Shown here in pieces: positions 1 through 62,901 of a DNA stretch of 62,901 nucleotides. The notes beneath the pieces are model-generated. The model saw only the letters and a program-made list of their open reading frames with translations. It did no database searches and was not told the origin of the DNA. Position 1 is the stretch's first letter; each line of letters starts with the position of its first letter. A program made the translations under genes and the position numbers. The DNA is taken from contig CAZVBO010000001.1 of the NCBI GenBank assembly GCA_964625685.1, positions 1 to 62,901 on the forward strand. Reading direction: 5' to 3'. This DNA comes from an uncultured Pseudomonadales bacterium (lineage in GTDB: Bacteria > Patescibacteriota > Microgenomatia > UBA1400 > PJMF01).

Positions 1-173
1 TCACCTTAGGGTCGCCTAACCCGCACACGACGAACGTGGGTGCGGAAACCTTGGATATTCGGGGTTGAGGATTCTCACCTCAATCACGCTACTCATGCCG
101 GCATTCTCACTTCTGATCGCTCCAGCCAGTCCTCACGGCTGACCTTCAACGCACACAGAACGCTCCCCTACCG

Positions 174-320
174 CTCGCACTTCGCGCGAGAAATTCCAAA
201 CTCCACTTTTCCAAAATTCAAACATTTTTCAAACACTCATTCCTAAAGTTGGAATTTGATATCTGAATTTTGTTTGGTTTTTGGATTTTGGTATTTGAAA
301 ATTCTTGTGCGAAGCACAAG
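174..320 (-). repeat. IVS-like hairpin insertion in the 23S helix-45 region (modular repeat family)
   Basis: This block is unmatched between ACCGAAGUUUAGAG and CGGUAGGGGAGCG when compared with E. coli 23S from memory. Terminal GC hairpins (CUUGUGCUUCGCACAAG and CUCGCGCGAAGUGCGAG) flank a long A/U-rich imperfect palindrome of UUCCAAA/UUUGGAA units. Confidence 0.7.
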
Positions 321-934
321 CTCTAAACTTCGGTTATCAGTTTGAGCCTCGTTACATTTTCGGCGCACTCGTCCTAGGCTAGTGAGCTGTTACGCTTTCT
401 TTAAAGGATGGCTGCTTCTGAGCCGACCTCCTAGGTGTTTTAGGAAAAGCACTACCTTTCCCACTGAACTGATATTAGAGACCTTAGTTGTAGATCTGGG
501 ATGTTTCCCTTTTGCCTCTGGAGCTTAGCCCCCAGATACTGAGTGCCATGAAACACAATGAGGTATTCGAAGTTTGACTAGATGCTAGAAGTTTCCTCCC
601 AGACACCCGATCAGAGCCCTACCCCCTCATTGCTTAACATGACCCTATACCTAAATATATTTCGGGGAGAACCAGCTATCTCCGGGTTCGATTGGCATAT
701 TACCCCTAACCACAGCTCATCCGAGCATCTTGCAGCATACACCGGTTCGGGCCTCCACTGAGTATTACCTCAGCTTCACCCTGGCCATGGTTAGCTCACC
801 CGGTTTCGGGTCTATGACAATATACTTAACGCTCTATTCAAGCTCGCTTTCACTATGCATTCGTGATTGCATTCACTTATGCTTGCATATTGCCATAACT
901 CGCCGGCTCATTCTTCAATAGGCACGACATCACC

Positions 935-1076
935 ATGCGCTACGCGGAAAACTCCAAAATTCAAATTCCAAAGTACAAACAATTCTCAAAGGACAAGTAT
1001 CAAAATTGTAATTTGGTATTTGAGGTTTGTTTGGTTTTTGGATTTTGGTATTTGAAAATTTCTGTGCAACGCACAG
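935..1076 (-). repeat. IVS-like hairpin insertion in the 23S helix-25 region (modular repeat family)
   Basis: This block is unmatched between CUGAAACUAUCUGCUAACAAUCAGACAGAG and GGUGAUGUCGUGCCUAUUGAAGAAUGAGCCGGCGAGUU. It has the same architecture as the other two: CUGUGCGUUGCACAG, A/U-rich arms, then CCGCGUAGCGC. Confidence 0.7.
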
Positions 1077-1470
1077 CTCTGTCTGATTGTTAGCAGATAG
1101 TTTCAGGTACTATTTCACGGGGTCTTCAACCCTTCTTTTCACCTTTCCCTTACGGTACTCGTTCACTATCGGTCTTGTTTGGTATTTAGCCTTGGAGTGT
1201 GGTCACCCCAGCTTCAAAAGGGAGTTTGCCGTCTCCCAGTCTACTCAGGAACATTCTATAGCTTTTCTTGATTTCATATACGAGACTTTCACTCTCTTTG
1301 GTTACTTATTCCACAGTATTCTATTATCTTGAAAAGTCTAATGTTGAAGTCCTACAACCCCACGTAAGACGTGGTTTGGGCTATTCCCTGTTCGCTCGTC
1401 GCTTACTAAGGGAATCTCGTGCGATTTCTTTTCCTCGAGGTACTTAGATATTTCAGTTCTCTCGGTTACC

Positions 1471-1615
1471 CCTCTGCGCTGCGCGGAAAATTCCAATTTC
1501 CAAATATTCAAATTTCAAACAAGTTCCAGATTCCAGTCTTGTATTGAAATTTGGTATTTGAGTTTTGTTTGTTTTTTGAACTTTGGTATTTGAAAATTTC
1601 TGTGCAACACAGAGT
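1471..1615 (-). repeat. IVS-like hairpin insertion in the 23S helix-9/10 region (modular repeat family)
   Basis: This block is unmatched between GGGAAACCACGUCCCGCUAAUGCGGGAUGA and GGUAACCGAGAGAACUGAAAUAUC. It has the same architecture: CUGUGUUGCACAG, A/U-rich arms, then CCGCGCAGCGCAGAGG. Confidence 0.7.
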
Positions 1616-1989
1616 CATCCCGCATTAGCGGGACGTGGTTTCCCAATTCGGACACCACCGGATCAAAGCTTCTTGGCAGCTCCCCGATGACTATCGCGGC
1701 CTAGTACGTCCTTCTTCGGCCAAACAAGCCTAGGCATCCACTATCTGCATTAAGTCACATAATAACATGATTGATATTTTTAAGAATTCAAAATTATTGA
1801 AATGATATGTGAATACGGCCTATCCTGTACCAAAAAAGGTACAGGACAATTAGACCAATTCATATATACTCTTCACTTTTTAAGGAGCAATAAGCCTATG
1901 GCTTATTTAGCTGATAACAGCTAATTATTAGTTCTTCGTACTCTCCCGGTAAGGAAGAAACCAAGAACCAATAACTAGCCGTCATGTTG

Positions 1990-2063
1990 TGGACCTGAAG
2001 GGGCTCGAACCCTTGACCTCCACATTGCAAATGTGGCGCTCTAGCCAACTGAGCTACAGGCCC
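1990..2063 (-). tRNA. tRNA-Ala (anticodon UGC), 74 nt, no encoded CCA
   Basis: The reverse complement is GGGCCUGUAGCUCAGUUGGCUAGAGCGCCACAUUUGCAAUGUGGAGGUCAAGGGUUCGAGCCCCUUCAGGUCCA. It folds as a cloverleaf (7/4/5/5 stems) with anticodon loop UUUGCAA, the G3:U70 alanine identity pair and a GGUUCGA T-loop. Confidence 0.95.
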
Positions 2064-2246
2064 AAGCGACACGCTCAAATTAAGGTGCTACTTTTGCAAA
2101 GTAAAAAAACTCAGAGCAAAAGTATTCAGTTTGGTCTGTTCTGACTGTTGTAAAAAAGTTGAGGGATTATGCACTCTACGTAGTACATAATGTCGAATGT
2201 GGATCTGTTTTCTGCTTGATACAGAATTCCCGAACAGAGAATTAGT

Positions 2247-2275
2247 ATTGTAATACACCAAAAATAGAAATGCAA
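2247..2275 (-). promoter_or_regulatory. Sigma-70-type promoter candidate for the tRNA-Ala/23S transcription unit
   Basis: The minus strand reads TTGCAT (2275-2270), a 17-nt spacer, then TACAAT (2252-2247), about 185 nt upstream of the tRNA. Confidence 0.45.
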
Positions 2276-2287
2276 GGGGTCTTGTGA

Positions 2288-3172
2288 CTAAGGTGTCCGA
2301 TGCTTTCGAGCCTGCTCAAAAACTCTTAATTCGCTAAAATCCCCATCATCTTTAACCTCAGTTAATTCAAGAAAACTAATTACCGCACCAATTGAACCAA
2401 TAACAGCGTCTTTTATTAAAGGATCACTCTGAGAGGCTAAATATATCTTCATGGAATAAAGCAAAGACTCTAAAGGTTTGCGAATATTAAGGTCAACAAT
2501 TCGTGCTGTTTCTTCAATCTTTCCATCAAAACATGAGAAGTTATTTGGTAAATTTAGCAATGAATAGAAATCCAATATTGTTAGTTTTTCGTTATGATAA
2601 GAATATTCAATCCTATATTGCGATCTCGACTTAGAAGAAAGTTTAGTAAGAACAGATAATACCCTTGCTCTATCTAAACGGGCTATTTCGGTTTCTTTTA
2701 TAGTATTTAACAAATCTCTTTTATTTCCTTCTTTATCATTAACAAACTCCCAAGCTTCATTGAGAATTTTAACTATTTCTTCAGCTCGTTTTCTTTGAGA
2801 ACTGCATAAAGATCCTGTTTTATCTGGATGTAAAAAGAAAAGCCAAAAACGGTATCTTTGTCTGGCTTTTGATTTTTGATCACGTTCAGAAACCGAATCC
2901 GCCGAAAATAAAATATAGGGATCAATTATCAGCTTACCATTATATTTATATCTGGGAACAAATTTTACTCGTAGTTCAAATTCATGAATTAATTGTTCAA
3001 CTCTTGGTGAAAAGTCTCCGTCAAAATACAAAGGAAGCTCTTGTGGTTTCCTAAAAGCTGAAGGGTTGAATCTTAATATCTGGGAGAGCCTATCAGGAAT
3101 ATCTATAAATGCTTTTTCAGAAAAACTCTTCCCAACTGTAACTTCATCTTGGTGTTGTTCTGGCACACTCAT
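2288..3172 (-). CDS. J-domain (DnaJ-like) protein, otherwise uncharacterised
   Basis: 294-aa ORF. It carries an HPD motif in the typical J-domain context (RYRFWLFFLHPDKTG...AEEIVKILNEAWEFVNDKE). Confidence 0.6.
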   Translation of the reverse strand: MSVPEQHQDEVTVGKSFSEKAFIDIPDRLSQILRFNPSAFRKPQELPLYFDGDFSPRVEQLIHEFELRVKFVPRYKYNGKLIIDPYILFSADSVSERDQKSKARQRYRFWLFFLHPDKTGSLCSSQRKRAEEIVKILNEAWEFVNDKEGNKRDLLNTIKETEIARLDRARVLSVLTKLSSKSRSQYRIEYSYHNEKLTILDFYSLLNLPNNFSCFDGKIEETARIVDLNIRKPLESLLYSMKIYLASQSDPLIKDAVIGSIGAVISFLELTEVKDDGDFSELRVFEQARKHRTP

Positions 3173-3175
3173 AAT

Positions 3176-3886
3176 TTAGCTCCAATATTCCGGAAACTGT
3201 TTCATAAACTCTTTGCGTCTTTCTCCTTTTAATTCTGCAATAAAAGGTCGAAAGGTACTCAATCGATCATGAGCATGTTTATTGGCATATAACAGTTTAT
3301 TAATGTATTGCTGTAAATCCTCAGCCCGCATAATATTTTCAATGTAAAAATATTTTTTGTTAATTCTTTTTCCCAAACCTGAAGATTCCTCATCCGTAGC
3401 GATCCCAGAACTAGAAGCAGAGCTTCGTGCCGTCAATGTTCCCAACCCGAATAATGACTGAATAATCCCTTTAGTATAAGAACCTGTATCTACAATTTGA
3501 TCTAAAGGCAAAGACAAGTTATACCGACTCATCGGAGTAGTATAAACAAATTTAGTCAGACGTTTCGTTGTTAAAATAAAAAGACTTTTAAACCACAGGG
3601 TAGATATCCACCACCACCCAATAACTCCAAAAGCCAGTGCGGCTAAAACACTTACCAATTTAACGAGAGAACCTACAGAAACTGCCCCCAATTGAGCCAC
3701 TATCCCTCCCAGCCACCACCCAACAACCAGAACCACTCCCGCGGCTACAACTACGACCACTCTGCGTACCCACAGCATAATCGGATTTTCTCGCAACACA
3801 AATAAAATTTGCTCGTCGCTGGCTTGACCAGGAAATTTGTATTGATAGGGAAACTGAAACTGACTGACAGAAAAGATATTCTTCAT
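3176..3886 (-). CDS. Membrane protein with a bacterial PH-like (bPH_2/YdbS-like) domain
   Basis: 236-aa ORF. Two TM helices are followed by LTTKRLTKFVY...LPLDQIVD...GLGTLTARSS, which resembles bPH_2. Assignment is by eye only. Confidence 0.45.
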   Translation of the reverse strand: MKNIFSVSQFQFPYQYKFPGQASDEQILFVLRENPIMLWVRRVVVVVAAGVVLVVGWWLGGIVAQLGAVSVGSLVKLVSVLAALAFGVIGWWWISTLWFKSLFILTTKRLTKFVYTTPMSRYNLSLPLDQIVDTGSYTKGIIQSLFGLGTLTARSSASSSGIATDEESSGLGKRINKKYFYIENIMRAEDLQQYINKLLYANKHAHDRLSTFRPFIAELKGERRKEFMKQFPEYWS

Positions 3887-3892
3887 AAGCCT

Positions 3893-3898
3893 ATTATA
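3893..3898 (-). promoter_or_regulatory. -10 hexamer TATAAT 6 nt upstream of the ATG of 3176..3886 (leaderless candidate)
   Basis: The minus strand reads TATAAT aggctt ATG. Confidence 0.4.
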
Positions 3899-3930
3899 TC
3901 GGCTCTCACCAAAAGATAAGGATCAATTTC

Positions 3931-4980
3931 CTAAGGGATAACTTGTTCAACCTCTAAACCCTGTTGCTGAAGCAATGCTCGCTGATAAGGAGTCAGGTCC
4001 TGTAACTCTCGGGGAGTCACTAAGGGAGTATCAAAAACCTGAGTAAAGGCACCGAGTACATTCCCTTGTAGATCAACCATCTTTAAAATGAAATCTTTAG
4101 AAACTTGAGAAACATCAGTGGTGTTTTCGGGAACAGAAAAGTCTGTCTGTTGTCCAAAATCAGAAAAATCCAAATCAGCATTCCAGATAATCTCTGATTC
4201 TCCTGCCAAGAATTGGTGCCAACCCTCCAATACAGGAAGTCTTTCCAAAGATATAACAGTTGAAGTCTTGACCACTACCGGCAGAAATGAGTGCGCATCA
4301 ATTAAGACCACCATATGGAGGGGTGGCAACTGGTCAGTCGTCAACTGAAAGTTATCTCCAAATAATTGAGTCCCCAGAATTTCCAATTGTTCCGAGGTAA
4401 AAGCTACGGGAACTTCAAAAACTTCTTGTTCACCACGTTGTTGACGAGTAGCTTTTCCCACAGTGGGTAGATTCTTCAAGATATTAGCATCATAGTTTGC
4501 AAACTGGGTCTCAAACCAGCCCGAAGTCAATACGTTGAGATTTAATAAAGGCAACTGTGGTACTTGATTAAGCTTCACAAACAAAGCATCTTGGGTCACT
4601 ACACTCTCCCCCGCTCCGTTGAATGTAAAACCATGAATTGTCGCTTCAGCTTGGGTTTGTAAGTATACTTGAGTGTTATCATCTTTCCCTGACTTCAGCG
4701 CTCCCACCGAATGAGCCGTCATAAAAGTTTGAGAATTATTCTGACCAGAAAACTGCATGTCAGCATTCAGTTGTGCTGTATGAACTTGATTTAACTCGTA
4801 CCAAGCCTGTGATAAAACTTTTTGACCAGACTTATCACCAGGGAGTTGGAGATATAATTTTTGGAATTCGAAAAAAATATTTTTAGAGAGTCTCTGAGCC
4901 CAAACGGTTACTCCAGTTCCCAAGAGCAGTAACCCCATCACCCCAATTACGACTCCAATTTTGACTCTTTTCATAATCAC
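3931..4980 (-). CDS. Hypothetical N-terminally anchored extracytoplasmic protein
   Basis: 349-aa ORF with an N-terminal hydrophobic helix (VKIGVVIGVMGLLLLGTGVTVWA). No recognisable domain. Confidence 0.5.
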   Translation of the reverse strand: MIMKRVKIGVVIGVMGLLLLGTGVTVWAQRLSKNIFFEFQKLYLQLPGDKSGQKVLSQAWYELNQVHTAQLNADMQFSGQNNSQTFMTAHSVGALKSGKDDNTQVYLQTQAEATIHGFTFNGAGESVVTQDALFVKLNQVPQLPLLNLNVLTSGWFETQFANYDANILKNLPTVGKATRQQRGEQEVFEVPVAFTSEQLEILGTQLFGDNFQLTTDQLPPLHMVVLIDAHSFLPVVVKTSTVISLERLPVLEGWHQFLAGESEIIWNADLDFSDFGQQTDFSVPENTTDVSQVSKDFILKMVDLQGNVLGAFTQVFDTPLVTPRELQDLTPYQRALLQQQGLEVEQVIP

Positions 4981-4986
4981 CGACCC

Positions 4987-5790
4987 CTAAGGAAGTTGTT
5001 TTTGCAAGATTAAGTTTGCCACTTGAGCTACCCCATCTTCATCATTCGAGAGTACTTCTCTTTGAGCAATAGCCTTAATCTCTTCTTCCGCATTTCCCAT
5101 TGCTACGGCTATTCCCACTCGAGATAAAAACTCGCGATCATTCAGTCCATCCCCCACTCCAACCACCGATGCTAAGTCAATTTGAGATAATTCAGCCCAC
5201 TTTTCTACTCCCTCTTGTTTAGTCACACCAGGAGCGGTTAAGTCATAATAAGGGATATGGGTACCAGTAGCTTGCATCTCAATGGCGTGTACCTCTGACT
5301 GAGTTTCTAAGAATTTTCTGGTAGCTGGTGTCAAATCTTGAACCACAATTAAAGGCGTGCTCCAATCATTTCCCAATTCGGTTAATGGCTTGGCCTGATA
5401 CCCCCAGGGATGATCTTTAATGTGTGCTACATAGTTGTCATGACCATACATAGCATCATTTTTCCCTAAAACCACCTTGCTGCCTAAAGCCATTACCTGG
5501 TTGATCATCTGATGAGCGGTTTCAGAGTCAATACATCTTTCCCACAAAACAGTATTTGTTTCAGCATTTACCACTTGAGCTCCACCTGCTACTACGTGCA
5601 GATATTGCCGTCCAATTTTATCAAAAACATATCCCAACGTGGGATACTGCCGTCCAGTACACAAACAAACTTGAACACCACTATTTTCTAGCTCTTCGAG
5701 GGCGTGTGCTGTCTTTTCAGAAATAGATAAATCAGAGCGAATCAGAGTTCCATCCACATCAACTAGGAGCGCTTTAATGGGTTGAGTCAT
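4987..5790 (-). CDS. HAD-superfamily hydrolase, Cof-type (subfamily IIB) phosphatase
   Basis: 267-aa ORF with DVDGTLI (motif I) and GDGLNDREFL (motif IV). Confidence 0.75.
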   Translation of the reverse strand: MTQPIKALLVDVDGTLIRSDLSISEKTAHALEELENSGVQVCLCTGRQYPTLGYVFDKIGRQYLHVVAGGAQVVNAETNTVLWERCIDSETAHQMINQVMALGSKVVLGKNDAMYGHDNYVAHIKDHPWGYQAKPLTELGNDWSTPLIVVQDLTPATRKFLETQSEVHAIEMQATGTHIPYYDLTAPGVTKQEGVEKWAELSQIDLASVVGVGDGLNDREFLSRVGIAVAMGNAEEEIKAIAQREVLSNDEDGVAQVANLILQKQLP

Positions 5791-5797
5791 GTTTTTT

Positions 5798-5803
5798 AGT
5801 ATA
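5798..5803 (-). promoter_or_regulatory. -10 hexamer TATACT 7 nt upstream of the ATG of 4987..5790 (leaderless candidate)
   Basis: The minus strand reads TATACT aaaaaac ATG. Confidence 0.45.
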
Positions 5804-5819
5804 CTCTATTGAAAGGTTT

Positions 5820-5848
5820 CCCGCAGAGTGGGATCAGCCTTGGCCTGA
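5820..5848 (-). repeat. GC-rich mini-hairpin module (same family as 9305-9354 and 57436-57465)
   Basis: The minus strand reads TCAGGCCAAGGCTGATCCCACTCTGCGGG. The copy inside the HMG-CoA synthase gene reads CCAGCCCAAGGCTGGTCCGCCTCGGGCGG. Confidence 0.5.
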
Positions 5849-5971
5849 AGTATTTAATATAGTGGCCACATATTTCTACCCAATCGTCATCTCGGAATTC
5901 GAGTGTGCGAGAATATCCGGGATCTTTAAAGCAAGTATCCCCATAAAGGATTTCGGATAATTTCACTTCGT

Positions 5972-6442
5972 TTAATTTCTTTTTCTATTCTCAATCAAAA
6001 TAGTCGATGATACTTCTGGATTGTGCTGATGAACCACTTTCACCTCTCCCCCATATTTTTGTAAAATGCGTTGTTTGGACTCCAGATGAGGTGAGTGTGA
6101 TGAAACGGCCAAAACAGCAGGTCTGATTCCTGCAATCAACTGTTCGTGAGCCGCTGGAGTATTGAATTGATCTGGTAAAACAAAAATAAAGTCAGCAATA
6201 TCCCATTGAGCTAAATGTTGAAGTCGAACTTCCTGAGAAAAAACTGGCCTATCAGGTCCCTTCATGTGTTTGACTCGCACATCGCTCTCTAAACCAACTA
6301 CTAAAATATCTCCCACAGCTTTTGCCTTTTCTAAAAACAAACGGTGTTCCTGATGTAATACATCAAACACTCCCGTCACCAACACCAATTTTTGAGTTGA
6401 CCGATTAATACTTTTTAAAAAATGCTCTAACTTAGGATTCAT
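5972..6442 (-). CDS. Cytidylyltransferase-like nucleotidyltransferase (RfaE-II/TagD-like fold)
   Basis: 156-aa ORF. VLVTGVFDVLHQEHRLFLEKAKAVGDILVVGLESD matches the GxFDxxHxGH-type motif of this family. Confidence 0.55.
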   Translation of the reverse strand: MNPKLEHFLKSINRSTQKLVLVTGVFDVLHQEHRLFLEKAKAVGDILVVGLESDVRVKHMKGPDRPVFSQEVRLQHLAQWDIADFIFVLPDQFNTPAAHEQLIAGIRPAVLAVSSHSPHLESKQRILQKYGGEVKVVHQHNPEVSSTILIENRKRN

Positions 6443-7361
6443 AAGTCCTCATTAAACTGCGTTTCCAGTTACGCATAATCAGTTTTTTGGTGGGTCGAGG
6501 GTGAAAGAAAGCAAACCCACGGCCAATTTTTTCTAAAGTCTGATGCGGCCACATATACCATCTTTGGATTCCGTATACAATTTCATTCAAACCATCCCAA
6601 CCGATGGAGATTCCTCTACGCCAAATTTCAGAGCCAATAAAAACTTTTTCTATCGGCAGATCAGAATTAGGAATAATTTCTCGAGAAACCTCAGCATTGG
6701 GTAAGTACTGTGATATCCACTGATTGTCATCATAAAACTGTTGTTGGGTGCGGTGACGAGAAAAGAGACATCGAGTTTGGAGCACTTCGTAAGCGGTATA
6801 GAGACTCCGCTGTGAAACTGGCAATGATAAATGAGTGCTTTCCAACCACATATTAAAACACCACTGATCACTTCCTTTGCCTCGTCTAGAACGACGCTTT
6901 TTCTGACGCAAGGCCAACCAAAACACCCACAACCGGCTCAACCACAATCGATGAGGTTGAGTGACGATAAAAAAGTCTAAGTCATCATGAGCAGTCACAT
7001 TGTCCATTGCTAAAGAACCCGTTACAAACACTCCCCAAATCCAAGGTAATTGGCTAAGGGTATTGGCTACCTGATAGGCTTCAATCCATTTTTGTTGACT
7101 GTATTGTTGTCGGATCTTAGTCCAAGCAAAGTTACCCTCTTTTCCTGGTAAAGCTATTCTTACTCCTTGTCTCAAAAGAAGTCTCTTTTTTTCAAGCTGA
7201 GAAATAGTGAGCAGTAAAGTTTGCTCCCGTATTTGTGGGGGTAATGTATTCGGAGAAAATGCAATTAAACGAGCTTTTAATTGATCAATAGATAGAGCAT
7301 AGCGAAATTGATCCGTATAAGCTACTGTCGCTACAATAGCTCTAGCGAGACTCTGATTCAT
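6432..7361 (-). CDS. Pol-beta-type nucleotidyltransferase-domain protein (hypothetical)
   Basis: 309-aa ORF. GSLAMDNVTAHDDLDFFIV resembles the GS...DxD nucleotidyltransferase motif. Confidence 0.4.
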   Translation of the reverse strand: MNQSLARAIVATVAYTDQFRYALSIDQLKARLIAFSPNTLPPQIREQTLLLTISQLEKKRLLLRQGVRIALPGKEGNFAWTKIRQQYSQQKWIEAYQVANTLSQLPWIWGVFVTGSLAMDNVTAHDDLDFFIVTQPHRLWLSRLWVFWLALRQKKRRSRRGKGSDQWCFNMWLESTHLSLPVSQRSLYTAYEVLQTRCLFSRHRTQQQFYDDNQWISQYLPNAEVSREIIPNSDLPIEKVFIGSEIWRRGISIGWDGLNEIVYGIQRWYMWPHQTLEKIGRGFAFFHPRPTKKLIMRNWKRSLMRTYES

Positions 7362-7368
7362 GACAAGT

Positions 7369-7374
7369 ATTGTA
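7369..7374 (-). promoter_or_regulatory. -10 hexamer TACAAT 7 nt upstream of the ATG of 6432..7361 (leaderless candidate)
   Basis: The minus strand reads TACAAT acttgtc ATG. Confidence 0.45.
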
Positions 7375-7398
7375 ACAGTCTTCGCAAAAAATTGGGTA

Positions 7399-9159
7399 TT
7401 ACTTAGCGGAACTGGTCACTCCATATTGACGAGTAATTTGGGAAATACCTTGTGATAAAGTGGAAACGACCTCATCCATATCTTTGCCAGCAATAATGGC
7501 ATTAATAGCGTCTTGATAATACTTGATTATCTGGTCATTAATTCCATTATCATGGGTATAAGAGTTCATGTACCAATCTTGGGCTTGATCAGCATTTTGG
7601 TAGACAGCTGCTAAATAGGGACTTGAGACGTCAGCCGCTAAACTCTTCTTGGCATAGGGCTCACCAAAGGCACGAACTTGACTTTGGTTGGAATACATTT
7701 TTTTCAATACCTCATCACTATTTAAGTACTTCAATAGTTCCCAAGCTTCTGTTTTTTGAGTGCTCTGTGCATTAACGCCCTCAGCCCAATACGTAGCCCA
7801 AGCAATGTTTTTGTCCGATAAAGTGGGTGTGGCAACTGTTCCAAAGTTCAATTGAGGATTTAAAGCTAAAACATCATGAGCTCTCCAAGAAGGGGCGAAC
7901 ATCATCGCTACTTCTCCTCGAGCAAAAGCAGCGGTCGAAGTTGGTAACTGATCGCTCCACACTGGAGTCGTGGTTATAAAATTGGTGTAAAACCGTAAGG
8001 CATCCTGAGCTTCTTTAGTTGTGGGATCTGCCGGGTCAGCTCCATTCTGCAACATTAAGAGAGCTAAAATATCGGAAAAATGTTCGACATTACTAGCATT
8101 GCCAATGGCCAGCCCCCCACGAGTAACCGTGTTTCCTGATTTAATCGTCAATTTAACAGCTAATTCTCTTAACTCTGCCCAGGTTTTCGGTGGTTGAGCG
8201 TCAGCAGTGGCTAAAATGTCTTTGTTATAGAACAGAACCAAACTGTCATACATCAAAGGAATCCCCACATAATTTCCATTCAACTGAAGCTGTTTTGAAA
8301 CCACCGGGTAATAGGTACTCTGAAATTGACTAGCCGACATGACCGAACTGGGAACTGGAGACAAGTTGGTTTTGAGCATAGGTACCCAGGAAGCATGAAA
8401 ACGAAATAGATCCGGGCCTTGATTACTTGCCATGGCTGATTGTAAGCGGTCTCGATAGTCAGTAGGTGATTGTTTCACATAGTTAACCAAAACTCCTGGA
8501 TGTGAACTTTCAAAATCTTTTAAAACATCCGCCATCACTTCTTTGGGCTCCCACAAGCCCCAATACGTCAGGGTAACTTGTTTGGTGGTACCGCTTGTAG
8601 TTCCAGAAGTACCAGTCGTGGTTGAAACAGATTGATTAGAACCCCTACCCAAGAAACGCAAGGCAACAAAAACCAAAACGCCAACAAGGATGAGTCCTCC
8701 CAGAATTATTGGAATCCACTTCATCGGACTGGACTTCACTTTGGCAAAAATAGGAGACTTGCTTTGTCCCGGCTCATTGAGTTGAGTACTACTTGGAGGA
8801 GGTGTATTAGCACCATTCCCTCCAGCATTTTCTGTGGCAGTTGGAGTCATATTTTGAATGGGACTGGTTGGAGTTGTAGGGGGTTGAGACGTTGCTGGCG
8901 AATTAGGAGTTACACCAGAAGTGGTAAATGGTAAAGTGGTGGGCTTTCCAATGGGTTGTGGAGCTACTGGAGAAGGAGGCTTCGGAAATGGCGTAGTTAT
9001 ATTAGGAGTCCCATTCGCGGGAGATACTAATGTGGATGGAGGTGGAGATGAGGGTTGATTGGCAACCACCGCGGTCCCCTGGGGCGGAGTTGGAGCGGGT
9101 GGTTGGGGAATTTTGGGTGGTTGAGGGGTGGGCAGTTTCTGATCAGGCATACAACACAT
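7399..9159 (-). CDS. Extracellular solute-binding protein (ABC family-1, sugar-type) with a long Pro/Thr/Ser-rich N-terminal region and a TM anchor
   Basis: The ORF runs to 9198 (TTG), but ATGs at 9159 or 9150 are more plausible starts. The C-terminal ~400 aa has the SBP_bac_1 pattern (LTYWGLWEP...DLFRFHASWVP...). No permease or ATPase genes are adjacent. Confidence 0.7.
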   Translation of the reverse strand: MCCMPDQKLPTPQPPKIPQPPAPTPPQGTAVVANQPSSPPPSTLVSPANGTPNITTPFPKPPSPVAPQPIGKPTTLPFTTSGVTPNSPATSQPPTTPTSPIQNMTPTATENAGGNGANTPPPSSTQLNEPGQSKSPIFAKVKSSPMKWIPIILGGLILVGVLVFVALRFLGRGSNQSVSTTTGTSGTTSGTTKQVTLTYWGLWEPKEVMADVLKDFESSHPGVLVNYVKQSPTDYRDRLQSAMASNQGPDLFRFHASWVPMLKTNLSPVPSSVMSASQFQSTYYPVVSKQLQLNGNYVGIPLMYDSLVLFYNKDILATADAQPPKTWAELRELAVKLTIKSGNTVTRGGLAIGNASNVEHFSDILALLMLQNGADPADPTTKEAQDALRFYTNFITTTPVWSDQLPTSTAAFARGEVAMMFAPSWRAHDVLALNPQLNFGTVATPTLSDKNIAWATYWAEGVNAQSTQKTEAWELLKYLNSDEVLKKMYSNQSQVRAFGEPYAKKSLAADVSSPYLAAVYQNADQAQDWYMNSYTHDNGINDQIIKYYQDAINAIIAGKDMDEVVSTLSQGISQITRQYGVTSSAK

Positions 9160-9269
9160 TTTATCACGAAATGAAGCGCCACAACCAGTGCGAAGCAAAA
9201 ACAGAATAAATCAAAATCAGAAGCCCAAAAGAATAAGTTGCCAGTGACGAGTTACTAGTATTTATTGAT

Positions 9270-9369
9270 TGTGTGTTTGAAATTTGAGATTTGTTTGGAA
9301 TTTTCCGCCCAAGGCGCCTGCCCGCCGGCGGGTGGGGACCAGCCTCGGGCTGGGGAACTTGAAATTTTA
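9270..9369. repeat. Composite repeat: A/T-rich UUUGGAA arm, expanded GC hairpin module, then a second A/T arm
   Basis: TTTGAAATTTGAGATTTGTTTGGAATTTTCCGC matches the inner end of the 23S inserts. The GC part (9305-9354) shares CCAGCC(C/T)(G/A)AGGCTGGTCC with 57436-57465. Confidence 0.65.
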
Positions 9370-9410
9370 ACCACTAAACAATAATCATTAAACAATACTG
9401 TTTTACCCTG

Positions 9411-9416
9411 TATACT
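9411..9416 (+). promoter_or_regulatory. -10 hexamer TATACT 7 nt upstream of the ATG of 9424..11220 (leaderless candidate)
   Basis: The plus strand reads TATACT aaggcac ATG. Confidence 0.45.
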
Positions 9417-9423
9417 AAGGCAC

Positions 9424-11220
9424 ATGAAGTTGGCAAACAAACCGACTAGAGATCAACTCTTTTTTCGTATTCTATTGATAATTTGTTTTGTTGGTATAAG
9501 TACTGGAGCTTTTTTAACTACCTTTTTTTTCTACCAATATCAGCACAAAATCTATCCCGGTATTTCAATTGATGGCCAAAATGTAGGAGGACTAACACTT
9601 GAGGAAGGAACCAACCAGCTTTTACCAACTCAAAACCTAGAAGACGATTTTGAAGTTATCCTAAAACATCAAGATCAACACATCAGTTCTTCTGCCGCTG
9701 TACTCAAGATTCACAGAAATATTTCTCAAGCCCTTAACGACGCTTACTCTGTGGGCAGACATGGAAGTTGGTATCAACGACTCACCACTTTATTTAATAT
9801 TCAAAAGGAAAAAGGCATAAATATTTCCACGGAACCAACTTTTGATAAAACAGAAGTAGTGAAGATGGTAACTGCTTTTAAAAACCAAATCGATAAATCA
9901 CCCATCCCACCCACCGCCACCCTTATCACTAGTCACGCCCCTGAAACACTCAGTCTGACACCGGGAGAAGATGGCCTAACTGTAGACCTAGACGCTACTG
10001 TCGATAAAGTTCTCCAGAGTGCGACTGTGCCTGATCATACTAGCCAAGTTGAAATTCGAGTGACTCAAGTGTCACTCACAGAAGAACAACAAAACAATCT
10101 AATGACAATCATTCAACAAAACTTAGTGGGAAAACAGCTGGAGTTTACTCATGATTACCACTCTTTTACTTTAAGCGACAAGAAGTTGATTTCATTTCTC
10201 CTCCTGCCCGATGAGGTAGATCAAACGGCACTGTCAGAAGTTATCCAAACTTGGGCGGAAGAAATAAATCAGCCAGCAGTCCAAGCTGTGTTTGAATATA
10301 ATCCAGATACTCTGGCGGTGAGTGAGTTTAAACCACCCAAAGATGGAATTGAGGTAGATATTGATGAAACCAGTCAAATTATTACTGATTGGCTAAAAGA
10401 ACAACTTCACAACCAAACGAGCAGTGAAACTGAAGATTCCTTGACTCAAGAACTACCCATCACCCAAAGCAAAACTGAAAATACATTGGCAGAAACAAAT
10501 GACTTGGGGATCAATGAATTGATTGGCTTTGGAGAAAGTCGATATGATCATTCCATCCCCAGTCGAATCCATAATGTATCTCTGACCACTTCCCGGATTA
10601 GTAATACGTTAGTGGCACCGGGTGAGGAGTTTTCTTTTAATAAAACCTTGGGTGATGTCTCTTCGTTAACTGGTTTTAAACCTGCCTATGTAATTAAAGA
10701 TGGAATGACGGTTCTTGGAGATGGGGGTGGAGTTTGCCAAGTAAGTAGCACTCTTTTCCGGGCACTTTTAGATTCAGGACTGAAAATTACACGAAGACTT
10801 CCTCATAGTTATCGGGTGAGTTACTATGAACTCAACTCTGATCCTGGTTTTGATGCTACTGTCTACGCTGGAGACACGGACTTACGCTTTGTAAACGACA
10901 CCGATCACTATGTACTGATTCATGGCGAAGCTGATAGTAAAAACTTATACATGAAAATGGAAATCTACGGCACCAGCGATGGTCGAACTACCGAAGTTTC
11001 CAACTATAAAAAATGGGACTACTCTCCCCCACTACCTACAGAATATATTCCAGATCCCTCACTCGCTCCTGGAGAATTAAAACAGATTGACTGGGCCGCT
11101 GCCGGCATTAAAGCCCAGTTTGTTCACACCATTTACGATAAAGATGGAAACGTTATGAGTCAGAAAACCTATACTTCCAACTATCGACCCTGGAGTGCTA
11201 AGTATTTACAGGGGATTTAA
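9424..11220 (+). CDS. VanW-family (YoaR-like) protein with an N-terminal TM anchor
   Basis: 598-aa ORF with the VanW core GDGGGVCQVSSTLFRALLDSGLKITRRLPHS. Confidence 0.75.
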   Translation: MKLANKPTRDQLFFRILLIICFVGISTGAFLTTFFFYQYQHKIYPGISIDGQNVGGLTLEEGTNQLLPTQNLEDDFEVILKHQDQHISSSAAVLKIHRNISQALNDAYSVGRHGSWYQRLTTLFNIQKEKGINISTEPTFDKTEVVKMVTAFKNQIDKSPIPPTATLITSHAPETLSLTPGEDGLTVDLDATVDKVLQSATVPDHTSQVEIRVTQVSLTEEQQNNLMTIIQQNLVGKQLEFTHDYHSFTLSDKKLISFLLLPDEVDQTALSEVIQTWAEEINQPAVQAVFEYNPDTLAVSEFKPPKDGIEVDIDETSQIITDWLKEQLHNQTSSETEDSLTQELPITQSKTENTLAETNDLGINELIGFGESRYDHSIPSRIHNVSLTTSRISNTLVAPGEEFSFNKTLGDVSSLTGFKPAYVIKDGMTVLGDGGGVCQVSSTLFRALLDSGLKITRRLPHSYRVSYYELNSDPGFDATVYAGDTDLRFVNDTDHYVLIHGEADSKNLYMKMEIYGTSDGRTTEVSNYKKWDYSPPLPTEYIPDPSLAPGELKQIDWAAAGIKAQFVHTIYDKDGNVMSQKTYTSNYRPWSAKYLQGI

Positions 11221-11234
11221 TGTTTTTCTAAAAA

Positions 11235-11477
11235 CTAATCGTCGATTGGTCCATCAGGAGTATCCGAGTCATCTTCATCTTCTCCACCCAAAAAGAAATT
11301 TCGCAAACCAAAACTATCCTTTCGATTTTGAACCGAGGAAGCAATTTTCCCCTCAATTATTGGTGCAAATTGTTGAATTTCACTTGTGCCCTCTCCCCTA
11401 AAAACAACTTTAACATTTTGAACAACTTGACGAAAAACCGAAGCTAACAATCGCTCAGTTCCAATTCTACTTGCCAC
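11235..11477 (-). CDS. Hypothetical small protein with an acidic C-terminus (GTG start)
   Basis: 80-aa ORF that fills the gap after VanW. No homology recognised. A 50-aa ORF (11486..11638) sits directly upstream on the same strand. Confidence 0.3.
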   Translation of the reverse strand: MASRIGTERLLASVFRQVVQNVKVVFRGEGTSEIQQFAPIIEGKIASSVQNRKDSFGLRNFFLGGEDEDDSDTPDGPIDD

Positions 11478-11793
11478 AACTGAGGCTAAAACTCACTCAT
11501 GGCTAAAACTCTCTGATCCTGGCTTCTTGGAGTGTTGTCATAACTCATAAACACATCCATCATATCGTTTGGAATTGCTTGTGGAATGGAGTAAGTATTT
11601 CCATCAAAATCATATTTAAGGCCTACTTCTGTTGGCATATTTTTCCCTTTCTGCTATTATTTTTGGCTTCTCCGCCTGCAACGCTATACGTAGCACTGCG
11701 GGCAGGTGGTTTTTGGCTTTAAACTGTTAGCCCGTCCCTTTGCTTTTTTTCTTTTGTCTTTATTCTTTAAACTTCTCACTGTAACCCTGTATT

Positions 11794-11840
11794 GTTTCTG
11801 GTTTCTGGTTTCTGGTTTCTGGTTTCTGGTTTCTGGTTTC
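11794..11840. repeat. Tandem heptamer repeat (GTTTCTG) x ~6.7
   Basis: Read directly: gtttctg repeated head-to-tail from 11794 to 11840. Confidence 0.9.
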
Positions 11841-11859
11841 AAACTTTTATCTTTCTTCT

Positions 11860-12621
11860 TTATACTTTAGACTTTTTCAGATACTCCCCCATTCCTTCCA
11901 CCGCCCGGAGGACTTCCATGGGCACGGCAAAAATAACGGTATTGGATTGATCTGAAGAGATATCATTAATTGAGTTAAGAGTTCTCAAATGTAAAGCACC
12001 CGGTGTCTTCGCCATCATAGCAGCTGCTTTAGTCAAGTTTTCTGCGGCCAGCACTTCACCTTCGGAATTAAGAATGGTGGCACGTTTTTCACGTTCTGCT
12101 TCAGCTTGTTTCGCCATGGTTCGAACCATTGATTCAGGTAACTCAATATCTTTTAATTCAACAGCTTCAACATCAATTCCCCATTGGTCGGTGGTGTGAT
12201 CAATGGAAGTTAAAATCTGCTCAGCAATTTTTTCACGATTAGAGAGTAATTCGTCAAGAGTGGCCTCACCAGCAATCCGTCGCATAGTGGTTTGTGCTAG
12301 TTGAGACACGGCCCAAAACACATTTTCCACTTCATTGATAGCTTTTCCGGAATCAGTTACTTTGTAGTAAATAACGGCATTCATCTTGCATGACACATTG
12401 TCTTTGGTGATCGTTTCTTGCTTGGGAACATCAACGGCTTTGGTCCGAATATCCACTTTTTTAAAAGTCTGAAAGATAGGAATAATCAGTTTCCAGCCAG
12501 GACCAATAATGCCTGTAAATTTCCCCATGGTATACACCACGCCGCGTTCATACTGATTGATTTGTTTTAAACACATCGGTAAAAGGATAACTAAAATAAC
12601 AAATAGGATGAGGTAAAACAT
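11860..12621 (-). CDS. SPFH/Band-7 (stomatin/slipin-like) membrane protein
   Basis: 253-aa ORF. An N-terminal TM helix is followed by QYERGVVYTMGKF...IIPIFQTFKKVDIRT...TKDNV..., typical of stomatin-like proteins. Confidence 0.8.
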   Translation of the reverse strand: MFYLILFVILVILLPMCLKQINQYERGVVYTMGKFTGIIGPGWKLIIPIFQTFKKVDIRTKAVDVPKQETITKDNVSCKMNAVIYYKVTDSGKAINEVENVFWAVSQLAQTTMRRIAGEATLDELLSNREKIAEQILTSIDHTTDQWGIDVEAVELKDIELPESMVRTMAKQAEAEREKRATILNSEGEVLAAENLTKAAAMMAKTPGALHLRTLNSINDISSDQSNTVIFAVPMEVLRAVEGMGEYLKKSKV

Positions 12622-12735
12622 ATTTTCCTTCTCTAGTTAGTACGTACTAAATTATAGCGAAAAACTTACCCAAAGAAAATAAGAACTTAATTGCTGGGTT
12701 TTCAGTCTGGAACTACAAAAGTCCAATCTTTCGCC

Positions 12736-12741
12736 TATAAT
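12736..12741 (+). promoter_or_regulatory. -10 hexamer TATAAT 7 nt upstream of the ATG of valS (leaderless candidate)
   Basis: The plus strand reads TATAAT aaacggc ATG. There is no SD and no T-box-like leader. Confidence 0.45.
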
Positions 12742-12748
12742 AAACGGC

Positions 12749-14971
12749 ATGGATTCAAGATATATTCATACCGACCACGAACAACAGATGTACACGCTAT
12801 GGGAAAAACATCATGTGTTTCAACCCCAAAGCGATACTGAAAACAAAAAGCCAGATCGAACCTTTTCGATTATCATGCCTCCACCCAATGCGAACGATCC
12901 ACTCCATATTGGGCATGCCATGTTTGTGGCTCTAGAAGATATCATGATTCGATTTCACCGGATGTTAGGTGAAGACACCTTGTGGCTTCCTGGCACAGAT
13001 CATGCTGGAATTGAGACTCAATTTGTTTTTGAGAAAAAATTAAAAAAACAAAAAAAGAGTCGTTTTGATTACGATCGACAAACCCTCTATCAAATGATCT
13101 GGGAGTATGTTCAAGAGAACTCTGATGTGGCAGTCAATCAATTAAAAAAGTTGGGTGCGAGTGCTGATTGGTCTCGATTTAAATTCATGCTTGATCCGGC
13201 AATTGTTAATGAAGTTATTCAAACTTTTATAAAACTTCATCAAGAAAACTTAGTTTATCGAGATTTAAAATTAGTCAATTACTGTCCCAAGTGCGGCACT
13301 GCTTTTAGTGAGCTCGAAGTTGATCACCAAGAACAAGATTCCAAACTGTACTATATGCAGTATGGACCCTTAGTGGTGGCCACCACTCGACCAGAAACTG
13401 TTTTTGGGGATGTGGCGGTGGCCGTAAACCCCAATGATCCTCGATATCAACCATTCATTGGACAGGAAGTTGAAGTGGACTATCTGTTTGAAACTCGAAA
13501 AGTGAAGGTTATTGCTGATGACTATGTTGATCCTGAGTTTGGAACTGGGGCTCTCAAAATCACTCCGTTTCATGATCCAAATGACTTTGAAATTTGGCAA
13601 AGACATCGCGATGAATTACCTCAACCCAATCAAGTCATTGATTATGCCGGTCGACTCAATGAATGGGCCGGTCCTTTCAAAGGTTTAAAAACCCACATAG
13701 CCCGCCCTCAAATAGTTCAAGCCTTAAACGATAAAAACTTATTGATTAAAACTGATGAGCATTACCACAATAGTATTGGAGTATGTTATCGTTGTGGCAC
13801 TACTATTGAACCCCTCCCCCTTCCTCAATTTTTCATCAAAGTACAGCCACTCGTAGATCAAGTGGTCAAAAAACTGGATCAAGGTGAAGTGACCATCTAC
13901 GGAGCTGGCTACGAGAAAATTCTCCGTCATTGGTTGGAAAACTTAAAAGACTGGAACGTGAGCCGCCAAATTGTCTGGGGAATTCGACTGCCAGTCTGGT
14001 ACTCAGTTTCGAAAAACCCAGACTTAGAAGTGGTTTTTTTGGATGGAAATCACCACCGAGTTTCTGGAAAAATCAGCCAGTTTTTAGATCAACTTTCAAT
14101 CGTGAAAACTCAATTACAAGAGTTGAAAGCTCCAGTAGATACAGAGTTTATTATTTCTCAAGACAGTCCAGGTGACGACTATATTCAAGAAACTGATACC
14201 TTTGACACTTGGTTCTCTTCAGGACAATGGCCAGTGACCACTCTGAAAACCAACCAACCCGGTGATTTTGAGCGTTTCTACCCAACCTCCGTCATGGAGA
14301 CAGGATACGATATCTTGCCTTTTTGGGTGATGCGAATGCTCTTGTTAGGAGTCTTTACCACGGGAGAAGTTCCTTTTCATGATGTGTATCTTCACGGCCT
14401 GGTCAGAGATCAACAAGGTAAAAAAATGAGTAAAAGTAAGGGAAATGTGATTAATCCTCTGACTATGATCGAGAAGTACAGCGCTGATGCCATCAGAATG
14501 GCCTTAGTGGTTCGGTCCACTGCAGGATTAGACAAATCAGTGGGTGAAGCCGATTTTAAGGCTATGAGGAACTTTACCAATAAGATTTGGAATGCCAGTA
14601 GGTTTGTTATTCAGGCTCAACCAACTGAAAACCCACCAAACACCAATAAGACCCAAAATAAAGACATCGAATACTCTCATCATTTAAAACAAGTGGTAGA
14701 TGAAGTAACGCAACAACTGAAAGATTATAAATTAGGATTAGCTGCGGAAACCACTTACAATGAATTTTGGCACTGGTTTTGTGATCAATGTATTGAACAG
14801 ACCAAAAGTGGAAACCTCTCCTCTACTCTATTATTGGAAGGACTGCTCGTGTTTCTTCACTTACTCCATCCTTTCATGCCGTTTGTGACAGAATCAATTT
14901 GGCAAGAACTTCGAGCTCAACAGCTCATCGAATCTGACTTGTTAGCTTTAGATGGCTGGCCAAAATCGTAA
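12749..14971 (+). CDS. valS: Valyl-tRNA synthetase (short form lacking the long C-terminal coiled coil)
   Basis: 740-aa ORF with PPPNANDPLHIGH (HIGH), KMSKSKGN (KMSKS) and class-Ia editing-domain spacing. Confidence 0.85.
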   Translation: MDSRYIHTDHEQQMYTLWEKHHVFQPQSDTENKKPDRTFSIIMPPPNANDPLHIGHAMFVALEDIMIRFHRMLGEDTLWLPGTDHAGIETQFVFEKKLKKQKKSRFDYDRQTLYQMIWEYVQENSDVAVNQLKKLGASADWSRFKFMLDPAIVNEVIQTFIKLHQENLVYRDLKLVNYCPKCGTAFSELEVDHQEQDSKLYYMQYGPLVVATTRPETVFGDVAVAVNPNDPRYQPFIGQEVEVDYLFETRKVKVIADDYVDPEFGTGALKITPFHDPNDFEIWQRHRDELPQPNQVIDYAGRLNEWAGPFKGLKTHIARPQIVQALNDKNLLIKTDEHYHNSIGVCYRCGTTIEPLPLPQFFIKVQPLVDQVVKKLDQGEVTIYGAGYEKILRHWLENLKDWNVSRQIVWGIRLPVWYSVSKNPDLEVVFLDGNHHRVSGKISQFLDQLSIVKTQLQELKAPVDTEFIISQDSPGDDYIQETDTFDTWFSSGQWPVTTLKTNQPGDFERFYPTSVMETGYDILPFWVMRMLLLGVFTTGEVPFHDVYLHGLVRDQQGKKMSKSKGNVINPLTMIEKYSADAIRMALVVRSTAGLDKSVGEADFKAMRNFTNKIWNASRFVIQAQPTENPPNTNKTQNKDIEYSHHLKQVVDEVTQQLKDYKLGLAAETTYNEFWHWFCDQCIEQTKSGNLSSTLLLEGLLVFLHLLHPFMPFVTESIWQELRAQQLIESDLLALDGWPKS

Positions 14972-14972
14972 T

Positions 14973-15368
14973 ATGGAATTGACGCTACTCTACCTGCCAG
15001 TTTTTTTAATACAACTTTCTTGGCTAAATATAGTTTTTTTAATCAAAGCAGTCTGGGCAAAATACGCCCCTTTCATTTCAGCTGGTGTTTCCTTGTGCTT
15101 ACTCGCGCTTTACTTGAGCCTGTGGTGGCTCCACTATAACTCTTCTAACCAGCAGTTCACTCAACCCCTCAAACTCTTCCAAGCACAACAGCATCAAGAA
15201 CTAGAAACGATGAAAACCGAATGGTTACTCAAACTCAAGCAACAGCCCACGCATCGAGATTTGTTATACAACGTAGCCCAGATTTCGTGCCAATTAGGCG
15301 ATAACGACTGCGAAGTTTATCTTCAGCAAGCCCGACAAAGCGACCCCAACAACTCCCTTTTTAACTAA
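14973..15368 (+). CDS. Hypothetical membrane protein
   Basis: The ORF runs from 14952, but the ATG at 14973 lies 2 nt after the valS stop. Three predicted TM helices. No known domain. Confidence 0.45.
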   Translation: MELTLLYLPVFLIQLSWLNIVFLIKAVWAKYAPFISAGVSLCLLALYLSLWWLHYNSSNQQFTQPLKLFQAQQHQELETMKTEWLLKLKQQPTHRDLLYNVAQISCQLGDNDCEVYLQQARQSDPNNSLFN

Positions 15369-15396
15369 AAAGCTCCGAATTACTTCGGAGCTTTTT
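15367..15396. terminator. Bidirectional rho-independent terminator between convergent genes
   Basis: AAAAAGCTCCGAAttacTTCGGAGCTTTTT, a perfect 8-bp stem flanked by an A-run and a T-run. Confidence 0.75.
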
Positions 15397-15415
15397 CTGT
15401 TTCATATAAGAAGGT

Positions 15416-16087
15416 TTATTCTTCTGACTTCTCTGTTGTTTCTTCAGCGGCGGATGTTTCTGAGGCCTCTTCACTTGCGGTTTCTTCAGCTGGTGTTTCA
15501 GGCTCCTCTTCTGGTTCTTCTTCAGCTTGAGCTTGTAATATAACAACTGGCTCATCCATTTGTTCTTCTTCTATCATGAGAGTGACTAATTCTTTATTAA
15601 ATTTGAGATCTGCATATGTAATGGATTGGCCAATTTCAGTTAAAGCTGTCACATCAATTTCAAAACTTTCTGGTAAATCAGTAGGTAGCGCTTCAACAGA
15701 TACTGAAGAGGCAACTTCAACCACGACGGAGTCTGGGACTTTGTTTTCACCCACATATTCAATAGGCACATCTGCGGTTACTTTTTCTTTTAGGTTCACT
15801 TGTTTAAATACCACATGAATCTCTTGACCAGAAACAGGGTCGTATTCGACCTGGTCAACTAAAACTGGGCGACTTTTTGTTTCTTCTCCCACGTTTAAGT
15901 AAACCACACCAGTGTCTCCTACTTGATCATAGAGTTTAACAAAATCCAAATGATTCATCTGAATACTGATGGAGTGGTCTAAGTGTCCAGAAATGTTTCC
16001 TGGTAAAACACCCTCAGCTCGCAAACGACGAGTTTTCTTTCCTGTGAGGGTTCTGGGTTGGGCAACAAAAGTTGTTTTTTGAGACAT
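15416..16087 (-). CDS. rplY: 50S ribosomal protein L25/Ctc form with an acidic C-terminal tail
   Basis: 223-aa ORF with GKKTRRLRAEGVLPGNISG near the N-terminus, the two-domain Ctc length and an upstream SD AAAGGA. Confidence 0.8.
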   Translation of the reverse strand: MSQKTTFVAQPRTLTGKKTRRLRAEGVLPGNISGHLDHSISIQMNHLDFVKLYDQVGDTGVVYLNVGEETKSRPVLVDQVEYDPVSGQEIHVVFKQVNLKEKVTADVPIEYVGENKVPDSVVVEVASSVSVEALPTDLPESFEIDVTALTEIGQSITYADLKFNKELVTLMIEEEQMDEPVVILQAQAEEEPEEEPETPAEETASEEASETSAAEETTEKSEE

Positions 16088-16126
16088 AACACATCCTTTT
16101 AAATTCTTTATTCTTGAGAGTGAAGA

Positions 16127-19042
16127 TTATAACATGATTCCCACGAAACTGTGAGTTGAGCGGTCATCAGTGAAAGAAACATGATCAGTAGCCACATCGG
16201 CTTGAGGAGCAATGAGTTTAGGAGATCGGCTTTGAGGATAAAAAATTTGAACCTCATGAGCATAATTCTCGGTCCCGGCTTGTTTTTGATCAAAGTAAAC
16301 ATAGGCCGCGTTATCTTGATCCAACACGGTTTCATTGAGGTGATATTTCAACTCTAGTACCACTTCCTGCTCGATTGGGACCTCGATCAACACTCCAAAC
16401 ACTGCCTTATTTTCTGCCTGAGAAATCTTCACCTTATCTTCAGATAAAACTTCTCCATTGAGCGAAATAGAATCAAAAACCGCTTTGGGGTCAGCATAAA
16501 ACCTTAAATAACTCTTGTATGATCCTTGTGGCCAGGCATTGGTAGCTGCGTCATTTTTAAAAGTAATGGTTCGCTGATGTTCTACTCCACTTTCAGTCAA
16601 ATGAATTTCCTCAGCCACCGTTCTTTTTAGGTCATAATTGGCTTTATTTACTCCTACGTTAGCCTCAACTTGAAACATCGTGTCAACCAGACAATTGTGA
16701 TCTGCAAATTGAACAGGACATTGAGGACTCAGGATTTTTCCCGACCAGCCTAATGACTCGAAAGTTGAAGTAAGTCCAGACTGAGCAAAACTTACCAACA
16801 GCTGATGTTGATTGAGTTGGTGGTTTATCACTCCTAATACTGGTAAAACTTTGTCATGAGGTACCAAGGATAAGGAATCCAGGGTTTTCTGAAGCAACAA
16901 ACTTAAATAGTCCGTCTGTTTTGAATTGTCCATCAGTTGAAGTTCTGAATGAAATTCGGTTCTTTCAAGCAGGTTTTTACTCGTCACCACCTCATTGTAT
17001 TCAGGTACATCTAAGGGACCAATCACTTCTAACAAGTCTCTCATTACTAATAAATTCATGCCTACTACTCCATCAATCTTCTTCCCGGTGGCTCGTTGAA
17101 ACATCCAAGATATCGTCTTTGCACTTTCTTCAAAATCAGGATTCCAATTGGCATCTCTGAAGTAGAGTTGGTTTTCGCCCAGATACTGTTGGATTTCTGG
17201 CGGAACTTCCGTCTCTCCAGTCAACATTGAGTCAATCTGATAGCTGGTGAAAACTTGTTTATCAATCAAAACTCCTTTATCAATCGTGATTAATGCCATG
17301 GTTTGGAGGAAACCTCCTGTTGGCCTTAGTTCCTGATTATCTTGAAGTAAAACCAGATAGTTTTTTCGCTCTTGTTGTCCAAACAGTTCCGGCACAACAG
17401 GAGTAAGTTGTTGAATTTCAACCAGTTGGGACTTAAGTTTCTCAATTTCTCGAGTAGTGCTATTAAGTTGTGGTGAATCAGCAAGACCCATTGATTCCAG
17501 TGAGGCACTTAATAAAGAAATGTCTTTATAGGCCAGTTCAGCCTGTTTTTTAATTTCTAAAGAAATTTCAAAGACATCCCCTGATTGCGTTCCAATAAAA
17601 CTTTCATAAAAAGAGATTAGGTTTTTTTCTAAAAGTGACCTCGAGTTAGTAATAGCATCTACAGAACTTCCTGCTTCAACCAAAAGTCTGGATCCGGTAA
17701 ACCAGCTACTCGTGAGCACAGTTTGATAAGCTTGATTTTGAATCTGCAAAAAAGAGGTCCAGAAACTGAGTTTTTTTGTTTGAACTTCAGATGTTTCTGT
17801 CGGTTGACTCCACTGAGTGAGATTCTGTAATAAAGCTCTTTTAACAAGTTGATTGGAAATAAAAAAGATCCCAGATAGAATAATGACCGCCGCTCCCACT
17901 CCTACAAACACCATTCCCCCAATAAAAGCGGTGCTTTTCTTTTTATTCTTGCGTTTAATGTTCTTAGTTTTAACCGCCAACTGATTGATCCGATTCGTCT
18001 TATGAGAAACCTGATTGACTGAAAACAGCTTGTCAACGGCTTGCTCCAACTGTTCTTCCGTCTGTTTTGGAGGCGTTTTTTTTGACGGTTTAACTGCTTC
18101 CGAAATGGTTACATTTTGTTGTTTTTTGAGACCTTTTTCTCTTTCACGTGTTAGCCTGGTGGTGATATTTACCACATCTGGAGCCACTTCGGACTTTTTC
18201 ACCGTTTTTTCTATGGTTTTGGACGTTGGTTTGGGGATAGTATTTGACGTTATTTGACTCTCTTTTTGCAGGGTTAAGTTTTTAAGTAACGGCAATAAAA
18301 AATTCAACGAGTACTTCGGAGACACCTCAAAGGTTTTTGGTTCTAACATTTTCAGGTTTTGTGACTGAAATTGAATCTCCTCTACTCCAAACATTTGACC
18401 AAATTCTTGTTTAAACAATTTACAGAGTTGTTGAATCACTTTTTCAGTTGGCTCAGAATGTCCTTGAATCAGATACGTTTCTCCATGCCAAGGTGAAATA
18501 AAAACTTGAGATGCTTTTTCTAAAAAGGTGGCTAAATTAAGTGGATTCCAATTTGTAATTGGTTTTTTAAATTGATATAAAGCTGTTTTTTTATTATTCT
18601 TCAGAAAATCTGAAAGGAAGTAAGGCAATTCAAACTCTAAAATATTTGTTCCTAGACACACTGTTAACTGGGGATTTTCTCGACGAAGTTGTTCATATTC
18701 GGTCAACAGATCTGATTGAGACTGTTGCCACTGACCTAGTGGAGTGGGTGTTAAAAGAGGGAAGAGACGTAACCAAAGTTTTGACTCATTCCTTTTGGCC
18801 AACCACTGGGCTATTTTTTGTCGTTGAGAACCATCAAGTGGTTGATAGCCTTCGATGAGAGCAATCTTATAAAACGAGTGAGTTTTGAACGATTCGAGTT
18901 GAGTGGGTAAGCACACGGTAGTATTAAAACCGTTTTTTTCAAAGATTTGACTGATTTGAACTACCAAAGGTTGATCTTGGGCAATGAGTAAAACAGCTGG
19001 TTTTTCATCAGTGGTTTGAACCACCAAGTTATCTGAGACCAT
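16127..19042 (-). CDS. DUF4012 domain-containing large membrane-anchored protein
   Basis: 971-aa ORF with a central TM helix. NYLVLLQDNQELRPTGGFLQTMALITIDKG is the DUF4012 signature. Confidence 0.7.
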   Translation of the reverse strand: MVSDNLVVQTTDEKPAVLLIAQDQPLVVQISQIFEKNGFNTTVCLPTQLESFKTHSFYKIALIEGYQPLDGSQRQKIAQWLAKRNESKLWLRLFPLLTPTPLGQWQQSQSDLLTEYEQLRRENPQLTVCLGTNILEFELPYFLSDFLKNNKKTALYQFKKPITNWNPLNLATFLEKASQVFISPWHGETYLIQGHSEPTEKVIQQLCKLFKQEFGQMFGVEEIQFQSQNLKMLEPKTFEVSPKYSLNFLLPLLKNLTLQKESQITSNTIPKPTSKTIEKTVKKSEVAPDVVNITTRLTREREKGLKKQQNVTISEAVKPSKKTPPKQTEEQLEQAVDKLFSVNQVSHKTNRINQLAVKTKNIKRKNKKKSTAFIGGMVFVGVGAAVIILSGIFFISNQLVKRALLQNLTQWSQPTETSEVQTKKLSFWTSFLQIQNQAYQTVLTSSWFTGSRLLVEAGSSVDAITNSRSLLEKNLISFYESFIGTQSGDVFEISLEIKKQAELAYKDISLLSASLESMGLADSPQLNSTTREIEKLKSQLVEIQQLTPVVPELFGQQERKNYLVLLQDNQELRPTGGFLQTMALITIDKGVLIDKQVFTSYQIDSMLTGETEVPPEIQQYLGENQLYFRDANWNPDFEESAKTISWMFQRATGKKIDGVVGMNLLVMRDLLEVIGPLDVPEYNEVVTSKNLLERTEFHSELQLMDNSKQTDYLSLLLQKTLDSLSLVPHDKVLPVLGVINHQLNQHQLLVSFAQSGLTSTFESLGWSGKILSPQCPVQFADHNCLVDTMFQVEANVGVNKANYDLKRTVAEEIHLTESGVEHQRTITFKNDAATNAWPQGSYKSYLRFYADPKAVFDSISLNGEVLSEDKVKISQAENKAVFGVLIEVPIEQEVVLELKYHLNETVLDQDNAAYVYFDQKQAGTENYAHEVQIFYPQSRSPKLIAPQADVATDHVSFTDDRSTHSFVGIML

Positions 19043-19049
19043 GAATTCT

Positions 19050-19055
19050 ATTGTA
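19050..19055 (-). promoter_or_regulatory. -10 hexamer TACAAT 7 nt upstream of the ATG of 16127..19042 (leaderless candidate)
   Basis: The minus strand reads TACAAT agaattc ATG. Confidence 0.45.
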
Positions 19056-19088
19056 GAGAGTATTAAAAGGGTTTCACAAGTAACAGAG

Positions 19089-19502
19089 TTAGGCTAAATC
19101 CATAGCCTGGTTAGCGAGTTCATCAGCCCGTTGGTTCATTTCACGACGAACATGTTCAATAGAGTAGGGAACTACTAATTGAGCCAACAACTCCCAAATG
19201 TGGTGAGCAAATTGTTGCATTCTAGGTTCTTTTATTTTCCAATTTTTGTTTAATTGTTCTACCACTAGTTTTGAGTCTAGTTGCCAAGTTATTTGAGAAA
19301 CTTGATTTCGCTGGGAGTAGGGGAGTAGCCATTCTAACGAAACTTTAAATGCCGTATATTCCGCTTCATTATTTGTAGCTGTTCCTAGAAGCTGTGATGC
19401 TTCAAAAACGGTATTTCCTTGCTCGTCCACAACATTGATCCCGATCCCAGCTATTCCCGGATTTCCACGTGATCCGCCGTCTGTGTGAATAGTTAATTTC
19501 AT
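19089..19502 (-). CDS. rnhA: Ribonuclease HI
   Basis: 137-aa ORF with TDGGSRGNPGIAGIG...NNEAEYTA...ADELAN, carrying the DEDD catalytic pattern. Confidence 0.85.
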   Translation of the reverse strand: MKLTIHTDGGSRGNPGIAGIGINVVDEQGNTVFEASQLLGTATNNEAEYTAFKVSLEWLLPYSQRNQVSQITWQLDSKLVVEQLNKNWKIKEPRMQQFAHHIWELLAQLVVPYSIEHVRREMNQRADELANQAMDLA

Positions 19503-19540
19503 TGTTTTGTGATTAATGATTAATATTTAAAAATCTAAGT

Positions 19541-19640
19541 TACAAATTTCAAATTTTAAAAATCAAACAAGTTCCAAATTTCAAGTTCCAAACAAAGATT
19601 AAAATCCAATTTTGAAATTCCAATTTTTCTGGTTTTGAGC
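19541..19640. repeat. A/T-rich UUCCAAA-type repeat (intergenic copy)
   Basis: CAAATTTCAAATT...AAGTTCCAAATTTCAAGTTCCAAAC...GAAATTCCAATTTTTCTGGTTTT. It shares AAATTCCAATTTTTCTGG(C/T)TTT with 34870-34892. Confidence 0.6.
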
Positions 19641-19713
19641 TGCCTTTACCTTTATCCCTCTAATCCTCTATCCCTTTAACACTGTATTGCTTTTGGCTTT
19701 TGATAATTGGAAT

Positions 19714-20166
19714 TTATTTTCCTTTTGGCCGGATAACTAAACGTCGGTTTTGACCCTCTCCCTCCGAGACACTCTCTAGAGACTCGAATTCAGAGTGGGA
19801 AGACAATTCCGAATGGACAAAAAATCGTTCGTTGGCTGGCAGATAGGGGAATACATATTCATCGCCAATTTCTAACACTTTCTGGGCGATATTCATGGTC
19901 ATTTCCCGTAGTTTTTCTTCTCGGCGTTCTTTATAGTCATTGATATTTAACACAAATCGATGTGTTAACTCATCCTTAAAAACCAATCGGACCATTCGTT
20001 GCAACGCCGCTAAAGTTTCACCATGATAGCCAATTAAAATTCCTACATCACTCTCATCAACTTTTATTTGAGCTTGAGTTTCTTCGTCAGTTTCGGTTAC
20101 CACCACTTCATAGTTCTCAATTCCTGTATGGGCTAGTAACCGAGAAAGATATTCTTCTATTGTCAT
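19714..20166 (-). CDS. jag: Jag/KhpB-like KH + R3H RNA-binding protein
   Basis: 150-aa ORF with IGYHGETLAALQ (KH) and a C-terminal ...GEGQNRRLVIRPKG (R3H). It lies immediately downstream of yidC. Confidence 0.8.
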   Translation of the reverse strand: MTIEEYLSRLLAHTGIENYEVVVTETDEETQAQIKVDESDVGILIGYHGETLAALQRMVRLVFKDELTHRFVLNINDYKERREEKLREMTMNIAQKVLEIGDEYVFPYLPANERFFVHSELSSHSEFESLESVSEGEGQNRRLVIRPKGK

Positions 20167-20188
20167 AATTATGACTCCCTTCTCTTGA

Positions 20189-20953
20189 TTATTTCAGTTT
20201 CGTTTGAAGTGTTTGACGGGCTCGCTGCCAATAAGACACTAACCCACCTGGGCCAGATATAGCCCATTGTTGACCAATACTAAACACCGTGGTGGCAACC
20301 CAATAAAGAGCCAATCCAGATGGAAATGTGGCTGCAAAGAAACCAGTCATAATAGGCATAATAAACAACATCTGCTTTTGCATACTAGCGGCCATTTCCG
20401 CAATGTTTTCTTCTTTTTTATTTGCCTGCTGTACTTTTTTACTTTTACTTTGATTGGGTACCACATCTTTGACTTGACCACCAGGAAGAATCATGACTGA
20501 TAAAACCAATTGAGTTACACCAGCCAGGACTGGCAAAATATACCAGGGATCTGGTTTAGCTAAATCCAGCCACAAGAAACGAGTATTCACGGCGATGCCT
20601 AAAGATTCTGGATGACGAAAAACACCAATAATCACTTGATAGAGTACAATGAGCAATCCCAGTTGGACTAATTGAGGTAAACAACCGGCTAAAGGATTCA
20701 CATTGTATTCTTGAAAGAGCTGTGTTTTTTTGAGTTGGAGTTCCTGAGAAGACCCTTTGTGTTTGCGTTCTAATTCTTTGATTTTGGGTTGGAGTTCTTG
20801 AACTTTTTTCTGAGCTTTCATTGATTTCACTGACAAAGGTAACAATAAAGCTCGAACTAAAATCGTAAATAAAATAATAACCACACCCAAGTCACCCACA
20901 ACTTGGTACATCGCAATCAAAATTTCTAAAATGGGGGTAGTAATAAAATTCAT
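20189..20953 (-). CDS. yidC: Membrane protein insertase YidC (short Gram-positive-type form)
   Basis: 254-aa ORF with NPLAGCLPQLVQLGLLIVLYQVI and 5 TM helices, in rnpA-yidD-yidC-jag synteny. Confidence 0.85.
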   Translation of the reverse strand: MNFITTPILEILIAMYQVVGDLGVVIILFTILVRALLLPLSVKSMKAQKKVQELQPKIKELERKHKGSSQELQLKKTQLFQEYNVNPLAGCLPQLVQLGLLIVLYQVIIGVFRHPESLGIAVNTRFLWLDLAKPDPWYILPVLAGVTQLVLSVMILPGGQVKDVVPNQSKSKKVQQANKKEENIAEMAASMQKQMLFIMPIMTGFFAATFPSGLALYWVATTVFSIGQQWAISGPGGLVSYWQRARQTLQTKLK

Positions 20954-20956
20954 AGT

Positions 20957-21169
20957 TTAATAGCAGTGACTGACTCTTAAGACTCCTTTATACAATCCTC
21001 GAATTGTACCATGTTGTTGGATCTGTTGAATTGTATATTCACTACAGCTAGGTGTATGGTGACAAACACTGACCGTTCCAAATACAGAGTGGAGAAGAGG
21101 ATAACTTAACCGCTTCATTTGACGGCTAACTTTAATAAAAACAATAGCGAGTTTTTGAGTACTAGTCAT
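20957..21169 (-). CDS. yidD: Membrane protein insertion efficiency factor YidD
   Basis: 70-aa ORF with CHHTPSCSEYTIQQIQQHG...RVSHC. Confidence 0.8.
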   Translation of the reverse strand: MTSTQKLAIVFIKVSRQMKRLSYPLLHSVFGTVSVCHHTPSCSEYTIQQIQQHGTIRGLYKGVLRVSHCY

Positions 21170-21497
21170 ATCGGTTAACTTGATTCACTGTTTGCTGTAA
21201 CTCTTTTCTAACCTGATCAGTTGATAAGTTCTTAACCGATTTTTTAACACTCAAAACAAGTTGCTTGTGTTTGAGTTTTGGCATAAGAGGTTGAAGGGTA
21301 GAAGTAAGCAATCGTTTCATTGCATTCCGTTGGGTAGCCTTGGTAAATTGTTTTTTTGGCACGATTACCGTAACTTGAGAATTCTCGGGCGTTGATTTTA
21401 CCCAAATAGTCCAGTACGGACTAAAAAGCCGATGAGATTGTTTAAAGAAATTCGGGAGAGCACGAAGGTGTAGTTGATTTGGTTTAGGTAACACCAT
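21162..21497 (-). CDS. rnpA: Ribonuclease P protein component
   Basis: The ORF extends to 21545 but would then overlap rpmH, so the ATG at 21497 (MVLPKPNQLHL...) is preferred. The protein is basic and lies between rpmH and yidD. Confidence 0.7.
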   Translation of the reverse strand: MVLPKPNQLHLRALPNFFKQSHRLFSPYWTIWVKSTPENSQVTVIVPKKQFTKATQRNAMKRLLTSTLQPLMPKLKHKQLVLSVKKSVKNLSTDQVRKELQQTVNQVNRYD

Positions 21498-21525
21498 CTT
21501 CACTTTAAAAGTGGAGAAATTAGGC

Positions 21526-21675
21526 TTACTTGCCTTTTTTGACAACGGTAAGTTTCACTCGGCCTTTTTGACGACGACGCTTTAACACGAGTCGACCAGC
21601 TCGAGTAAACATTCGAGACAAGAAACCATGTTTCTTCATCCGTTTATATTTTTTAGGATTCCAAGTTCTTTTCAT
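21526..21675 (-). CDS. rpmH: 50S ribosomal protein L34 (below the ORF-track size cutoff)
   Basis: Hand translation gives [49 protein letters not shown]. The SD AAGGAG lies 8 nt upstream and a TATAAT -10 lies further upstream. Confidence 0.9.
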
Positions 21676-21748
21676 GAAAGTAACTCCTTCTGTTTCGTTT
21701 TCGAAAGTTGAATTATATCAAGAAAAAAGAATTCTGCCAAATCAAGCT

Positions 21749-22855
21749 TTAAACATCATCATTCACTTTAAATGGCATGGCTATATAGCGGTATTGTGAC
21801 AGATCTTCCGGCCGAAATAAAGCTGGTTGTAAGCTTTCATTCATCCCAAACCAAACTTTCTCTGTTTTAAAGGCATTCAGGAAATCTAAAATATATTGAG
21901 CATTAAAAGCAATCATCGTTGGTTCTGCTACTACGCTATCAAGTAAAACAGTGCTTTCATGATTGCCTAAGGATGGAGAAGAGGCAACCACTCTCAGTTG
22001 ATTTTCTTCAAAATATAATCGGACTATGTTGGATGTTTCTCGAGCAAAAACCAAAGCTGCTTTTAAAGCCTGACTAAGTTGAACTCCATCAAGGATTAAT
22101 TGAGTTTTAAAATCAGCGGGAATAATTTTTTTGTAAGGGGGAAATTCACCTTCCATTAATCGGATAATCATCTCGGTATCACCAAATGAACAAAAAACCT
22201 GTTTTAGTTCTGTTGACACGGTGAGAGTGATACTTTCAGAGTCAACCTTTGCATACAAACGAGTAATTTCTGTAAGTGATTTGGCAGGTAATAACAAATC
22301 AGGAAGTGAAGATGATTCTGAAAATTGAAGCGTTGCCAACCGAAAGCCATCAGTAGCGACTACTTCCATGTGATCTTCGAATTTAAAAAGAACAGCCGTT
22401 AAAATTGGTCTGCTATCATCCTTGGCGGTGGCAATACTCACTGTGTTCACAATTTGATCAAAGTCTGACTTAGAAAGAGTCAAGGATTCGCCTTGTTTCG
22501 TTGGGAATTGAGGATATTCATCAATAGAAAAAGTTTGCAAAGTTGAGGTACTCCGGTCATCACGAATAATAAGTTGAGACTCTTTCGTTTCGAGAATAAT
22601 AGTCCCTGAACCAAGTGTGGAAACAATGTCGCTCAGAGTTTTGGCAGGAATAGCGACTGTTCCCTCTGATTCCACTGAACCCAATACTTGGGTTTTAATT
22701 CCCGTAAATAAATCAGTAGCAAACAAAGTAATTTTACCCTGTTCTGCTTGGAGTAAAACGGCTTGTAGAATGGGTAACTGAGGATTACTAGGAATCACTC
22801 TTTTAACATCGTTTAACGCTTGTTTAAGGTTTGCTTGTTTAACACTGAGTTTCAT
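21749..22855 (-). CDS. dnaN: DNA polymerase III beta subunit (sliding clamp)
   Basis: 368-aa ORF immediately downstream of dnaA, with typical length and a three-domain pattern (MKLSVKQANLKQAL...PILQAVLL...). Confidence 0.85.
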   Translation of the reverse strand: MKLSVKQANLKQALNDVKRVIPSNPQLPILQAVLLQAEQGKITLFATDLFTGIKTQVLGSVESEGTVAIPAKTLSDIVSTLGSGTIILETKESQLIIRDDRSTSTLQTFSIDEYPQFPTKQGESLTLSKSDFDQIVNTVSIATAKDDSRPILTAVLFKFEDHMEVVATDGFRLATLQFSESSSLPDLLLPAKSLTEITRLYAKVDSESITLTVSTELKQVFCSFGDTEMIIRLMEGEFPPYKKIIPADFKTQLILDGVQLSQALKAALVFARETSNIVRLYFEENQLRVVASSPSLGNHESTVLLDSVVAEPTMIAFNAQYILDFLNAFKTEKVWFGMNESLQPALFRPEDLSQYRYIAMPFKVNDDV

Positions 22856-23121
22856 GATTTTTTGTTTTTCACTTGTTGTGTTTTTTTATTATATAAATTT
22901 AGTAGCTGTAGTAATAGGGGTGTGTCTAAGTGTATAAATATTCGATTTTTATTCAAGTTACTTGCTTCAAATAATCGTGTATTACGTCTCTAAAACGTGT
23001 GTCCTGGTCGTTAATTATTTGTTTTAAAAGGTGCATAAATATATTTTATGGTTGTTACTTTTTCACTTTTGGTAATTTTTTGCCACATTTTATGCACAAA
23101 GTTTTCCACAACTGTGGAAAA
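22856..23121. other. oriC candidate: AT-rich dnaA-dnaN spacer with clustered DnaA boxes
   Basis: Boxes are TTATGCACA (23090-23098), TTTTCCACA (23102-23110) and inverted TGTGGAAAA (23113-23121). Degenerate boxes lie at 22921-22937 and 23030-23038. An AT-rich tract spans 22860-22905. Confidence 0.6.
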
Positions 23122-24651
23122 CTACTTAGAAATTGCCTTGAGTGACATTTTTATAGCTGACAATTCTTGACGAAGCCGGTCATCAACCTGACTTTGCGAC
23201 TCAATTTTATTAAAAGCGTGCATGGCACTGGTGTGGTCTCGGTTGGAGAACCACCGGCCAATTTCGGTATAAGGCATATCTAATTCTTTTTTGAGAAAAT
23301 ACATGGCAATGTGGCGGGCATGTACGATTGATTTTTGTCGTTTAACTCCCTTTACTTCCACTTGTTTGATGTGAAAATGATTGGCAACAGACTTAATTAA
23401 GTCTGTTGGCGAAACTCGTAATTTTTCAACTGTTTGAAACTGAATTTCATTGGAAAAATTTAAAATTTCGGTAACTAATTCTTTGGTAATTTCTCGGTGT
23501 TTAAGTTCAACCTCTGATCGTAAACTGGAGATGATTCCTTCAATTTTACGGGCACTGTCTACTTTGGAAGCGATGAGTTGAGCAATATCCATAGGCACTT
23601 CAAGATGATGTGCTTTGGCTTTAATCAATAAAATTGCAGTTCTCAATTCAAAACTGGGTTGTTGGATATCAATCATTAAACCAGCCTCAAAACGGGATCT
23701 AAGTCGATCTTCTAATAAATTAATTTCATGAGGTGGCCGATCAGAAGTCATCACAATTTGACCCTGTTGCTTAATAATAGAATTAAAGGTATGAAAAAAC
23801 TCTTCTTGAACAGCATTTTTCCCGGCAATAAACTGGACATCGTCGATTAACAAAACTTCAACATTTCGATACTTGGCTTTAAACTGAATTGTCTTTTTAT
23901 TTTGAATTGAACTTACGATTTCATTTGTAAATTCTTCGCCAGTACAGTATAAAACTTTAACTTCAGGATTGTTAAACAAAATATTACTGCCAATGGCTTG
24001 CATCAAGTGAGTTTTACCAACGCCCACACCCCCATAGAAAAAAAGTGGGTTATATGCTGTCCCAGGATTTTGAGACACCGCACTGGCGGCCGCATGGGCC
24101 ATTTCATTGGTTGTAGAAACAGCAAACGTAGTGAAAGTGTAATCTGGTCTTAAGCCAGCTTTTTTGATAGCGAACTCAGCTTGAGAAATAGTATTCTGCT
24201 GGAGAGTCTGAGGTGAGAACAAATCTTCGACTCGGGGAGATTGAACCTCGTGGTTGGAGGGCTTTGGAGACGAAGTTGAAAAGGATACTTGAGATGAGGA
24301 AATTTCTTCAAAGGGAGTTTGAAATGAAGTTTTTTTCTTAATGGTAGGCTGGGTTATGGGAGAACCAATTTCAAACAATAATGTAGCTGTTTTACCAGTT
24401 ACGCGCTGAATAGCGGCCTCAATTTCACTTTGGAGATTTTTTTTAATATTAGTAGCGTGGAAAGCGGTGGGACAAGTGATGGTGGCCGTAGCTTGAGTTT
24501 CATTGATGACTTCGAATTTGGTGAGCGGATTAGACACTATCCAAAAGTTAAAAACTGCAGGCGAAACTTTCAGCTCGAGATCAGCACAAACCTGTTTCCA
24601 AATTTGTTGAACCGAAGAATTTGTTTGAGAATCAATAGTGTCAACGCTCAT
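23122..24651 (-). CDS. dnaA: Chromosomal replication initiator protein DnaA
   Basis: 509-aa ORF with Walker A GGVGVGKTHL, box VII and a C-terminal DNA-binding helix (RDHTSAMHAFNKI). Confidence 0.95.
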   Translation of the reverse strand: MSVDTIDSQTNSSVQQIWKQVCADLELKVSPAVFNFWIVSNPLTKFEVINETQATATITCPTAFHATNIKKNLQSEIEAAIQRVTGKTATLLFEIGSPITQPTIKKKTSFQTPFEEISSSQVSFSTSSPKPSNHEVQSPRVEDLFSPQTLQQNTISQAEFAIKKAGLRPDYTFTTFAVSTTNEMAHAAASAVSQNPGTAYNPLFFYGGVGVGKTHLMQAIGSNILFNNPEVKVLYCTGEEFTNEIVSSIQNKKTIQFKAKYRNVEVLLIDDVQFIAGKNAVQEEFFHTFNSIIKQQGQIVMTSDRPPHEINLLEDRLRSRFEAGLMIDIQQPSFELRTAILLIKAKAHHLEVPMDIAQLIASKVDSARKIEGIISSLRSEVELKHREITKELVTEILNFSNEIQFQTVEKLRVSPTDLIKSVANHFHIKQVEVKGVKRQKSIVHARHIAMYFLKKELDMPYTEIGRWFSNRDHTSAMHAFNKIESQSQVDDRLRQELSAIKMSLKAISK

Positions 24652-24840
24652 AGTTGTTTAAGCACCCATCAAGGCAGAAAATAATGGCAATAAGTTGATT
24701 TTGGGCAGAAGAATGTGGTGTTGTTATACACAAAGTTTTCCACAATTGTCAAAGGTCAAAACTGACAACTTAAAACTAGAGGCTAAAACTACACTACCAG
24801 TGGCTAGAGTTTATGAAATTTGTAATTTGTCTTTTGGAAT
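24652..24840. other. dnaA upstream region with DnaA boxes (autoregulation or a second oriC module)
   Basis: TTATACACA (24724-24732) and TTTTCCACA (24736-24744). The 22-mer TTAT(A/G)CACAAAGTTTTCCACAA is duplicated at 23090-23111. Confidence 0.5.
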
Positions 24841-26799
24841 CTAACTACTTGGTGGTACATAATCGTCGATTGTGGGATTTCCTTGAAAACCAGATCGAAT
24901 GCTTTGCTGAGTAGTCAAATCTTGGCTTGCTTGGGCTTGGTTTTGAGTAGCTGGTGGGGAAGTAGGAGTGTTGTGAATGGTTGTTTCAACTTTGTGTCTT
25001 CTTTGAAGGATTTCCTCAGGATTGGTGGTAATAACTGCGTGTTCCTGTTCGCTTGAAACAACTCGTAGTGCGACATGATTTTGACCAGCAAAGAAAATAC
25101 CCTCACCGACATCAGATGCTACTAAAAGTCGTCTTTCGCCTTCGGATAAATGAAAGGTCTCCGTTAAAATATCAAGGGCTGCGGTAGATTGTTTCATTAA
25201 AAACTGAATGGACGCATTGGTGACAATGGCTTTGCCATAGTCGTTATGCAAAAAATCTTCTACATCTTGGGTAATAGTAGTAATGCCCAAGTAGTATTTA
25301 CGAGCTCGTTTGACCATAGAATGAATAAATGAAGCGGAATCCTGGTGTTTCATGAAATACCAAGCCTCATCGATTACCAGTAATCTTTTTTTGAGATCCT
25401 TTTTGATTTTGGTCCAAATAAAATCCAAGATAATATACATGGCAATGGGTCTAAGTTCTTCATCGATCTCTTTAACCGAAAAAACGGTAAATTGATTATG
25501 AATATCTATGGTAGAGTGATGATCGAAAATACCCCGGAAGGAGCCAGAAATGTATTTTTCCAGACGAACGGCTAGATCGTTTGCATCTTCGTTTTCCATT
25601 CCGATCAAGGTCTTATACAAGTCTTCCATGAGAGGTGGTTCATTTGACTGGGTAGCTGGATCGGGAGTAATGCCTTTGGCTTTATAGGTTGCCACCAGAG
25701 CTCGATCAAGCAATGCCTCTTGTTGATCACTCATTTCACCCAACATCACTTTGAGTAAACCATGAAGGTTGATAATTTTATGACCCAACTCGTTTTCGCC
25801 TTCTTCATACACGGCTGATAGGTCAAACGGATTGATGGTATATTCAGCATTAAAGGTGAAGTTGAGGTATTCTCCGCCAACTGATTTTGCCAATTCTTCG
25901 TACTCTTGTTCAGGATCTAGTACTAAAATATCAATTCCAAACATGAGCTGGCGGATGACTTCCAATTTAACGGTGTATGATTTTCCAGCACCAGATTTAG
26001 CAAAGACGACCATATTGGCATTTTCCATTTGGAATCGATCAAAAATAACCAATGAATCATTGTGTTCATTAATTCCATAGAGAATTCCGGTTTCCATTGT
26101 CAGCTCAGAAGAAGTAAATGGGAATGTAGTGGCCAATGAGGTGGTATCCATATTCCGAGTAATCAACAACTTATCTACACCCATAGGCAGAGTTGTTTTA
26201 AAACCATCGGCCATTTGGAGGGTGGTCTTTTTGGATACAATCATCAAAGCACCCAGTGTAGATTGAATGTTTTTGGTAATTTTATCGAGTTCTTCCTTAG
26301 AATTTGCTTGAATAGTGACATATAGGCCAAATTGAAAAAACTTTTCTGAGCCTTTGGCTAGTTCCTCTCTGATATAGCGAGCATCTTCAAGTTTAACTTC
26401 GGTATTAATATTACTGATTTTCCCGGAACGGACATCAGAAGTGATTTCAGCTTCCATTTCAGTAATTTTTCGCTTCAAGTTATCCAAAACCTCTTTTGAA
26501 TCAACTGGAAAAACAAACATGGAAATATTAAGTTTGTTAGGATAATTGATCAAGGGAGCGAGCCAGTTAGCGGGCACCGACCGAGGGTAGCCAGCCACAA
26601 AAAGAGTTCGAGTATAGGTGGAATTTATTTTCTGAAAGGTGAAGTCAACTTCAATGGCCTCTGGAGCAATAATGTCTTGAATAGTAACTAACCCCCGAGA
26701 GAACTCCTCGAGTTTTTGGCGGTTTTGTTCTTCAAGACTAGGCTGAGTGTTTTCATCCTTTTTTTTGCCAAATGGTAACGACAAATTTAAACTGGGCAT
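24841..26799 (-). CDS. virB4: VirB4/TraE-family type IV secretion ATPase
   Basis: About 652 aa with Walker A FAKSGAGKSYT, Walker B LLVIDEAWYF and GITTITQD. The N-terminal IAPEAIEVDF...RTLFVAGYP pattern is typical of Gram-positive VirB4 homologues. The ORF-track start at 26802 is TTG; ATG is at 26799. Confidence 0.8.
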   Translation of the reverse strand: MPSLNLSLPFGKKKDENTQPSLEEQNRQKLEEFSRGLVTIQDIIAPEAIEVDFTFQKINSTYTRTLFVAGYPRSVPANWLAPLINYPNKLNISMFVFPVDSKEVLDNLKRKITEMEAEITSDVRSGKISNINTEVKLEDARYIREELAKGSEKFFQFGLYVTIQANSKEELDKITKNIQSTLGALMIVSKKTTLQMADGFKTTLPMGVDKLLITRNMDTTSLATTFPFTSSELTMETGILYGINEHNDSLVIFDRFQMENANMVVFAKSGAGKSYTVKLEVIRQLMFGIDILVLDPEQEYEELAKSVGGEYLNFTFNAEYTINPFDLSAVYEEGENELGHKIINLHGLLKVMLGEMSDQQEALLDRALVATYKAKGITPDPATQSNEPPLMEDLYKTLIGMENEDANDLAVRLEKYISGSFRGIFDHHSTIDIHNQFTVFSVKEIDEELRPIAMYIILDFIWTKIKKDLKKRLLVIDEAWYFMKHQDSASFIHSMVKRARKYYLGITTITQDVEDFLHNDYGKAIVTNASIQFLMKQSTAALDILTETFHLSEGERRLLVASDVGEGIFFAGQNHVALRVVSSEQEHAVITTNPEEILQRRHKVETTIHNTPTSPPATQNQAQASQDLTTQQSIRSGFQGNPTIDDYVPPSS

Positions 26800-26805
26800 C
26801 AATTT

Positions 26806-26811
26806 ATTGTA
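26806..26811 (-). promoter_or_regulatory. -10 hexamer TACAAT 6 nt upstream of the ATG of the VirB4 gene (leaderless candidate)
   Basis: The minus strand reads TACAAT aaattg ATG. Confidence 0.4.
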
Positions 26812-26852
26812 CCAGCATCATGGGTTCAGGAAAATCCGAAAAACAGCGCTGC

Positions 26853-28217
26853 TTAAATTTCTGGAAGCTGTGGCATCGCATCTGTGTTTGTCGCAGCCGG
26901 TTGAGCTGGGGTGGGTGGTTGGGAGTTGGCTGGCTCAACGGGGGTGGAAGTTGATTCAGCTGAAGTTGGCTGAGTCGGTGGCACACTTGGTGTCCCCGTC
27001 GCTGCTGGAGTTTGAGCACTTCCTGGCTGAGAAAGTGGAGCTTCCGAATGAGTTCCTAATTCTTGAATGGTGCTATTAATGGCAGATTGGGCATCCTCTA
27101 CAGTAGGTGGTGTGGGAGTACTACTCACGGCAGTTTGTCCACTAGCGGGTGTCTCAGTTTGTGTTTCTGTTGACGCGGCAACAACTTCTTCTGGGGTTGG
27201 AGTTGGTTTTGTGGGAGACTGAACAGAGGTGGTTGTAGCCGGTTGAGCTGGGGTGGGTGGTTGTGAGTTGGCTGGCTCAACAGGGGTGGAAGTTGATTGA
27301 GCTGAAGTTGGCTGAGTTGTGCTTGGAGCAGGTGAAGGAGTTTTTTCATTAGAAATAGGAATGTCAGCCATAGGAGCGGTGGGCGTGCTGGGCTCTGGAA
27401 CCGGACTGATTGGTTGTGCTTGCGGCGGGGTTTGTTGCACCGGTTGTGGCACTGTTGGGGCCTGAGGTGTCTGTGCTGGTTGATTTGGGTTGGTTGAATC
27501 AGTCATAAAATTTCCTTGTACCCTCGCCTTGACTAATGGCGTGGTGTAATTTCTACTATCGGTGAGGTTCTGGCCTTCGACAGCTTCTGGATTATACGAA
27601 GTATAAAAGAGCTGAATAATTTCCTGTGTGTCTAATTGACGAGCATATAAACCAATTCGGTTGAATTGAGAAATGAGGTGATCTCGTTTTGGTTCTAGGT
27701 TATTCCTTGCTTTTTCTAAAATATAGCTTCTTTCAAAAGAGTCAACACTGGTGGTTTTAACACCAGGGATTACGCTTTGTGGAGTAACAATACCCATTTC
27801 CAGTGCAGTGGAGGGAATAACCACGTAAAACTTTTTATCAAGTACATTTCTTTCTTGAATAAGTTCTGCCACAAAATTTTTGTATTCAGAAATTTGACTT
27901 TTTTTTAGCTTCGAAGTGGTTTCTTCAATTTGGTCCTGAAGTAACTGTAAATAGTTAGTGACATCCTTGGTTTGTGACTTAATTAAAATTTGAATAGGAT
28001 ATGTCAGTGAATTAAGTAAACTAGCGTAAGCATAAATAATTCCATCTTGTTCTTCTTCAGCCAATAATCCAAAGTTAAGAGCATCCACAGTTAAAACAAC
28101 TGCAGTTGAGCCATCTTTCATGATAATGACATTATTAGTCACATCGTAAATGTCTAAAAACTGCTGTGTAGTAGAGTGAATTGAGTTTTTCGCCATAGAT
28201 TCTAGGATCAATTCCAT
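26853..28217 (-). CDS. Hypothetical T4SS-associated protein: ~230-aa globular N-terminal part plus a ~220-aa Pro/Thr/Gln/Ser-rich repetitive tail
   Basis: 454-aa ORF directly upstream of virB4. The tail contains a duplicated QPTSA(Q/E)STSTPVEPANSQPPTPAQPA unit. Confidence 0.6.
   Translation of the reverse strand: MELILESMAKNSIHSTTQQFLDIYDVTNNVIIMKDGSTAVVLTVDALNFGLLAEEEQDGIIYAYASLLNSLTYPIQILIKSQTKDVTNYLQLLQDQIEETTSKLKKSQISEYKNFVAELIQERNVLDKKFYVVIPSTALEMGIVTPQSVIPGVKTTSVDSFERSYILEKARNNLEPKRDHLISQFNRIGLYARQLDTQEIIQLFYTSYNPEAVEGQNLTDSRNYTTPLVKARVQGNFMTDSTNPNQPAQTPQAPTVPQPVQQTPPQAQPISPVPEPSTPTAPMADIPISNEKTPSPAPSTTQPTSAQSTSTPVEPANSQPPTPAQPATTTSVQSPTKPTPTPEEVVAASTETQTETPASGQTAVSSTPTPPTVEDAQSAINSTIQELGTHSEAPLSQPGSAQTPAATGTPSVPPTQPTSAESTSTPVEPANSQPPTPAQPAATNTDAMPQLPEI
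26896..26975. repeat. Intragenic 80-bp direct repeat, copy A
   Basis: 77/80 identity with 27238-27317 (gccggttgagctggggtgggtggttg...). Confidence 0.9.
27238..27317. repeat. Intragenic 80-bp direct repeat, copy B
   Basis: 77/80 identity with 26896-26975. Confidence 0.9.
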
Positions 28218-28251
28218 TTAAGCAAAAAAAACTGCTTTTGATAAGGTTGGA

Positions 28252-29376
28252 TTAGGCCTCTGCCGGAATAGCACCTCTGATCTCAATGGGGGGCACTATT
28301 TTATTTTTGATTTCCAGTTGCTGATCAGTAAAGTCGTACCCATCTTTTTCAGCTGAAACTACATAAATACCAGGATTGAGTGGAGTAGTTACAAAAAACT
28401 GACCCAATGTATTAGACTTGATCGCTCTGACGACAGCACCATTCATGTTTTTAATTTCAATAATCGCATTAGAGAGTATTTTGTTATTTGGGCCTAAAAC
28501 CATTCCCACCGGCTTATTTGGTTCATCTGGTAGCGAGGGAAAAGGAAGATCTTGATTATAAGTGGTTTGACTAGTTTGATCCTGTTGAATTTGTTGTGTG
28601 TGTTGCTGACTTTGACTGTAAACCCGGTTTTCCTCTGTAGGAGCATTAGCAACGCCAACCAGTGTTTCTTCTTGAGCTTGGGATTTGGGCATTTTAACAG
28701 CACTCATATAAGGGATTTCTACGTCCGCAGCCACTTGCGATAAATCAATTGCTTTTTGAGAAATAGTTTGATCTGGAGTCGGAGTAGAGTCAACCAAATC
28801 ATTTTTGAGTCTCTTTTTGGCTTTTAAATCACGAACTCGAACCGTTAAGTTTGGTTTTTCCACTTGTTGTTCAACATTGGTAGCTTGGTAGGACTTAACA
28901 GTGTTAAAAGTATTTAACACATAATCAACTCGTTGTTGTTCATATTGATCATAGGCATCTTCGGGTAGTGGTTGTTGAATAGAAGTCATAAACTCCTTGA
29001 TTCGTTGACGGCGGGCAGGAGATAAATCAAGTTCAGGTTCTACTGGTTTGGTGGTACTTGGTTGGTATTTAAAGACATCAGGAATTCGAGGTTCTCGTTT
29101 CCAGAAAAACTTAGTGGGGGTATAAATAACTTTAAAAAAAGTGGCTATCCAGTGATCAAGTGGTCTTTCTTCAAATGGCACAAAGGCGGCACCCGCACCA
29201 ATAGCAACAGCTATCCCAATTAATGGCCACTTTATAAAATCAAGTAAGTTGGTGGTGTAAATCAAAAAACCCGCAAAGCAGCCAGCCCCAATTTCAGCAA
29301 ATTGCTTGAGGGTCATATTGCCTACAATATGAAACTGATACCCAGTAATATCCTGGGGCAATGGGTGTTCTTGCAT
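28252..29376 (-). CDS. PrgI-family (VirB3-like) membrane protein fused to a C-terminal carboxypeptidase-regulatory-like beta-sandwich
   Basis: 374-aa ORF. The N-terminus HPLPQDITGYQFHIVGNMTLKQFAEIGAGCFAGFLIY plus two TM helices fits the PrgI pattern. The C-terminus reads IIEIKNMNGAVVRAIKSNTLGQFFVTTPLNPGIYVVSAEKDGYDF. Confidence 0.55.
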   Translation of the reverse strand: MQEHPLPQDITGYQFHIVGNMTLKQFAEIGAGCFAGFLIYTTNLLDFIKWPLIGIAVAIGAGAAFVPFEERPLDHWIATFFKVIYTPTKFFWKREPRIPDVFKYQPSTTKPVEPELDLSPARRQRIKEFMTSIQQPLPEDAYDQYEQQRVDYVLNTFNTVKSYQATNVEQQVEKPNLTVRVRDLKAKKRLKNDLVDSTPTPDQTISQKAIDLSQVAADVEIPYMSAVKMPKSQAQEETLVGVANAPTEENRVYSQSQQHTQQIQQDQTSQTTYNQDLPFPSLPDEPNKPVGMVLGPNNKILSNAIIEIKNMNGAVVRAIKSNTLGQFFVTTPLNPGIYVVSAEKDGYDFTDQQLEIKNKIVPPIEIRGAIPAEA

Positions 29377-29383
29377 CGCTACT

Positions 29384-29392
29384 ATCTTACCA
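29384..29392 (-). promoter_or_regulatory. Extended -10 (TGgTAAGAT) 7 nt upstream of the ATG of 28252..29376 (leaderless candidate)
   Basis: The minus strand reads TGGTAAGAT agtagcg ATG. Confidence 0.4.
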
Positions 29393-29421
29393 GAAAATTA
29401 GGCAAGACGGGGATGGGGGAT

Positions 29422-30405
29422 TTAGTTGGGAGTGGATATTGTTTCCACAGCTGGAGTAATAAGTTCCACCATATATTTATTATTGTCAGAATTATAGAGA
29501 GTTCCGGAGAAACGATAGTAGGGAAGAATATACCCAGTGGTTTCATCTACTCGATATTCAAGTGAAACAGTTGTTAAATCTCCACGAACAATTTCATCTA
29601 GAGTTATGTCGATTGTTGTTTCAACCCCTGCACTAATAATGGTTCCTTGATTTTTGGTATTAATATTCTCAATAGCCTGATCAATGCCAATCAGATTTTT
29701 TTCACCAAGGGTTTCAAATGTAACAATATTGGGAGTAAAAGAGACAGTAGAAACATTGCCCGACATGTCGAGGGTAACAAAAAAGGGGACTTCAGCTCTG
29801 CCTTCAAACATGACTGGAATACCTTCTACCGTCTGAGCAAAAGGAATTTTCACAGCTGTGGCATTTTCATAAGTTGTTACCTCTGGGTGTTCCTCGGGTT
29901 CGAGATAATAAGTAATTTGATCGGTTAGGGGAGAGAGTTCTAATGAAAGTAGGTCAAGCAGATAGGCTTGAGCTTGACCGATAAGATCTGTCTGACTTAG
30001 CTTGAAATCACCTGTGTCAGTGATTGGTGCTACCACTAAAAAATATGATTTGTTAAATCGGTCATAGGTGAGTGATTGCCCTTGATCATTTTGCCAGTAG
30101 TTATTGGCCAAAGTAGTTTTTTTAAGATTAAGCTTGGTAGTTATTTGTTGTTCTAATAACTGTGCATTGGTGTCTTGAATTTGTTTCATGATGGGAGCTT
30201 TTGTAGAGAAAGATGGGGAAGATCCACTGTACGAGATATTACTAAAAGTGGTAGTTCCGCCCACAATATTCTGGGTAAGTGTTTCTGATGTGGGTTCGGG
30301 AACCGTAATAGTTTGTGGGGTCATTAAGCGCAAAATGACAGAACTAATTAAGAGGACCACTAGAATGGTAATAAAAATTGTAAGCAGTTTTTTATTGGTT
30401 TTCAT
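29422..30405 (-). CDS. Hypothetical N-terminally anchored extracytoplasmic protein of the T4SS-like locus
   Basis: 327-aa ORF with a single N-terminal TM helix (LLTIFITILVVLLISSVILRL). Its start overlaps the upstream gene's end by 14 nt. Confidence 0.55.
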   Translation of the reverse strand: MKTNKKLLTIFITILVVLLISSVILRLMTPQTITVPEPTSETLTQNIVGGTTTFSNISYSGSSPSFSTKAPIMKQIQDTNAQLLEQQITTKLNLKKTTLANNYWQNDQGQSLTYDRFNKSYFLVVAPITDTGDFKLSQTDLIGQAQAYLLDLLSLELSPLTDQITYYLEPEEHPEVTTYENATAVKIPFAQTVEGIPVMFEGRAEVPFFVTLDMSGNVSTVSFTPNIVTFETLGEKNLIGIDQAIENINTKNQGTIISAGVETTIDITLDEIVRGDLTTVSLEYRVDETTGYILPYYRFSGTLYNSDNNKYMVELITPAVETISTPN

Positions 30406-33400
30406 AACAACTTCTTACAGCTCCTAACCGAATACTTTTCCCTGGTACGTATTGACTCATATCTAAAGTGGAAGGTCTTAACTCCCAGTGCAAATGGGTA
30501 TTTCCTACTACCCCATAACTAGCTCCTAAGAATATTAAACCCGAGTATCCGGCCTCTCCAATTTGGTCCCCTGCCTTTACGGGAAGGGTTGTTTGGCCAT
30601 TGATGATGGTTTTTTCTTGGGTTTCCCCATCAACAATGTATAAATCATTCATGTGGGCGTAGAGAAATTCCACATTCCCGGTCTTGATTGAGACATGATT
30701 TCCATAGCAAAAAGAACTATTTGCACACTGATATCCTGTTCCTTGAGGATAGAAAGTAGCAGAACCGTTCATAGAACTAAATACCGGAGCTCCTAGTTGG
30801 GTAGCGATATCAACTGCCGCGACTAACGAATGCGTACAGGAATAACCAGCAGCTTTTGGTTGACAAAAAGGCCCTTGCATCAGAACACCACTGACGGGCC
30901 AGCAGCCTTCTTGGGCTTGGGGACATTCGCCGAAACACACAGACTCTCCTGTAGTTGCAGTTCTAATCTCGCTCATTTGGACACTGGCGGGAGAGGCATT
31001 CGGATCGGGGATTTGGCTCATCGGCAAGCCATCTTCCTCATTGGGATTTTGACTCATTGGTGCCTCATCAACATTTTCTTCAGGTACAGCAAAAAAGAGT
31101 TTAAAGGTGTTTACCACATTAGCATCGTGGTGATCGGTTTGATTGAAGGACTCAGTATAAGGTTGGAGGGTCATTGAGTCTCCCTCTTCAATGGTAAAGG
31201 GAAAACTTAATGGATTCCCATTTTCATCTTTAAAAAAAGTAGCATCGTGGTTTCTGTTCTCAGGTTCTTTTTCATTTTTTTCTTGATTGTAAGAGATAGT
31301 CATTGAGTCTGACATTTGGTTCACCACAACAGAATAGCCTTTATTAGCCTTAATGGTAATGGTATAGGTAATATCTTGAGCCATTGCCATTTTAATACCA
31401 GGCTCAGCCGCTTTTTCAATCGTGACATATTGGGATTCTCCCACACCTTCATCTCCAATGGTCGGCATCAGAAAAGCACCTTGCTGAATAGTATTAAAAG
31501 CAAAGGCAGTTGCAGTTACCGCAGTAGTAGTGGCAATAAAAGCCCCCGTAGGAGTAGCTAAGTATGGTGTGGAAGTAGTAGAAACCCCCGTTTGAGTGGC
31601 CAGGGTAGCTGTGGAGGCAGACGTTGTGCCTCCAAAGCTAAATCCTTTAGTTAGTCCATGAAAGCCCAAAATACTATCTGGTAAAATAGCGGCACCAGCA
31701 TTGGTTCCAATGGCCCAACCAGATAGTGTTCCACCACCAATTCCAAAAGGGGTCCCACTTAAGGTTCCTAGAAAAGCTCCGATTCCTCCGCCAACTACTC
31801 CTCCAATAAAGCCACCGGCCGTGGAGACAAAAAGTCGAATAGTATTGGCGATAAAACCAGCTATTGCTGCAGAGATACCTCCGGCAATTGCATTCCGGGC
31901 TTTTTTATTGGGAATAAGGGCCAGTAAACCGGAAACAACACCACCCAGCCCAGGAACTGCTAGATTTGATAAAAAAGCAGCAGATCTTTCTAAAACAGAG
32001 GATTTAATAGCGTCCGAAGCTCTTTTCGCCGGACTTAAACGCCGCTTAAATCTTTTAAAAGGATTGAGTGTGGATTTAATACTCTTATCCTGAGTCCCCT
32101 GTTGTAATTGAGACACAACATCTGCAAAGATAAAGACTTGAGGAACCGCAGAATAGTCGATCAATTGGCGAGGTTCTCTATTAGCCAAAGAAGCCCAAAA
32201 TCGATTTTCTCTTTTGGTGGGAAGCTCCTTATCAGCAAAATAAGTTTGATAAAGATAGCTCTTTTCCTCATGGGTGAGCGATAACCAAAACTGTTCGGCT
32301 GCTAATCTTTTTTTCCAATAGACTTCTTGTTCTTCGTCCTGAAGTTTTTTTAGCTCTTTATACGATTTCTCTGGCCCATAGGTTGTGGTAAGAACAGCAT
32401 ATCTCTTTTCTTTTGCAGTTTTGCCGACACCATATTCAGAAGTTAAAAATTCTTGTACAGCTGCTTCGTCATACCGTTTAAGAAGTTCTCGAACTGCTTC
32501 CTCAGAATCTGGGTTAGCCAAGTATTCGGCTAAGTGCTGCTGCGAAATCTCTTTTTGAATTTGTTGCTGAGTTTCCTCAGCTGATTGAGTCTCTGGGGCT
32601 TTGGAAGGTTCTGCTTTTCTAAGAGTTTGAAGTAAACTTTGGAGCTGAGCTTGAAAGGTTGGGTCGCTATTGAGTTTTGCGGTTATTTGTCTTAATAGAA
32701 AATAACGAGCAGACCCTGGATTGGCAATAATTCTTTGAAAATCTTCAAAGCTCAATGTTTCCAAGTATTGTGATACTTGGTCCGCAAACAAAGCGCGGAG
32801 ATTGGGAGGAAGTTGCTCAAGAGTCAGTTCTCCAAATAAATCAGGATAAGTGGCACGATAACTAATCAATAAGACATTTTGCAGACGCATCAATTCAGCA
32901 GTGCTACTGGTGTGTTGACCTAAAATAGCTAGAGCTGCAGATCTTTTTTCCGCAGCTGACAAGCCTTGCCACCATTCTGAGGTAAATTGATTATTGGTTG
33001 GAGGTTGAGTGAAACCTGATTTTGTAAGAAGTGCGGAAATCTGATCGGGAACAAGAGCCGTGTCTGGTCCCGTTACTCGTTCTTCAATGGGACCTTCTGC
33101 TTGTTGAAAATTACGGATATTTTCTACTGCTTGGGCAAGGAGATTCTCTTCATCGAAAGATAAGGTGTGAACAGCCGCATCAACCAGTTGACTGGCATAG
33201 TCTTTTTGCCAACTTTTGAAAGAATCGTTAGTGGTGACTTCATCTGTATCTGGATTGTAGTAATTTTGTGTGGTGTTGTTTTCATCAAACTGAAGGTTTT
33301 TAATGGTTGCTTCAACATCAAATGGGAGTTGCTGAATGAATGCTTGGAGCTCTGATTTAACAAGCTCTTCAATGGTAGTTTTATCGATTCCTATTGCTTG

Positions 33401-34783
33401 GTAATTAAAATCCTGAGCGTCAATGTAAGCCGAAAGATTGAGTTGTTGATAGAGCTTCTCAGTAGCCAGACGGAGTGTTTCGACTACTACAAAATTTAAA
33501 GTCTGGGTCTGTGATTGAGTGGGAGTGGAAGGTTCATCTGGTCCGCCACCCTCAGATTCAGAAACCCCATAGAGTGCTTCAATGGGGGGATAGGTGAGAG
33601 TGGCTTCTCCCAACAATTTACTTACCAACCCAGAATCAATATAAAAAGCTTGAAAAAGGTTGCTTTTCTGAACATCTGTTTGGTTAAAAGTATTTTCAGG
33701 ATCTGGATATGTTGGTCCAGCTTCTTCTGGGAAAATAAAATTAGGAGTTTCTTGTTGAAGAGTTTGCTGTTCTGATTTGGTGAAAAGAGTATCTAAAACA
33801 TACTGTGGTAATCTTTGTTCATATTCTTGAGCCGCTGGTTCATAAATATATCTTTGATATGCTTCCTGATTTTCATTTCGATTGGTGACAAAATCTTGAG
33901 TTGAGTAAAAGGTCTCGTAACGTTGAATCAGGGCTGTCCACAAATGATTTTGGATTTCATTTAAACTCCTCTGAGGAACGAACGAGGATAAGTTATTGAT
34001 CTGGGTTTGAGAAATTTTTGTTACCTGTTCTTGAATCTGTTTGGTAAAAGCATTAAAAACCTGGCGAACTTGTTTGTTGGCTGGGTTCTGACCAGAAACA
34101 GTGTCGAGGAGAGGAATAGGACCAGATAATTTAGTGAAAGATTGGGCAGGGTCAGTTGGTGTTTCTTTAAACGAATTAAAAAGTGGGAGAATATTTTGCT
34201 CCCATGTTTGTAAAGCATTGACTGGTCCAAGATCAATTTGGGAAAGGAGTGGTTGGAGATTGGCAAATTGACCTTCAGTAACTTCAGAAGGGAAGATTTG
34301 GTCTAGGGTTTTTAATAAAAGTCCAACTACAGATTCCAGTCTCGGTCGATAGGTGGTAATGATTTTTGCCTCATCTTGAGACAGGTCTGATAGTTCATCC
34401 CGGAATGTTTGAAGATCACTGTTTGGTTGAGTCAACTGAATCGGAAGTTTCTTACTCCGAATAGCATTGTCAATCCATGAAGAGACCGTCAGCAAGCTAC
34501 TGACTAAATCACTACCATAGAAAATATCTCGTTGTTTTTCTGTATCTAACTCTCGTTCTTCATACTTAATCTCAAATTCCCGATTTTGATTATTAACAAT
34601 TAAATCGGTAGGGCCATAACTAATTCCAAGTGGGGGAACAATTTCAAAACGAGAAAAATTATTGGCAGAAAGGCTGCTGAGAAAATGACGAATTGATTCG
34701 GCAGCAGCTAAAACCTTTTCAGGTTCCTGCTCAATTGGGATATGGAGCTGTTTGAGGATAATTCGTTGCGATTCGTCAGCCAT
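30392..34783 (-). CDS. Giant (1463-aa) T4SS-associated protein: long cytoplasmic unknown region, Gly-rich multi-TM block and a C-terminal M23 (LytM-type) peptidase
   Basis: M23 motifs near the C-terminus are HSLVAAVDI (HxxxD) and NTHLHWELR (HxH). The Gly-rich hydrophobic block reads GGVVSGLLALIP...GGFIGGVVGGGIGAFLGTLSG. Confidence 0.75.
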   Translation of the reverse strand: MADESQRIILKQLHIPIEQEPEKVLAAAESIRHFLSSLSANNFSRFEIVPPLGISYGPTDLIVNNQNREFEIKYEERELDTEKQRDIFYGSDLVSSLLTVSSWIDNAIRSKKLPIQLTQPNSDLQTFRDELSDLSQDEAKIITTYRPRLESVVGLLLKTLDQIFPSEVTEGQFANLQPLLSQIDLGPVNALQTWEQNILPLFNSFKETPTDPAQSFTKLSGPIPLLDTVSGQNPANKQVRQVFNAFTKQIQEQVTKISQTQINNLSSFVPQRSLNEIQNHLWTALIQRYETFYSTQDFVTNRNENQEAYQRYIYEPAAQEYEQRLPQYVLDTLFTKSEQQTLQQETPNFIFPEEAGPTYPDPENTFNQTDVQKSNLFQAFYIDSGLVSKLLGEATLTYPPIEALYGVSESEGGGPDEPSTPTQSQTQTLNFVVVETLRLATEKLYQQLNLSAYIDAQDFNYQAIGIDKTTIEELVKSELQAFIQQLPFDVEATIKNLQFDENNTTQNYYNPDTDEVTTNDSFKSWQKDYASQLVDAAVHTLSFDEENLLAQAVENIRNFQQAEGPIEERVTGPDTALVPDQISALLTKSGFTQPPTNNQFTSEWWQGLSAAEKRSAALAILGQHTSSTAELMRLQNVLLISYRATYPDLFGELTLEQLPPNLRALFADQVSQYLETLSFEDFQRIIANPGSARYFLLRQITAKLNSDPTFQAQLQSLLQTLRKAEPSKAPETQSAEETQQQIQKEISQQHLAEYLANPDSEEAVRELLKRYDEAAVQEFLTSEYGVGKTAKEKRYAVLTTTYGPEKSYKELKKLQDEEQEVYWKKRLAAEQFWLSLTHEEKSYLYQTYFADKELPTKRENRFWASLANREPRQLIDYSAVPQVFIFADVVSQLQQGTQDKSIKSTLNPFKRFKRRLSPAKRASDAIKSSVLERSAAFLSNLAVPGLGGVVSGLLALIPNKKARNAIAGGISAAIAGFIANTIRLFVSTAGGFIGGVVGGGIGAFLGTLSGTPFGIGGGTLSGWAIGTNAGAAILPDSILGFHGLTKGFSFGGTTSASTATLATQTGVSTTSTPYLATPTGAFIATTTAVTATAFAFNTIQQGAFLMPTIGDEGVGESQYVTIEKAAEPGIKMAMAQDITYTITIKANKGYSVVVNQMSDSMTISYNQEKNEKEPENRNHDATFFKDENGNPLSFPFTIEEGDSMTLQPYTESFNQTDHHDANVVNTFKLFFAVPEENVDEAPMSQNPNEEDGLPMSQIPDPNASPASVQMSEIRTATTGESVCFGECPQAQEGCWPVSGVLMQGPFCQPKAAGYSCTHSLVAAVDIATQLGAPVFSSMNGSATFYPQGTGYQCANSSFCYGNHVSIKTGNVEFLYAHMNDLYIVDGETQEKTIINGQTTLPVKAGDQIGEAGYSGLIFLGASYGVVGNTHLHWELRPSTLDMSQYVPGKSIRLGAVRSCYENQ

Positions 34784-34790
34784 ACTATTT

Positions 34791-34796
34791 ATTATA
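34791..34796 (-). promoter_or_regulatory. -10 hexamer TATAAT 7 nt upstream of the ATG of the 1463-aa gene (leaderless candidate)
   Basis: The minus strand reads TATAAT aaatagt ATG. Confidence 0.45.
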
Positions 34797-34830
34797 ACTT
34801 GAATGGGAAAGAAAGACGAATGATTTTACT

Positions 34831-34900
34831 TAAATTCCAAATGCCAAAATTCAAACATCAAATAAATTCCAAACTCCAAATTCCAATTTTTCTGGCTTTC
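34831..34900. repeat. A/T-rich UUCCAAA-type repeat (intergenic copy)
   Basis: TTAAATTCCAAATGCCAAAATTCAAACATCAAATAAATTCCAAACTCCAAATTCCAATTTTTCTGGCTTT. Confidence 0.6.
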
Positions 34901-36830
34901 AACCTTCCTCCAGGTTGTTTTTCAAATTAGAGTGATGTTTTTGCTCTCGATACTGTTTTACCCATATTTTTTCTAAAACTTCTAAAATTTCTCTTGAATT
35001 TGTGAGTGAAGTCAACAACTCGTAGTCTTTTTCTTGTAGCCAGAATCTTGCCTCTTGGCTCACCAGATCGCTATTAAGGAGTTCTTGAAAACTTAACGTT
35101 GGTTTTAGAATTTTTTCTTGAATTTGGTGAAAAGTTAGCCAAATGAAATAATTGTTAGGGTCCTCATCGGTTACCTGTTCTTGTAAGTGCTGTTCAATTT
35201 CATCAAATTGAGCCTGCTGAGTTTCTTGTTGGAGTGTGCTGAGGAGTTCATCATACTGCTGCTTGGTGAGTGGCATGGCCAGTTGCTCAAGAGGATCATC
35301 TAAAGGAATACCAAACGGATACTCTGGAGTAACACAAGGACCGTAAACTTTCCCTTTTTCCATAATTATTCCATTTTTAACTTCACCAGTTCCGACCCTA
35401 CAACCAGGTGCCTCTAAGTAACTAGTGGGAACCATCCAAATTTGGCTCGCTCCCGCTGCTGTCAGATCTAGCTCAATATATTCTGCTTGGTCAAGCTGCT
35501 TGAGTAACTCTTGCTTGTTTGTTAATGACAGAGCATTGAGTTCTATCTTTAGACCGGCAAGATTATTGACTTTGAGAGCTAGTGACACTGGTGAAAAGAT
35601 GCCACATTGAGCTAAAGAAAACATGCGATTACTCACCATAAAAAAAGTATTGAGTTCTTTCAGTTTCCCGATTTGGGCTGGGGTAAGTTTCTGACCAACC
35701 AGAATCTGTAGCTGAAGTGCTGTTTTTTCTTGATACCGATTAAATATTTGGTTTAGTGTTAGTTTTTCAATTTGCTTCTGAGATGTTTTTTTCTTTTCAT
35801 TCGTTGGTAAAAATTGCTCTCCATACTTCAACATCGTTTGAAAAGCTGAAGAAAAAAGTACATCAAGGTGTTTGAGTTGCTGCTGCAACTTTTTTTCATC
35901 CTGATTGGTAAAGATGGGGAGAACAGCTTGAAAATAATGTTCAAAAATTTGTTGACTCAACTGGTTGAATTCCTCAATATTTAAATCGGGAAACTGACTA
36001 CGATTGACCGGCCACTTGGTCTCATGTTGATAAAGCAGTGCTTCCAACATTTCAGTTGAAAAGTCGGTGGAAAGCTCAATCAAATGATCAATAATATGTA
36101 ATTCAGGTGCTAACTGGATTTCGTCAGACAGTGTTCCTGGATACAACTTCCCTTGATATTGATCGAAAAGTAGCTGCTGAAGAGTTGTAAGTTCAGTATT
36201 ATCTGACCAAACCTTGAACTGCTGGTAAATGACTCCTCCCTCTAGATCTTTATAATAGTAGTTAATCATTACTGGGTTTTTTCTATCTGTTCCCGGATAT
36301 CCTTCGGTCTTTTTGCCTCTGGGACTAACCCAAATGAGAACAGAGTTCACTGATCTAGGGTCATTTATCCAGTGGGTGAGTCGTTGCATGTTGTTATTTT
36401 CCACTTCAGCTCTAGAAAGTTCACCACCTTTCTGTTGCTGATTTTCCACAAAGCCTTGACCAATTTTAGGGAGTTCTTCTTGATAACTGTGATCGACACC
36501 TGTAGTGAAGAGTTCATACGTAGGTGTTTTCCAGAAAAATGTTTCATGAAGTAGAGTTTGCCAGTCCATCCATAATGCAGATTTGATTGCCTCAGGAGAC
36601 TCATATTCAGTGTGAGTAAAACGGTCCAGTAGTGCTTTAGAGTTCCATACATTTACTCGGGACTCCAAGCCCCGTATTTTTCGAGAAAAGTAGCTCAAGC
36701 GATTTTTTTGTTTATCGGCCTGAGAAAGAATCCTTTCGACAAAGTGCAACAAGAAAAAATCTGGTGATCTTTTAGGAGGTGTTACTGGTTGTACCTCTTG
36801 GATGGAAGAATAAATTTCGGCTGTGGTCAC
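34899..36830 (-). CDS. Hypothetical 643-aa soluble protein (GTG start) directly downstream of the riboswitch candidate
   Basis: Long uninterrupted ORF with no TM helix or signal peptide and no recognisable motif. The only SD (AGGAG, 6 nt from GTG) lies in the 3' arm of the leader hairpin. Confidence 0.65.
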   Translation of the reverse strand: MTTAEIYSSIQEVQPVTPPKRSPDFFLLHFVERILSQADKQKNRLSYFSRKIRGLESRVNVWNSKALLDRFTHTEYESPEAIKSALWMDWQTLLHETFFWKTPTYELFTTGVDHSYQEELPKIGQGFVENQQQKGGELSRAEVENNNMQRLTHWINDPRSVNSVLIWVSPRGKKTEGYPGTDRKNPVMINYYYKDLEGGVIYQQFKVWSDNTELTTLQQLLFDQYQGKLYPGTLSDEIQLAPELHIIDHLIELSTDFSTEMLEALLYQHETKWPVNRSQFPDLNIEEFNQLSQQIFEHYFQAVLPIFTNQDEKKLQQQLKHLDVLFSSAFQTMLKYGEQFLPTNEKKKTSQKQIEKLTLNQIFNRYQEKTALQLQILVGQKLTPAQIGKLKELNTFFMVSNRMFSLAQCGIFSPVSLALKVNNLAGLKIELNALSLTNKQELLKQLDQAEYIELDLTAAGASQIWMVPTSYLEAPGCRVGTGEVKNGIIMEKGKVYGPCVTPEYPFGIPLDDPLEQLAMPLTKQQYDELLSTLQQETQQAQFDEIEQHLQEQVTDEDPNNYFIWLTFHQIQEKILKPTLSFQELLNSDLVSQEARFWLQEKDYELLTSLTNSREILEVLEKIWVKQYREQKHHSNLKNNLEEG

Positions 36831-36995
36831 AAAAAACTCCTCGAAATGAGGAGCAATGCGGGGTAAAGTTATTCATTAGGCAGATAAACCCCGATGCTCG
36901 TCGGATTGAACCACTTTTGAAGACCGGACTAGTCGAGTTTTACTCGCTTCACCGTTGCGGCACAGTCTGGGATTTTGACCCAACTTCCACAAAAA
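36831..36995 (-). promoter_or_regulatory. Cobalamin-riboswitch-like leader with an SD-sequestering/terminator hairpin
   Basis: The minus-strand RNA reads GGAAGUUGGGUCAAAAUCCCAGACUGUGCCGCAACGGUGAAGCGAGUAAAACUCGACUAGUCCGG.... This matches the B12-element core pattern GGAA-N3-GGUG-N-AAAUCC-N3-..CUG-N2-CCGCAACGGUAA. It ends in CUCCUC-auuuc-GAGGAG-UUUUUU immediately before the GTG start. Confidence 0.5.
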
Positions 36996-37069
36996 TGGCT
37001 AAAAAAAACAATCTAAAGTATACATAGCATGGAGAATAGAGAATAGTCTAGTGGAGAAAAACCTATGAT

Positions 37070-37185
37070 TAAAATCCAAAGTTCAAATTCCAAGTACCAA
37101 ACAAAAATCAAAATACAAAAACTCAAGTAAAAATGAACTTTGATATTTGTAGTTTGTTTGATTTTTGGTTTTTGGAACTTGATAT
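37070..37185. repeat. A/T-rich palindromic UUCCAAA/UUUGGAA repeat (intergenic copy)
   Basis: The left arm AAAATCCAAAGTTCAAATTCCAAGTACCAAACAAAAATCAAA faces the right arm TTTGATATTTGTAGTTTGTTTGATTTTTGGTTTTTGGAACTTGA. Confidence 0.65.
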
Positions 37186-37229
37186 TTATTGTGTGAGTCT
37201 CTACTAGACTCAAACAATCTGTTGTGTTT

Positions 37230-38702
37230 ATGATGGTGACAGAAGATAGTCTAAAGGATTATATGGCAGAACCAGGTACCGGTCCGAGCGAAGCAGAGGT
37301 AACACAGCAACCAACGACTGCAGAAACACCACTTCCAGCGGGGACAGAGGTTTTAGCTGATTCGACAACTCCAAACTCGACTTCAGAAAACCCGTCACCA
37401 AATGCAGACTCAGCCAACTCAGAACCCAGAACAAAACCAGATTTAACAGAGGTGTCAGATAATCAGTCTCCAGATAATTCCCAATCACCAGCATTTCAGT
37501 TGCTCTCCGGGTTGGGTGCTTTTGATAAAAACAACCCTGAGGCAACCAAGGAGTTCTCTCAAAAAACACCTGCCCAACTTGAGGATGATTTAAAGCAACT
37601 AACAGAAATGTATGCTGACGATCCTCAAAAAGTAAATCAGATCAAGCGTTATTTTATAGCTCAAATATTGGACCCAAGTGCCTCAGAAGGTGCCAGAACG
37701 GCTTTATTGTCTCAAGACATTGATGCTTTACTCCAAATGAAAGCTGCAAAACAGGGTGTGAGTAATGCCGAAGACGAAAATTTTGATGATGTTACTAGAG
37801 AAAGACTGAATAAAAAGGAAGGGCAAGCTGGAGCCGTTGTGGATTATGATACTAGTCAAACTACTGAAACAGAAGCAAGAAATCGATGGTTGGGGAAAGA
37901 AGATGAGAATGGGGAACGACATGGTGGGTTAATTTATGAAGCGCTAGCAACTCACTTATCGGGGAAAGAATTAGAAGTAGCTAGACAGAAACTTTCACAA
38001 CCGGGAATCTCACCAGAAGAGGGTATTGCCTTACTTACTGGCAAAGATTTAAATGATGAAAAACAAAAAGCAGAGGTAGAAGAAGATGTTAACCGGTTTA
38101 AAAAAGCCATAGCCGAATATGTAGGACCGCATATGTTTGATTTGGCTTTCAAACACAATGACTTTAGCGCCTTTCTTGATTTTTTGTTTACGGACAGAAG
38201 TTATGGTTTCGGGGGAGGAGCTGGTGAATTCTCAAAGAATGGAGAAAAAAACGATGGGATTGGTAAAACTGATTTCGAGAACCTGCTTAAAGATGACAAT
38301 CCCAGTCGACGGCAAGAACTGGGAAAAAACTTGGAAAAAGCGATTACTGATTCGGGTGAAAAAGGATTGGAGTGGCACGGATTCCAATTAGCCAATAAAG
38401 AAGCAGTATTGCAAAAAGCTCGAGCTGGAGATGCAGAATCAATTAAGCTTGTTTTTGATCAAATTTTACGTTTTCTATTTGATGACTCTGGAAAAACGAT
38501 GCAGCGATGGGGCGTGGCCCGAAAAATTTTGGGAGAAAATTTGTTTCCCTCAAAACAGCAGCCTTTAAGTGGTGAAGTTGCAAATTATTTGGCTCAAGAA
38601 TTTAACAAACCTCATGAGGAATGGTGGAAGAGCGTGTTGACTCAAAGTAATGTTAAAGCTTTCCCTCAATCAAATTCATTGCCCCAGGCAAAAGCCGCCT
38701 AA
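37230..38702 (+). CDS. Hypothetical acidic protein with a low-complexity Pro/Ser/Thr/Glu N-terminus
   Basis: The ORF starts at 37224 (GTG) and the first ATG is at 37230. About 490 aa with no TM helix and no recognised domain. Confidence 0.6.
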   Translation: MMVTEDSLKDYMAEPGTGPSEAEVTQQPTTAETPLPAGTEVLADSTTPNSTSENPSPNADSANSEPRTKPDLTEVSDNQSPDNSQSPAFQLLSGLGAFDKNNPEATKEFSQKTPAQLEDDLKQLTEMYADDPQKVNQIKRYFIAQILDPSASEGARTALLSQDIDALLQMKAAKQGVSNAEDENFDDVTRERLNKKEGQAGAVVDYDTSQTTETEARNRWLGKEDENGERHGGLIYEALATHLSGKELEVARQKLSQPGISPEEGIALLTGKDLNDEKQKAEVEEDVNRFKKAIAEYVGPHMFDLAFKHNDFSAFLDFLFTDRSYGFGGGAGEFSKNGEKNDGIGKTDFENLLKDDNPSRRQELGKNLEKAITDSGEKGLEWHGFQLANKEAVLQKARAGDAESIKLVFDQILRFLFDDSGKTMQRWGVARKILGENLFPSKQQPLSGEVANYLAQEFNKPHEEWWKSVLTQSNVKAFPQSNSLPQAKAA

Positions 38703-38814
38703 GTCTCACTTGTAACAAGAGGCTGTTTCCGCGTAAAATAGATACAAGAAAAAAGTCATTCAGCATCATTTTTCTTTATCTGGATTTATTGATGCTTCTT
38801 GGCTTTTGGTTTGG

Positions 38815-38820
38815 TATAAT
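38815..38820 (+). promoter_or_regulatory. -10 hexamer TATAAT (TGgTATAAT extended) for the 38853-43813 gene pair
   Basis: TTTGGTATAAT lies 32 nt upstream of the ATG, and the SD AAAGGAAAAAC precedes the start. Confidence 0.4.
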
Positions 38821-38852
38821 GAAAGTTAGTTGCAATACCTCAAAGGAAAAAC

Positions 38853-40586
38853 ATGCCAGCACAACAGGAAGATTCCACAAAACAACGTACCTCAGAATCT
38901 CCTCAACCTCAGGAGCTTCAAGTAGTAAGTGAAATAAGATCCCAGGTAGAAGGTCTTTTGGGTAGGCTTACCGCTCTTCAGGAAAAAATAAATAAATTAA
39001 GAAAAATTGAATCCGTTGAGTCTCTTTCAGAAGAAATTAAACAAAGTGAAGCAGAAAAAGAATCATTTTTTAGTGATGTTTTTCCCGACTTTTTCAAATC
39101 CCCAGATGTGATTGGGTGGATATCTTCACATGAAGAAGCACTAAAGGATATCATGTCCATCGTGACTCGTTTGCAGAGTTTTTCTTTTGAAGGGTTGCGT
39201 GAAGCCTTAGAAGAACAAAAAGAAAGATTAGAAAAGAATAAAATTACGAATGAGAAAGAACTACAAGAAAAATTAGACTATCGCGAATCTCTCAGGCTTT
39301 CATTGGAAAAAGCTAGAAGTATTGCTGAATTGCGAGCAATTTTAGCGGATATGTTTGAAACCACTGCCCAGATTGAAAGTTACTTATTAGAACGTCTCAC
39401 TGAAGCGAATGCCAGCAAGCAACTTGGAGAGCCTCAAGAACCAGCAGATAAAGGACCAGGAGACGTTGACGAGCCTGAGGACGGATCAGGCACAACGTTT
39501 GCGGAGGCAGCTGGTGAGGGAGAACCAGATGCAGCCTCAGTGGACCCAAATGCAGAACCAGGTATTGTGACTCCAAATGTGAAACCCGAATTTGTAAAAC
39601 CAGATACTGCAACAGAAACTGTTCATCCATCAATGTCCCTTAAAGGCATTGTAGAAGCAGCACAAGCGAATAGATTTAAGCGCTTTATAAGCCAGTGGAA
39701 TGTTTTTTCCGAAACAGCTGTGGTTGCAAATAGACGGAATGAAGGAAAGAAGCTTAATGGTGAAGAATTGGCCGTGATGCAGTATCTAAGGAGTAAAGAA
39801 CCATTTGCTCTTGATGAGGGCTCGCCTCTAACAGTAAATAAGCCTCATCAGGCTGTTTTAGAAACACTTTCTGAAGTGTTGAAAATCCGAAACATCGATG
39901 CTTTGTTGGCTAGATGCATTGTGGCGAAAAGTAAAGACGGGAAAATTGACCTAAAAATAAATGTTCTTTCTCCAAATGAAATCGAGGCTTTTAGAAAACT
40001 TTTTATGCTGACAAACAAAGTCCTTGGGAATGACTTTCCCATATCCTCAGCATATTTCACAGGGGTTTCGCAAAACATTGGGGAGGATGAGATTAATGGC
40101 CTAATTGAAAGTGTGAAAGAAGAAGCTAAAAAAGACACCATAAAAAAGCCGGGAACATTGTTTCGAGGGGAGTTGCTAGAGACACGTGAAGAAACTGAGC
40201 AAATGTTACGAGAAATCCTGGAGAAGCGAAAAGATTTATTGTATTTATTGTTTGAGAAGAGTGTTCCTGAGGGTAAGCCAGCCGAGGGAGATTCAAATCC
40301 AAACAAAGAAATAGATCAATCTAAAAGAGAAGAACTTATAAAAGTTAAAAAGCAAGTTATGGCTAGAATCGAACAATTAAATGTCTCACCGGACTTAACA
40401 TCAAATCCAGATAGACACGCAGATAATCTTGCTGGTGCCAAAGTCTTTCTGAAGAAACTACTTGAGAGAGGAATCCCAAGTGCTGGGGAAACCCTATTAA
40501 ATACACCAGGCTTAATCGAGGCACTGGTTGTAGAGTCAAAAACGAATCCAGATATTAAAAAACTTATTGAACAACTTAACGCCTAA
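38853..40586 (+). CDS. Hypothetical coiled-coil-rich acidic protein
   Basis: 577-aa ORF with heptad-like Glu/Lys/Leu-rich stretches and no TM helix. Confidence 0.6.
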   Translation: MPAQQEDSTKQRTSESPQPQELQVVSEIRSQVEGLLGRLTALQEKINKLRKIESVESLSEEIKQSEAEKESFFSDVFPDFFKSPDVIGWISSHEEALKDIMSIVTRLQSFSFEGLREALEEQKERLEKNKITNEKELQEKLDYRESLRLSLEKARSIAELRAILADMFETTAQIESYLLERLTEANASKQLGEPQEPADKGPGDVDEPEDGSGTTFAEAAGEGEPDAASVDPNAEPGIVTPNVKPEFVKPDTATETVHPSMSLKGIVEAAQANRFKRFISQWNVFSETAVVANRRNEGKKLNGEELAVMQYLRSKEPFALDEGSPLTVNKPHQAVLETLSEVLKIRNIDALLARCIVAKSKDGKIDLKINVLSPNEIEAFRKLFMLTNKVLGNDFPISSAYFTGVSQNIGEDEINGLIESVKEEAKKDTIKKPGTLFRGELLETREETEQMLREILEKRKDLLYLLFEKSVPEGKPAEGDSNPNKEIDQSKREELIKVKKQVMARIEQLNVSPDLTSNPDRHADNLAGAKVFLKKLLERGIPSAGETLLNTPGLIEALVVESKTNPDIKKLIEQLNA

Positions 40587-43500
40587 TGTCACAAGAACTG
40601 AAAAATGATTTAGAATTATTAAAAACAGTTTTGCGTACGGAACTAACTGCTTTTCGTGATGTAACATCTTCAATTAATTCAGTAGATAGTTTGCGTTTTT
40701 GGTGTGAGGGTTATCAGGGATCAAATATTATTGAAGAAGACGTCTTCTCAGAGAGAATTGCTAGCTTAATTGTGGGAGGGGTACTCGATAGTGCTCATAA
40801 ATTAGTCAGAGCACAGTTTGACAATAAACTACCTTTCAATGAAATTGACACAGTTTACTACACACGAGCCAAGGTCAAACAGGCCACAAAGGAACTCATA
40901 GATGATAAAATCCGCATTTCTCTTCCTGGTGGTAGCTATCAAGATATCCCAATTGGTGATTTAAAGCTCCAGCGCTATTTTGAGGGTAGGCTTGATTTGG
41001 CTCTAAAAATGGATGAATACCTTGCAGAGAAAGCCAAAAATCCAAATTCGGAAGCTACAAACAATCAGTTAACTGAGGTGAGAGATACTCTAGGGGCATT
41101 ACAGGCTAGTTTGGCTGGCCGAGTTATTTCTGCCTTTCAAAAAGACTTAGAAAAGTTAATGAGTGACTACCCAGAGTTAACTTCTCAACCTAATAAATCA
41201 AGTAATACAGAACTCAAACGAGATACTAAAAGCAAGAAGGATGAGATTCAAGCGTTAAAAGATATTTTGGGAAGTGATGCAGCTTGGATAACTTCTGATA
41301 CTTTGACTAGGTTGGTTGATGCAGTGACCAAGACCGATGCTGCCCCGCTAAGTCCCGTGAACGTTCAAAGATTAACTCGGCTGCAAGACTCCCTGCGAGA
41401 TTTTTTGTCTCGGATAGAGGCGGATAATCAACTTGGGACAACTTCCCCAGAAAATAAAAAGATCCTTGATAAGGGCTTAGATCAAAAGAGAGGCCAAGAT
41501 ATTTCCTCAATGATTGATTTTATACTGGAGCGAAACCGCCAACTAACGACAAAAACAGAGAGTGGAGCTCCTGTTGATATTCAACAAGATGAGACTTTCC
41601 AACACTGGAAAAGATATGTCCAAAATTACCTCAGAGTTAATGATTTGCCATTTACCGAAATCTTAGCGGCTGTAGGTGGAGCAGCCGTGGGAGCGGGAGT
41701 GAGTAGAGCTTTAGACAAAGATGACTACCAAAAAGCGATTGCAAAAATTTCAGAACTGCAGAATATTACAAACAATTCAGGGGTGAGGTATGAGGGGGGA
41801 GATGCGTATAATGCTTCTTTAAGAAAAGCTCAAAACGAATACCTCGAAGAGATTGCTCAACAAATAAAGGAAAAGGCACCACAGAATGTTAAAGAAGTTT
41901 CTACTTATAAAGAAATAATGGCTGCTGACCCTGAGAAATATGATTCTAAAACAATTTATAGTTGGGCGAAGGTTTTATGGTCGGAGCTTTTTGCTCGTGT
42001 TGGGGAAATTACACAGCACCAAAATAAATCTGAAGTTAATAATCAATATCAACGAATTATTGATACACTCAGAAAACGAGGTGAAGAAGCAAACGCAACA
42101 TATCTTGAGGATCGGAGAAATATGTTTGATGCTCTTTCTATTGGATCAGGTTCTGCTTTAAATATGGACTATGATGCACTCCTTGAAGGAGGAAATGGTT
42201 GGCTTGGGGCTCAAGTTCCGGCAAACTTTAATGAAGGAACTCCACTCAGATTACTTTATGGGTATGAGATAAATTCGGATTTCATATCTTCTAATCCAGA
42301 GGAGCAAGAGCGTTTGAATATAATTAATATTGGTTTGCCAATTTTTTGTGATTTTTATTCAGATCAATCTGGAGAATATCATGCTACTGCTCAGTTCACT
42401 GATGCAAAAAAAGCGGCTTTTAAAAAAGCAGTTAAGGAAAAAATACTGCGTAAAATTAACCAGACCAATTTTTCGGAAAACCAAGAAGAGGGTTTCGATT
42501 TGTTGTGGGAATTACAGATATTCTTAGATCTTAGAACATATTATGCAATGCCAGAATATATGGCTGGCTGGTCTCCTGAAGATAATATCAATAAAACAAT
42601 AGGAAATACTGCCAAAAGATTTGCGAACGGAAAGGGTATGTATATTATCTGTGGAAAAGGTGAACAGTTTGTTAATCCTGCTTTGCTAGTATCTAAATTT
42701 GCCCCAGAATTAGAACAAACAATTTCACTTAGTAAAAGTGATACTAAAAAAGACAACTATCTTTTTTCTTATGAGGCGACAGATATTTGGGATCAATGGT
42801 ACACCAATAGCTTGGACGAAAGTGTGGAAAAGGAAAGCGAAAGAATTGCATTTACAAGAAAGAATGGAGTTAATCCAGTCCCAACTTTGGCTGAAGCTTT
42901 CTGGACTCCTCATACAACTGGTGATGTTTCTCCAGTTTCTCCAAAAACACGAGATTTACTAATTGCCGCTGCTATACCAGAAAGAAAACTTGGTAGACCA
43001 GTTAATTTAGAGGGGTATTTGAAGGGAGCAAAAGCAATTGAGGATTATGTTGCTCATTGTGAAAGAGGCTTCAAACCTTCTGGCAACATGGAAAATGATG
43101 TTCAGCAAATATTAAAGATTGTAGAGGAGGTTGCTCTTAAAATATCACCGGCAAAAGCACTTTCTACTGCAAACGCACGTTATCTGGCTAATTCGTTTTA
43201 TATGTTTGTTAGATTTTCTTGTATTGCTTTTGCTGAGGAATATAGAGGAAAAGAAAAGGATTGGTTTAGATATTATGTTCGGTTTGTTCAAAATATTCGA
43301 TCAACAATGTTGTCTGCACCTACGTTAGAAATAAGAATACCTGCTGACGAGCAATTAACACCGGAATTTGTTAGCAAGTATAGTTTGCCTCTCAGTATAG
43401 ATAGTAAATCAGGAGAGAAGTATATTACAGTAGCCAATTATGTACTGTCCTTGATGCCGAATGGTGAAGAAGCAATTGATGGACCAAGAGTATTTGTTGA

Positions 43501-43813
43501 GCGACAAGGAATTTTAGAAACCATTAAAAAACAAATGAGAGAGGCAGTACAATTTCAACCCAGAAGAATTAAAAACAACCGTGATAAGTTAAATGAACTT
43601 AGAGGCGAGGGTGAAGCTCTTTGGAAGAAATTAAGAGAGAAAGGAAAAAGCGTTTTCAGGGGTGGGCAAGTTTCTCCAGTTTTAGAGCATAGCGAACATC
43701 ATCCATTTAAAGCTAACGGTAGCGATTCAAGAAAGTCGGAGGACTTTTACAGAGCGATGGATATCATCTCAATTACAGCTGAAGACAAGCAGGCACGAGA
43801 AAAAGCTGCTTAA
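40586..43813 (+). CDS. Hypothetical 1075-aa soluble protein, translationally coupled to the preceding gene
   Basis: The start ATG overlaps the upstream stop (TAATG). No recognised domain. Confidence 0.6.
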   Translation: MSQELKNDLELLKTVLRTELTAFRDVTSSINSVDSLRFWCEGYQGSNIIEEDVFSERIASLIVGGVLDSAHKLVRAQFDNKLPFNEIDTVYYTRAKVKQATKELIDDKIRISLPGGSYQDIPIGDLKLQRYFEGRLDLALKMDEYLAEKAKNPNSEATNNQLTEVRDTLGALQASLAGRVISAFQKDLEKLMSDYPELTSQPNKSSNTELKRDTKSKKDEIQALKDILGSDAAWITSDTLTRLVDAVTKTDAAPLSPVNVQRLTRLQDSLRDFLSRIEADNQLGTTSPENKKILDKGLDQKRGQDISSMIDFILERNRQLTTKTESGAPVDIQQDETFQHWKRYVQNYLRVNDLPFTEILAAVGGAAVGAGVSRALDKDDYQKAIAKISELQNITNNSGVRYEGGDAYNASLRKAQNEYLEEIAQQIKEKAPQNVKEVSTYKEIMAADPEKYDSKTIYSWAKVLWSELFARVGEITQHQNKSEVNNQYQRIIDTLRKRGEEANATYLEDRRNMFDALSIGSGSALNMDYDALLEGGNGWLGAQVPANFNEGTPLRLLYGYEINSDFISSNPEEQERLNIINIGLPIFCDFYSDQSGEYHATAQFTDAKKAAFKKAVKEKILRKINQTNFSENQEEGFDLLWELQIFLDLRTYYAMPEYMAGWSPEDNINKTIGNTAKRFANGKGMYIICGKGEQFVNPALLVSKFAPELEQTISLSKSDTKKDNYLFSYEATDIWDQWYTNSLDESVEKESERIAFTRKNGVNPVPTLAEAFWTPHTTGDVSPVSPKTRDLLIAAAIPERKLGRPVNLEGYLKGAKAIEDYVAHCERGFKPSGNMENDVQQILKIVEEVALKISPAKALSTANARYLANSFYMFVRFSCIAFAEEYRGKEKDWFRYYVRFVQNIRSTMLSAPTLEIRIPADEQLTPEFVSKYSLPLSIDSKSGEKYITVANYVLSLMPNGEEAIDGPRVFVERQGILETIKKQMREAVQFQPRRIKNNRDKLNELRGEGEALWKKLREKGKSVFRGGQVSPVLEHSEHHPFKANGSDSRKSEDFYRAMDIISITAEDKQAREKAA

Positions 43814-43874
43814 AAAATCAATCATTTCAAGAAAAGTTAGAGCCAAAATTCTTTGATAACACTAACTTAGTAAG

Positions 43875-45422
43875 TTATTTGTTTTGTTTTTCTTCTTTTT
43901 TCTTGATTTGTTTGTCTCCCAACAAAGATCCAACTCTTCTTGCAGTTTGAGAGGCTCTTGTTTGAGCTTGAGACCATGCACTCGTATCTGCCATACCAGA
44001 TCGTCTACTTCTGTATGGACCTTCAGCTAGACCATAGGCTCCCATTGGTAGAGTAGCTCCAGCAATAAGTGTTTTTCTTCCAAAGTCTTTCGCACTTCCA
44101 ATGCCCGGTACCTTGCTAGTATTTGTAAATCCAAGCCCTGGAATTAATTCGCCACCATTCCAACCTCGTTTCAAAGCATTAGCAGCCTCGCCAGCATACT
44201 GATCAAAGAAGCCACCTTTGGCTCCCATGGCTTTTTTGCCGTCTTTGATAATTTTTTCGGCTACCAGAATTAAACCTAGTCCAAACAAAACCGCTAATGC
44301 ATCGGCATTTCCTTGACCAATTAAGTAAGGAGGCATAAAACCACCTCCACTACTTAAGGAACCAGCAGCTGTAATCTTGCTATAGAGAATCAATATAAGT
44401 AAGAGAATAGGAAAGGCTGCTAAATTCCCAACCAGAGATTTTACCCATTGCCCAAACATATTTCTGCCAGGAATGGCCTCAAACATCAGTAGCAGGGGAG
44501 CTGTCACAATACTAATAATGATACTGACATAGGTTTTTAACAGTTCGAAAAAGATACGAAAGATACCAAACGCAAGAGCAAAAGCAATAACGACAGCAGC
44601 AGTTATTCCACTAATAAAACCCAAGCCTTGGGTTAAAAGAGATGTGTTTCCTAGAGACTCAGTAATGAGATTGGAAACTGCATGATATGCATCATCAATG
44701 GCACTTAGATTTCCGGCGATAACGTCGTACCCAAATTCAAAAATATTCTTGTTGATCATACTGGTACTGGCGCTAAAAATCCCCACAAAAAAATACATTA
44801 TGAGGTACATGAGGTCAATTAAGAAACCAGCTATGGCATACGAGAAAGTAACTGCGATTAAAGCTATGATAATTCTTGGTAATGCTTGCTGGGCAGTTAC
44901 CGCCGTTTGGCCTACTTTTTGCCGGAACATGATTAAGAAACCGATGAATAAGAAAATCATTACAAAAAAGAGATAGGCAATGTTCCGAAAAATTTTCCAG
45001 GTATCAAGAATAGGAGTCAGTGAAGAAAAACCAATACCTTGAGCATAGGCTGGCTGAGCAATTCCGATCTTTGCTGAATTTAACACATCAGCCACATAGG
45101 TTTCACTGTTAGCGGGCGGAGTATTATACATTTGGCTGATAAAGCCTGACATGGCAGGGACAAAAGCACCATTACTTCCTCCAGTTTGGCCAATAAGAAT
45201 ATTGTCGACGAAATAGGAAAGCATGTTATTCATGGAATTCATGGTGTAGTACTCACTGGAAACCTGATCATTTTGTTGGGCATCAGTAATAGCATCAATG
45301 TATTTATCAACCGCACCAAGCCCACTCACCGCACTATCAGGAGCAGTTACAGCTGCAAAAACGGATACAGGGAAAACAAATAAAAACAATAAAAAGCTGG
45401 TGAGGTAGGCAAGCTTTTTCAT
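43875..45422 (-). CDS. Polytopic membrane protein, VirB6/TrbL-like candidate
   Basis: 515-aa ORF with a signal peptide (…FPVSVFA/AV), at least 6 TM helices in the central region and a basic C-terminal tail. Its position in the T4SS-like locus supports the call. Confidence 0.5.
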   Translation of the reverse strand: MKKLAYLTSFLLFLFVFPVSVFAAVTAPDSAVSGLGAVDKYIDAITDAQQNDQVSSEYYTMNSMNNMLSYFVDNILIGQTGGSNGAFVPAMSGFISQMYNTPPANSETYVADVLNSAKIGIAQPAYAQGIGFSSLTPILDTWKIFRNIAYLFFVMIFLFIGFLIMFRQKVGQTAVTAQQALPRIIIALIAVTFSYAIAGFLIDLMYLIMYFFVGIFSASTSMINKNIFEFGYDVIAGNLSAIDDAYHAVSNLITESLGNTSLLTQGLGFISGITAAVVIAFALAFGIFRIFFELLKTYVSIIISIVTAPLLLMFEAIPGRNMFGQWVKSLVGNLAAFPILLLILILYSKITAAGSLSSGGGFMPPYLIGQGNADALAVLFGLGLILVAEKIIKDGKKAMGAKGGFFDQYAGEAANALKRGWNGGELIPGLGFTNTSKVPGIGSAKDFGRKTLIAGATLPMGAYGLAEGPYRSRRSGMADTSAWSQAQTRASQTARRVGSLLGDKQIKKKEEKQNK

Positions 45423-45429
45423 TACTGCT

Positions 45430-45438
45430 ATTTTACCA
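45430..45438 (-). promoter_or_regulatory. Extended -10 (TGgTAAAAT) 7 nt upstream of the ATG of 43875..45422 (leaderless candidate)
   Basis: The minus strand reads TGGTAAAAT agcagta ATG. Confidence 0.4.
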
Positions 45439-45533
45439 AGTTTTTATACATATGGGAATGACCCGGTATGAGGTTAAGTTGTCAGGTAAAAAGACATGAG
45501 TTTGCCTCTTGAAATGCAAGCTCAAATTATTGT

Positions 45534-46421
45534 ATGACTATATCTAATATGAACGAAATCGAACAAAATGATCAGCTTAAGAATTTAGTTTCCTCCGCAC
45601 AGAGTATTTTAGTCATTTTTTCCAGTACTGCTAATTTTGATCAAGCTACCTTTGCTGTATCTCTGGCCCAAGCATTAGAAAAAATGGGAAAACGAGTTAA
45701 TTTATTGACGCCGGGGAAAATAAATACCAAGCTCCAGGATATTGCTGGTATTGATAAAACCAATTCAAAAATTGGGAACCAAAATTTAAATGTAATTTTT
45801 GATTATCAAAAGGAAAGTATTGATAAAGTCAGTTATCACATTGATGAAGAAGCTCAGAAATTTTATCTAGTAATTCAACCCCAAAAAGGGCATCCACCTT
45901 TAGATACGTCCGCAGTCAGTTTTGATTATGCCGGGATGGCTGCTGATTTGATTTTTTTAGTAGGAGTGAGTAGTTATGAAAGTCTTGATGAATTATATGC
46001 TGGGTATGAGGAGTTATATAAAGATACCACGACTGTGAGTTTCCATAACTATCAAACTAATTATGCGAACGTGAATTATGATGTATCTTCCCAAACCAGT
46101 TTTTCAGAATATGGGGTTGGTTTAATTGAAGGATTAGGAGGGGAAATTACGGCGGAGGTAGCGACCAATTTACTCGCAGGGGTAGAGGAAACGACTCAAA
46201 ACTTCAACTCTTTTTCGACCACGGCCCATACTTTTTCTACTGCTGCTAAGTTAATGCAGCTTGGGGCACGTCGGACCCGACGAAAGGGGAGCAGTAATCA
46301 ACCAACCAATTTAAAGAAAGAGGTTTCGGGAAAAGTGAATAGCAAGCCGAAAGCAGTAGAAGTGAAACCCGACCAGCCAAGGTCAAAAAATTTTCAGCCT
46401 AGTAGTTTAAATAATCGGTAA
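45534..46421 (+). CDS. DHH-family (NrnA-like) domain protein with degenerate catalytic motifs and a basic tail
   Basis: 295-aa ORF. Overall it resembles the NrnA N-terminal domain (…ATNLLAGVEETTQNF…TAAKLMQLGA), but DxD is replaced by SST..FD, DHH is replaced by FHN, and there is no DHHA1 domain. Confidence 0.4.
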   Translation: MTISNMNEIEQNDQLKNLVSSAQSILVIFSSTANFDQATFAVSLAQALEKMGKRVNLLTPGKINTKLQDIAGIDKTNSKIGNQNLNVIFDYQKESIDKVSYHIDEEAQKFYLVIQPQKGHPPLDTSAVSFDYAGMAADLIFLVGVSSYESLDELYAGYEELYKDTTTVSFHNYQTNYANVNYDVSSQTSFSEYGVGLIEGLGGEITAEVATNLLAGVEETTQNFNSFSTTAHTFSTAAKLMQLGARRTRRKGSSNQPTNLKKEVSGKVNSKPKAVEVKPDQPRSKNFQPSSLNNR

Positions 46422-46459
46422 AGTATTGATTACTGTTTATTGGCTATTATTTAATGGTT

Positions 46460-46800
46460 ACAGGCTAATGTTATTCCGACGAAGTTAGGAACCTCTGTAT
46501 TTCCTAAAATACAAATATCAAAGTCCCTGCCTGCGCAGGCAGGCAAAATTCAAACATATTTCAAAATTCAAGTTCCAGGATCTGGCTTTTAGTAACCAGT
46601 AACTTTTACTTTCTTCTTTAAGCTTTACACTTAAAATTCTACTTTTTTGTCTTGGATCCTGAATCACGTCACTTCGTTCCTGTTCAGGATGACGGCTGGT
46701 AGTTTCTGGCTTTTAGCTTTAAACCTTTAAATCTCTATTCCTTTATTTCTTAGTTCTTTTTTTGTTTTTGTTCTTTTGTCTTTACCCTTTAAACTTTTTT
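46460..46800. repeat. Repeat-dense convergent spacer (A/T arm, GC hairpins and TTTCTGGCTTTTAGCTTTAAAC tail motifs)
   Basis: CCTGCCTGCGCAGGCAGG hairpin at 46527-46545. ATCCTGAA...TTCAGGAT hairpin at 46653-46689. The tail motifs are shared with 11700-11800, 19640-19700 and 62610-62640. Confidence 0.6.
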
Positions 46801-46845
46801 CTGCGAATGATCTAAGTTGTTTTTAATTGCTGTTAGAATAGGACT

Positions 46846-49800
46846 TTATTGTTTAACTGGTGTAATTTGTTTAACCCAAGGATCAGTAGTGCAGTAGTTG
46901 GGTACATTGTTTTCATCAAAATTACCGGTGGCATGATCTATGGCACAGCAGTAGGCTCCCACGGCCCAGAGCCATCCTTTTTGAGCTTGTAGCTCTTTTA
47001 TATTGCCTGTAGCTGGTCGTTTTATTCGATCTGTGGTTGCATCAGCATCACCTGAAATACTATCAGCTACCTCACCTACTTGTTCACAAGTGGGAGATCC
47101 CTGTGAAATACCCCGACTGTCATAATATTGCATTGGACCCAAAACCCATCTCACTGCAACCGCTTTCATTTGGTCAGCAGATGAATTGTCTGTCAAACCA
47201 TATCCTGATAATAGGTTGGCTAATCCATAAAAAGTATCATGAATGCTACAAATTTCACTATAATCAGGATCTCGATTACTGTTCCACATATCTGGATAAT
47301 TAAAAGCATTTAATACAAAAAAGCCTTTAAAGCCGCTTGATCCATCATTTGGGCAACCGTTCCAGTAAGGGTAAACATTTCCAGCTTCTAAAAAATCTCC
47401 TTGGTCAAAGAATGCATCATCTTTGGTACAGATATTTTCGTTACCACTCGCAAAACGGCAACCTTCTCCAGCAAGAAAAATATTCATCATTGCCACAGGA
47501 ACATGATGCTCACTAGCTGCTTGAACAAGTAGGCTTCTAAGTTTTTCTGAAGTAATAGGATATCCTCCTGTAAAAGAACAATTTGCCCCCAAGGCACACG
47601 CTGGATTAACATGCTCATCCTGATTCTTTTGGCTAAATTGACCGCCCTTCAGATACAGTTCGGTAGGATTGCTTTGAACATTAATTTCGCTAATCCATTC
47701 GTTAATGCGACTGCCGGCTTTTTGGAGTGATTGCTGAATATCTCGAGTGATACGACCCAGCCAAGCTCCCGGGACCCTTGGTTCATGATCTTCTTCATTA
47801 TCTGCTTTGACTTCTGCAGAGATTAAACAGCCAGTTGGATTATCTGTTCCTGATTTGGTCAGACATTCATTTGTCAGCGGAACAGCATAAGCCACATTTG
47901 TATACGTAGTTCCCCCAGAGAATTCATTCATAACGTCGCTAAGTTTAAAGTATTGCGGATGAGTATCTTTAAAAGAAGCTGCCTGATCTTGCCCGTGGAT
48001 AAGTCCAATTAAGGTATCTTCAACATCAGCTAAGTCAGTTCCATAAGGATAGACTAAGTAACTCACAACTGAAGTAACATCACTGGTCCGATTATCGGTA
48101 TTACCGGGTCGAATTCGAGTGAGAAAATCAAAGGTAGCTTCCTGGGCGATGTTTTGTCGCTCGGCTAAATTAGAGACCAAATCCCCTTGATCGTCAGCGA
48201 AAGTTCGTCCCTCAGAACTGGAAATACTGGCATCATCTTTAATGTCTTCCACGGCTTCTGTTTTGAGATCCGCTGGGTTGCTTTGGCAGGATTGACCAAA
48301 ATCATTGATCATGCTGACTAAGGCTTGAACTGCTGGTTCACCGCAATCACTCCCCGAGCATTCAATTGGTTTAAGCAAAGCGGAAGTATTTTCATTTCCG
48401 ACAGGAGAGGCTTTGCCTTCATCAATTCGTTGCTGAAGCTGAGAATTTCGTTCATCTTGTTTTTGTTGGGTTTGAAGGACGTTTCTGGTAAGTTGTAAGG
48501 CATCTTGGTAATAAAATTCACTATCTGGCTTTTTATTTGACACAAAATCAGGCAGTTTAAAGGCTACCACTCGAACTTCATGTTTGGGTGTAGCACTGGT
48601 TTTCCCCTTGAGTAAAAAGTCAAAAAAACCACTGGGACTAGTGTCTTTCATTTCAGTAGTAACAACTAGGAAAGCCAGCCGATACGCTTTATCTAAATAG
48701 AGGGGGACATTACTGATAGCTTTCTTAAGTGACGAGCTTATATTTTCATCTGGTGTTGCCCCATAGAGTCTTTCGCAGGTAATTCCTTGACTTTTCACCG
48801 CTTCGTAGAGAGATTTGGTGGTATATTGACCGGAAAATCCAGGAATGTCTTGATAAAGAGCACATTTGGTGGGATCGGTGAGTTTACTACACATCTTATC
48901 TATAACCTGAAGGATGTTAAGTTGAGCATCACATTGTTGTTGTTGAGTCAGCAAAGCATAAATAGGAGCCGATTTAATGAGTTGTTCATCAGGTTCTAGG
49001 GTATCATCGGTATTTTTGTAGCCCCAATATGTTTCGAGTGAACCAAATAAGGAGTCTTTATTTGCCCCATTTCGCCAGATGGGAGATTTAGCATTTGAAA
49101 AATCAATACTTTCTTGTAAATCATTGAGAGTCATCACTATTCCTGGTTGGACATCTCGAGCGATATAATCCGGCCCGACTGAAATAATAGCCGACCGTTT
49201 GGGAGTGGCACAACTTACTTCATAGCCCTGATCGAGCAGCTCATTTTTGATTTGTTGAGCAGAACCATCAATAATGCCAGGAATAGGGTAAATATAATAA
49301 TCGTCTGGATGAGTTTCCTCGGTAGCAGTATCCATTGAACCAGCTTCCCCGATATAAAAAGGTTTTCCCAGAGCTTGAGCTTTTTGAAGAGATTGTAAAG
49401 CGATAGCCTTTTCACTACTGGTATAGTAATGAGCAGAGGTGACAGTAATATTGCTGGCTTGATTGGAAACGGTAAAATTATCACTCCCGGTTGGGCTATC
49501 ACAAGCACTGTCTGGATTGTTAGCCATTTGACCAATGCCAATATTGCCTAAATACGTAGATCGCAAATTGCTACCACTAGAAACAGTTGAAACCCAATTG
49601 TTATAAGCACCGACTGCTCCGGTGTCACTGCCACAGTGGGGTTCATTGGCTAGTTCTAACGCATACACTGGTGCATAATTTGATTGGGTGGCAGCCGCAA
49701 TTGAATTGGCAAAAGGCAAGTATTCACTTTGATAACCGCTACTGTACCAAGTGGAGTCAGCCCCAGCTGGAATTCCGCCTTGACCATTGCTGTAATCGCC

Positions 49801-50319
49801 AATGGCAATAATGAGTTTTACTCCAGTTTGATTGGCGGCTGCTAGTGCAGTTTGTACCCCTTCAACTCCTCCAGCCCAGCCGAACATTCGAACGACGGTC
49901 ACTCCACAGTTTTGATTGAGCCAGCTAAGATGATCTACCATGACTTCGGAACTGCTTTCACCTAAGTCCCAAATATTTACGCCGACAAATTTTCCTTGAG
50001 GAGTATATTTGTCTGACATTTTTTTTAAAGTGGCACAAATTTCACGACCCTGACCATCGGGATCATTACGGAAGAAAGAGTTGGGATCAGTTTTAAAGAT
50101 TGAACCAGTTCCCGGAAAATAGCCAGAGTATTGCCAGACCAAGTACCCCGTAGCACCTCCACCTAAAAACTCGTCGATGTCAGACTCTAGTTGAGTAGCG
50201 GAAATGGGTTGATAGACTGATTGAGCGAAGAGAGGTTGAGCAGCTATTTTCAAAAAAAGACTACCTACAAAAAAGGCAGAAAGAAGAAACGTGGCAAACA
50301 ACCAAAATGCTTTTCTCAC
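46846..50319 (-). CDS. Giant secreted protein with an N-terminal GH5-like (cellulase/mannanase-fold) glycoside hydrolase domain and ~800 aa of unknown function
   Basis: The ORF runs to 50430, but the GTG at 50319 follows TATAAT+6 nt and begins a signal peptide (RKAFWLFATFLLSAFFVGSLFLKIAAQPLFAQ). GH5 signatures are LELANEPHCG (acid/base NEP) and FYIGEAG (nucleophile). Confidence 0.65.
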   Translation of the reverse strand: MRKAFWLFATFLLSAFFVGSLFLKIAAQPLFAQSVYQPISATQLESDIDEFLGGGATGYLVWQYSGYFPGTGSIFKTDPNSFFRNDPDGQGREICATLKKMSDKYTPQGKFVGVNIWDLGESSSEVMVDHLSWLNQNCGVTVVRMFGWAGGVEGVQTALAAANQTGVKLIIAIGDYSNGQGGIPAGADSTWYSSGYQSEYLPFANSIAAATQSNYAPVYALELANEPHCGSDTGAVGAYNNWVSTVSSGSNLRSTYLGNIGIGQMANNPDSACDSPTGSDNFTVSNQASNITVTSAHYYTSSEKAIALQSLQKAQALGKPFYIGEAGSMDTATEETHPDDYYIYPIPGIIDGSAQQIKNELLDQGYEVSCATPKRSAIISVGPDYIARDVQPGIVMTLNDLQESIDFSNAKSPIWRNGANKDSLFGSLETYWGYKNTDDTLEPDEQLIKSAPIYALLTQQQQCDAQLNILQVIDKMCSKLTDPTKCALYQDIPGFSGQYTTKSLYEAVKSQGITCERLYGATPDENISSSLKKAISNVPLYLDKAYRLAFLVVTTEMKDTSPSGFFDFLLKGKTSATPKHEVRVVAFKLPDFVSNKKPDSEFYYQDALQLTRNVLQTQQKQDERNSQLQQRIDEGKASPVGNENTSALLKPIECSGSDCGEPAVQALVSMINDFGQSCQSNPADLKTEAVEDIKDDASISSSEGRTFADDQGDLVSNLAERQNIAQEATFDFLTRIRPGNTDNRTSDVTSVVSYLVYPYGTDLADVEDTLIGLIHGQDQAASFKDTHPQYFKLSDVMNEFSGGTTYTNVAYAVPLTNECLTKSGTDNPTGCLISAEVKADNEEDHEPRVPGAWLGRITRDIQQSLQKAGSRINEWISEINVQSNPTELYLKGGQFSQKNQDEHVNPACALGANCSFTGGYPITSEKLRSLLVQAASEHHVPVAMMNIFLAGEGCRFASGNENICTKDDAFFDQGDFLEAGNVYPYWNGCPNDGSSGFKGFFVLNAFNYPDMWNSNRDPDYSEICSIHDTFYGLANLLSGYGLTDNSSADQMKAVAVRWVLGPMQYYDSRGISQGSPTCEQVGEVADSISGDADATTDRIKRPATGNIKELQAQKGWLWAVGAYCCAIDHATGNFDENNVPNYCTTDPWVKQITPVKQ

Positions 50320-50325
50320 ACCTGT

Positions 50326-50331
50326 ATTATA
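50326..50331 (-). promoter_or_regulatory. -10 hexamer TATAAT 6 nt upstream of the GTG at 50319 (leaderless candidate)
   Basis: The minus strand reads TATAAT acaggt GTG. Confidence 0.4.
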
Positions 50332-50362
50332 CGGGAGGGGTAAAGAAGTGAGTAGAGTAAAG

Positions 50363-50824
50363 TTACTGAGGTCCGTTTTCCGTCCATTGGGTTGAGGAAT
50401 CGGGAATGGTAAAGTTAAGGAGGGTATCAATACCGGTAAATTGAGAAATAATATTTACAATAAAGTAAGCACTTAAGGCTACTACTAAACCAATAACTGC
50501 ATACGTCATGGTCTTTCGAGCCGAGTCCATCCCCTTTGAATCCCCGCCTGAGATCATCATTCTAAAGGCAGCAAAAATCATCATCACAAAACCGATGATT
50601 CCGATGAGGGTCACGAACACCATTAAAATATTTCCAATCAAGCATTGCAAACCTTGGATGGTAGCCACGTCTGAGCCTTTATAGACACACACACTTCCTT
50701 CAGATTGCCAGTTTGCTGTTTGAGCAAAGGTAGGGGCTGGAGTGATCATGCTGATGAATACAGTCAACACGAGCATCATTAGTATTTTTTTGGTTACAGA
50801 AACAATATAAGAACGCTTTTTCAT
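50363..50824 (-). CDS. T4SS pilin-like protein, paralog 1 (TrbC/VirB2-like, CPR T4SS-pilin type)
   Basis: Start taken at the ATG at 50824 (MKKRSYIV...). It has a signal peptide ending TFAQ and the core motif ISGGDSKGMDSARKTMTYAVIGLVVALSAYF between two TM helices. Confidence 0.65.
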   Translation of the reverse strand: MKKRSYIVSVTKKILMMLVLTVFISMITPAPTFAQTANWQSEGSVCVYKGSDVATIQGLQCLIGNILMVFVTLIGIIGFVMMIFAAFRMMISGGDSKGMDSARKTMTYAVIGLVVALSAYFIVNIISQFTGIDTLLNFTIPDSSTQWTENGPQ

Positions 50825-50834
50825 AGTGGCTTCA

Positions 50835-51344
50835 TTACTCAATAGTAGTGGTATCTCCTTCAATAGTCCGGATGTTGGTAAAAACATCATTGAGCGATTC
50901 AAAACCTAAGAAGTTGACTATGAGGTTGATTACAGCAAAAGAAGCGGCAATAATCAGCAAACCAATAATGGCTGAAATGATCTTTTGTCGAGCGCTATCT
51001 GTTTTACTTTTATCGCCGCCAGAGGTGATCCAGTTTAAGGCCCCCCAGATGAGGTAAAAGAAAACCAGTAGAGCAGCAATCACCATAATAACGCTTAGTA
51101 ACCCGTTAATTAGCCCACTAAAACTCTCAGCAAAGCCTTCTGGAACTTGAATGATGTCTGTATTCGTTGAAGCAGTTGAGTCACTTGCGACCAGGGTGAC
51201 AGTATCGACATCTTTAGAGAGGTAAATAATATCGCCATCTCTCACAACATTACCTTTAGTGGTTTGAGCGGAAACAGGCAGAGTAAAGAGTAGACTAGCA
51301 GAAAGTATGGAAAGTCCAATTATTAAGTTCAGGGTTTTTTTCAT
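50835..51344 (-). CDS. T4SS pilin-like protein, paralog 2
   Basis: Signal peptide ending VSAQ. Core motif WITSGGDKSKTDSARQKIISAIIGLLIIAASF. Confidence 0.7.
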   Translation of the reverse strand: MKKTLNLIIGLSILSASLLFTLPVSAQTTKGNVVRDGDIIYLSKDVDTVTLVASDSTASTNTDIIQVPEGFAESFSGLINGLLSVIMVIAALLVFFYLIWGALNWITSGGDKSKTDSARQKIISAIIGLLIIAASFAVINLIVNFLGFESLNDVFTNIRTIEGDTTTIE

Positions 51345-51384
51345 AATGTATAGCTTCTTTATTGCTACGTACTTTAGATTATAA

Positions 51385-51418
51385 CAAAAAAGCTCTCTGG
51401 ATTGGAGAGAGCTTTTTT
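51385..51418. terminator. Rho-independent (bidirectional) terminator after pilin paralog 3
   Basis: AAAAAAGCTCTCTggattggAGAGAGCTTTTTT, an 8-bp perfect stem. Confidence 0.75.
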
Positions 51419-51433
51419 CATAAATATTTTAAC

Positions 51434-51784
51434 TTATTTGAGTTTTGTCTCAGTGTTATTGATATCTCGGACATTTTCAAAAGCTTGATTTACACCATCA
51501 AAACCTAAGAAGTTGAACAGTAGCTGCAGAATGGCATAAGAGGCAGCTAAGATGATTAAACCGATCACTGCTGAAGTAATTTTGTTACGGGCTTTTTCGG
51601 TCTGACCTTTATCACCACCAGAGGTGATCCATTCAATTCCACCCAAGATGAGGTAGAAGAAGACCAATAAAGCAGCTAAGACCATTACAAAACTTAAGAC
51701 ACCATTAATTAAACCACCAAAGGATTCAGCAAATCCTTGCCCGGGATCAATGGTTAGGGCATAAACTTGTGGAAGTAGATTCAT
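51434..51784 (-). CDS. T4SS pilin-like protein, paralog 3 (candidate major pilin)
   Basis: ATG at 51784 with the SD GGAG 6 nt upstream (the ORF-track start at 51796 is TTG). Core motif WITSGGDKGQTEKARNKITSAVIGLIILAASY. No Cys-rich extension. Confidence 0.7.
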   Translation of the reverse strand: MNLLPQVYALTIDPGQGFAESFGGLINGVLSFVMVLAALLVFFYLILGGIEWITSGGDKGQTEKARNKITSAVIGLIILAASYAILQLLFNFLGFDGVNQAFENVRDINNTETKLK

Positions 51785-51817
51785 ATTTTTCTCCAATTTT
51801 GCTTCTTACTACCAGGT

Positions 51818-51847
51818 ATTATACAAACGAGTGTAGCTAGAAGTCAA
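51818..51847 (-). promoter_or_regulatory. Near-consensus sigma-70 promoter of pilin paralog 3
   Basis: The minus strand reads TTGACT (51847-51842), an 18-nt spacer, then TATAAT (51823-51818). Confidence 0.6.
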
Positions 51848-51865
51848 CTTTTTAATTATTATTTG

Positions 51866-52375
51866 TTAATTATTTAAAACACAGCAATATCTTGATCCTG
51901 AACAATTCATTTGACCAATACTTCGGTGGGTTGCCGGACAGGTTGTCATACAAGCTCCATTATTGGCTGCACAGGAGGTAGCTGGATCAAGTTGTCTCAC
52001 TGTTCGTTCGCTTGAATTCGTAGATCCACCGGGAATGGAAATAACTTCAATACCCAGTAATGACTGCACGACCATAAAGATAGCAAAAGTAGCGGCTAAG
52101 ACAATGATTCCAATGATGGACTGAATAATTTTGTCACGGGCTTTGCCTAATTTGCCGCTATCACCTCCGGCGGTAATCCATTCAATTCCTCCCCAAATAA
52201 GGTAGAGAAGAACGAGTAAAGCAGCAATAACCATAACGGCACTGACGATGCCACTAATAAAGGTGCCAAATCCAGTTTCGGGATTGGTTGCATCAACCGC
52301 TCCAGTACCGGCTAAACCTTGGTCAGCAGCTTCTTGGTACAGATCTATGGTAGTTTGAGCTAAAAGGCTGAGCAT
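51866..52375 (-). CDS. T4SS pilin-like protein, paralog 4, with a C-terminal 6-Cys module
   Basis: Core motif WITAGGDSGKLGKARDKIIQSIIGIIVLAATF. C-terminus SCAANNGACMTTCPATHRSIGQMNCSGSRYCCVLNN. Confidence 0.7.
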   Translation of the reverse strand: MLSLLAQTTIDLYQEAADQGLAGTGAVDATNPETGFGTFISGIVSAVMVIAALLVLLYLIWGGIEWITAGGDSGKLGKARDKIIQSIIGIIVLAATFAIFMVVQSLLGIEVISIPGGSTNSSERTVRQLDPATSCAANNGACMTTCPATHRSIGQMNCSGSRYCCVLNN

Positions 52376-52381
52376 AATTAT

Positions 52382-52906
52382 TTAAAAGCTCGGCAGTGAG
52401 ATTCTGAGTAGATCAAACTCACCACCAAAGAATACTTGCCCGATATAGGAAATAATGACGAAAGAACCCACAAGTACCACTAAACCGATAATTGATTGCG
52501 TGATTTTGTCCCTAGCTTTCCCGACTTTACTACTATCGCCTCCGGCTGTAATCCACTCAATTGCCCCCCAGAGGAACATGATAATGACAGCAAGTCCTCC
52601 AATATTGATAATGGCTTGCCAAATAACGATAAGATATCGTTGAAAGGTGCTGCCTTCCTCAGCCGCAATAGGGTCATCTCCCAAGTTTCCAATAACTGGA
52701 TTGGTTAAGCCACCCTCAGTATTACGGGTGCCACCTGCTGGTTCATTCATACATCCAGTAATACACTGCTGTCTCTGAACTGTATCGGTAATAAAACGGC
52801 ATTGATCATTACACGCTGATTGTGAGTTTTGAGCTTGAACTGGTTGAAGCCCACTAAATAAATAAAAGAAAGAAATGAGAAATGCGAATGTAAAAAGTTT
52901 TTTCAT
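52382..52906 (-). CDS. T4SS pilin-like protein, paralog 5, with an N-terminal twin-CX3C module
   Basis: Signal peptide ending VQAQ, then CNDQC-x11-CITGC. Core motif WITAGGDSSKVGKARDKITQSIIGLVVLVGSF. Confidence 0.7.
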   Translation of the reverse strand: MKKLFTFAFLISFFYLFSGLQPVQAQNSQSACNDQCRFITDTVQRQQCITGCMNEPAGGTRNTEGGLTNPVIGNLGDDPIAAEEGSTFQRYLIVIWQAIINIGGLAVIIMFLWGAIEWITAGGDSSKVGKARDKITQSIIGLVVLVGSFVIISYIGQVFFGGEFDLLRISLPSF

Positions 52907-52912
52907 AAAAAT

Positions 52913-53272
52913 TTAAGGTATTAATGCTCTCAGTGCAGCTGCAGGCATAAGTAAATTAAACCCAATAATATTTCCGACAATTCCAATAATGCTATAGGCA
53001 GCCACTACAACGACCAATCCAATGACCCCTTGAATCATTTGATTGCGGGCTTTACCAACTTTACCACTATCTCCACCAGCCGTAATCCAAGTCAAGCCTC
53101 CAATTAAGAAATAAACAATAAAGAAAATTCCGCCCAAAATAGTTAAAAAACCAATGATATTAGAAATAAAAGATTCAAGATTGGTTAGAGCCATATCTCC
53201 CGCTTCTGATCCGGCACTGTAAGCTTCAGATGGTGGAGAAAAAGTTCCAAGTGATTCTGCAAGTAATGGCAT
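52913..53272 (-). CDS. T4SS pilin-like protein, paralog 6
   Basis: Core motif WITAGGDSGKVGKARNQMIQGVIGLVVVVAAY. Confidence 0.7.
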   Translation of the reverse strand: MPLLAESLGTFSPPSEAYSAGSEAGDMALTNLESFISNIIGFLTILGGIFFIVYFLIGGLTWITAGGDSGKVGKARNQMIQGVIGLVVVVAAYSIIGIVGNIIGFNLLMPAAALRALIP

Positions 53273-53304
53273 AACAATATTATTTATCGACTAGTTTATA
53301 TTAA

Positions 53305-53952
53305 TTATGGCGTCGTAGTGCTAGTTGGTCCTGAAATATTGGGACTAAGGATATATCCAGCATCTCCAAAGAATAAAAGGCCAACTAGAGCGGTAATAGT
53401 ATAAGCAGCCACAATAATGATTAAGCCAATCACACTCATGGTAATTTTATCTTTCACTTTGCCATAAGCAGAGCTATCCCCACTAGAAGTAATAAAAATA
53501 TAACCCGCCAAAATAATATTAATCATAACCCAGAGGCCGGCTACAATTGTCGCGAGTTTAATTAAATTAGAAATAAAAGGAATGAGTCCAATTCCATTAG
53601 TTCCCTGAGCATTAAATAGAGTAACTCCAGGAGGTGTTTCTATTTGTCCAAAAATGGTGCCATTTAATCTGCCGTCTCGGCAATCATTGACACAGTTCTG
53701 TCTGTCTTGGCCAGTATAAAGAGAACAGGCATCATTACACACATCTACTGATGTTGTACTTATATTGTCATCTAAACAGGTCTGATAACAACTGTCTCGT
53801 TGGGCGGTAGTAAAATAGGGAACAGAGTAACAAGTATCATGGCATTCATCTGCAACACTTTGGGCTTGAATTTGAGATGGAGTAAGTAGCCAGCTACTCA
53901 GTATGGTGACTAAACTAAAAACGGAAAGTAAGATTTTAGTAAAACGGTTCAT
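53305..53952 (-). CDS. T4SS pilin-like protein, paralog 7, with two N-terminal twin-CX3C modules
   Basis: Signal peptide ending IQAQ, then CHDTC-x13-CYQTC and CNDAC-x10-CVNDC. Core motif ITSSGDSSAYGKVKDKITMSVIGLIIIVAAY. Confidence 0.65.
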   Translation of the reverse strand: MNRFTKILLSVFSLVTILSSWLLTPSQIQAQSVADECHDTCYSVPYFTTAQRDSCYQTCLDDNISTTSVDVCNDACSLYTGQDRQNCVNDCRDGRLNGTIFGQIETPPGVTLFNAQGTNGIGLIPFISNLIKLATIVAGLWVMINIILAGYIFITSSGDSSAYGKVKDKITMSVIGLIIIVAAYTITALVGLLFFGDAGYILSPNISGPTSTTTP

Positions 53953-53978
53953 ATGACTTGACCACTATTGTATCATTT

Positions 53979-54329
53979 TTAAAAGCCGAGTGACATGCCG
54001 GTTAAAATTTGTAAAATTTGGATTACCCAATACGCAGCAAACATAATAATGAAACCAATGATAGCTGTAGTCAGAATTGACGTTGCCTCGTCCTTGCCTT
54101 TTGTTCCTTGGGAAATAAATTTGAAACCAGCAAACATAATCATAAAAAACAAAATGATTCCGGCAAAAACAAACAAGTTACGAACTAAGGTATTCACTAA
54201 AATGGAAGGAGTGCTATAAACCTCACCCAAACTTTGGCCATTGCCTAGATCAATACAATCACCCAAATTGACATTGGGTCGGGTTGGGTCACACTGTGCA
54301 TAAGCTTGTGGAATAAAGTTTAAACTCAT
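53979..54329 (-). CDS. T4SS pilin-like protein, paralog 8 (divergent)
   Basis: Start taken at the ATG at 54329 (MSLNFIPQAYAQ...); the longer ORF to 54440 would overlap the sigma gene. Core motif ISQGTKGKDEATSILTTAIIGFIIMFAAY. Confidence 0.55.
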   Translation of the reverse strand: MSLNFIPQAYAQCDPTRPNVNLGDCIDLGNGQSLGEVYSTPSILVNTLVRNLFVFAGIILFFMIMFAGFKFISQGTKGKDEATSILTTAIIGFIIMFAAYWVIQILQILTGMSLGF

Positions 54330-54406
54330 ACGCCTGATATTATAGTCGAAAAAGTGATTTTGAGGAAAGAGCAAAAAAAATGATGAGTTGTGTTGCAGAA
54401 TTAGGG

Positions 54407-54412
54407 TATACT
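54407..54412 (+). promoter_or_regulatory. -10 hexamer TATACT 10 nt upstream of the ATG of the ECF sigma gene
   Basis: The plus strand reads TATACT tagagttagt ATG, with no SD. Confidence 0.3.
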
Positions 54413-54422
54413 TAGAGTTAGT

Positions 54423-54950
54423 ATGATTGATGATCAGCAATTATTACTTCAACTCAAACAAGGTGACCCTCATGCGGTTGAATTGTGGTTTAAGCTGTAC
54501 CATAAAAAATTGCTAAAGCTTATTTTGATGAAGGTATCAATTAAAAAAGATGCCGAAGAGATTGCTCAAGACACTTTTATGAGCTGTTTAAAACATTTAC
54601 CATTATTTCGAGGAGAATCGGCTATTTGGACCTGGATGGTGAAGATCTCACAACATGAAGTAGCTGACTATTATCGAAAGCGATATGCCAAGAAAGCAAT
54701 TCACGCTTTATCTTTAGATGAGTTTTTACTCAGTACCAAGATTGATAATGCCCATGATACTTCTGAAAAAGTCAAACTGGCTTTGTCTAAAATGAGTCAA
54801 GAGTATCGTGAAATTTTATTGATGAAATATGTAGACAATAAAAAAGTTAAAGAAATTGCGGCTATTTTAGGTAGAACTATTAAGGCTGTGGAGTCTGATT
54901 TGTTTCGAGCTCGGGTGGAATTCAAGGAAATATATTTAGCTTTGGAGTAA
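54423..54950 (+). CDS. ECF-type (sigma-70 family, group 4) RNA polymerase sigma factor
   Basis: 175-aa ORF with region 2 (…AEEIAQDTFMSCLKHL…) and region 4 (EYREILLMKYVDNKKVKEIAAILGRTIKAVESDLFRAR). Confidence 0.75.
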   Translation: MIDDQQLLLQLKQGDPHAVELWFKLYHKKLLKLILMKVSIKKDAEEIAQDTFMSCLKHLPLFRGESAIWTWMVKISQHEVADYYRKRYAKKAIHALSLDEFLLSTKIDNAHDTSEKVKLALSKMSQEYREILLMKYVDNKKVKEIAAILGRTIKAVESDLFRARVEFKEIYLALE

Positions 54951-54953
54951 TGA

Positions 54954-55130
54954 ATGTCAAATCAATTTTTTTTAGAGCAACTTCAATCTCAAGCTCAAAA
55001 GCAAGCTGTTTTGCATGAAAAACGGATTCTTCCCCGACAATTGGATAATATAACTTCTTTTATTGGCAATTATCCTTGGCAGGTGATTGGAGTACTATCA
55101 TTTATCACAGCACTCACAATCAGCTTTTAA
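54954..55130 (+). CDS. 58-aa single-pass membrane protein, candidate minimal anti-sigma factor (below the ORF-track cutoff)
   Basis: Hand translation gives MSNQFFLEQLQSQAQKQAVLHEKRILPRQLDNITSFIGNYPWQVIGVLSFITALTISF. The ATG lies 4 nt after the sigma stop, and there is a C-terminal TM helix. Confidence 0.4.
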   Translation: MSNQFFLEQLQSQAQKQAVLHEKRILPRQLDNITSFIGNYPWQVIGVLSFITALTISF

Positions 55131-55154
55131 GTCAAGATCGAAGGTATTGGGACT

Positions 55155-55487
55155 GTGACTAAGACACCTATTTTGTCGATCATCTATTCTACAGGCCAAA
55201 TAACTTTAGGTTTACTGCTTCACCCTTATCAAACGATGCAGATGTTGGTGGAAGATAAAGTGTTCGTCTGGATGTCATTATTACCCACCTTAGTTTTAGC
55301 TATCGTTACTGTTCTCTGGAAGTTTGTGATTGTACCGGTGGTCCGATTAGTATTTTCCTGTTCAACTACTCAGTTTGCGGGATGCCATTATTTAGTTTTT
55401 GGTTCCAATTGGATTACCTTTTTTTGTATTTACTGGCAGATACTATTGTTGTATTTATTATTTCGATTTAAAAAGGTGTGGGGGTAG
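55155..55487 (+). CDS. Hypothetical 3-TM membrane protein (GTG start)
   Basis: 110-aa ORF between the sigma module and idi. It is hydrophobic and has no known motif. Confidence 0.45.
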   Translation: MTKTPILSIIYSTGQITLGLLLHPYQTMQMLVEDKVFVWMSLLPTLVLAIVTVLWKFVIVPVVRLVFSCSTTQFAGCHYLVFGSNWITFFCIYWQILLLYLLFRFKKVWG

Positions 55488-55490
55488 AGA

Positions 55491-56144
55491 GTGAAATATT
55501 CTTTTGGTTCGAAAAAAGTAGTATTAGTTGATGAAGACGATCAGCTGATTGGTGAAATGCCGGTTTTAGAGGCTCATCAATCACCTTTTTTTCGACACCG
55601 GGCAATTTCAGTTTGGCTAGTTCGGCAAAATGAACAAGGTAATCTGGAAATCTTACACCAACAACGAAGTCCTCAAAAGTTGGGTGGAGGATGGTGGGCG
55701 AATGGAGTCTGTGGTAACGTTAAGCCAGGAGAAACGTATACTGAGTGTGCTGAAAGACGACTCAGAGAAGAACTAAATGTAAAGGAAGTGAGTTTGCAAC
55801 CACTTTATAAATTTGAGTATCAAACGTACTGTAATGAAATTTACAGCGAACATGAAATGGATCAAGTTTTTATAACGGAATATAGGGAAGACATAGTGCC
55901 CAACCAACAAGAAGTTTCTCAAGTAAAATGGATTTCTCTAACTGAATTTCATAAGTTTTACCAACAATATCAAACCGAAATAATGTCGGCCACAGAGACA
56001 TTGAATTATTCCATGATGGAGTTAATGGGTTGTACTCCCTCACTTCCTTTGGAATATAAAAGTTCTGTTCTCTGGATAGCGCCTTGGACTTTGGTCATGT
56101 TAAAAGAGAGTCAACTGTGGCAAGCTTTTGAGCAGTTTGCATGA
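55491..56144 (+). CDS. idi: Isopentenyl-diphosphate delta-isomerase, type 1 (Nudix fold), paralog A with a C-terminal extension
   Basis: 217-aa ORF (GTG start) with RHRAISVWL…HQQRSPQK…WWANGVCGNVKPGETYTECAERRLREELN. Confidence 0.75.
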   Translation: MKYSFGSKKVVLVDEDDQLIGEMPVLEAHQSPFFRHRAISVWLVRQNEQGNLEILHQQRSPQKLGGGWWANGVCGNVKPGETYTECAERRLREELNVKEVSLQPLYKFEYQTYCNEIYSEHEMDQVFITEYREDIVPNQQEVSQVKWISLTEFHKFYQQYQTEIMSATETLNYSMMELMGCTPSLPLEYKSSVLWIAPWTLVMLKESQLWQAFEQFA

Positions 56145-56176
56145 AACTTGATTGTGGTCACGACTAATACTATGTT

Positions 56177-57346
56177 ATGACCAGATCTTCTTTTCGATTT
56201 GCAACCGAACCAACTGAAATAGCTCGCATTAAAAAACGCCAAGAATTATTGAGTTCACTGAGAAGTTCTTCCACAAGCCATCTGTCTGCTTTTCATTTTG
56301 ATGGTGAAAAAGCAGGAACGAAAAATTGTGAGAATTTGATAGGCAGTGTAGAAGTTCCAGTAGGTGTTGCCGGTCCAGTCTCTCTTCAATCAACGCTTTT
56401 TGAATCAAATGAGGTTATCCTGATTCCCCTGGCTACCTCAGAAGGGGCTTTGGTAGCGAGTGTGAATCGTGGCTGTAAAGTACTTGATCTTGCTGGTGGG
56501 GCCACTACCTTTTCCCGTCGAATTGGGATGACTAGAGCTCCTGTTTTTCAGTTAGCTGATGGGTCTTTAGCCACGAAGTTTATGGAGTGGTTGGATCAAC
56601 AATTTGAAAAGATCAAAAAAGTGACAGAAAGTACGAGTCATCATCTGAGTCTAGAGTCTTATCAAAGTTGGCAGAGGGGTCGAAAGGTATACACTCGGTT
56701 TGTTTTTCATACTGATGAGGCCATGGGGATGAATATGGTGACCATAGCTTTAGATACAGTCTGGCGAAAACTCATTTCTCAATTTCAGGGTGTTGAACTT
56801 ATTTCGTTATCCAGTAATGTGTGTGCCGACAAAAAAGATTCAGTGATCAATCGCTTGTTAGGAAGAGGCTATTGGTCTCAAGCTGAAGTTTTTTTGTCAG
56901 AAAAAATTATTAATCAGCAATTATCAGTTGAAAGTGAGCGGTTGGTGGCAGTTCATCAGGCCAAAAATTTAGTTGGCTCTAATTTAGCGGGTTCATTTTC
57001 TCAGAATATGCAACATGCCAATGTTATTGCTGCTTTGTTTTTGGCGACTGGTCAGGATATGGCTCATGTGATTGAAGGAAGTCAGGGCAGTACTACGATT
57101 GAAAAAACTGCTGATGGAGTTTACTGTGCAGTCACTTTACCCAATCTTAATTTGGGAACAGTGGGTGGTGGTACTTGGCTAGAAAGTCAGTCAGAGGCCA
57201 GGGATATTATTAGAGAAAATGGAAAAATTACAGCCCAACAACTTAGTGAAGTTATGGCGGTAGCCTGTTTGGCTGGAGAAATTTCCGGATTGGCGGCACT
57301 GTCAAATAATACTCTGGCTTCAGCTCATGGGAGATTGGCGCGATGA
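56177..57346 (+). CDS. hmgA: HMG-CoA reductase, class I (soluble archaeal-type)
   Basis: 389-aa ORF with ENLIGSVEVPVGVAGP, TDEAMGMNMV (class-I DAMGMN motif) and GTVGGGT. Confidence 0.85.
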   Translation: MTRSSFRFATEPTEIARIKKRQELLSSLRSSSTSHLSAFHFDGEKAGTKNCENLIGSVEVPVGVAGPVSLQSTLFESNEVILIPLATSEGALVASVNRGCKVLDLAGGATTFSRRIGMTRAPVFQLADGSLATKFMEWLDQQFEKIKKVTESTSHHLSLESYQSWQRGRKVYTRFVFHTDEAMGMNMVTIALDTVWRKLISQFQGVELISLSSNVCADKKDSVINRLLGRGYWSQAEVFLSEKIINQQLSVESERLVAVHQAKNLVGSNLAGSFSQNMQHANVIAALFLATGQDMAHVIEGSQGSTTIEKTADGVYCAVTLPNLNLGTVGGGTWLESQSEARDIIRENGKITAQQLSEVMAVACLAGEISGLAALSNNTLASAHGRLAR

Positions 57347-58425
57347 AATTTAAGACTCCCAGTGGTATTGTGGCTTTTGGTTCAGCCATTCCGTCTTTGG
57401 CGATTCAAGTTACTGAAATTGAACAAGCTCAAGGCCAGCCCAAGGCTGGTCCGCCTCGGGCGGAAAAAGTTGGAGGTCAAGTAGGTCCAGCTTTAGGGGT
57501 AGCACAGAAGACTGTGCCTGACATTGATCAAGATGCGGTGACTTTATCAACTGATGCATTAGCCCAAGCTTTAGAAAGACTGCCCCAAAAGAAGGAAAGT
57601 ATTGGGGCTTTATTTATTGGCAGCGAAAGCCACCCTTACGCGGTTAAACCGAGTGGTACGATGGTGGCTCAAGCCTTAGGTTTATCGCCTCACCTAGCAC
57701 TGGCTGATCTACAATTTGCCTGTAAAGCGGGAACTCAGGCGATTCAAATCGGATTGGCCTATGTGCAATCGGGGATGGCCAAATTGGCAGTAGGCATTGG
57801 CGCGGATACCGCCCAATCTCGACCAGGTGATGCCTTGGAATTTACGGCTGGGGCTGGTGGAGCTGCTTTTGTAATTGGTCAAGACAAAATTTTAGCGACA
57901 GTTTTAGCCACGACGTCGTATGCCACAGACACTCCCGATTTTTGGAGAAGGCCCGGTGAGGCTTATCCTCAACACGCAGGAAGATTTACGGGGGAGCCAG
58001 CCTATTTTGAACATATTATTCATGCCACACAAAATCTTTTAACTGAAGTAAAGTTAGAACCCACTGAAATTGATTACTGTGTGTTTCATACGCCCAATGG
58101 TAAGTTCCCCAAAGCGGTAGCTCACCAATTGGGTTTTACTCCTGATCAGCTTCAGCACTCTCTAGTTGTGGAACAGATTGGAAATACGTATTCGGCTGGT
58201 TCGTTGATGGCTTTAGTGAATGTTTTGGAAACCGTGGAAGCTCATCAAAAAATCTTAGTTACTTCTTATGGCTCTGGATCAGGAGCAGATAGCTTTTTGT
58301 TGGAAACCACTGATCTATTAGTTCAATCTCGAAAAACCTGGTCTAGCTTTTTGAAAGATCAAATAGCCCAGTTGCAATTAGTCACATATCAGCATTATTT
58401 ACAAAATACCAGCGGAGGTCACTAA
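57343..58425 (+). CDS. HMG-CoA synthase, archaeal-type
   Basis: 360-aa ORF with GSESHPYAVKPSG, the catalytic-Cys context LQFACKAGT and HTPNGKFP. It overlaps the hmgA stop by 4 nt. Confidence 0.8.
   Translation: MKFKTPSGIVAFGSAIPSLAIQVTEIEQAQGQPKAGPPRAEKVGGQVGPALGVAQKTVPDIDQDAVTLSTDALAQALERLPQKKESIGALFIGSESHPYAVKPSGTMVAQALGLSPHLALADLQFACKAGTQAIQIGLAYVQSGMAKLAVGIGADTAQSRPGDALEFTAGAGGAAFVIGQDKILATVLATTSYATDTPDFWRRPGEAYPQHAGRFTGEPAYFEHIIHATQNLLTEVKLEPTEIDYCVFHTPNGKFPKAVAHQLGFTPDQLQHSLVVEQIGNTYSAGSLMALVNVLETVEAHQKILVTSYGSGSGADSFLLETTDLLVQSRKTWSSFLKDQIAQLQLVTYQHYLQNTSGGH
57436..57465 (+). repeat. 30-nt GC-rich double mini-hairpin inserted in-frame in the HMG-CoA synthase gene (encodes QPKAGPPRAE)
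   Basis: CAGCCCAAGGCTGGTCCGCCTCGGGCGGAA contains the hairpins CCAGCC-caa-GGCTGG and CCGCC-tc-GGGCGG. It is related to 9305-9354 and 5820-5848 and contrasts strongly in GC with its flanks. Confidence 0.6.
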
Positions 58426-59543
58426 TGCAGATTTCCATTCTTGGCTCCGCGATTACTCAATTCGGAGAACTGTGGGACAGAAGTTTGGCAGATTTACTGA
58501 CAGAGGCAAGTTTAGGGGCTGTGAAAGATGCCCGAATAGAACCATCAAAGATCGAAGCTATTTTTGTAGCTAATAAAGCTGGGAGTAATTTTGAAAATCA
58601 AATGCATTTGGGAGCGATGGTGAGTCAACTCTTTGACCATTTTCCACCAGCAGTCCGAATTGAAGGGGCGTGTGCCTCGGGTGGATTGGCAGTATTAGCA
58701 GCTGAGCAAGCTTTACTGAGTGGAATGTACAAAACTGTACTAGTGGTGGGGGCGGAAAAGATGACTGATGTGAGTGCCGCTGAAACCACCCAAATTTTGT
58801 CAGCGGCGGCTAATGTGAGTCAGGAAGTGGGAAGCACTTTTCCCGGACTATATGCTTTGTTTGCTCAACGACAAATATATGAATTTGGTTTGTCTCGAGA
58901 TCAACTGTCAGCTGTAGCTGTTAAAAACCATCGTCATGCTATGGCCAACCCTTATGCTCAGTACCATAAAGAATTTACCTTAGCTCAGGTGAACCAAAGT
59001 TCTCTGGTAGCAGATCCTTTACGTTTGCTAGATTGTTCTCCTATTACTGATGGGGCAGCCGCAGTAGTTTTGACTTCCAAAATGGTTAAAGGCAAACCTA
59101 AAGTTCTTGGTTTTGGTCAAGGACAAGATAGTTTGGATGTAGCTCATCGCCAAAGTCTAGTGGGACTACCAGCGACTGAGCGAGCGATGAAGTTAGCTTT
59201 AGCTCGCTCACAAGTTTCAATCGATCAAATTGAAGCGGCGGAAGTCCATGATTGCTTTACCATTGCCGAAATTATGGCTATCGAAGATTTGGGATTTTTT
59301 GAAAAAGGAAAAGGTGGTCGGGCTACACTGGATCAACAAACAACTCATGATGGAAAAGTCGTAATTAATCCGTCAGGTGGTTTGAAAGCTTGTGGGCATC
59401 CTGTTGGTGCTACTGGTGTGAAGCAAATTGCCTATTTGGCTCAAGCTTTAGAAAAAAATGAATACCAAACGGTTTTAGCCCATAACATCGGGGGTAGTGG
59501 AGCGACGGCAGTGATACATATTTTAGCAAAGAAGGAAAAGTAA
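58425..59543 (+). CDS. Acetyl-CoA acetyltransferase (archaeal/SCP-x-type thiolase)
   Basis: 372-aa ORF with the active-site context RIEGACASGG and the C-terminal motifs EVHDCFTI and NPSGGLKACGHPVGATG. Confidence 0.8.
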   Translation: MQISILGSAITQFGELWDRSLADLLTEASLGAVKDARIEPSKIEAIFVANKAGSNFENQMHLGAMVSQLFDHFPPAVRIEGACASGGLAVLAAEQALLSGMYKTVLVVGAEKMTDVSAAETTQILSAAANVSQEVGSTFPGLYALFAQRQIYEFGLSRDQLSAVAVKNHRHAMANPYAQYHKEFTLAQVNQSSLVADPLRLLDCSPITDGAAAVVLTSKMVKGKPKVLGFGQGQDSLDVAHRQSLVGLPATERAMKLALARSQVSIDQIEAAEVHDCFTIAEIMAIEDLGFFEKGKGGRATLDQQTTHDGKVVINPSGGLKACGHPVGATGVKQIAYLAQALEKNEYQTVLAHNIGGSGATAVIHILAKKEK

Positions 59544-59545
59544 CT

Positions 59546-59839
59546 ATGTCACATCCTGCATATTATTGGCGACAAAATAAAGAGTGGTCGAAATGGTTGG
59601 GTAAAACTGGAGTGGTGGTGAGTGCAACCATGATTCGGGTAAGTGAGGCTTCGCGTGAAAGTATGACTCCTTATAGTTATGCTATTGTTGATTTTGATGG
59701 AGAAAAACATGAATTTATGGGAGAAACTAACGTAGAATTACAGATTGGTGATAAAGTGAAATGCGTTTTAAGAAAAATGGCCGTAGCTGAAAAGAGTGGA
59801 TTGGTTGAGTATGGGATCAAGGTTAAGATTCAAAGTTGA
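59546..59839 (+). CDS. DUF35-type OB-fold protein (thiolase/HMGCS scaffold homologue) lacking the zinc ribbon
   Basis: 97-aa ORF directly after the thiolase. It has an OB-fold-like pattern (GKTGVVVSATMIRV…YSYAIVDFDGEK…IGDKVKCVL) and no Cys pairs. Confidence 0.55.
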   Translation: MSHPAYYWRQNKEWSKWLGKTGVVVSATMIRVSEASRESMTPYSYAIVDFDGEKHEFMGETNVELQIGDKVKCVLRKMAVAEKSGLVEYGIKVKIQS

Positions 59840-59921
59840 AAAATTGCAGATAAGAAAATGTGACAGTAAAGAAAAAAGAGGAGTTTGCATGATTTTTTAA
59901 AAGGAATCCGACTAAATACAT

Positions 59922-60488
59922 ATGACATCAATGAATGACAAAGTTACTTTGGTAAACGAACAAGACGAAGTTATTGGTGAAATGGATAAGGTTGAAGCTC
60001 ATCGAGGTGAGGGGAAGTTGCACCGAGCGATCTCAGTCTATCTCTTTGAAAAAAGGGAAAATCGAGTAAATCTATTAATTCAGCAACGCAGTTCTCAAAA
60101 GATTGTGGGGGCTCACCAGTGGGCTAATACTGTGTGTGGCAATGTTAGGCCAGATGAAACCTATGAGGCTTGTGCGTATCGTCGACTAGCAGAAGAATTA
60201 GGAATTACTACAGCAAAAATTTCACCTCTTTATAAATTTCAATATTTTGTTCGGTGTAATGATGAATTCAGTGAAAATGAGATAGATCAAGTATTTGTGG
60301 GTTGGTGGAATAAAGACACCTCCTTTGTTCCTAATCCTGCTGAAGTCCAATCAACTCAGTGGGTAGAATGGCAGAGTGACCAGACTCTCCCCATTGTGGC
60401 TTCTCTTTCTTTAGCTCCATGGTTTGCACTTATGCTTCAGGATAGTGAACTTATTTCAAAAATTAATCAGTTTCTTCAAGATACCTAA
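59922..60488 (+). CDS. idi: Isopentenyl-diphosphate delta-isomerase, type 1, paralog B
   Basis: 188-aa ORF with LHRAISVYLF…QQRSSQKIVGAHQWANTVCGNVRPDETYEACAYRRLAEELG. Confidence 0.75.
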   Translation: MTSMNDKVTLVNEQDEVIGEMDKVEAHRGEGKLHRAISVYLFEKRENRVNLLIQQRSSQKIVGAHQWANTVCGNVRPDETYEACAYRRLAEELGITTAKISPLYKFQYFVRCNDEFSENEIDQVFVGWWNKDTSFVPNPAEVQSTQWVEWQSDQTLPIVASLSLAPWFALMLQDSELISKINQFLQDT

Positions 60489-60493
60489 TTGTT

Positions 60494-61078
60494 ATGTCTC
60501 TAGAACACTACTTAAGACAACCATATACTGAAATTGACGGTGTTTTTTGTTATTTTTGGTATTTAGGGCACCTCATTTTATTGTCTACTCCAGAAACCGA
60601 TTTAATTCCGCAAGGCAAGTCTGAAGGAGATCTCTATCGTGATTCTAATCTGCGAATTTTAACAACTGATCAGTTTAGTGTCATTAGTGGGGGAGTTGAG
60701 GCTGTTTCAGAAGAAGTAATAATTGAATTACCTTCTACACTAGAAGAAAGAAAAACACAGGCCATTTTAAGAGAAGTGCTAGAAGAATCTGGACTTGTGC
60801 TCGACTCTCAAAAGTTAAATATTCTTCCTGATAGCACTACTAAAACCATTCAAAGCCGAAATGGAAAAGGTATTTATCTTATTCGGGGGACTGGTTTTTC
60901 TTATGAATTGAATCAAACCGAATTTCGCCAATTACTAACATACTTGAGAGAAAGAAATAGAAATGCAATTATTGGGACTGTGGCGGAAATTTTTTCTCAA
61001 GAAGCAGCATTAGAGTTGAGGCCGTTTGCTCATAGTGCCTTGCAGCTGCTTGAGCCAGTAGAAAGCGAAATAGAATGA
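60494..61078 (+). CDS. Hypothetical protein with a partial Nudix box, embedded in the mevalonate operon
   Basis: 194-aa ORF. E-x7-REVLEESGL matches the Ex7REUxEExGU core, but the upstream Gly of the Nudix box is absent. Confidence 0.45.
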   Translation: MSLEHYLRQPYTEIDGVFCYFWYLGHLILLSTPETDLIPQGKSEGDLYRDSNLRILTTDQFSVISGGVEAVSEEVIIELPSTLEERKTQAILREVLEESGLVLDSQKLNILPDSTTKTIQSRNGKGIYLIRGTGFSYELNQTEFRQLLTYLRERNRNAIIGTVAEIFSQEAALELRPFAHSALQLLEPVESEIE

Positions 61079-61872
61079 ATAAACAATTAATTCTTATTAA
61101 ATTAGGCGGATCTATTATTACGGATAAAAGTACTGAAAATACTTTAAGAAAAAAAATTCTAAAATCCTTAGTTAAGGAAGTTAAAAAAGTCAAAGAAAAT
61201 CTTCCTCAAATACAGTTTATCATTGGTCACGGTCACGGTAGTTTTGGACACACTGCTCTAAAAAAATACCAGCTGACAGACAACACTACCCAAAATGACG
61301 TATATGGAAGTGCGGTTACCCTGGATTTAGTAGCGTATCTCAATCAAATAGTGACTCATGAATTTATCGAACAAGGTATCCCAGCTTTTTCAGCTAGAGT
61401 AAATAATTTATTAACAGTCGAAGATCAACCACAGCAGCTGGGAATGCAGACAATTGATTTAGCACTTCGCTTGGGTTTCATGCCAATTTTTTGTGGGGAT
61501 GTTATCTTTAGTCCTCATCATATTACGCGTGTGTGGTCTACTGAGTTAGTTTTTGATTTTTTGGTGGGTTATTATCTTAAAAAAAACTGGTCCATTAAGA
61601 AAATAATTCATATAGGAGAAGTTGAGGGTTTTTTGGATAGTCAACAACAACTTATTCCAGAAATTACGCCTCATAGCTGGAGTGATCTACAAAAAAATCT
61701 AAGAATAACTCAAGGAATTGACATGACTGGAGGCATGAAGCTGAAAATTGAAGAGTCATTAAAACTTTGCCATCAAGGTATTGATACTCATATTATTTCT
61801 GGGTTAAGGGCCCAGAATCTCTCTGAACTACTTTTAGAAGATAAACTTCGAGGAACCCATATTCATGCCTGA
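61075..61872 (+). CDS. ipk: Isopentenyl phosphate kinase (amino-acid-kinase family)
   Basis: 265-aa ORF with LILIKLGGSIITDK and IIGHGHGSFGH. Confidence 0.75.
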   Translation: MNKQLILIKLGGSIITDKSTENTLRKKILKSLVKEVKKVKENLPQIQFIIGHGHGSFGHTALKKYQLTDNTTQNDVYGSAVTLDLVAYLNQIVTHEFIEQGIPAFSARVNNLLTVEDQPQQLGMQTIDLALRLGFMPIFCGDVIFSPHHITRVWSTELVFDFLVGYYLKKNWSIKKIIHIGEVEGFLDSQQQLIPEITPHSWSDLQKNLRITQGIDMTGGMKLKIEESLKLCHQGIDTHIISGLRAQNLSELLLEDKLRGTHIHA

Positions 61873-62581
61873 AAATATTTCCACCGTTATCCCTCAACAC
61901 ATTGCCATCATATGTGATGGCAACCGGCGGTGGGCCAAGTCACATGGCTGGGATGTAATCAAAGGCCATGAGTATGCTTTTGACAAAGTCTTTGCTCCCT
62001 TAGCTCGGCATGCTGCCGAAGTTGGCGTAAAGTATCTCACTTTTTGGGTTTTTAGTACCGAAAACTGGGGTAGAGAGAAAAGAGAGGTTGATGCTCTGAT
62101 GAATATTTTTCGAAATTTATTTGAGAAAAAAGCGGCAGAGCTAGAGCAACAGAATGTCAGAATTCGAACTATTGGTGATATATCAAAATTTGCTCCAGAT
62201 ATTCAAGAAAAAGTAACCACTTGGATAGAAAAAACCCAAAATAACACTGGAATTACGGTCACTTTTGCCATGAATTATGGTGGGAAAGATGAGCTAATCC
62301 GGGCCATGAAAAAAATGAATCAAGCCATTCAGTCTGGCCAGTTTAATGCAGCAAATTTAACTCAAGATACTTTTACTCAATTTTTGGATGCACCGGATAT
62401 TCCAGAGCCGGAGTTGATTGTGCGGACCAGTGGCGAAAATCGCACTTCAGGTTTTCTGATGTGGGAGCAAGCCTATAGCGAGTGGTATATTCCTACCTGG
62501 CATTTTCCTGAGTTTACTCCTGAAAAATTGGATGAATGTATTGCCGAATTTAATTCCAGAAAAAGAAGGTTTGGAAAATGA
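61865..62581 (+). CDS. uppS: Undecaprenyl-diphosphate synthase (cis-prenyltransferase)
   Basis: 238-aa ORF with HIAIICDGNRRWA, FSTENWGR and RTSGENRTSGFLMWE. Confidence 0.9.
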   Translation: MPENISTVIPQHIAIICDGNRRWAKSHGWDVIKGHEYAFDKVFAPLARHAAEVGVKYLTFWVFSTENWGREKREVDALMNIFRNLFEKKAAELEQQNVRIRTIGDISKFAPDIQEKVTTWIEKTQNNTGITVTFAMNYGGKDELIRAMKKMNQAIQSGQFNAANLTQDTFTQFLDAPDIPEPELIVRTSGENRTSGFLMWEQAYSEWYIPTWHFPEFTPEKLDECIAEFNSRKRRFGK

Positions 62582-62585
62582 TCTT

Positions 62586-62614
62586 AGTTAAGTTGATTCT
62601 CCTTAACTTTTGTC
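62586..62614 (+). terminator. Possible rho-independent terminator after uppS
   Basis: AGTTAAG-ttgattctc-CTTAACT followed by TTTTGTCTTT. The stem is AT-rich and weak. Confidence 0.3.
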
Positions 62615-62681
62615 TTTATTCTTTATTCTTTCAACTTACCTACTTGTGAACTATTTCAAAAACTAATTAACACCTTTGTAA

Positions 62682-62901
62682 CTACAACCAGTCAATCTTG
62701 AGCTCCTGAAAGGGTTTAAGTCGTTTGTCATTAGTTACAAATGTATCGACCTGAGCAAATATAGCCGTCGCTAATTGAATGGCATCTGGGGTGCGAAATT
62801 GATACTGCCTACGGATGCGAGCAGATTCAATAGCAATTTCTTGATTGATGTCTATGATACTGAGATTGGGGGTTTCTAAAAAATGTTGTAACAGCAGTTG
62901 C
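62682..62901 (-). CDS. PIN-domain (VapC-like) protein, C-terminal part only (5' end beyond the window)
   Basis: Hand translation of the minus strand gives …IDINQEIAIESARIRRQYQFRTPDAIQLATAIFAQVDTFVTNDKRLKPFQELKIDWL*. Confidence 0.6.
   Translation of the reverse strand, partial: QLLLQHFLETPNLSIIDINQEIAIESARIRRQYQFRTPDAIQLATAIFAQVDTFVTNDKRLKPFQELKIDWL

Follow-up and report, generated by a model that had tools for sequence, protein, structure and literature searches.

A family of short heptad-arm hairpins at three helix tips of a CPR 23S rRNA gene and in intergenic spacers

A bacterial 23S rRNA gene that carries three extra blocks of sequence raises the questions of what the blocks are, how they came to occupy their sites, and whether they persist in the rRNA. 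The window (the whole stretch of 62,901 nucleotides that was analysed) begins within such a gene, the 5' part of which lies at 1..1764 on the minus strand (RF02541, model positions 1-1399, 1114.2 bits) and is cut off by the window start. An earlier note on this DNA had described the blocks as one repeat family filling all three classical hot-spots for intervening sequences (IVSs), and had called this unusual for a CPR-like genome.

The tRNA-Ala(UGC) gene (1989..2063, minus strand) is directly upstream of the 23S gene, and the window contains no 16S gene. LSU rRNA and tRNA alone reached Rfam gathering thresholds over the whole window; no other family did, and no intron. Among 5.8 billion proteins, none was homologous to the product of the gene adjoining the rRNA (2288..3172). 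For the valyl-tRNA synthetase (ValRS) encoded in the window, the best named homologues came from Candidatus Pacebacteria, Woesebacteria and Microgenomates (59-64% identical), and we therefore place the organism in the Microgenomates group of the CPR.

Three inserts of one family in the 23S rRNA gene

Alignment to RF02541 confirmed that three blocks of the gene have no counterpart. The blocks had been placed at 1471-1615, 935-1076 and 174-320, at about 145 nt each; the inserts proper are somewhat shorter. With limits set from the host stems and from the empty sites of relatives, insert 1 (129 nt, 1479..1607) replaces the loop of H10, and the whole hairpin with its host stem spans 1472-1614. Insert 2 (132 nt, 939..1070) replaces the loop of H25 within a hairpin at 932-1077, and insert 3 (133 nt, 181..313) that of H45 within a hairpin at 173-321, all on the minus strand. 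In sub-alignments to the model, insert 2 falls between positions 583 and 584, in the H25 loop, and insert 3 between positions 1218 and 1219, in the H45 loop. For insert 1, 120 nt were left unaligned within the model hairpin 151-177. That hairpin comes after the H8 (GGGAAACC) and H9 hairpins, and we take it to be H10 in E. coli numbering, distinct from the H9 site that is classical for alpha-proteobacteria. IVSs replace the tetraloops of H9, H25 and H45; the claim that all three hot-spots are filled holds for H25 and H45, and the first site is H10 rather than H9. Helix 10 was never mentioned in the IVS literature that we searched, where it is not a documented IVS site.

The three inserts are one homologous family. 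They are 75-79% identical in pairwise comparisons (blastn E 2e-28 to 3e-20), which bears out the single family that had been proposed for the blocks. Their GC content is 0.30-0.32, versus 0.485 in the remaining rRNA. The longest stop-free stretch per insert is 31-44 codons, with none above 44, and the inserts are therefore ORF-less. A 27-base pattern common to all three had no match in the genome-contig collection, and we conclude that the organism's own rRNA is absent from that collection.

The H10 and H25 inserts were missing from the orthologous sites of relatives. Around ValRS, gene order is conserved in the contigs of relatives, and two of these contigs, L037 and L039, extend to the tRNA-Ala and 23S genes, with flanks that are overall 85-90% identical to those of the window (about 89% for the 23S flanks of L037, whose ValRS is 66% identical). 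In L037, both H10 (UUCUGCU-UUUUA-AGUAGAA) and H25 (AGCCUGGC-GUAU-GCUGGGU) are short hairpins. In L039, H10 is likewise short (CUCCGCC-UUUU-AGGCGAGAG). The comparison covers H10 in two relatives and H25 in one; the contigs of L036, L038, L040, L041 and L053 end before the rRNA. Based on these empty sites, we conclude that lineage-specific insertion put the blocks into H10 and H25, each in place of a loop of 4-5 nt, in agreement with their description as insertions. Filled and empty sites showed no clear target-site duplication; a possible GCGT at H25 was not repeated at H10.

Hairpin structure and seven-nucleotide periodicity of the arms

Each insert is a single long irregular hairpin that prolongs its host helix. 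The folding energies of inserts 1, 2 and 3 are -41.7, -43.6 and -58.5 kcal/mol (z -5.7, -6.4 and -8.6), and none of 200 shuffled sequences folded as well. Together with the alignment, folding supports the view that the blocks sit at permissive helix tips as extended stem-loops. It does not support the two separate GC hairpins that had been drawn at the ends of each block: when the host flanks are folded too, the GC-rich segments at the 5' and 3' ends pair with one another as a basal clamp (probability ~1.0) and the local 5' GC hairpin (CUGUGC-N3-GCACAG) has a probability of ~0. The clamp and the host stem together form about 20 stacked pairs. The stems are broken every 4-9 bp by internal loops, with two A-C mismatches. 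G-U pairs, described as many, make up merely 5-8 of about 50.

The pairing is conserved among copies. In an alignment of the three inserts and a fourth copy from another genome, 91% of cells hold standard pairs, versus 22-54% in slid controls. Compensatory double changes occur in 10 of 48 pairs, a number that none of 500 shuffles attained, and such changes also support the mutual pairing of the two GC segments. Folding clearly favours the sense over the antisense strand in the H45 copy only; in the H10 and H25 copies the two are about equal, so selection at the RNA level is not proven for every copy. An asymmetry between strands (G-U vs A-C) is clear only in the H45 copy and in two inserts in the 16S rRNA gene of another genome (L021, described below).

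Each hairpin arm is built of tandem 7-nt units, and the two arrays are inverted relative to each other: the 5' arm has units of the xxCCAAA type and the 3' arm units of the TTTGGxx type. The autocorrelation of the insert arms peaks at lag 7 (0.50-0.57, a value reached in none of 2000 arm-wise shuffles) and again at lag 14, and TRF reported period-7 units (TTTGGTT, AAATTCC) in every insert. The UUCCAAA units of the earlier note are present, and autocorrelation and TRF correct the description to a true 7-nt periodicity.

Copies outside the 23S gene and around IVP genes

The insert family also occupies intergenic spacers, beyond the rRNA, which the earlier note had missed. We searched the window using nhmmer and a profile of the three inserts. 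A full-length palindromic copy that lacks the GC clamp lies at 37071..37197 on the minus strand (E 7.9e-15, profile positions 7-129), between the divergent genes 34899..36830 (minus strand) and 37224..38702 (plus strand). It is 76% identical over 124 nt by blastn and has a folding energy of -32.5 kcal/mol (z -3.4). A one-arm heptad tract at 34832..34895 on the plus strand, where it is A/C-rich (E 1.3e-6; TRF period 7), lies in the spacer between two minus-strand genes and alone forms no hairpin. The remaining matches are also on the plus strand: a heptad tract in the spacer between the RNase H and KhpB genes (19537..19637; E 6e-4 and 3.5e-3; TRF period 7) and two weak members. One of these, at 9274..9316 (E 1.3e-3), is a fragment that matches the junction of 3' arm and clamp (TTTGGAATTTTCCGC) and is followed by GC-rich hairpins, and the other, at 46511..46590 (E 5e-3 and 1e-2), is a heptad tract around a GC hairpin (CCTGCCTGCGCAGGCAGG). 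Heptad units are about 7-fold denser in the spacers of the window than in its coding DNA. The RNase H/KhpB spacer of L036, a closer relative (76%), has a heptad tract as in the window; that of L037 is merely 12 bp.

The inserts belong to a class of heptad-arm hairpin elements that extends across phyla, which had also been overlooked. A genome scan with the arm 24-mer CAAATACCAAANTCCAAAAACCAA found it, near-identical, at 19 genome loci in five phyla (Patescibacteria, Clostridia, Terriglobia, Bacteroidota and Verrucomicrobia), in genomes of 30-59% GC. Many of these loci are long hairpins in which an A/C arm pairs with a G/U arm around a GC-rich core, and none of the 19 is within a 23S gene. One of them, from Patescibacteria MAG041 (L021), also contains a 16S rRNA gene of 2,658 nt. 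A 159-nt insert in h17 of this gene fits the window profile over its full length, clamp included (E 2.4e-14), and h10 holds a shorter heptad-arm hairpin insert. One scan of viral contigs for the arm motif gave 0 matches. A metagenome match, L001, was a lone match on a contig of 29% GC, and we took it as chance.

[quoted passage not shown] A scan of metagenomes with the arm motif led to marine Verrucomicrobial loci in which a 30-mer, AATTTTCAAATACCAAAcTCCAAAAACCAA, is identical to the 5' arm of a window insert at 29 of 30 positions and is present twice, inverted, on either side of an ORF of 123 aa. The ORF matches PF05635 above the gathering score (E 2.6e-9) and also TIGR02436, and the cassette arm TTTCAAATACCAAAcTCCAAAAACCAA matches the 5' arm of a window insert in 29 of 30 bases. 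Orthologues of this gene (55-100% identical) keep the same neighbours, and one paralogous locus has others. Around both, the arms are inverted, 7-nt-periodic and tight around the gene, and their sequences vary while complementarity is kept. IVP genes on plasmids of cyanobacteria and Bacteroidota showed the same pattern with other units (ATTCAAA, GTGATTA, CTGGTCA, AAGTAAA, GTCGGAG, GGGTGTA), and the IVP gene of Dolichospermum has AATTTGG next to TTACGAA units. Altogether, inverted heptad arrays bracketed 12 of the 12 IVP genes inspected, from three phyla, and in five 8-kb loci every period-7 tract that was detected adjoins an IVP gene.

Ten small ORFs adjoining arm matches in other phyla were not IVP genes, and a local search with the IVP profile found IVP in locus L015 only; we conclude that most heptad-arm elements are ORF-less. 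In the window, a narrow profile found no IVP gene. The IVP cassette shares with the window inserts arms that are inverted heptad arrays (a feature of the cassette established here and not part of its published definition), and it differs in encoding a four-helix-bundle (Avd-like) protein between the arms, where the window inserts have no ORF. In the literature searched, no paper connected IVP genes with heptad repeats, an absence that is no proof of novelty.

Identity of the inserts and their fate in the rRNA

Based on these results, we conclude, with a probability of about 0.85, that the inserts are ORF-less copies of one palindromic, heptad-arm element of the IVS type. Their assignment to the IVS type in the earlier note is upheld by the arm design that they have in common with IVP cassettes and with an experimentally studied IVS. 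The IVS in H45 of Coxiella burnetii, which RNase III processes, contains an IVP-type ORF and, in its stem region, two to three tandem GACAGAT heptamers; the 5' site of RNase III is at the first repeat (PMC4990558).

The design shared with repeats that flank IVP genes in other phyla suggests that the inserts are probably excised intervening sequences that have spread as a small selfish element. The inserts would be transcribed within the pre-23S rRNA, and each copy would fold into one irregular hairpin of about 50-55 base pairs stacked on its host helix. The hairpins are at solvent-exposed helix tips, so ribosome assembly could proceed. RNase III would then cut the stems without religation, as in classical IVSs, and the expected products are three pieces of about 157, 408 and 625 nt together with what is left of the 23S rRNA. 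As DNA, the family has multiplied, with copies in intergenic spacers as well as in the rRNA gene. We predict excision by RNase III and fragmentation of the 23S rRNA by analogy, and regard this outcome as somewhat better than an even bet. It is favoured by the Coxiella precedent, by the behaviour of IVSs in H25 and H45, and by CPR inserts that are stated to be removed from transcripts.

The most serious alternative, less probable than excision though by no means negligible, is that the hairpins are expansion segments: long, solvent-exposed additions to H10, H25 and H45 that would be kept in a mature 23S rRNA that stays whole. The irregular stems suit this view: with breaks every 4-9 bp and A-C mismatches, they are not ideal substrates for RNase III. 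H10, H25 and H45 also match variable sites of eukaryotic rRNA, with ITS2 at H10, ES7 at H25 and ES15 at H45. The heptad repeats of cyanobacterial RNase P RNA are said to be kept in the mature RNA and would be a precedent for retention. Heptad repeats (the STRRs described below) are reported inside the gene for RNase P RNA in heterocystous cyanobacteria (Vioque 1997), and STRR hairpins have been seen in transcripts and are thought to stabilise RNA (PMC2670836). No signature of the RNase III gene (rnc) was seen in the 63-kb window, a result that fits retention and is uninformative for the whole genome. Against retention, the heptamer-bearing IVS of Coxiella is cut by RNase III at its first repeat (PMC4990558), the experimentally studied H25 and H45 inserts of other bacteria are excised, and, according to Tsurumaki et al. 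(PMC11270868), the CPR rRNA inserts of Brown et al. are removed from transcripts. The roughly 20 stacked pairs of clamp and host stem are, moreover, compatible with RNase III.

Two further readings have little to commend them. Group I introns are abundant in CPR 23S genes according to Tsurumaki et al. (PMC11270868), and the inserts might have been, like most CPR rRNA insertions described, self-splicing introns or homing-endonuclease inserts. This reading is effectively refuted: no group I or II family matched in the window at Rfam gathering thresholds, and the inserts are simple, ORF-less hairpins of only 129-133 nt. Their sites are also in the 5' half of the gene, while CPR group I introns are biased to its 3' region (PMC11270868). 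That the inserts are an assembly artefact, or resemble each other through chance similarity of low-complexity sequence, is very improbable. The arms are indeed of low complexity, the contig ends within the rRNA, and the organism's independent Logan contigs end short of the tRNA and 23S genes, which leaves the rRNA part without independent assembly support. However, three copies that have diverged to 75-79% identity each prolong a different host helix in register and with compensatory pairs, the same design is in the 16S rRNA of an independent MAG, and the E-values of nhmmer and blastn are far below chance.

The excised-element reading invites comparison with known systems. As in the classical 23S IVSs of Salmonella, Yersinia, Campylobacter, Leptospira and Coxiella, an extended stem-loop of complementary termini replaces the H25 or H45 loop, and occurrence is sporadic, with relatives that lack the insert (L037 at H10 and H25, L039 at H10). 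Unlike in classical IVSs, one family fills three sites, the third of which is H10 and not H9; the window copies are short and ORF-less, are found in intergenic DNA as well, and their excision is a prediction only. The non-intron inserts at the CPR sites 23IS2 and 23IS4 are closer: as described by Tsurumaki et al. (PMC11270868), they are from the same clade, are below 200 bp and are at the same kind of site. That survey, from 2024, gives inserts in 82% of CPR 23S genes, with short ORF-less inserts frequent at IVS sites and IVP ORFs occurring in CPR rRNA inserts, and already suggests that the short 23S inserts are IVS-like (PMC11270868). With that frequency, finding an insert of IVS type in the 23S gene of a CPR bacterium is unsurprising in itself, and to call it unusual for the CPR was an overstatement, given the short non-intron inserts at IVS sites in the survey. 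The survey reports neither families of related sequences nor a heptad period, and it gives no copies beyond rRNA and no connection to IVP cassettes.

The short repeats of filamentous cyanobacteria known as STRRs are 7-bp tandem repeats that form hairpins between genes (PMC2670836). Like the window inserts they have tandem 7-bp units and spacer hairpins, and they also occur in a structural RNA gene, that for RNase P RNA. The unit TTTGGAA/TTCCAAA itself is present in Dolichospermum, beside an IVP gene. STRRs, by contrast, are described from heterocyst-forming cyanobacteria and from neither CPR bacteria nor rRNA, and the window arms are degenerate, mixed heptads in conserved order and not perfect arrays. 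MITEs and the Rickettsia palindromic elements are short, ORF-less, dispersed palindromes found in genes where the product tolerates them. The window family is alike in being short, ORF-less, palindromic and dispersed. Unlike MITEs, the window inserts have tandem heptad arms, and no transposase-type terminal inverted repeats were identified in them.

As far as we have checked, the following have not been described before: one family that fills three helices, H10 among them; an insert family that is shared between intergenic DNA and the 16S rRNA of a second CPR bacterium; a 7-nt arm common to IVP cassettes, the Coxiella IVS and STRRs; and a near-identical arm sequence across five phyla.

It is possible, though we think it rather unlikely at present, that the inverted heptad arms are a common cis-acting module of one ancient selfish family that has been exchanged between phyla, with IVP cassettes as its autonomous form and STRRs, many IVSs and the CPR inserts as its ORF-less forms. 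The strict 7-nt period might then reflect recognition by IVP or by a machinery of processing or mobility. If true, one explanation would cover 'IVS', 'STRR' and 'IVP', and the PF05635 family, so far uncharacterised, would gain a role.

If the inserts are excised, the large subunit of this organism would be built from at least four pieces of 23S rRNA, and the first, of 157 nt, would resemble 5.8S rRNA because H10 is the position of the eukaryotic ITS2. On the practical side, inserts of this kind break rRNA assembly, primers and classifiers for the CPR. More broadly, the heptad arms join three separate literatures, on rRNA IVSs, on the STRR heptamers of cyanobacteria and on the uncharacterised IVP/PF05635 proteins. 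With nearly identical arms in CPR, Verrucomicrobia, Bacteroidota, Acidobacteria and Clostridia, they offer a testable handle on the origin and spread of IVSs and on the function of the IVP protein.

rRNA gene arrangement and the origin region

The rRNA genes of this genome are unlinked. Upstream of the 23S rRNA gene there is only tRNA-Ala(UGC), followed by protein genes, in the window (1-2063) and in the two syntenic Microgenomates contigs that reach this region (L037, 1-1376; L039, 1-685). We found no 16S rRNA gene within 60 kb of the window's 23S rRNA gene, and therefore conclude that the two are not linked. An ORF of 294 amino acids adjoins the tRNA and 23S rRNA genes (2288-3172, minus strand). 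Among 5.8 billion proteins it matched only itself, with no other homologue. The longest contig in its cluster record is 234,123 bp, indicating that the source contig extends beyond the window.

The window also appears to contain the replication origin. Based on synteny with relatives, we assigned a putative dnaN to 21749..22855 and a putative dnaA to 23122..24651. An rnpA-rpmH-yidC-khpB cluster and the cumulative GC-skew minimum (GC skew around 16-22 kb) suggest that the origin is in this part of the window.

Further heptad arrays and a recurrent motif

The window genome has an additional heptad array, a perfect tandem repeat of GTTTCTG (6.7 copies; 11794-11840), which is located in a spacer of 639 bp and has no inverted counterpart close by. 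Heptad tracts on the plus strand are followed by a recurrent motif, TTTCTGG(C/T)TTT(T)AG (at approximately 34885, 19625, 46580, 46700, and 11665-11715). On the transcribed minus strand the motif reads AAAGCCAGAAA, followed by G/U heptads, and this combination is directly downstream of stop codons. The motif may be a processing or termination signal.

Heptad arms in other bacteria

Heptad-arm hairpins were also present in 16S rRNA. The 16S rRNA gene of Patescibacteria MAG041 (JBFLWV010000059.1; L021, 1466-4123) is 2,658 nt and has inserts of 102 nt in the h6 region, 108 nt in h10, and 159 nt in h17, with more toward the 3' end; the h10 and h17 inserts are the ones with heptad-arm hairpins. The Dolichospermum plasmid pAfl69 (L048, 2147-6900) carries eight heptad tracts, (AATTACG)n or (ATTCCAA)n, in a stretch of 8 kb; several lie in parts of a helicase/methyltransferase locus that are annotated as coding.

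In two cyanobacterial plasmids, Anabaena pANACY.01 (L042) and the Nostoc TCL26-01 plasmid (L047), a gene for an intervening-sequence protein (IVP) / four-helix bundle is between cas2 and cas1 in a CRISPR adaptation module.

In Verrucomicrobia (L027, L030, L032, L035, and L015), the IVP cassette interrupts an apparently single operon. Its heptad arms directly adjoin the neighbouring genes, at the upstream gene's stop codon on one side and, on the other, at the start codon of an ABC-ATPase gene downstream; this layout is kept across orthologues with 55-100% identity. The cassette resembles an 'intervening sequence' in an mRNA.

What the first reader, a model, noticed from the sequence alone, without database searches (positions are those of the whole stretch)
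24841..54329. A 30-kb type IV secretion/pilus-like locus with no DNA-transfer genes lies next to oriC in an apparently episymbiont-type genome
The locus combines the following parts:
- a VirB4 ATPase (24841-26799)
- a PrgI/VirB3-like protein fused to a beta-sandwich (28252-29376)
- a 1463-aa protein ending in an M23 peptidase (30392-34783)
- a VirB6-like polytopic protein (43875-45422)
- a GH5-like secreted giant (46846-50319)
- eight VirB2/TrbC-like pilin paralogs (50363-54329)
I see no relaxase, VirD4-type coupling protein, integrase, att-like repeat or plasmid replication gene. Core genes bracket the locus: dnaA on one side and the sigma/mevalonate operon on the other. That argues for a chromosomal, non-conjugative apparatus. 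It carries two different wall-degrading activities (a peptidoglycan endopeptidase and a glycanase) and at least five large proteins of unknown function. A host-contact or host-penetration machine is a plausible role. About half of its coding capacity is undescribed.
Basis: partly seen in the sequence, partly recalled or inferred. Interest (0 to 1): 0.8.

Follow-up and report, generated by a model that had tools for sequence, protein, structure and literature searches.

The report
Patescibacterial type IV secretion locus
The 30-kb region is a real chromosomal type IV secretion and pilus gene cluster next to the replication origin of an ultra-small (CPR/Patescibacteria) bacterium, but this kind of system, including its lack of DNA-transfer genes and its position beside dnaA, was already described in 2023-2025 papers.

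Summary
VirB4, PrgI/VirB3, an M23 peptidase giant, a GH5 giant and eight PF18895 pilins are all at the stated coordinates. dnaA/dnaN lie on one side and an ECF sigma factor plus mevalonate genes on the other. I found no relaxase, coupling protein, integrase or flanking repeats in the 63-kb window.

I add three assignments:
- The 454-aa ORF next to virB4 is the split-off VirB4 N-domain (TrsD-like).
- The "VirB6-like" protein is a family with at least 869 members. Its AF2 model best matches R388 TrwI/VirB6, though with weak scores.
- The bitopic 327-aa protein does not match a VirB8 fold.

Synteny with dnaA holds in 75 of 80 Pacebacteria/Microgenomates relatives, and the whole 30-kb layout recurs in 8 of the 10 extended relatives' loci examined. 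So this is a vertically inherited core system, not an ICE.

It matches the Patescibacteria T4SS described by Wang 2023 and Quiñonero-Coronel 2025: no relaxase, near dnaA, pilin arrays. It is therefore a new member of a known kind.

Three points appear to be new:
- The eight pilins are one-to-one positional orthologues across genomes.
- The wall-hydrolase giant is modular.
- An opposite-strand slot holds large proteins from at least three families with no detectable similarity to each other. These are possible effectors.

The function (host interaction, not conjugation) is inferred, not shown.

The parts
24841..26802 (-). VirB4 ATPase (C-terminal ATPase part only; likely ATG start at 26799)
   Evidence: Pfam P-loop_TraG 2.3e-24 and CagE_TrbE_VirB 6.8e-5. 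NCBIfam NF045971 CD1110-type VirB4 at 389 bits (cutoff 325), covering profile positions 173-733 of 752. Walker A at residue 268. Found in 80 of 80 related loci at a median 76% identity.
26853..28217 (-). TrsD-like protein: the split-off VirB4 N-terminal domain (aa 1-230) plus a Pro/Thr/Gln-rich disordered tail containing an 86-nt repeat
   Evidence: NCBIfam NF045975 VirB4 profile positions 98-281 at 4.2e-10. This directly precedes the part of the same profile matched by the VirB4 ORF (positions 287-882). TrsD NF041427 at 2.7e-4, below its cutoff. Separate ORF in 73 of 80 relatives. Repeat D1.
28252..29376 (-). PrgI/VirB3-like membrane protein fused to a C-terminal beta-sandwich
   Evidence: Pfam PrgI 31.4 bits (gathering score 27) at aa 6-89. 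CarboxypepD_reg E 2e-5 at aa 291-352, below the gathering score. Full-length orthologues at 39-46% identity in 68 of 80 loci.
29422..30405 (-). Bitopic membrane protein: N-terminal TM helix plus three helix/beta-sheet modules. Function unknown. It sits where a VirB8-type protein might be expected.
   Evidence: TM at aa 7-25. AF2 pLDDT 86.8, pTM 0.79. No credible PDB match (best probability 0.14); the only BFVD match is an uncharacterised phage protein. Positional homologues in 42 of 80 loci.
30392..34783 (-). 1463-aa protein: about 930 aa cytoplasmic N-region, a Gly/Ala-rich hydrophobic stretch (aa 930-1100), and an extracellular C-region ending in an M23 peptidase domain
   Evidence: Peptidase_M23 29.3 bits (gathering score 28.7) at aa 1323-1437. 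PHROG tape-measure M23 region at 3e-6. HLH (HxH) and GNHVSI..YAHM motifs are present, but the first motif is atypical. Homologues in relatives carry PF01551.
34899..36830 (-). 643-aa signal-less protein, first gene of the virB4 operon; conserved, function unknown
   Evidence: No Pfam, NCBIfam, PHROG or PDB hit. Homologues at the same position in relatives at 21-42% identity.
37224..38702 (+). 492-aa signal-less protein, divergent from the virB4 operon, with a conserved C-terminal half
   Evidence: No family hit. Homologues at the same position in L090, L086 and L087 (phmmer E 1e-210, 1e-25 and 8e-9); L094 is linked only through L086 and L090 (5e-7; direct E 0.002).
38853..40586 (+). 577-aa signal-less, coiled-coil and low-complexity protein; very fast evolving
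   Evidence: No family hit. Only 37% identical to its orthologue in L090, where VirB6-like and the giant are 85-86% identical.
40586..43813 (+). 1075-aa signal-less protein occupying the hypervariable opposite-strand slot next to the VirB6-like gene
   Evidence: No family or PDB hit. The slot is filled by a 975-1370-aa ORF in all 11 loci. Among the 10 with sequence there are at least 3 families that neither phmmer nor hhalign can link.
43875..45422 (-). VirB6-like polytopic membrane protein
   Evidence: Signal peptide plus about 7 TM segments. At least 869 homologues, all unannotated. AF2 pLDDT 78.7. Foldseek PDB ranks 1-5 are all chains of the R388 stalk (TrwJ/VirB5-TrwI/VirB6) entries, taken as TrwI/VirB6 from their lengths (probability 0.98-0.99, E 0.03-0.1, TM 0.34-0.44 normalised to the target).
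45534..46421 (+). 295-aa conserved protein on the opposite strand, between the giant and VirB6-like; weak DHH/DHHA1-like similarity
   Evidence: PDB 5o4z at E 1e-3 over aa 164-245. No DHH or GGGH motif is visible. Positional orthologues at 39-72% identity.
46846..50319 (-). 1157-aa secreted or anchored giant: GH5 head (about aa 90-370 in the 1194-aa numbering), a conserved Cys-rich middle module and a variable C-terminal module. Probable VirB1-type wall hydrolase.
   Evidence: GH5 28.4 bits (gathering score 23.5). 3ziz mannanase at 5e-5 with the NEP motif. GEAG nucleophile motif. 269 representative clusters with mix-and-match heads. Among 36 homologues lacking the GH5 head, 7 carry SLT_3, 2 carry SLT and 1 carries Glyco_hydro_cc.
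50363..50824 (-). VirB2-like pilin 8 of 8 in transcription order
   Evidence: PF18895 at 34.3 bits. Two C-terminal TM segments. Positional orthologue at 46-75% identity.
50835..51344 (-). VirB2-like pilin 7
   Evidence: PF18895 at 30.8 bits. Orthologues shown.
51434..51796 (-). VirB2-like pilin 6
   Evidence: PF18895 at 38.5 bits. Orthologues at 61-76% identity.
51866..52375 (-). VirB2-like pilin 5
   Evidence: PF18895 at 37.9 bits. Orthologues shown.
52382..52906 (-). VirB2-like pilin 4 (Cys-rich N-terminal extension)
   Evidence: PF18895 at 35.5 bits. Orthologues shown.
52913..53272 (-). VirB2-like pilin 3
   Evidence: PF18895 at 41.9 bits. Orthologues shown.
53305..53952 (-). VirB2-like pilin 2 (Cys-rich N-terminal extension)
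   Evidence: PF18895 at 33.8 bits. Orthologues shown.
53979..54329 (-). VirB2-like pilin 1 (most divergent)
   Evidence: PF18895 at 22.4 bits, below the gathering score of 26.6. Positional orthologue at 38-85% identity in every relative.
54423..54950 (+). ECF-type sigma factor, divergently transcribed from the pilin array; candidate regulator
   Evidence: Sigma70_r2 and Sigma70_r4_2. Same divergent arrangement in 8 of 10 related loci.
23090..24749 (.). dnaA gene flanked by two DnaA-box pairs (23090-23121 and 24724-24744); likely oriC region abutting virB4
   Evidence: Pfam Bac_DnaA 6.7e-66. DnaA boxes and a shared 26-nt repeat. GC-skew turn at about 21 kb.

Best explanation
This is the chromosomal, vertically inherited type IV secretion system of a Patescibacteria (CPR) bacterium of the Pacebacteria/Microgenomates group. 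It belongs to the lineage-specific T4SS clade derived from the monoderm MPF_FATA conjugation machinery.

**Shown from sequence**
- Module A is the operon 36830->24841, which reads into dnaA. It encodes a 643-aa unknown protein, a membrane-anchored M23 peptidase giant, a bitopic unknown protein, PrgI/VirB3, a TrsD-like VirB4 N-domain, and the VirB4 ATPase.
- Module B runs 54329->43875. It encodes eight distinct VirB2-like pilins, a modular wall-hydrolase giant (here with a GH5 head) and a VirB6-like channel protein. An ECF sigma factor is encoded divergently from it.
- Between the two modules sit three fast-evolving opposite-strand proteins without signal peptides.

**Inferred**
- VirB4, the TrsD-like protein, PrgI and VirB6-like form the membrane translocon.
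- The M23 and GH5 giants open the cell's own wall and/or the host envelope.
- The pilins build an extracellular pilus or conduit.
- With no relaxase or coupling protein nearby, the machine serves contact-dependent exchange with a host cell (protein export or molecule uptake) rather than conjugation. This follows the Saccharibacteria homologue, which is essential for epibiotic growth.
For: - Component identification.
- VirB4 is of the CD1110/MPF_FATA type, scoring above the NCBIfam cutoff.
- 394 relatives were found. The 80 kept are almost all environmental MAGs; the informatively named ones are Patescibacteria, Pacebacteria, Woesebacteria or Microgenomates, while many carry uninformative or evidently mislabelled titles. 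NCBI lineage is Minisyncoccota.
- The virB4-dnaA-dnaN-yidC-jag synteny holds in 60-75 of 80 loci. VirB4 median identity is 76% against DnaA 54% and DnaN 41%.
- The six-gene module A is conserved.
- The complete 30-kb layout recurs in 8 of the 10 extended relatives' loci examined.
- No mobility genes, no flanking repeats and uniform GC content.
- Literature: the same system is described, is essential in Southlakia epibionticum, and lacks a relaxase and a T4CP in its locus (PMC10633639; PMC12102498; PMC12857230).
Against: - Function is inferred entirely by homology and from a different class (Saccharimonadia). No expression, host or phenotype data exist for this lineage.
- The VirB6 assignment rests on weak Foldseek scores (E 0.03-0.1, TM 0.2-0.44).
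- No VirB8-like component was found.
- The M23 domain is barely above threshold and has an atypical first metal-binding motif.
- A coupling protein or a divergent relaxase elsewhere in the genome is not excluded, so a DNA-related role (export or uptake) remains possible.
Confidence: 0.8

Rival explanations
1. The machine handles DNA after all. It would be either a DNA-uptake system analogous to Helicobacter ComB or the archaeal Ced system (a VirB4-like ATPase plus pilins, with no relaxase), scavenging host DNA or nucleotides. Alternatively it would be a conjugation system whose relaxase and T4CP are encoded elsewhere or are too divergent to recognise.
For: - VirB4 gives secondary hits to CedB (1.3e-15) and CedD (2e-7) in NCBIfam.
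- The 2025 survey finds T4CP homologues far from virB4 in most Patescibacteria genomes.
- CPR bacteria lack nucleotide synthesis.
- I could scan only 63 kb of the genome.
Against: - The best VirB4 match is the conjugative CD1110 type, not Ced.
- In S. epibionticum the remote t4cp homologue is non-essential while the T4SS is essential. Deleting comEC abolishes competence without affecting viability.
- Relaxases are found in only 103 of 3,035 Patescibacteria genomes.
- The locus contains no Walker-A protein other than VirB4.
Confidence: 0.13
2. The locus is an integrated conjugative element (or its decaying remnant) that happened to land next to dnaA.
For: - The VirB4 type derives from conjugative elements of monoderms.
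- The large variable opposite-strand genes resemble cargo.
Against: - No integrase, relaxase, T4CP, replication gene, tRNA target or flanking direct repeats.
- GC content matches the flanks.
- The same junction with dnaA occurs in 75 of 80 distinct species-level relatives, and the same sigma-side junction occurs in 8 of 10.
- VirB4 is more conserved than DnaA. This is the opposite of decay.
Confidence: 0.03
3. The eight pilins and the hydrolases form an adhesion or wall-remodelling organelle only. In this reading the pilus is an attachment fibre and no substrate passes through the channel.
For: - In many T4SSs the conjugative pilus acts mainly as an attachment organelle.
- There is no recognisable substrate-recruiting ATPase (T4CP) in the locus.
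Against: - The VirB4, VirB3 and VirB6 translocon parts are strongly conserved.
- Patescibacteria already have dedicated type IV pili for adhesion.
- T4CP-less T4SSs such as Ptl and Brucella VirB still secrete proteins.
Confidence: 0.1

Closest known systems
T4SS of Southlakia epibionticum ML1 (Saccharibacteria), genes SEML1_0006-0019 (Wang et al. 2023, Cell; PMC10633639)
   Same: - A chromosomal T4SS at the start of the genome numbering (SEML1_0006-0019). I take this to mean next to dnaA.
- Gram-positive-type subunit composition.
- An array of divergent VirB2-like pilins inside the cluster.
- Peptidase or lysozyme-type hydrolases nearby.
- No relaxase or coupling protein in the locus.
   Different: - Different class: Microgenomates/Pacebacteria here, Saccharimonadia there.
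- Eight pilins here against six there.
- Here the cluster is split into two modules by an opposite-strand block of large fast-evolving proteins.
- The hydrolase giant carries a GH5 head.
- Essentiality is shown only for ML1.
Patescibacteria-clade T4SS as surveyed by Quiñonero-Coronel et al. 2025 (Microb Genom; PMC12102498)
   Same: - MPF_FATA-related VirB4.
- TrsD and PrgI next to virB4.
- PF18895 pilin arrays of 2-11 genes, most abundant in Microgenomatia and Saccharimonadia.
- M23-containing VirB1 substitutes.
- dnaA, dnaN and rnpA as frequent neighbours.
- Relaxase absent.
   Different: - That survey found VirB6 homologues scarce in Microgenomatia and VirB8 almost absent. Here a large unannotated polytopic family (at least 869 members) fills the VirB6 role by fold and by context.
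- The survey interprets pilin arrays as possible host-range variation. Here the eight pilins are stable one-to-one orthologues across genomes.
Monoderm conjugative T4SS, MPF_FATA class (CTn2/CD1110, ICEBs1, pCF10 Prg/Pcf)
   Same: - VirB4 scores above the NCBIfam cutoff for the CD1110 family.
- PrgI/VirB3 is present.
- A TrsD-like protein is present.
- A large membrane-anchored wall hydrolase is present, comparable to PrgK or CwlT.
- There are no outer-membrane core components.
   Different: - No relaxase, T4CP, oriT-processing genes or integrase.
- It has VirB2-like pilins, which Gram-positive systems lack.
- It is fixed in the chromosome next to oriC.
- VirB4 is split into two ORFs.
T4CP-less or non-conjugative T4SSs (Bordetella Ptl, Brucella VirB, Helicobacter ComB, archaeal Ced)
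   Same: They work without a locus-encoded coupling protein and without a relaxase. They use VirB4 plus VirB2-type pilins.
   Different: Those are diderm-type or archaeal systems with different core components. Their substrates are known (toxin, effectors, DNA). Here the substrate is unknown.

Membership tests
Type IV secretion system (superfamily) | VirB4-family ATPase with an intact nucleotide-binding site | tested here: met
   Pfam P-loop_TraG 2.3e-24 and CagE_TrbE_VirB 6.8e-5. NF045971 at 389 bits against a cutoff of 325. Walker A AKSGAGKS.
Patescibacteria-clade T4SS (MPF_FATA-derived) | VirB4 groups with MPF_FATA-type VirB4 and falls within the monophyletic Patescibacteria clade | tested here: inconclusive
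   The best curated model is the MPF_FATA CD1110 family. 394 relatives were found; the informatively named ones among the 80 kept are Patescibacteria MAGs. I built no phylogenetic tree with reference VirB4s.
Patescibacteria-clade T4SS (MPF_FATA-derived) | TrsD-like (VirB4 N-domain) protein adjacent to virB4 | tested here: met
   ORF 26853-28217 matches VirB4 profile positions 98-281 at 4.2e-10 and TrsD at 2.7e-4 (below the family cutoff). Conserved in 73 of 80 loci.
Patescibacteria-clade T4SS (MPF_FATA-derived) | PrgI/VirB3 homologue | tested here: met
   PF12666 at 31.4 bits against a gathering score of 27.
Patescibacteria-clade T4SS (MPF_FATA-derived) | Array of VirB2-like pilins (PF18895) | tested here: met
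   Eight tandem ORFs. Seven are above the gathering score and one is at 22.4 bits. Each has two TM segments.
Patescibacteria-clade T4SS (MPF_FATA-derived) | VirB6-type polytopic channel protein | tested here: met
   There is no sequence-model hit. The protein has a signal peptide plus about 7 TM segments. The five best PDB matches of its AF2 model are all chains of the R388 stalk (VirB5/VirB6) entries, taken as TrwI/VirB6 from their lengths (probability 0.98-0.99). Scores are weak (E 0.03-0.1, TM at most 0.44). I count this as met at fold and context level only.
Patescibacteria-clade T4SS (MPF_FATA-derived) | No relaxase or coupling protein near virB4; chromosomal position near dnaA/dnaN/rnpA | tested here: met
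Patescibacteria-clade T4SS (MPF_FATA-derived) | Required for epibiotic growth on a host | not testable with these tools
   Shown only for S. epibionticum ML1 by Tn-seq (PMC10633639).
Conjugative element (ICE or plasmid) T4SS | Relaxase (MOB) and type IV coupling protein | tested here: not met
   No such Pfam or NCBIfam hit in any of the 50 ORFs scanned (the non-nested ORFs of at least 110 aa). VirB4 is the only Walker-A protein in the locus. The rest of the genome was not available.
Conjugative element (ICE or plasmid) T4SS | Integrase or replication gene and flanking att-type direct repeats; patchy distribution among relatives | tested here: not met
   No integrase or replication gene. No flanking repeats. 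The junctions are conserved in relatives.
VirB8/PrgL/TcpC (NTF2-like bitopic T4SS subunit), tested for ORF 29422-30405 | N-terminal TM helix plus an NTF2-like periplasmic domain | tested here: not met
   The TM helix is present. The confident AF2 model (pLDDT 86.8) has no VirB8-like match in the PDB (best probability 0.14). The profile search against PDB sequences was negative. The whole-chain search may miss single-domain similarity.
Glycoside hydrolase family 5 | (beta/alpha)8 domain with an acid/base Glu in the NEP motif and a nucleophile Glu | tested here: met
   PF00150 at 28.4 bits against a gathering score of 23.5. Alignment to the 3ziz mannanase through 'ANEP'. 'FYIGEAG' follows downstream. 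Activity and substrate are untested.
Peptidase M23 (LytM-type) | HxxxD and HxH zinc-binding motifs | tested here: inconclusive
   PF01551 at 29.3 bits against a gathering score of 28.7. HLH is present. The first motif reads H-x6-D, which is atypical. phmmer against PDB M23 chains is not significant.

The most novel reading that the evidence does not exclude
Two features not covered in the papers I read may reflect new biology.

1. The eight VirB2-like pilins are ancient and non-redundant, and they keep their order. Orthologues are 45-85% identical across genomes, whereas paralogues are 18-60% identical. This argues for a heteromeric or staged pilus rather than an antigenic-variation or host-range array.

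2. A positionally fixed opposite-strand slot lies beside the VirB6-like gene. It holds 975-1370-aa proteins without signal peptides, from at least three families with no detectable similarity to each other. It travels with the pilin/VirB6 module even where that module is separated from virB4. These proteins could be lineage-specific translocated effectors, which would be the first candidate substrates of the patescibacterial T4SS.
Probability: 0.25. Interest if true: 0.7.

Novelty: new member of a known kind. Interest (0 to 1): 0.35.

Why it matters
The patescibacterial T4SS is one of the few machines known to be essential for the epibiotic lifestyle of CPR bacteria, and neither its substrate nor its mechanism is known. 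This locus adds nothing categorically new. It does give a well-resolved Microgenomates/Pacebacteria example with three testable leads:
- a candidate VirB6 family for a class in which VirB6 was reported as scarce;
- a fixed set of eight orthologous pilins;
- a hypervariable slot of large cytoplasmic proteins that could be the missing effectors.

Tried and rejected
- **ICE or plasmid origin: rejected.** No mobility genes, repeats or compositional shift, and the junctions are conserved.
- **VirB8-like identity of the 327-aa bitopic protein: not supported.** phmmer and a profile search against PDB sequences were negative. Foldseek of a confident model against the PDB and BFVD gave no credible or informative match.
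- **Deepening the 327-aa alignment: failed.** A profile search returned only 7 proteins.
- **Sequence searches of the unknowns against the PDB: mostly negative.** The 643-aa, 1075-aa and VirB6-like proteins, and the VirB6-like profile, gave nothing. The 295-aa protein gave only a weak DHH/DHHA1 hit, and no catalytic motifs are visible.
- **PHROGs and NCBIfam on the unknowns: nothing useful.** The only gains were the TrsD/VirB4 N-domain match and an M23 tape-measure-like hit.
- **'GH5 is specific to this lineage': revised.** This was my first impression from four relatives. The all-against-library search shows GH5-headed giants in many clusters and alternative heads in others.
- **'The opposite-strand block is non-homologous everywhere': revised.** The 492-aa family is conserved, and the 1075-aa slot falls into at least 3 families.
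- **Promoter and terminator scans: at chance level and not used.** One strong hairpin lies after the giant at 46525-46548.
- **M23 C-terminal region against the PDB: not significant**.

Full report

Yes. The window carries a 23S rRNA fragment and a tRNA-Ala at its left end, followed by ordinary core genes. The cluster rnpA, yidC, jag, dnaN (21749-22855) and dnaA (23122-24651) lies on the minus strand.

- VirB4 (24841-26802): P-loop_TraG 2.3e-24 and CagE_TrbE_VirB 6.8e-5.
- 28252-29376: PrgI above its gathering score, plus a sub-threshold CarboxypepD_reg beta-sandwich.
- 1463-aa protein: Peptidase_M23 just above threshold, at its C-terminus.
- 46846-50319: GH5.
- Eight consecutive small ORFs: PF18895 T4SS_pilin, seven above threshold.

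The right flank holds an ECF sigma factor, NUDIX, HMG-CoA reductase, an HMG-CoA synthase-like gene, thiolase and uppS.

I scanned all 50 non-nested ORFs of at least 110 aa against Pfam. None hit a relaxase, coupling protein, integrase or replication protein. VirB4 is the only Walker-A protein in the locus. No direct repeats bracket the locus, and GC content is uniform.

Two pairs of DnaA-box-like sites share a 26-nt repeat and flank dnaA at 23090-23121 and 24724-24744. GC skew turns at about 21 kb. "Next to oriC" is therefore reasonable.

**2. What more is there?**

*The split VirB4.* NCBIfam places VirB4 in the CD1110 (CTn2, MPF_FATA) family at 389 bits against a cutoff of 325, but only over profile positions 173-733. 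The neighbouring 454-aa ORF (26853-28217) matches positions 98-281 of a VirB4 profile, and the VirB4 ORF matches positions 287-882 of that same profile. The 454-aa ORF also matches TrsD weakly. VirB4 is thus split into a TrsD-like N-domain protein and the ATPase. The N-domain protein carries a long Pro/Thr/Gln-rich tail. The split is conserved in relatives, so it is not a frameshift.

*The VirB6-like protein.* It has a signal peptide and about seven hydrophobic helices. It has at least 869 homologues, all unannotated. No sequence model recognises it. An AF2 model built from 119 homologues (pLDDT 78.7) has as its five best PDB matches chains of the R388 stalk (TrwJ/VirB5-TrwI/VirB6) entries, which I take to be TrwI/VirB6 from their lengths. 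Foldseek probability is 0.98-0.99, but E is 0.03-0.1 and TM-scores are low. I accept the VirB6 assignment at fold and context level only.

*The bitopic 327-aa protein.* It gives a confident model (pLDDT 86.8) of a TM helix plus three helix/sheet modules. Nothing VirB8-like matched it in the PDB, and BFVD returned only an uncharacterised phage protein. A VirB8 equivalent remains unidentified.

*The M23 giant.* It has no signal peptide. It has about 930 residues of apparently cytoplasmic sequence, a Gly/Ala-rich hydrophobic stretch (aa 930-1100) and an outside-facing C-region with the M23 domain. The HxH motif is present, while the first metal-binding motif is atypical.

*The GH5 head.* It carries both catalytic glutamate motifs.

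**3. Relatives and synteny**

A VirB4-seeded scan of one genome per species found 394 relatives. The informatively named ones among the 80 kept are Patescibacteria, Pacebacteria, Woesebacteria or Microgenomates MAGs. NCBI places them in Minisyncoccota.

| Gene linked to virB4 | Loci (of 80) |
|---|---|
| dnaA | 75 |
| dnaN | 68 |
| yidC | 61 |
| jag | 60 |

VirB4 is much better conserved (median 76% identity) than DnaA (54%), YidC (53%) or DnaN (41%).

The upstream six-gene operon is conserved: a protein of about 640 aa, the M23 giant, the bitopic protein, the PrgI fusion, the TrsD-like protein and VirB4.

Ten further loci fetched through VirB6-like homologues show the rest of the layout. In order: ECF sigma (divergent), 6-9 pilins, the giant, an opposite-strand gene of about 300 aa, VirB6-like, 1-4 opposite-strand large ORFs, then the roughly 640-aa gene and the M23 giant. 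In two of these loci (L089, L091) the pilin/VirB6/opposite-strand module sits elsewhere, next to rpsO, infB and nusA. The system therefore consists of two separable modules, and the opposite-strand genes travel with the pilin/VirB6 module.

All of this describes a vertically inherited core system, not a mobile element.

**4. Points that appear to be new**

(a) *Pilins.* Each of the eight pilins has a positional orthologue in other genomes. Orthologue identity is 38-85%, whereas paralogue identity within the window is 18-60%. The array is old and each member is individually maintained. That fits specialised subunits better than a rapidly varying repertoire.

(b) *The giant.* It belongs to a modular family with 269 representative clusters. 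Some members share the GH5 head plus the Cys-rich middle module. Others have a different head of about 300 aa. Others carry the GH5 head in unrelated architectures. Among 36 homologues without the GH5 head, 7 carry the lysozyme-like SLT_3 domain, 2 carry SLT and 1 carries Glyco_hydro_cc. The family looks like the VirB1-type wall-opening component, with exchangeable enzymatic modules.

(c) *The opposite-strand block.*
- The 492-aa protein has recognisable homologues at the same position in three other lineages directly, and in a fourth through intermediates.
- The 577-aa protein is only 37% identical to its orthologue in the closest relative, where VirB6-like and the giant are 85-86% identical.
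- The slot next to VirB6-like always holds a 975-1370-aa signal-less protein. These fall into at least three groups that neither phmmer nor hhalign can connect.

Effectors or another arms-race component are a plausible reading. This is inference only.

**5. Comparison with what is known**

- Wang et al. 2023 (PMC10633639) showed by Tn-seq that the T4SS of Southlakia epibionticum (SEML1_0006-0019) and its pilin genes are essential for epibiotic growth. They noted the lack of a recognisable relaxase and coupling protein.
- Quiñonero-Coronel et al. 2025 (PMC12102498) surveyed 3,035 Patescibacteria genomes. They reported a monophyletic VirB4 clade nested in MPF_FATA; TrsD, PrgI and VirB6; M23-containing hydrolases; VirB2 arrays of 2-11 genes, especially in Microgenomatia and Saccharimonadia; near absence of relaxases; and frequent proximity to dnaA, dnaN and rnpA.
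- A 2025 FEMS review presents these systems as established newcomers to the T4SS superfamily.

The locus is therefore a new member of a known kind. The survey notes that VirB6 is scarce in Microgenomatia and that VirB8 is almost undetected. The VirB6-like family here helps with the first gap and not with the second.

**6. Mechanism and confidence**

*Shown:* gene content, topology predictions, conservation, synteny and the absence of mobility genes in the window.

*Inferred:*
- A translocon made of VirB4, the TrsD-like protein, PrgI and VirB6-like.
- Wall opening by the M23 and GH5 giants.
- A VirB2-type pilus or conduit.
- Possible control by the divergent ECF sigma factor.
- A role in host-cell interaction rather than conjugation.

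A DNA-uptake or DNA-export role with remote partners is the main rival, at about 0.13. An ICE origin is essentially excluded.

**7. Verdict**

Interest is moderate to low (0.35). Its residual value lies in the pilin orthology, the modular hydrolase and the hypervariable slot.

Noticed in passing
window 1-2063: The 23S rRNA fragment (1-1764, minus strand) spans only Rfam model positions 1-1399, which implies about 365 nt of extra sequence (an insertion or intron?). tRNA-Ala(TGC) lies upstream of it, but the next gene is protein-coding, so no 16S gene is directly adjacent.
   Followed up: no
window 55491-62581: The right flank is an archaeal-style mevalonate/isoprenoid operon in a CPR bacterium. 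It holds NUDIX, HMG-CoA reductase, an HMG-CoA synthase-like gene, thiolase, a DUF35-type OB-fold protein, a second NUDIX, an amino-acid-kinase-fold (IPK-like) gene and UppS.
   Followed up: no
window 24841-26802 versus 21749-24651, and loci L001-L080: VirB4 is far more conserved among 80 related species (median 76% identity) than DnaA (54%), YidC (53%) or DnaN (41%).
   Followed up: partly
window 24841-36830 and 43875-54329: If oriC lies at dnaA (DnaA boxes at 23090-23121 and 24724-24744; skew turn at about 21 kb), roughly 22 kb of minus-strand T4SS genes are transcribed head-on to the rightward replication fork. The virB4 operon also reads directly into dnaA. This orientation is conserved in relatives.
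   Followed up: partly
window 26890-26975 and 27232-27317: An 86-nt direct repeat (94% identical) lies inside the Pro/Thr/Gln-rich tail of the TrsD-like gene and encodes a duplicated low-complexity segment.
   Followed up: no
window 34845-34878, 37084-37117, 46544-46577: An A-rich 34-nt motif (CAAAATTCAAACATCAAATAAATTCCAAACTCCA and two variants at 68-74% identity) recurs in three intergenic regions of the locus. A strong hairpin (10-bp stem) overlaps the third copy at 46525-46548, just downstream of the giant.
   Followed up: no
L090 659-1338: In the closest relative, a MazE/PIN toxin-antitoxin pair is inserted between the ECF sigma gene and the pilin array. It is absent from the window.
   Followed up: no
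L089 and L091 (whole loci); L088 1-510; L092 1-123: In some relatives the pilin/VirB6/opposite-strand module lies apart from virB4, next to rpsO, infB and nusA, and lacks the giant. Other relatives carry an extra T4SS_pilin-domain ORF beyond uppS.
   Followed up: partly
window 16127-19042: A 971-aa DUF4012 protein sits in the conserved dnaA-side neighbourhood. It is present in 57 of 80 related loci, and its function is unknown.
   Followed up: no

Follow-up and report, generated by a model that had tools for sequence, protein, structure and literature searches.

What kind of RNA precedes the first gene of a type IV secretion system (T4SS)-like locus in a CPR-type genome, and which genes does it govern? 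The question is raised by the minus-strand leader of a gene encoding a 643-aa protein in the window, the whole stretch of 62,901 nucleotides that was analyzed. From its sequence, the leader is predicted to be a vitamin B12-sensing riboswitch, a new member of an already known class; we put at about 0.82 the probability that this RNA, as a functional member of the cobalamin clan, responds to a corrinoid (vitamin B12) and acts as an OFF switch.

Identity of the Leader RNA

The resemblance to the core of the B12 element that was pointed out in a preliminary description of this DNA extends over the full length of an Rfam family model. A permissive Rfam scan of positions 36700-37300 matched 36886..37013 (minus strand) to RF01482 (AdoCbl), with 49.9 bits and E=3.4e-8 over model positions 1-149; two overlapping weaker matches belonged to families of the same clan and were filtered out, and the best match to any other family had E>=0.12. 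The gathering score of RF01482 is 50; the score of the window lies 0.1 bit lower, and the element therefore escapes automatic annotation (an Rfam scan of the whole window at gathering thresholds lists 23S rRNA and tRNA only, and no riboswitch). The minus strand carries, at the places given in the preliminary description, the 64-nt string quoted there, the hairpin CUCCUC-auuuc-GAGGAG with its U6 run, and the GTG start.

The covariance-model search proposed in that description has a divided outcome, with a near-threshold match to the full model in the window (49.9 vs 50 on RF01482) and relatives that do pass (including L067 and L069). The two closest homologous leaders score 38.8 and 38.7 bits on RF01482 (E=1.4e-5). 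Curated thresholds are passed by six of the 19 loci tested, spread over RF01482, RF01689, and RF00174: leaders with the same core reach 50.2 (L067) and 56.3 (L048) on RF01482, a leader upstream of a gene of the 643-aa family (L069) scores 47.4 on RF01689 against a threshold of 36.5, and two others (L074 and L014) pass RF00174. These loci form no new class; they belong to a part of the cobalamin clan that the models capture poorly. Since the curated thresholds miss 13 of the 19 loci, the extent of B12 regulation in CPR genomes has probably been underestimated.

Anatomy of the Aptamer

The minus-strand leader (AGCCAUUUUUGUGGAAGUUGGGUCAAAAUCCCAGACUGUGCCGCAACGGUGAAGCGAGUAAAACUCGACUAGUCCGGUCUUCAAAAGUGGUUCAAUCCGACGAGCAUCGGGGUUUAUCUGCCUAAUGAAUAACUUUACCCCGCAUUGCUCCUCAUUUCGAGGAGUUUUUUGUG) contains the whole element, from aptamer through terminator, at 36998..36831. 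The extent first proposed, 36831-36995, needs slight enlargement, because the aptamer begins at about 36998 with the 5′ strand of P1. Helix P1 is formed by a 5′ strand CCAUUUUU (36991..36998, minus strand) and a 3′ strand AAAAGUGG (36911..36918, minus strand), both placed by the Rfam alignment and by covariation. The strands enclose a junction (GUGGAAG) followed by the P4/L4 hairpin (together 36967..36990, minus strand), which carries the conserved GGUnAAAAUCC motif; the hairpin itself reads UUGGG-UCAAAAU-CCCAG (36983-36967), and the two P4 pairs that do not covary are the invariant GG/CC. Next comes P5/L5 (UGUGCCGCA; 36956..36964, minus strand), whose loop UGCCG is the aptamer side of a predicted kissing loop.

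P6 (36925..36954, minus strand) consists of a CGG...CCG base and a hairpin CGAG-UAAAA-CUCG. It is without a large peripheral extension in the window and varies from 2 to 230 nt among relatives. At its end lies the B12-box core AGUCCG (36930..36925, minus strand), identified by the Rfam alignment and present in the leader as AGUCCGG; J6/1 (GUCUUC), from the same alignment, joins P6 to the 3′ strand of P1. The junction and B12-box nucleotides agree with the RF01482 family consensus. A 5-nt linker (UUCAA; 36906..36910, minus strand) leads from P1 to the regulatory hairpin P13/L13, UCCGA-CGAGCA-UCGGG (36890..36905, minus strand), which has a constant loop and a covarying stem over about 90 loci. 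Infernal aligned the P13 loop of homologous leaders to L13 of RF01482, where the consensus is CGAGGcA.

The preliminary description had found no GCCACUG box; the box is in fact present as CCGCAACGGU (GCAACGG), and P6 is closed by CGG/CCG in place of the consensus CUG/CAG. It was correct that a large peripheral extension is lacking, and imprecise in assigning the RNA to class II. P13/L13 (36905..36890) and the antiterminator were absent from it.

Covariation among Related Leaders

The core string AAAATCCNNNNCTGTGCCGCAACGGT was scanned against one genome per GTDB species and was found at 90 loci, labeled as Saccharibacteria, many other Patescibacteria, Armatimonadota, Bdellovibrionota, and Dormibacteria; several of the 90 lie in MAGs labeled "Pseudomonadales" that have CPR-type loci. 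The L13 loop CGAGCA is constant in every locus of this set with enough sequence, and the stems of P13 vary (UCC/GGA, CGA/UCG, CUA/UAG, CAA/UUG, AGC/GCU, and others). A covariance model was built from the window sequence alone and our own structure. It detected one site only per source in 90 sources, and in the window the reported site alone.

In the 90-sequence model-guided alignment, standard pairs occupy 93.2% of cells, compared with 65.2% after shuffling, and only 30-46% of cells are paired when partners are slid by one to three columns. Double changes occur in 20 of 28 pairs, with a covariation score of 0.425 (0.096 shuffled), counted on an alignment fitted to the window model and over loci picked by their invariant core, so that P5 and the base of P6 are uninformative either way. 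All eight pairs of P1 (each with double compensatory changes), all four of the inner stem of P6, and all five of P13 covary, as do three of the five pairs of P4. RNAalifold on a plain MAFFT alignment independently recovered P4 and P13 with compensatory changes; P1 and P6 were missed there because of misalignment, a problem solved by the model-guided alignment.

The leaders of the two closest homologues have the same aptamer, with compensatory changes visible by comparison, and such changes preserve the helices even where the homologous proteins are no more than 18-40% identical. The abundance of compensatory changes in P1, P4, P6, and P13 answers the call in the preliminary description for covariation in homologous leaders.

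The Putative Target Gene and Its Operon

The gene directly downstream of the leader (34899..36830, minus strand, with a GTG start at 36830) is the first of the T4SS-like operon. Its 643-aa product is soluble, with no transmembrane segment, and belongs to a rare family: two relatives only (70% and 32% identity) are present in the word-indexed database, where searches with a single sequence and with a six-sequence profile returned just three proteins. Exhaustive HMMER was needed, and it retrieved about 95 clusters of the family from a set of 1.84 billion representative proteins. Pfam gave no credible match, and NCBIfam none, for the protein or for 49 aligned members; both databases were also empty for the divergent 492-, 577-, and 1075-aa genes and for two Saccharibacteria families, B and D. 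The residues R140, S169, Y178, C409, G497, and C499 are invariant and fall within the motifs SPRG..EGYPG and GC...GPC. An AlphaFold2 model made from the family alignment is confident (pLDDT 85.4, pTM 0.71), and a Foldseek search of this model against the PDB gave no match (best E=0.27, all TM-scores <=0.12).

The association of aptamer and gene, which the preliminary description had noted for the window, is real and is conserved among the family members sampled. The aptamer lies directly upstream in all eight members picked by protein similarity alone (P0005, P0011, P0024, P0041, P0061, P0083, P0069, and P0036), with window-model E-values of 9e-11 to 7e-6 for their leaders, several of which carry L4 variants invisible to the core DNA pattern. 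A gene of the family is also found downstream at seven core-pattern loci (L012, L017, L025, L044, L049, L064, and L069), and the two closest homologues have both the aptamer upstream and the gene order of the window. At one exceptional locus (L106) the gene stands alone among folate genes, yet the riboswitch and the same platform are kept. Because the riboswitch is retained by this stand-alone gene and lies upstream of all members examined, the conserved direct target is the protein family itself.

The genes that follow in the window (24841..34783, minus strand) were identified by Pfam. They encode a 1463-aa Peptidase_M23 protein (30392..34783), a 327-aa protein, a VirB3-like PrgI protein (28252..29376), a TraC-like protein (PF26593; a 447-454-aa gene), and a VirB4-like ATPase with P-loop_TraG, AAA_10, and CagE_TrbE_VirB matches (24841..26802). 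Five T4SS_pilin genes lie at 50363..53952. The T4SS components present are thus a VirB4 ATPase, a VirB3/PrgI-like protein, a TraC-like protein, a cell-wall hydrolase, and pilins; no VirD4-type coupling protein or relaxase was found among the scanned subset of window ORFs. The locus is chromosomal, its VirB4-like gene abutting dnaA, dnaN, rnpA, and yidC.

A similar operon comes next in six of the seven protein-picked members with downstream DNA, where the following genes encode a giant M23 protein, a protein of about 330 aa, and PrgI-like, TraC-like, and VirB4-like ATPase proteins. The loci L001, L002, L097, L099, L100, L104, and L105 share this arrangement of genes, and a divergent triad of uncharacterized genes lies upstream of the 643-aa-family gene in relatives as it does in the window.

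It is possible, if on balance doubtful, that the riboswitch governs the 643-aa gene only and that the T4SS-like genes use a promoter of their own, so that the machinery would not be B12 regulated and the adjacency would reflect shared function or genome compaction. The 115-nt gap to the next gene in the window, which is filled by a GGAATTTG repeat element and holds a promoter-like site (34847..34820, minus strand), would suit such an arrangement, as would the stand-alone gene that retains its riboswitch among folate genes and the possibly related Saccharibacteria families B and D, where the riboswitch is present and the recovered loci show no T4SS genes. In the relatives, however, just 8-52 nt separate the 643-aa-family gene from the M23 gene on the same strand, and their order is kept in the six protein-sampled loci; in the window, no minus-strand terminator-like site was found between the two genes. 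Operon-level control of the T4SS-like genes is likely in the relatives and, given the 115-nt gap and the promoter-like site, less certain in the window, where we infer read-through from the leader into these genes.

In Saccharibacteria, families B and D, both downstream of the riboswitch, are homologous to each other (hhalign probability 96.9%). Comparison with the 643-aa family gives a weak, collinear match in the N-terminal domain only (hhalign 51%, E=1.5e-4), and hmmsearch gives E=8e-4 for two members; on these sequence comparisons, families B and D are possible, unproven homologues of the 643-aa family. At three other CPR loci, a (S/F)SP(R/P)(G/P) motif can be seen by eye in the L010 and L018 proteins, and only SSPQ in that of L074; a C-terminal CxxC..CxxC or GPC is seen in the L018 and L074 proteins, and only GC in L010. 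This likeness in motifs is a lead and not a finding.

Expression Platform

Downstream of P13, the leader is predicted to take part in two competing pairings. The 3′ strand of a putative antiterminator (CCCCGCAUUGCUC; 36851..36863, minus strand) can pair with GAGCAUCGGGG (36899..36889), and it covers the first 4 nt (GCUC) in the 5′ arm of a predicted intrinsic terminator, GCUCCUC-AUUUC-GAGGAGU followed by U6 (36831..36854, minus strand). This hairpin would also mask the ribosome-binding site; the arrangement is the one given in the preliminary description, which assigned the hairpin both roles, and GAGGAG is the only Shine-Dalgarno sequence. In the nascent RNA, up to the terminator loop, the antiterminator is the minimum free energy structure, at -18.1 kcal/mol, and a fold that is made to keep P13 has only -5.1. 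For the complete leader, P13 together with the terminator has -21.3 kcal/mol and the antiterminator -18.3, values that make the modeled element bistable, as a kinetic switch should be.

The aptamer side of the switch would act through a contact between L5 (UGCCG) and L13 (CG[A]GCA), for which five pairs with one bulged A are possible. Compared with the consensus L5 UCCCG (PMC10327014) and the RF01482 consensus L13 CGAGGcA, a C→G change in one loop accompanies a G→C change in the other, which is compensatory. Neither loop varies in any of the sequences collected, so the predicted kissing loop rests on complementarity and on this single difference from the consensus, not on covariation within the set.

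From these elements we infer the following course of ligand binding and regulation. The aptamer (P1, P4/L4, P5/L5, the short P6, and the B12 box) would bind a corrinoid, upon which L5 would kiss L13 and lock the P13 hairpin. With P13 locked, CCCCGCAUUGCUC would be left free, and GCUCCUC would pair with GAGGAGU to form the U6-tailed intrinsic terminator, burying the only Shine-Dalgarno sequence, 6 nt ahead of the GTG. As one hairpin would both terminate and hide the Shine-Dalgarno sequence, the 643-aa gene is proposed to be silenced at the transcriptional and the translational level together, and anything co-transcribed with it would be shut down too. When the ligand is absent, the 3′ half of P13 and L13 (GAGCAUCGGGG) would pair with CCCCGCAUUGCUC as the antiterminator, and the gene would be expressed. 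The leader is thereby predicted to be a B12-dependent OFF switch that acts on termination and on Shine-Dalgarno access via the same hairpin.

Conservation of the platform is seen directly. The CUCCUC...GAGGAG-U(n)-start layout occurs in at least 15 relatives, in which P13 is followed by (C)CC..(G)AUGCUC, and this runs directly into CUCCUC-loop-GAGGAG-U6-7-start. The antiterminator partner overlaps the 5′ half of the terminator in 31 of 49 cases. It pairs with its cognate P13 at -11.7 kcal/mol and with noncognate P13 at -10.6, a modest gap from tests of helix length that are crude and separate the two only modestly. No sigma-70-like site was found as a promoter for the leader. A TCCACT(A/G)GACT block common to the window and to L001 is a promoter candidate only.

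Control might instead be translational only, the hairpin masking the Shine-Dalgarno sequence and the U run being a mere spacer to the start codon, with no termination in this organism. CPR termination signals are uncharacterized, and at least one relative (L104) lacks a terminator, its GGAG lying within or beside the P13 3′ arm, apparently a purely translational version like the btuB and env8 switches (PMC10327014). We nevertheless regard this as unlikely for the window, because a GC-rich 7-bp stem with U6-U7 is conserved in many relatives despite differing start codons, and because the window hairpin (36854..36836) ranks first among the minus-strand sites that resemble terminators over the 13 kb around it (24.5-37.3 kb). 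Dual control of termination and ribosome access is retained here as the predicted mode of action.

Ligand

No B12-dependent enzyme or B12 transporter gene was found among the window ORFs scanned, and the regulated protein has no recognizable B12 link by Pfam, NCBIfam, or PDB-fold comparison. At other loci the same core subclass stands in front of well-known targets of B12 regulation. These include TonB-dependent receptors that, among NCBIfam models, are matched best by TIGR01779, the B12-receptor model (E=2.5e-62, 211 bits, below the equivalog cutoff of 599.7), MetE (cobalamin-independent methionine synthase), a ribonucleotide reductase, and, in Parcubacteria, DUF4430/transcobalamin-like proteins.

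It is conceivable that this cobalamin-clan aptamer senses something other than the coenzyme, such as an incomplete, cobinamide-like corrinoid, a corrinoid with another lower ligand, or a changed ligand altogether, as the altered L5 (UGCCG) and core (CUGUGCCGCAACGGU) might allow. The shortfall of 13 of the 19 subclass loci against Rfam thresholds is in keeping with such a shift, as is the scavenging of host-made compounds that one expects of CPR bacteria. Response to several corrinoids has been shown for corrinoid riboswitches, in one case to cobinamide (PMC10327014). We consider this quite improbable, since the subclass precedes the TonB receptor, MetE, and DUF4430/transcobalamin-like genes and since the junction and B12-box nucleotides fit the family consensus, and we keep vitamin B12 as the predicted ligand. 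A decayed relic of an aptamer, or a chance likeness in front of a constitutive attenuator, might fit a score just below the gathering threshold and a window with no gene of known B12 link, but is very improbable in view of E=3.4e-8, the compensatory helix changes at 18-40% protein identity, the invariant L13 loop, and the conserved antiterminator.

Possible Role of the Regulated Locus

Our best guess is that the 643-aa protein is needed when B12 is scarce and that it is tied here to a T4SS-like host-interaction machine. The interest of the element lies in what the switch controls, a rare family of novel-looking fold (no PDB match) at the head of a CPR T4SS-like operon, and a switch in that position yields a concrete hypothesis, that B12 scarcity induces the T4SS-like system. 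A more far-reaching and rather unlikely extension is that intracellular corrinoid, for which a host would be the sole source in this CPR lineage, serves as a feeding or satiety signal that shuts the T4SS-like machine. The 643-aa protein would then be a new component linked to B12, perhaps one that helps to acquire corrinoids or nutrients through the machine, within a wider CPR group. The group so proposed consists of soluble proteins, each governed by a B12 riboswitch, with a conserved N-terminal domain (SPRG..EGYPG in the window family, only loosely similar elsewhere) and C-terminal cysteines or a Zn-ribbon-like CxxC...CxxC. Were the satiety reading true, it would give a first regulatory and functional handle on the essential T4SS of Patescibacteria. 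A set of uncharacterized CPR proteins is also flagged as B12 linked.

Comparison with Known Systems

The element shares the order and spacing of P1, the GGUnAAAAUCC hairpin, P5/L5, P6, AGUCCG, and P13/L13 with the families of Rfam clan CL00101 (RF01482, RF01689 [AdoCbl-II], and RF00174 [Cobalamin]). It differs from them in its L5, which is UGCCG and not UCCCG and is matched by a change in L13, in the base of P6 (CGG/CCG and not CUG/CAG), and in a P6 pared down to a small hairpin that lacks the peripheral extension. The subclass, moreover, is divided among three Rfam models and is mostly missed at curated thresholds.

The closest precedent in layout is the repressing, transcriptional corrinoid riboswitch of Priestia megaterium metE, in which corrinoid binding leads the L5-L13 kissing loop, with a published L5 consensus of UCCCG, to stabilize P13, and in which the logic of P13, antiterminator, and terminator was shown by mutagenesis (PMC10327014). 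The same layout is predicted for the window leader, with the difference that the 3′ arm of its terminator doubles as the Shine-Dalgarno sequence and the U tract as the spacer to the start, so that one hairpin could act on both levels. The kissing loop of the window is, in addition, predicted to have a bulged A in L13, and its gene is not known to be B12 related.

In E. coli btuB and in env8HyCbl, kissing-loop-dependent stabilization of P13 controls access to the ribosome-binding site (PMC10327014). The bulge in L13 described for env8 is predicted in the window too, and the relative L104, with a Shine-Dalgarno sequence in or next to P13, resembles both systems. In the window, by contrast, the Shine-Dalgarno sequence is part of a distinct terminator hairpin, some 50 nt past P13, and its coupling to the aptamer would be indirect, via the antiterminator.

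The T4SS of Saccharibacteria is essential, and its role was called "completely unknown" in a 2024 review that mentions no regulator (PMC11665869); literature searches for a B12 riboswitch in Patescibacteria/CPR, or one tied to type IV secretion, returned nothing relevant. In the Saccharibacteria loci recovered here, the riboswitch precedes other uncharacterized proteins, and no T4SS genes were found within the 8-kb loci. The window likewise has chromosomal VirB4, PrgI, and TraC-like genes and T4SS pilins in a CPR-type genome, and it differs in that its operon is headed by a predicted metabolite sensor. The RNA itself is an ordinary, under-annotated cobalamin riboswitch with an expression platform of known type; what is without counterpart in the literature searched is its conserved link to a CPR secretion-like locus.

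Gene neighborhood of the window

Beside the 643-aa gene of the type IV secretion system (T4SS)-like operon lie three divergently transcribed genes (window 37224-43813, plus strand), whose 492-, 577-, and 1075-aa products have no Pfam or NCBIfam matches and no transmembrane segments. A similar divergent block of three genes is found upstream in L002, the locus of one of the two closest 643-aa homologs, and in four further related loci (L097, L102, L104, and L105), with product sizes of roughly 390-620, 410-940, and 1040-1360 aa; in two more (L099 and L100), just a pair of divergent genes is retained. At the sequence level, homology to the block genes of the window was detected only in L012, a locus collected by the riboswitch core pattern (492-aa gene), and in L097 (1075-aa gene). 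The three divergent genes are probably part of the same system.

A protein with eight transmembrane segments (window 43875-45422, minus strand) and five tandem T4SS_pilin genes (PF18895; window 50363-53952, minus strand) are located next to a protein of 1194 aa that has a GH5 cellulase-like domain; these are additional pieces of the secretion or host-interaction region. Genes for HMG-CoA reductase, an HMG-CoA-synthase-like protein (ACP_syn_III_C), and thiolase follow in a row (window 56177-59543, plus strand); this run looks like a mevalonate-pathway cluster, here within a CPR-like genome.

Ribosomal RNA and repeat elements

The 23S rRNA (window 1-1764, minus strand), which lies near a tRNA-Ala (window 1989-2063), carries at least two large insertions (~120 nt and ~190 nt) relative to the bacterial model. 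Large 23S rRNA insertions are typical of CPR bacteria. These insertions, and several intergenic gaps of the window, are filled by AT-rich elements of one family, repeats or palindromes of the form GGAATTTG/CAAATTCC. Allowing one mismatch, this motif has 43 matches in the window versus ~6.5 in shuffled sequences. Elements lie inside the 23S rRNA (window 190-290, 960-1045, and 1487-1583) and at window 9277-9295, 19543-19707, 34831-34877, and 37075-37176; among the sites occupied are the gap that follows the 643-aa gene and a stretch directly upstream of the riboswitch promoter area. The motif is shared with L001, the locus of the other close homolog.

Exceptional loci and taxonomic labels

The 643-aa-family gene of L069, which has a riboswitch above the RF01689 threshold, is split into three consecutive ORFs (~4990-6600), representing either a pseudogene or assembly frameshifts. 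In L106 (1-11974), the family gene stands alone, has both a complete riboswitch and a terminator, and is surrounded by folate and one-carbon genes (FolD, HPPK, DHPS, and SHMT) rather than T4SS genes. L105 (5877-6001) has the aptamer but lacks both the CGAGCA P13 hairpin and a terminator ahead of the start codon; its expression platform is different or degenerate.

The riboswitch is also present in seven MAGs titled "uncultured Pseudomonadales" (L012, L017, L032, L044, L064, L069, and L083), and a CPR-type 643-aa-family gene is downstream of it in all except L032 and L083. The Pseudomonadales labels of these seven MAGs are probably wrong.

The riboswitch subclass in other lineages

The same riboswitch subclass occurs in Armatimonadota, where a prepilin-type (N_methyl, DUF1559-like) gene is directly downstream in 12 of the 13 loci having that gene family (L019, L033, L039, L043, L046, L053, L066, L076, L085, L092, and L096 are the loci named for this link); prepilin-type proteins are not an obvious B12 target. 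In Saccharibacteria (L014, L015, L023, L026-L031, L041, L051, L054, L058-L063, L068, L070, L072, L082, L084, L086, L091, and L094), the riboswitch is usually followed by a gene from one of two families, homologous to each other, that encode unknown proteins of ~390-560 aa with Cys-rich or Zn-ribbon-like C-terminal ends, and a NadD-like cytidylyltransferase often comes next after one of these families.
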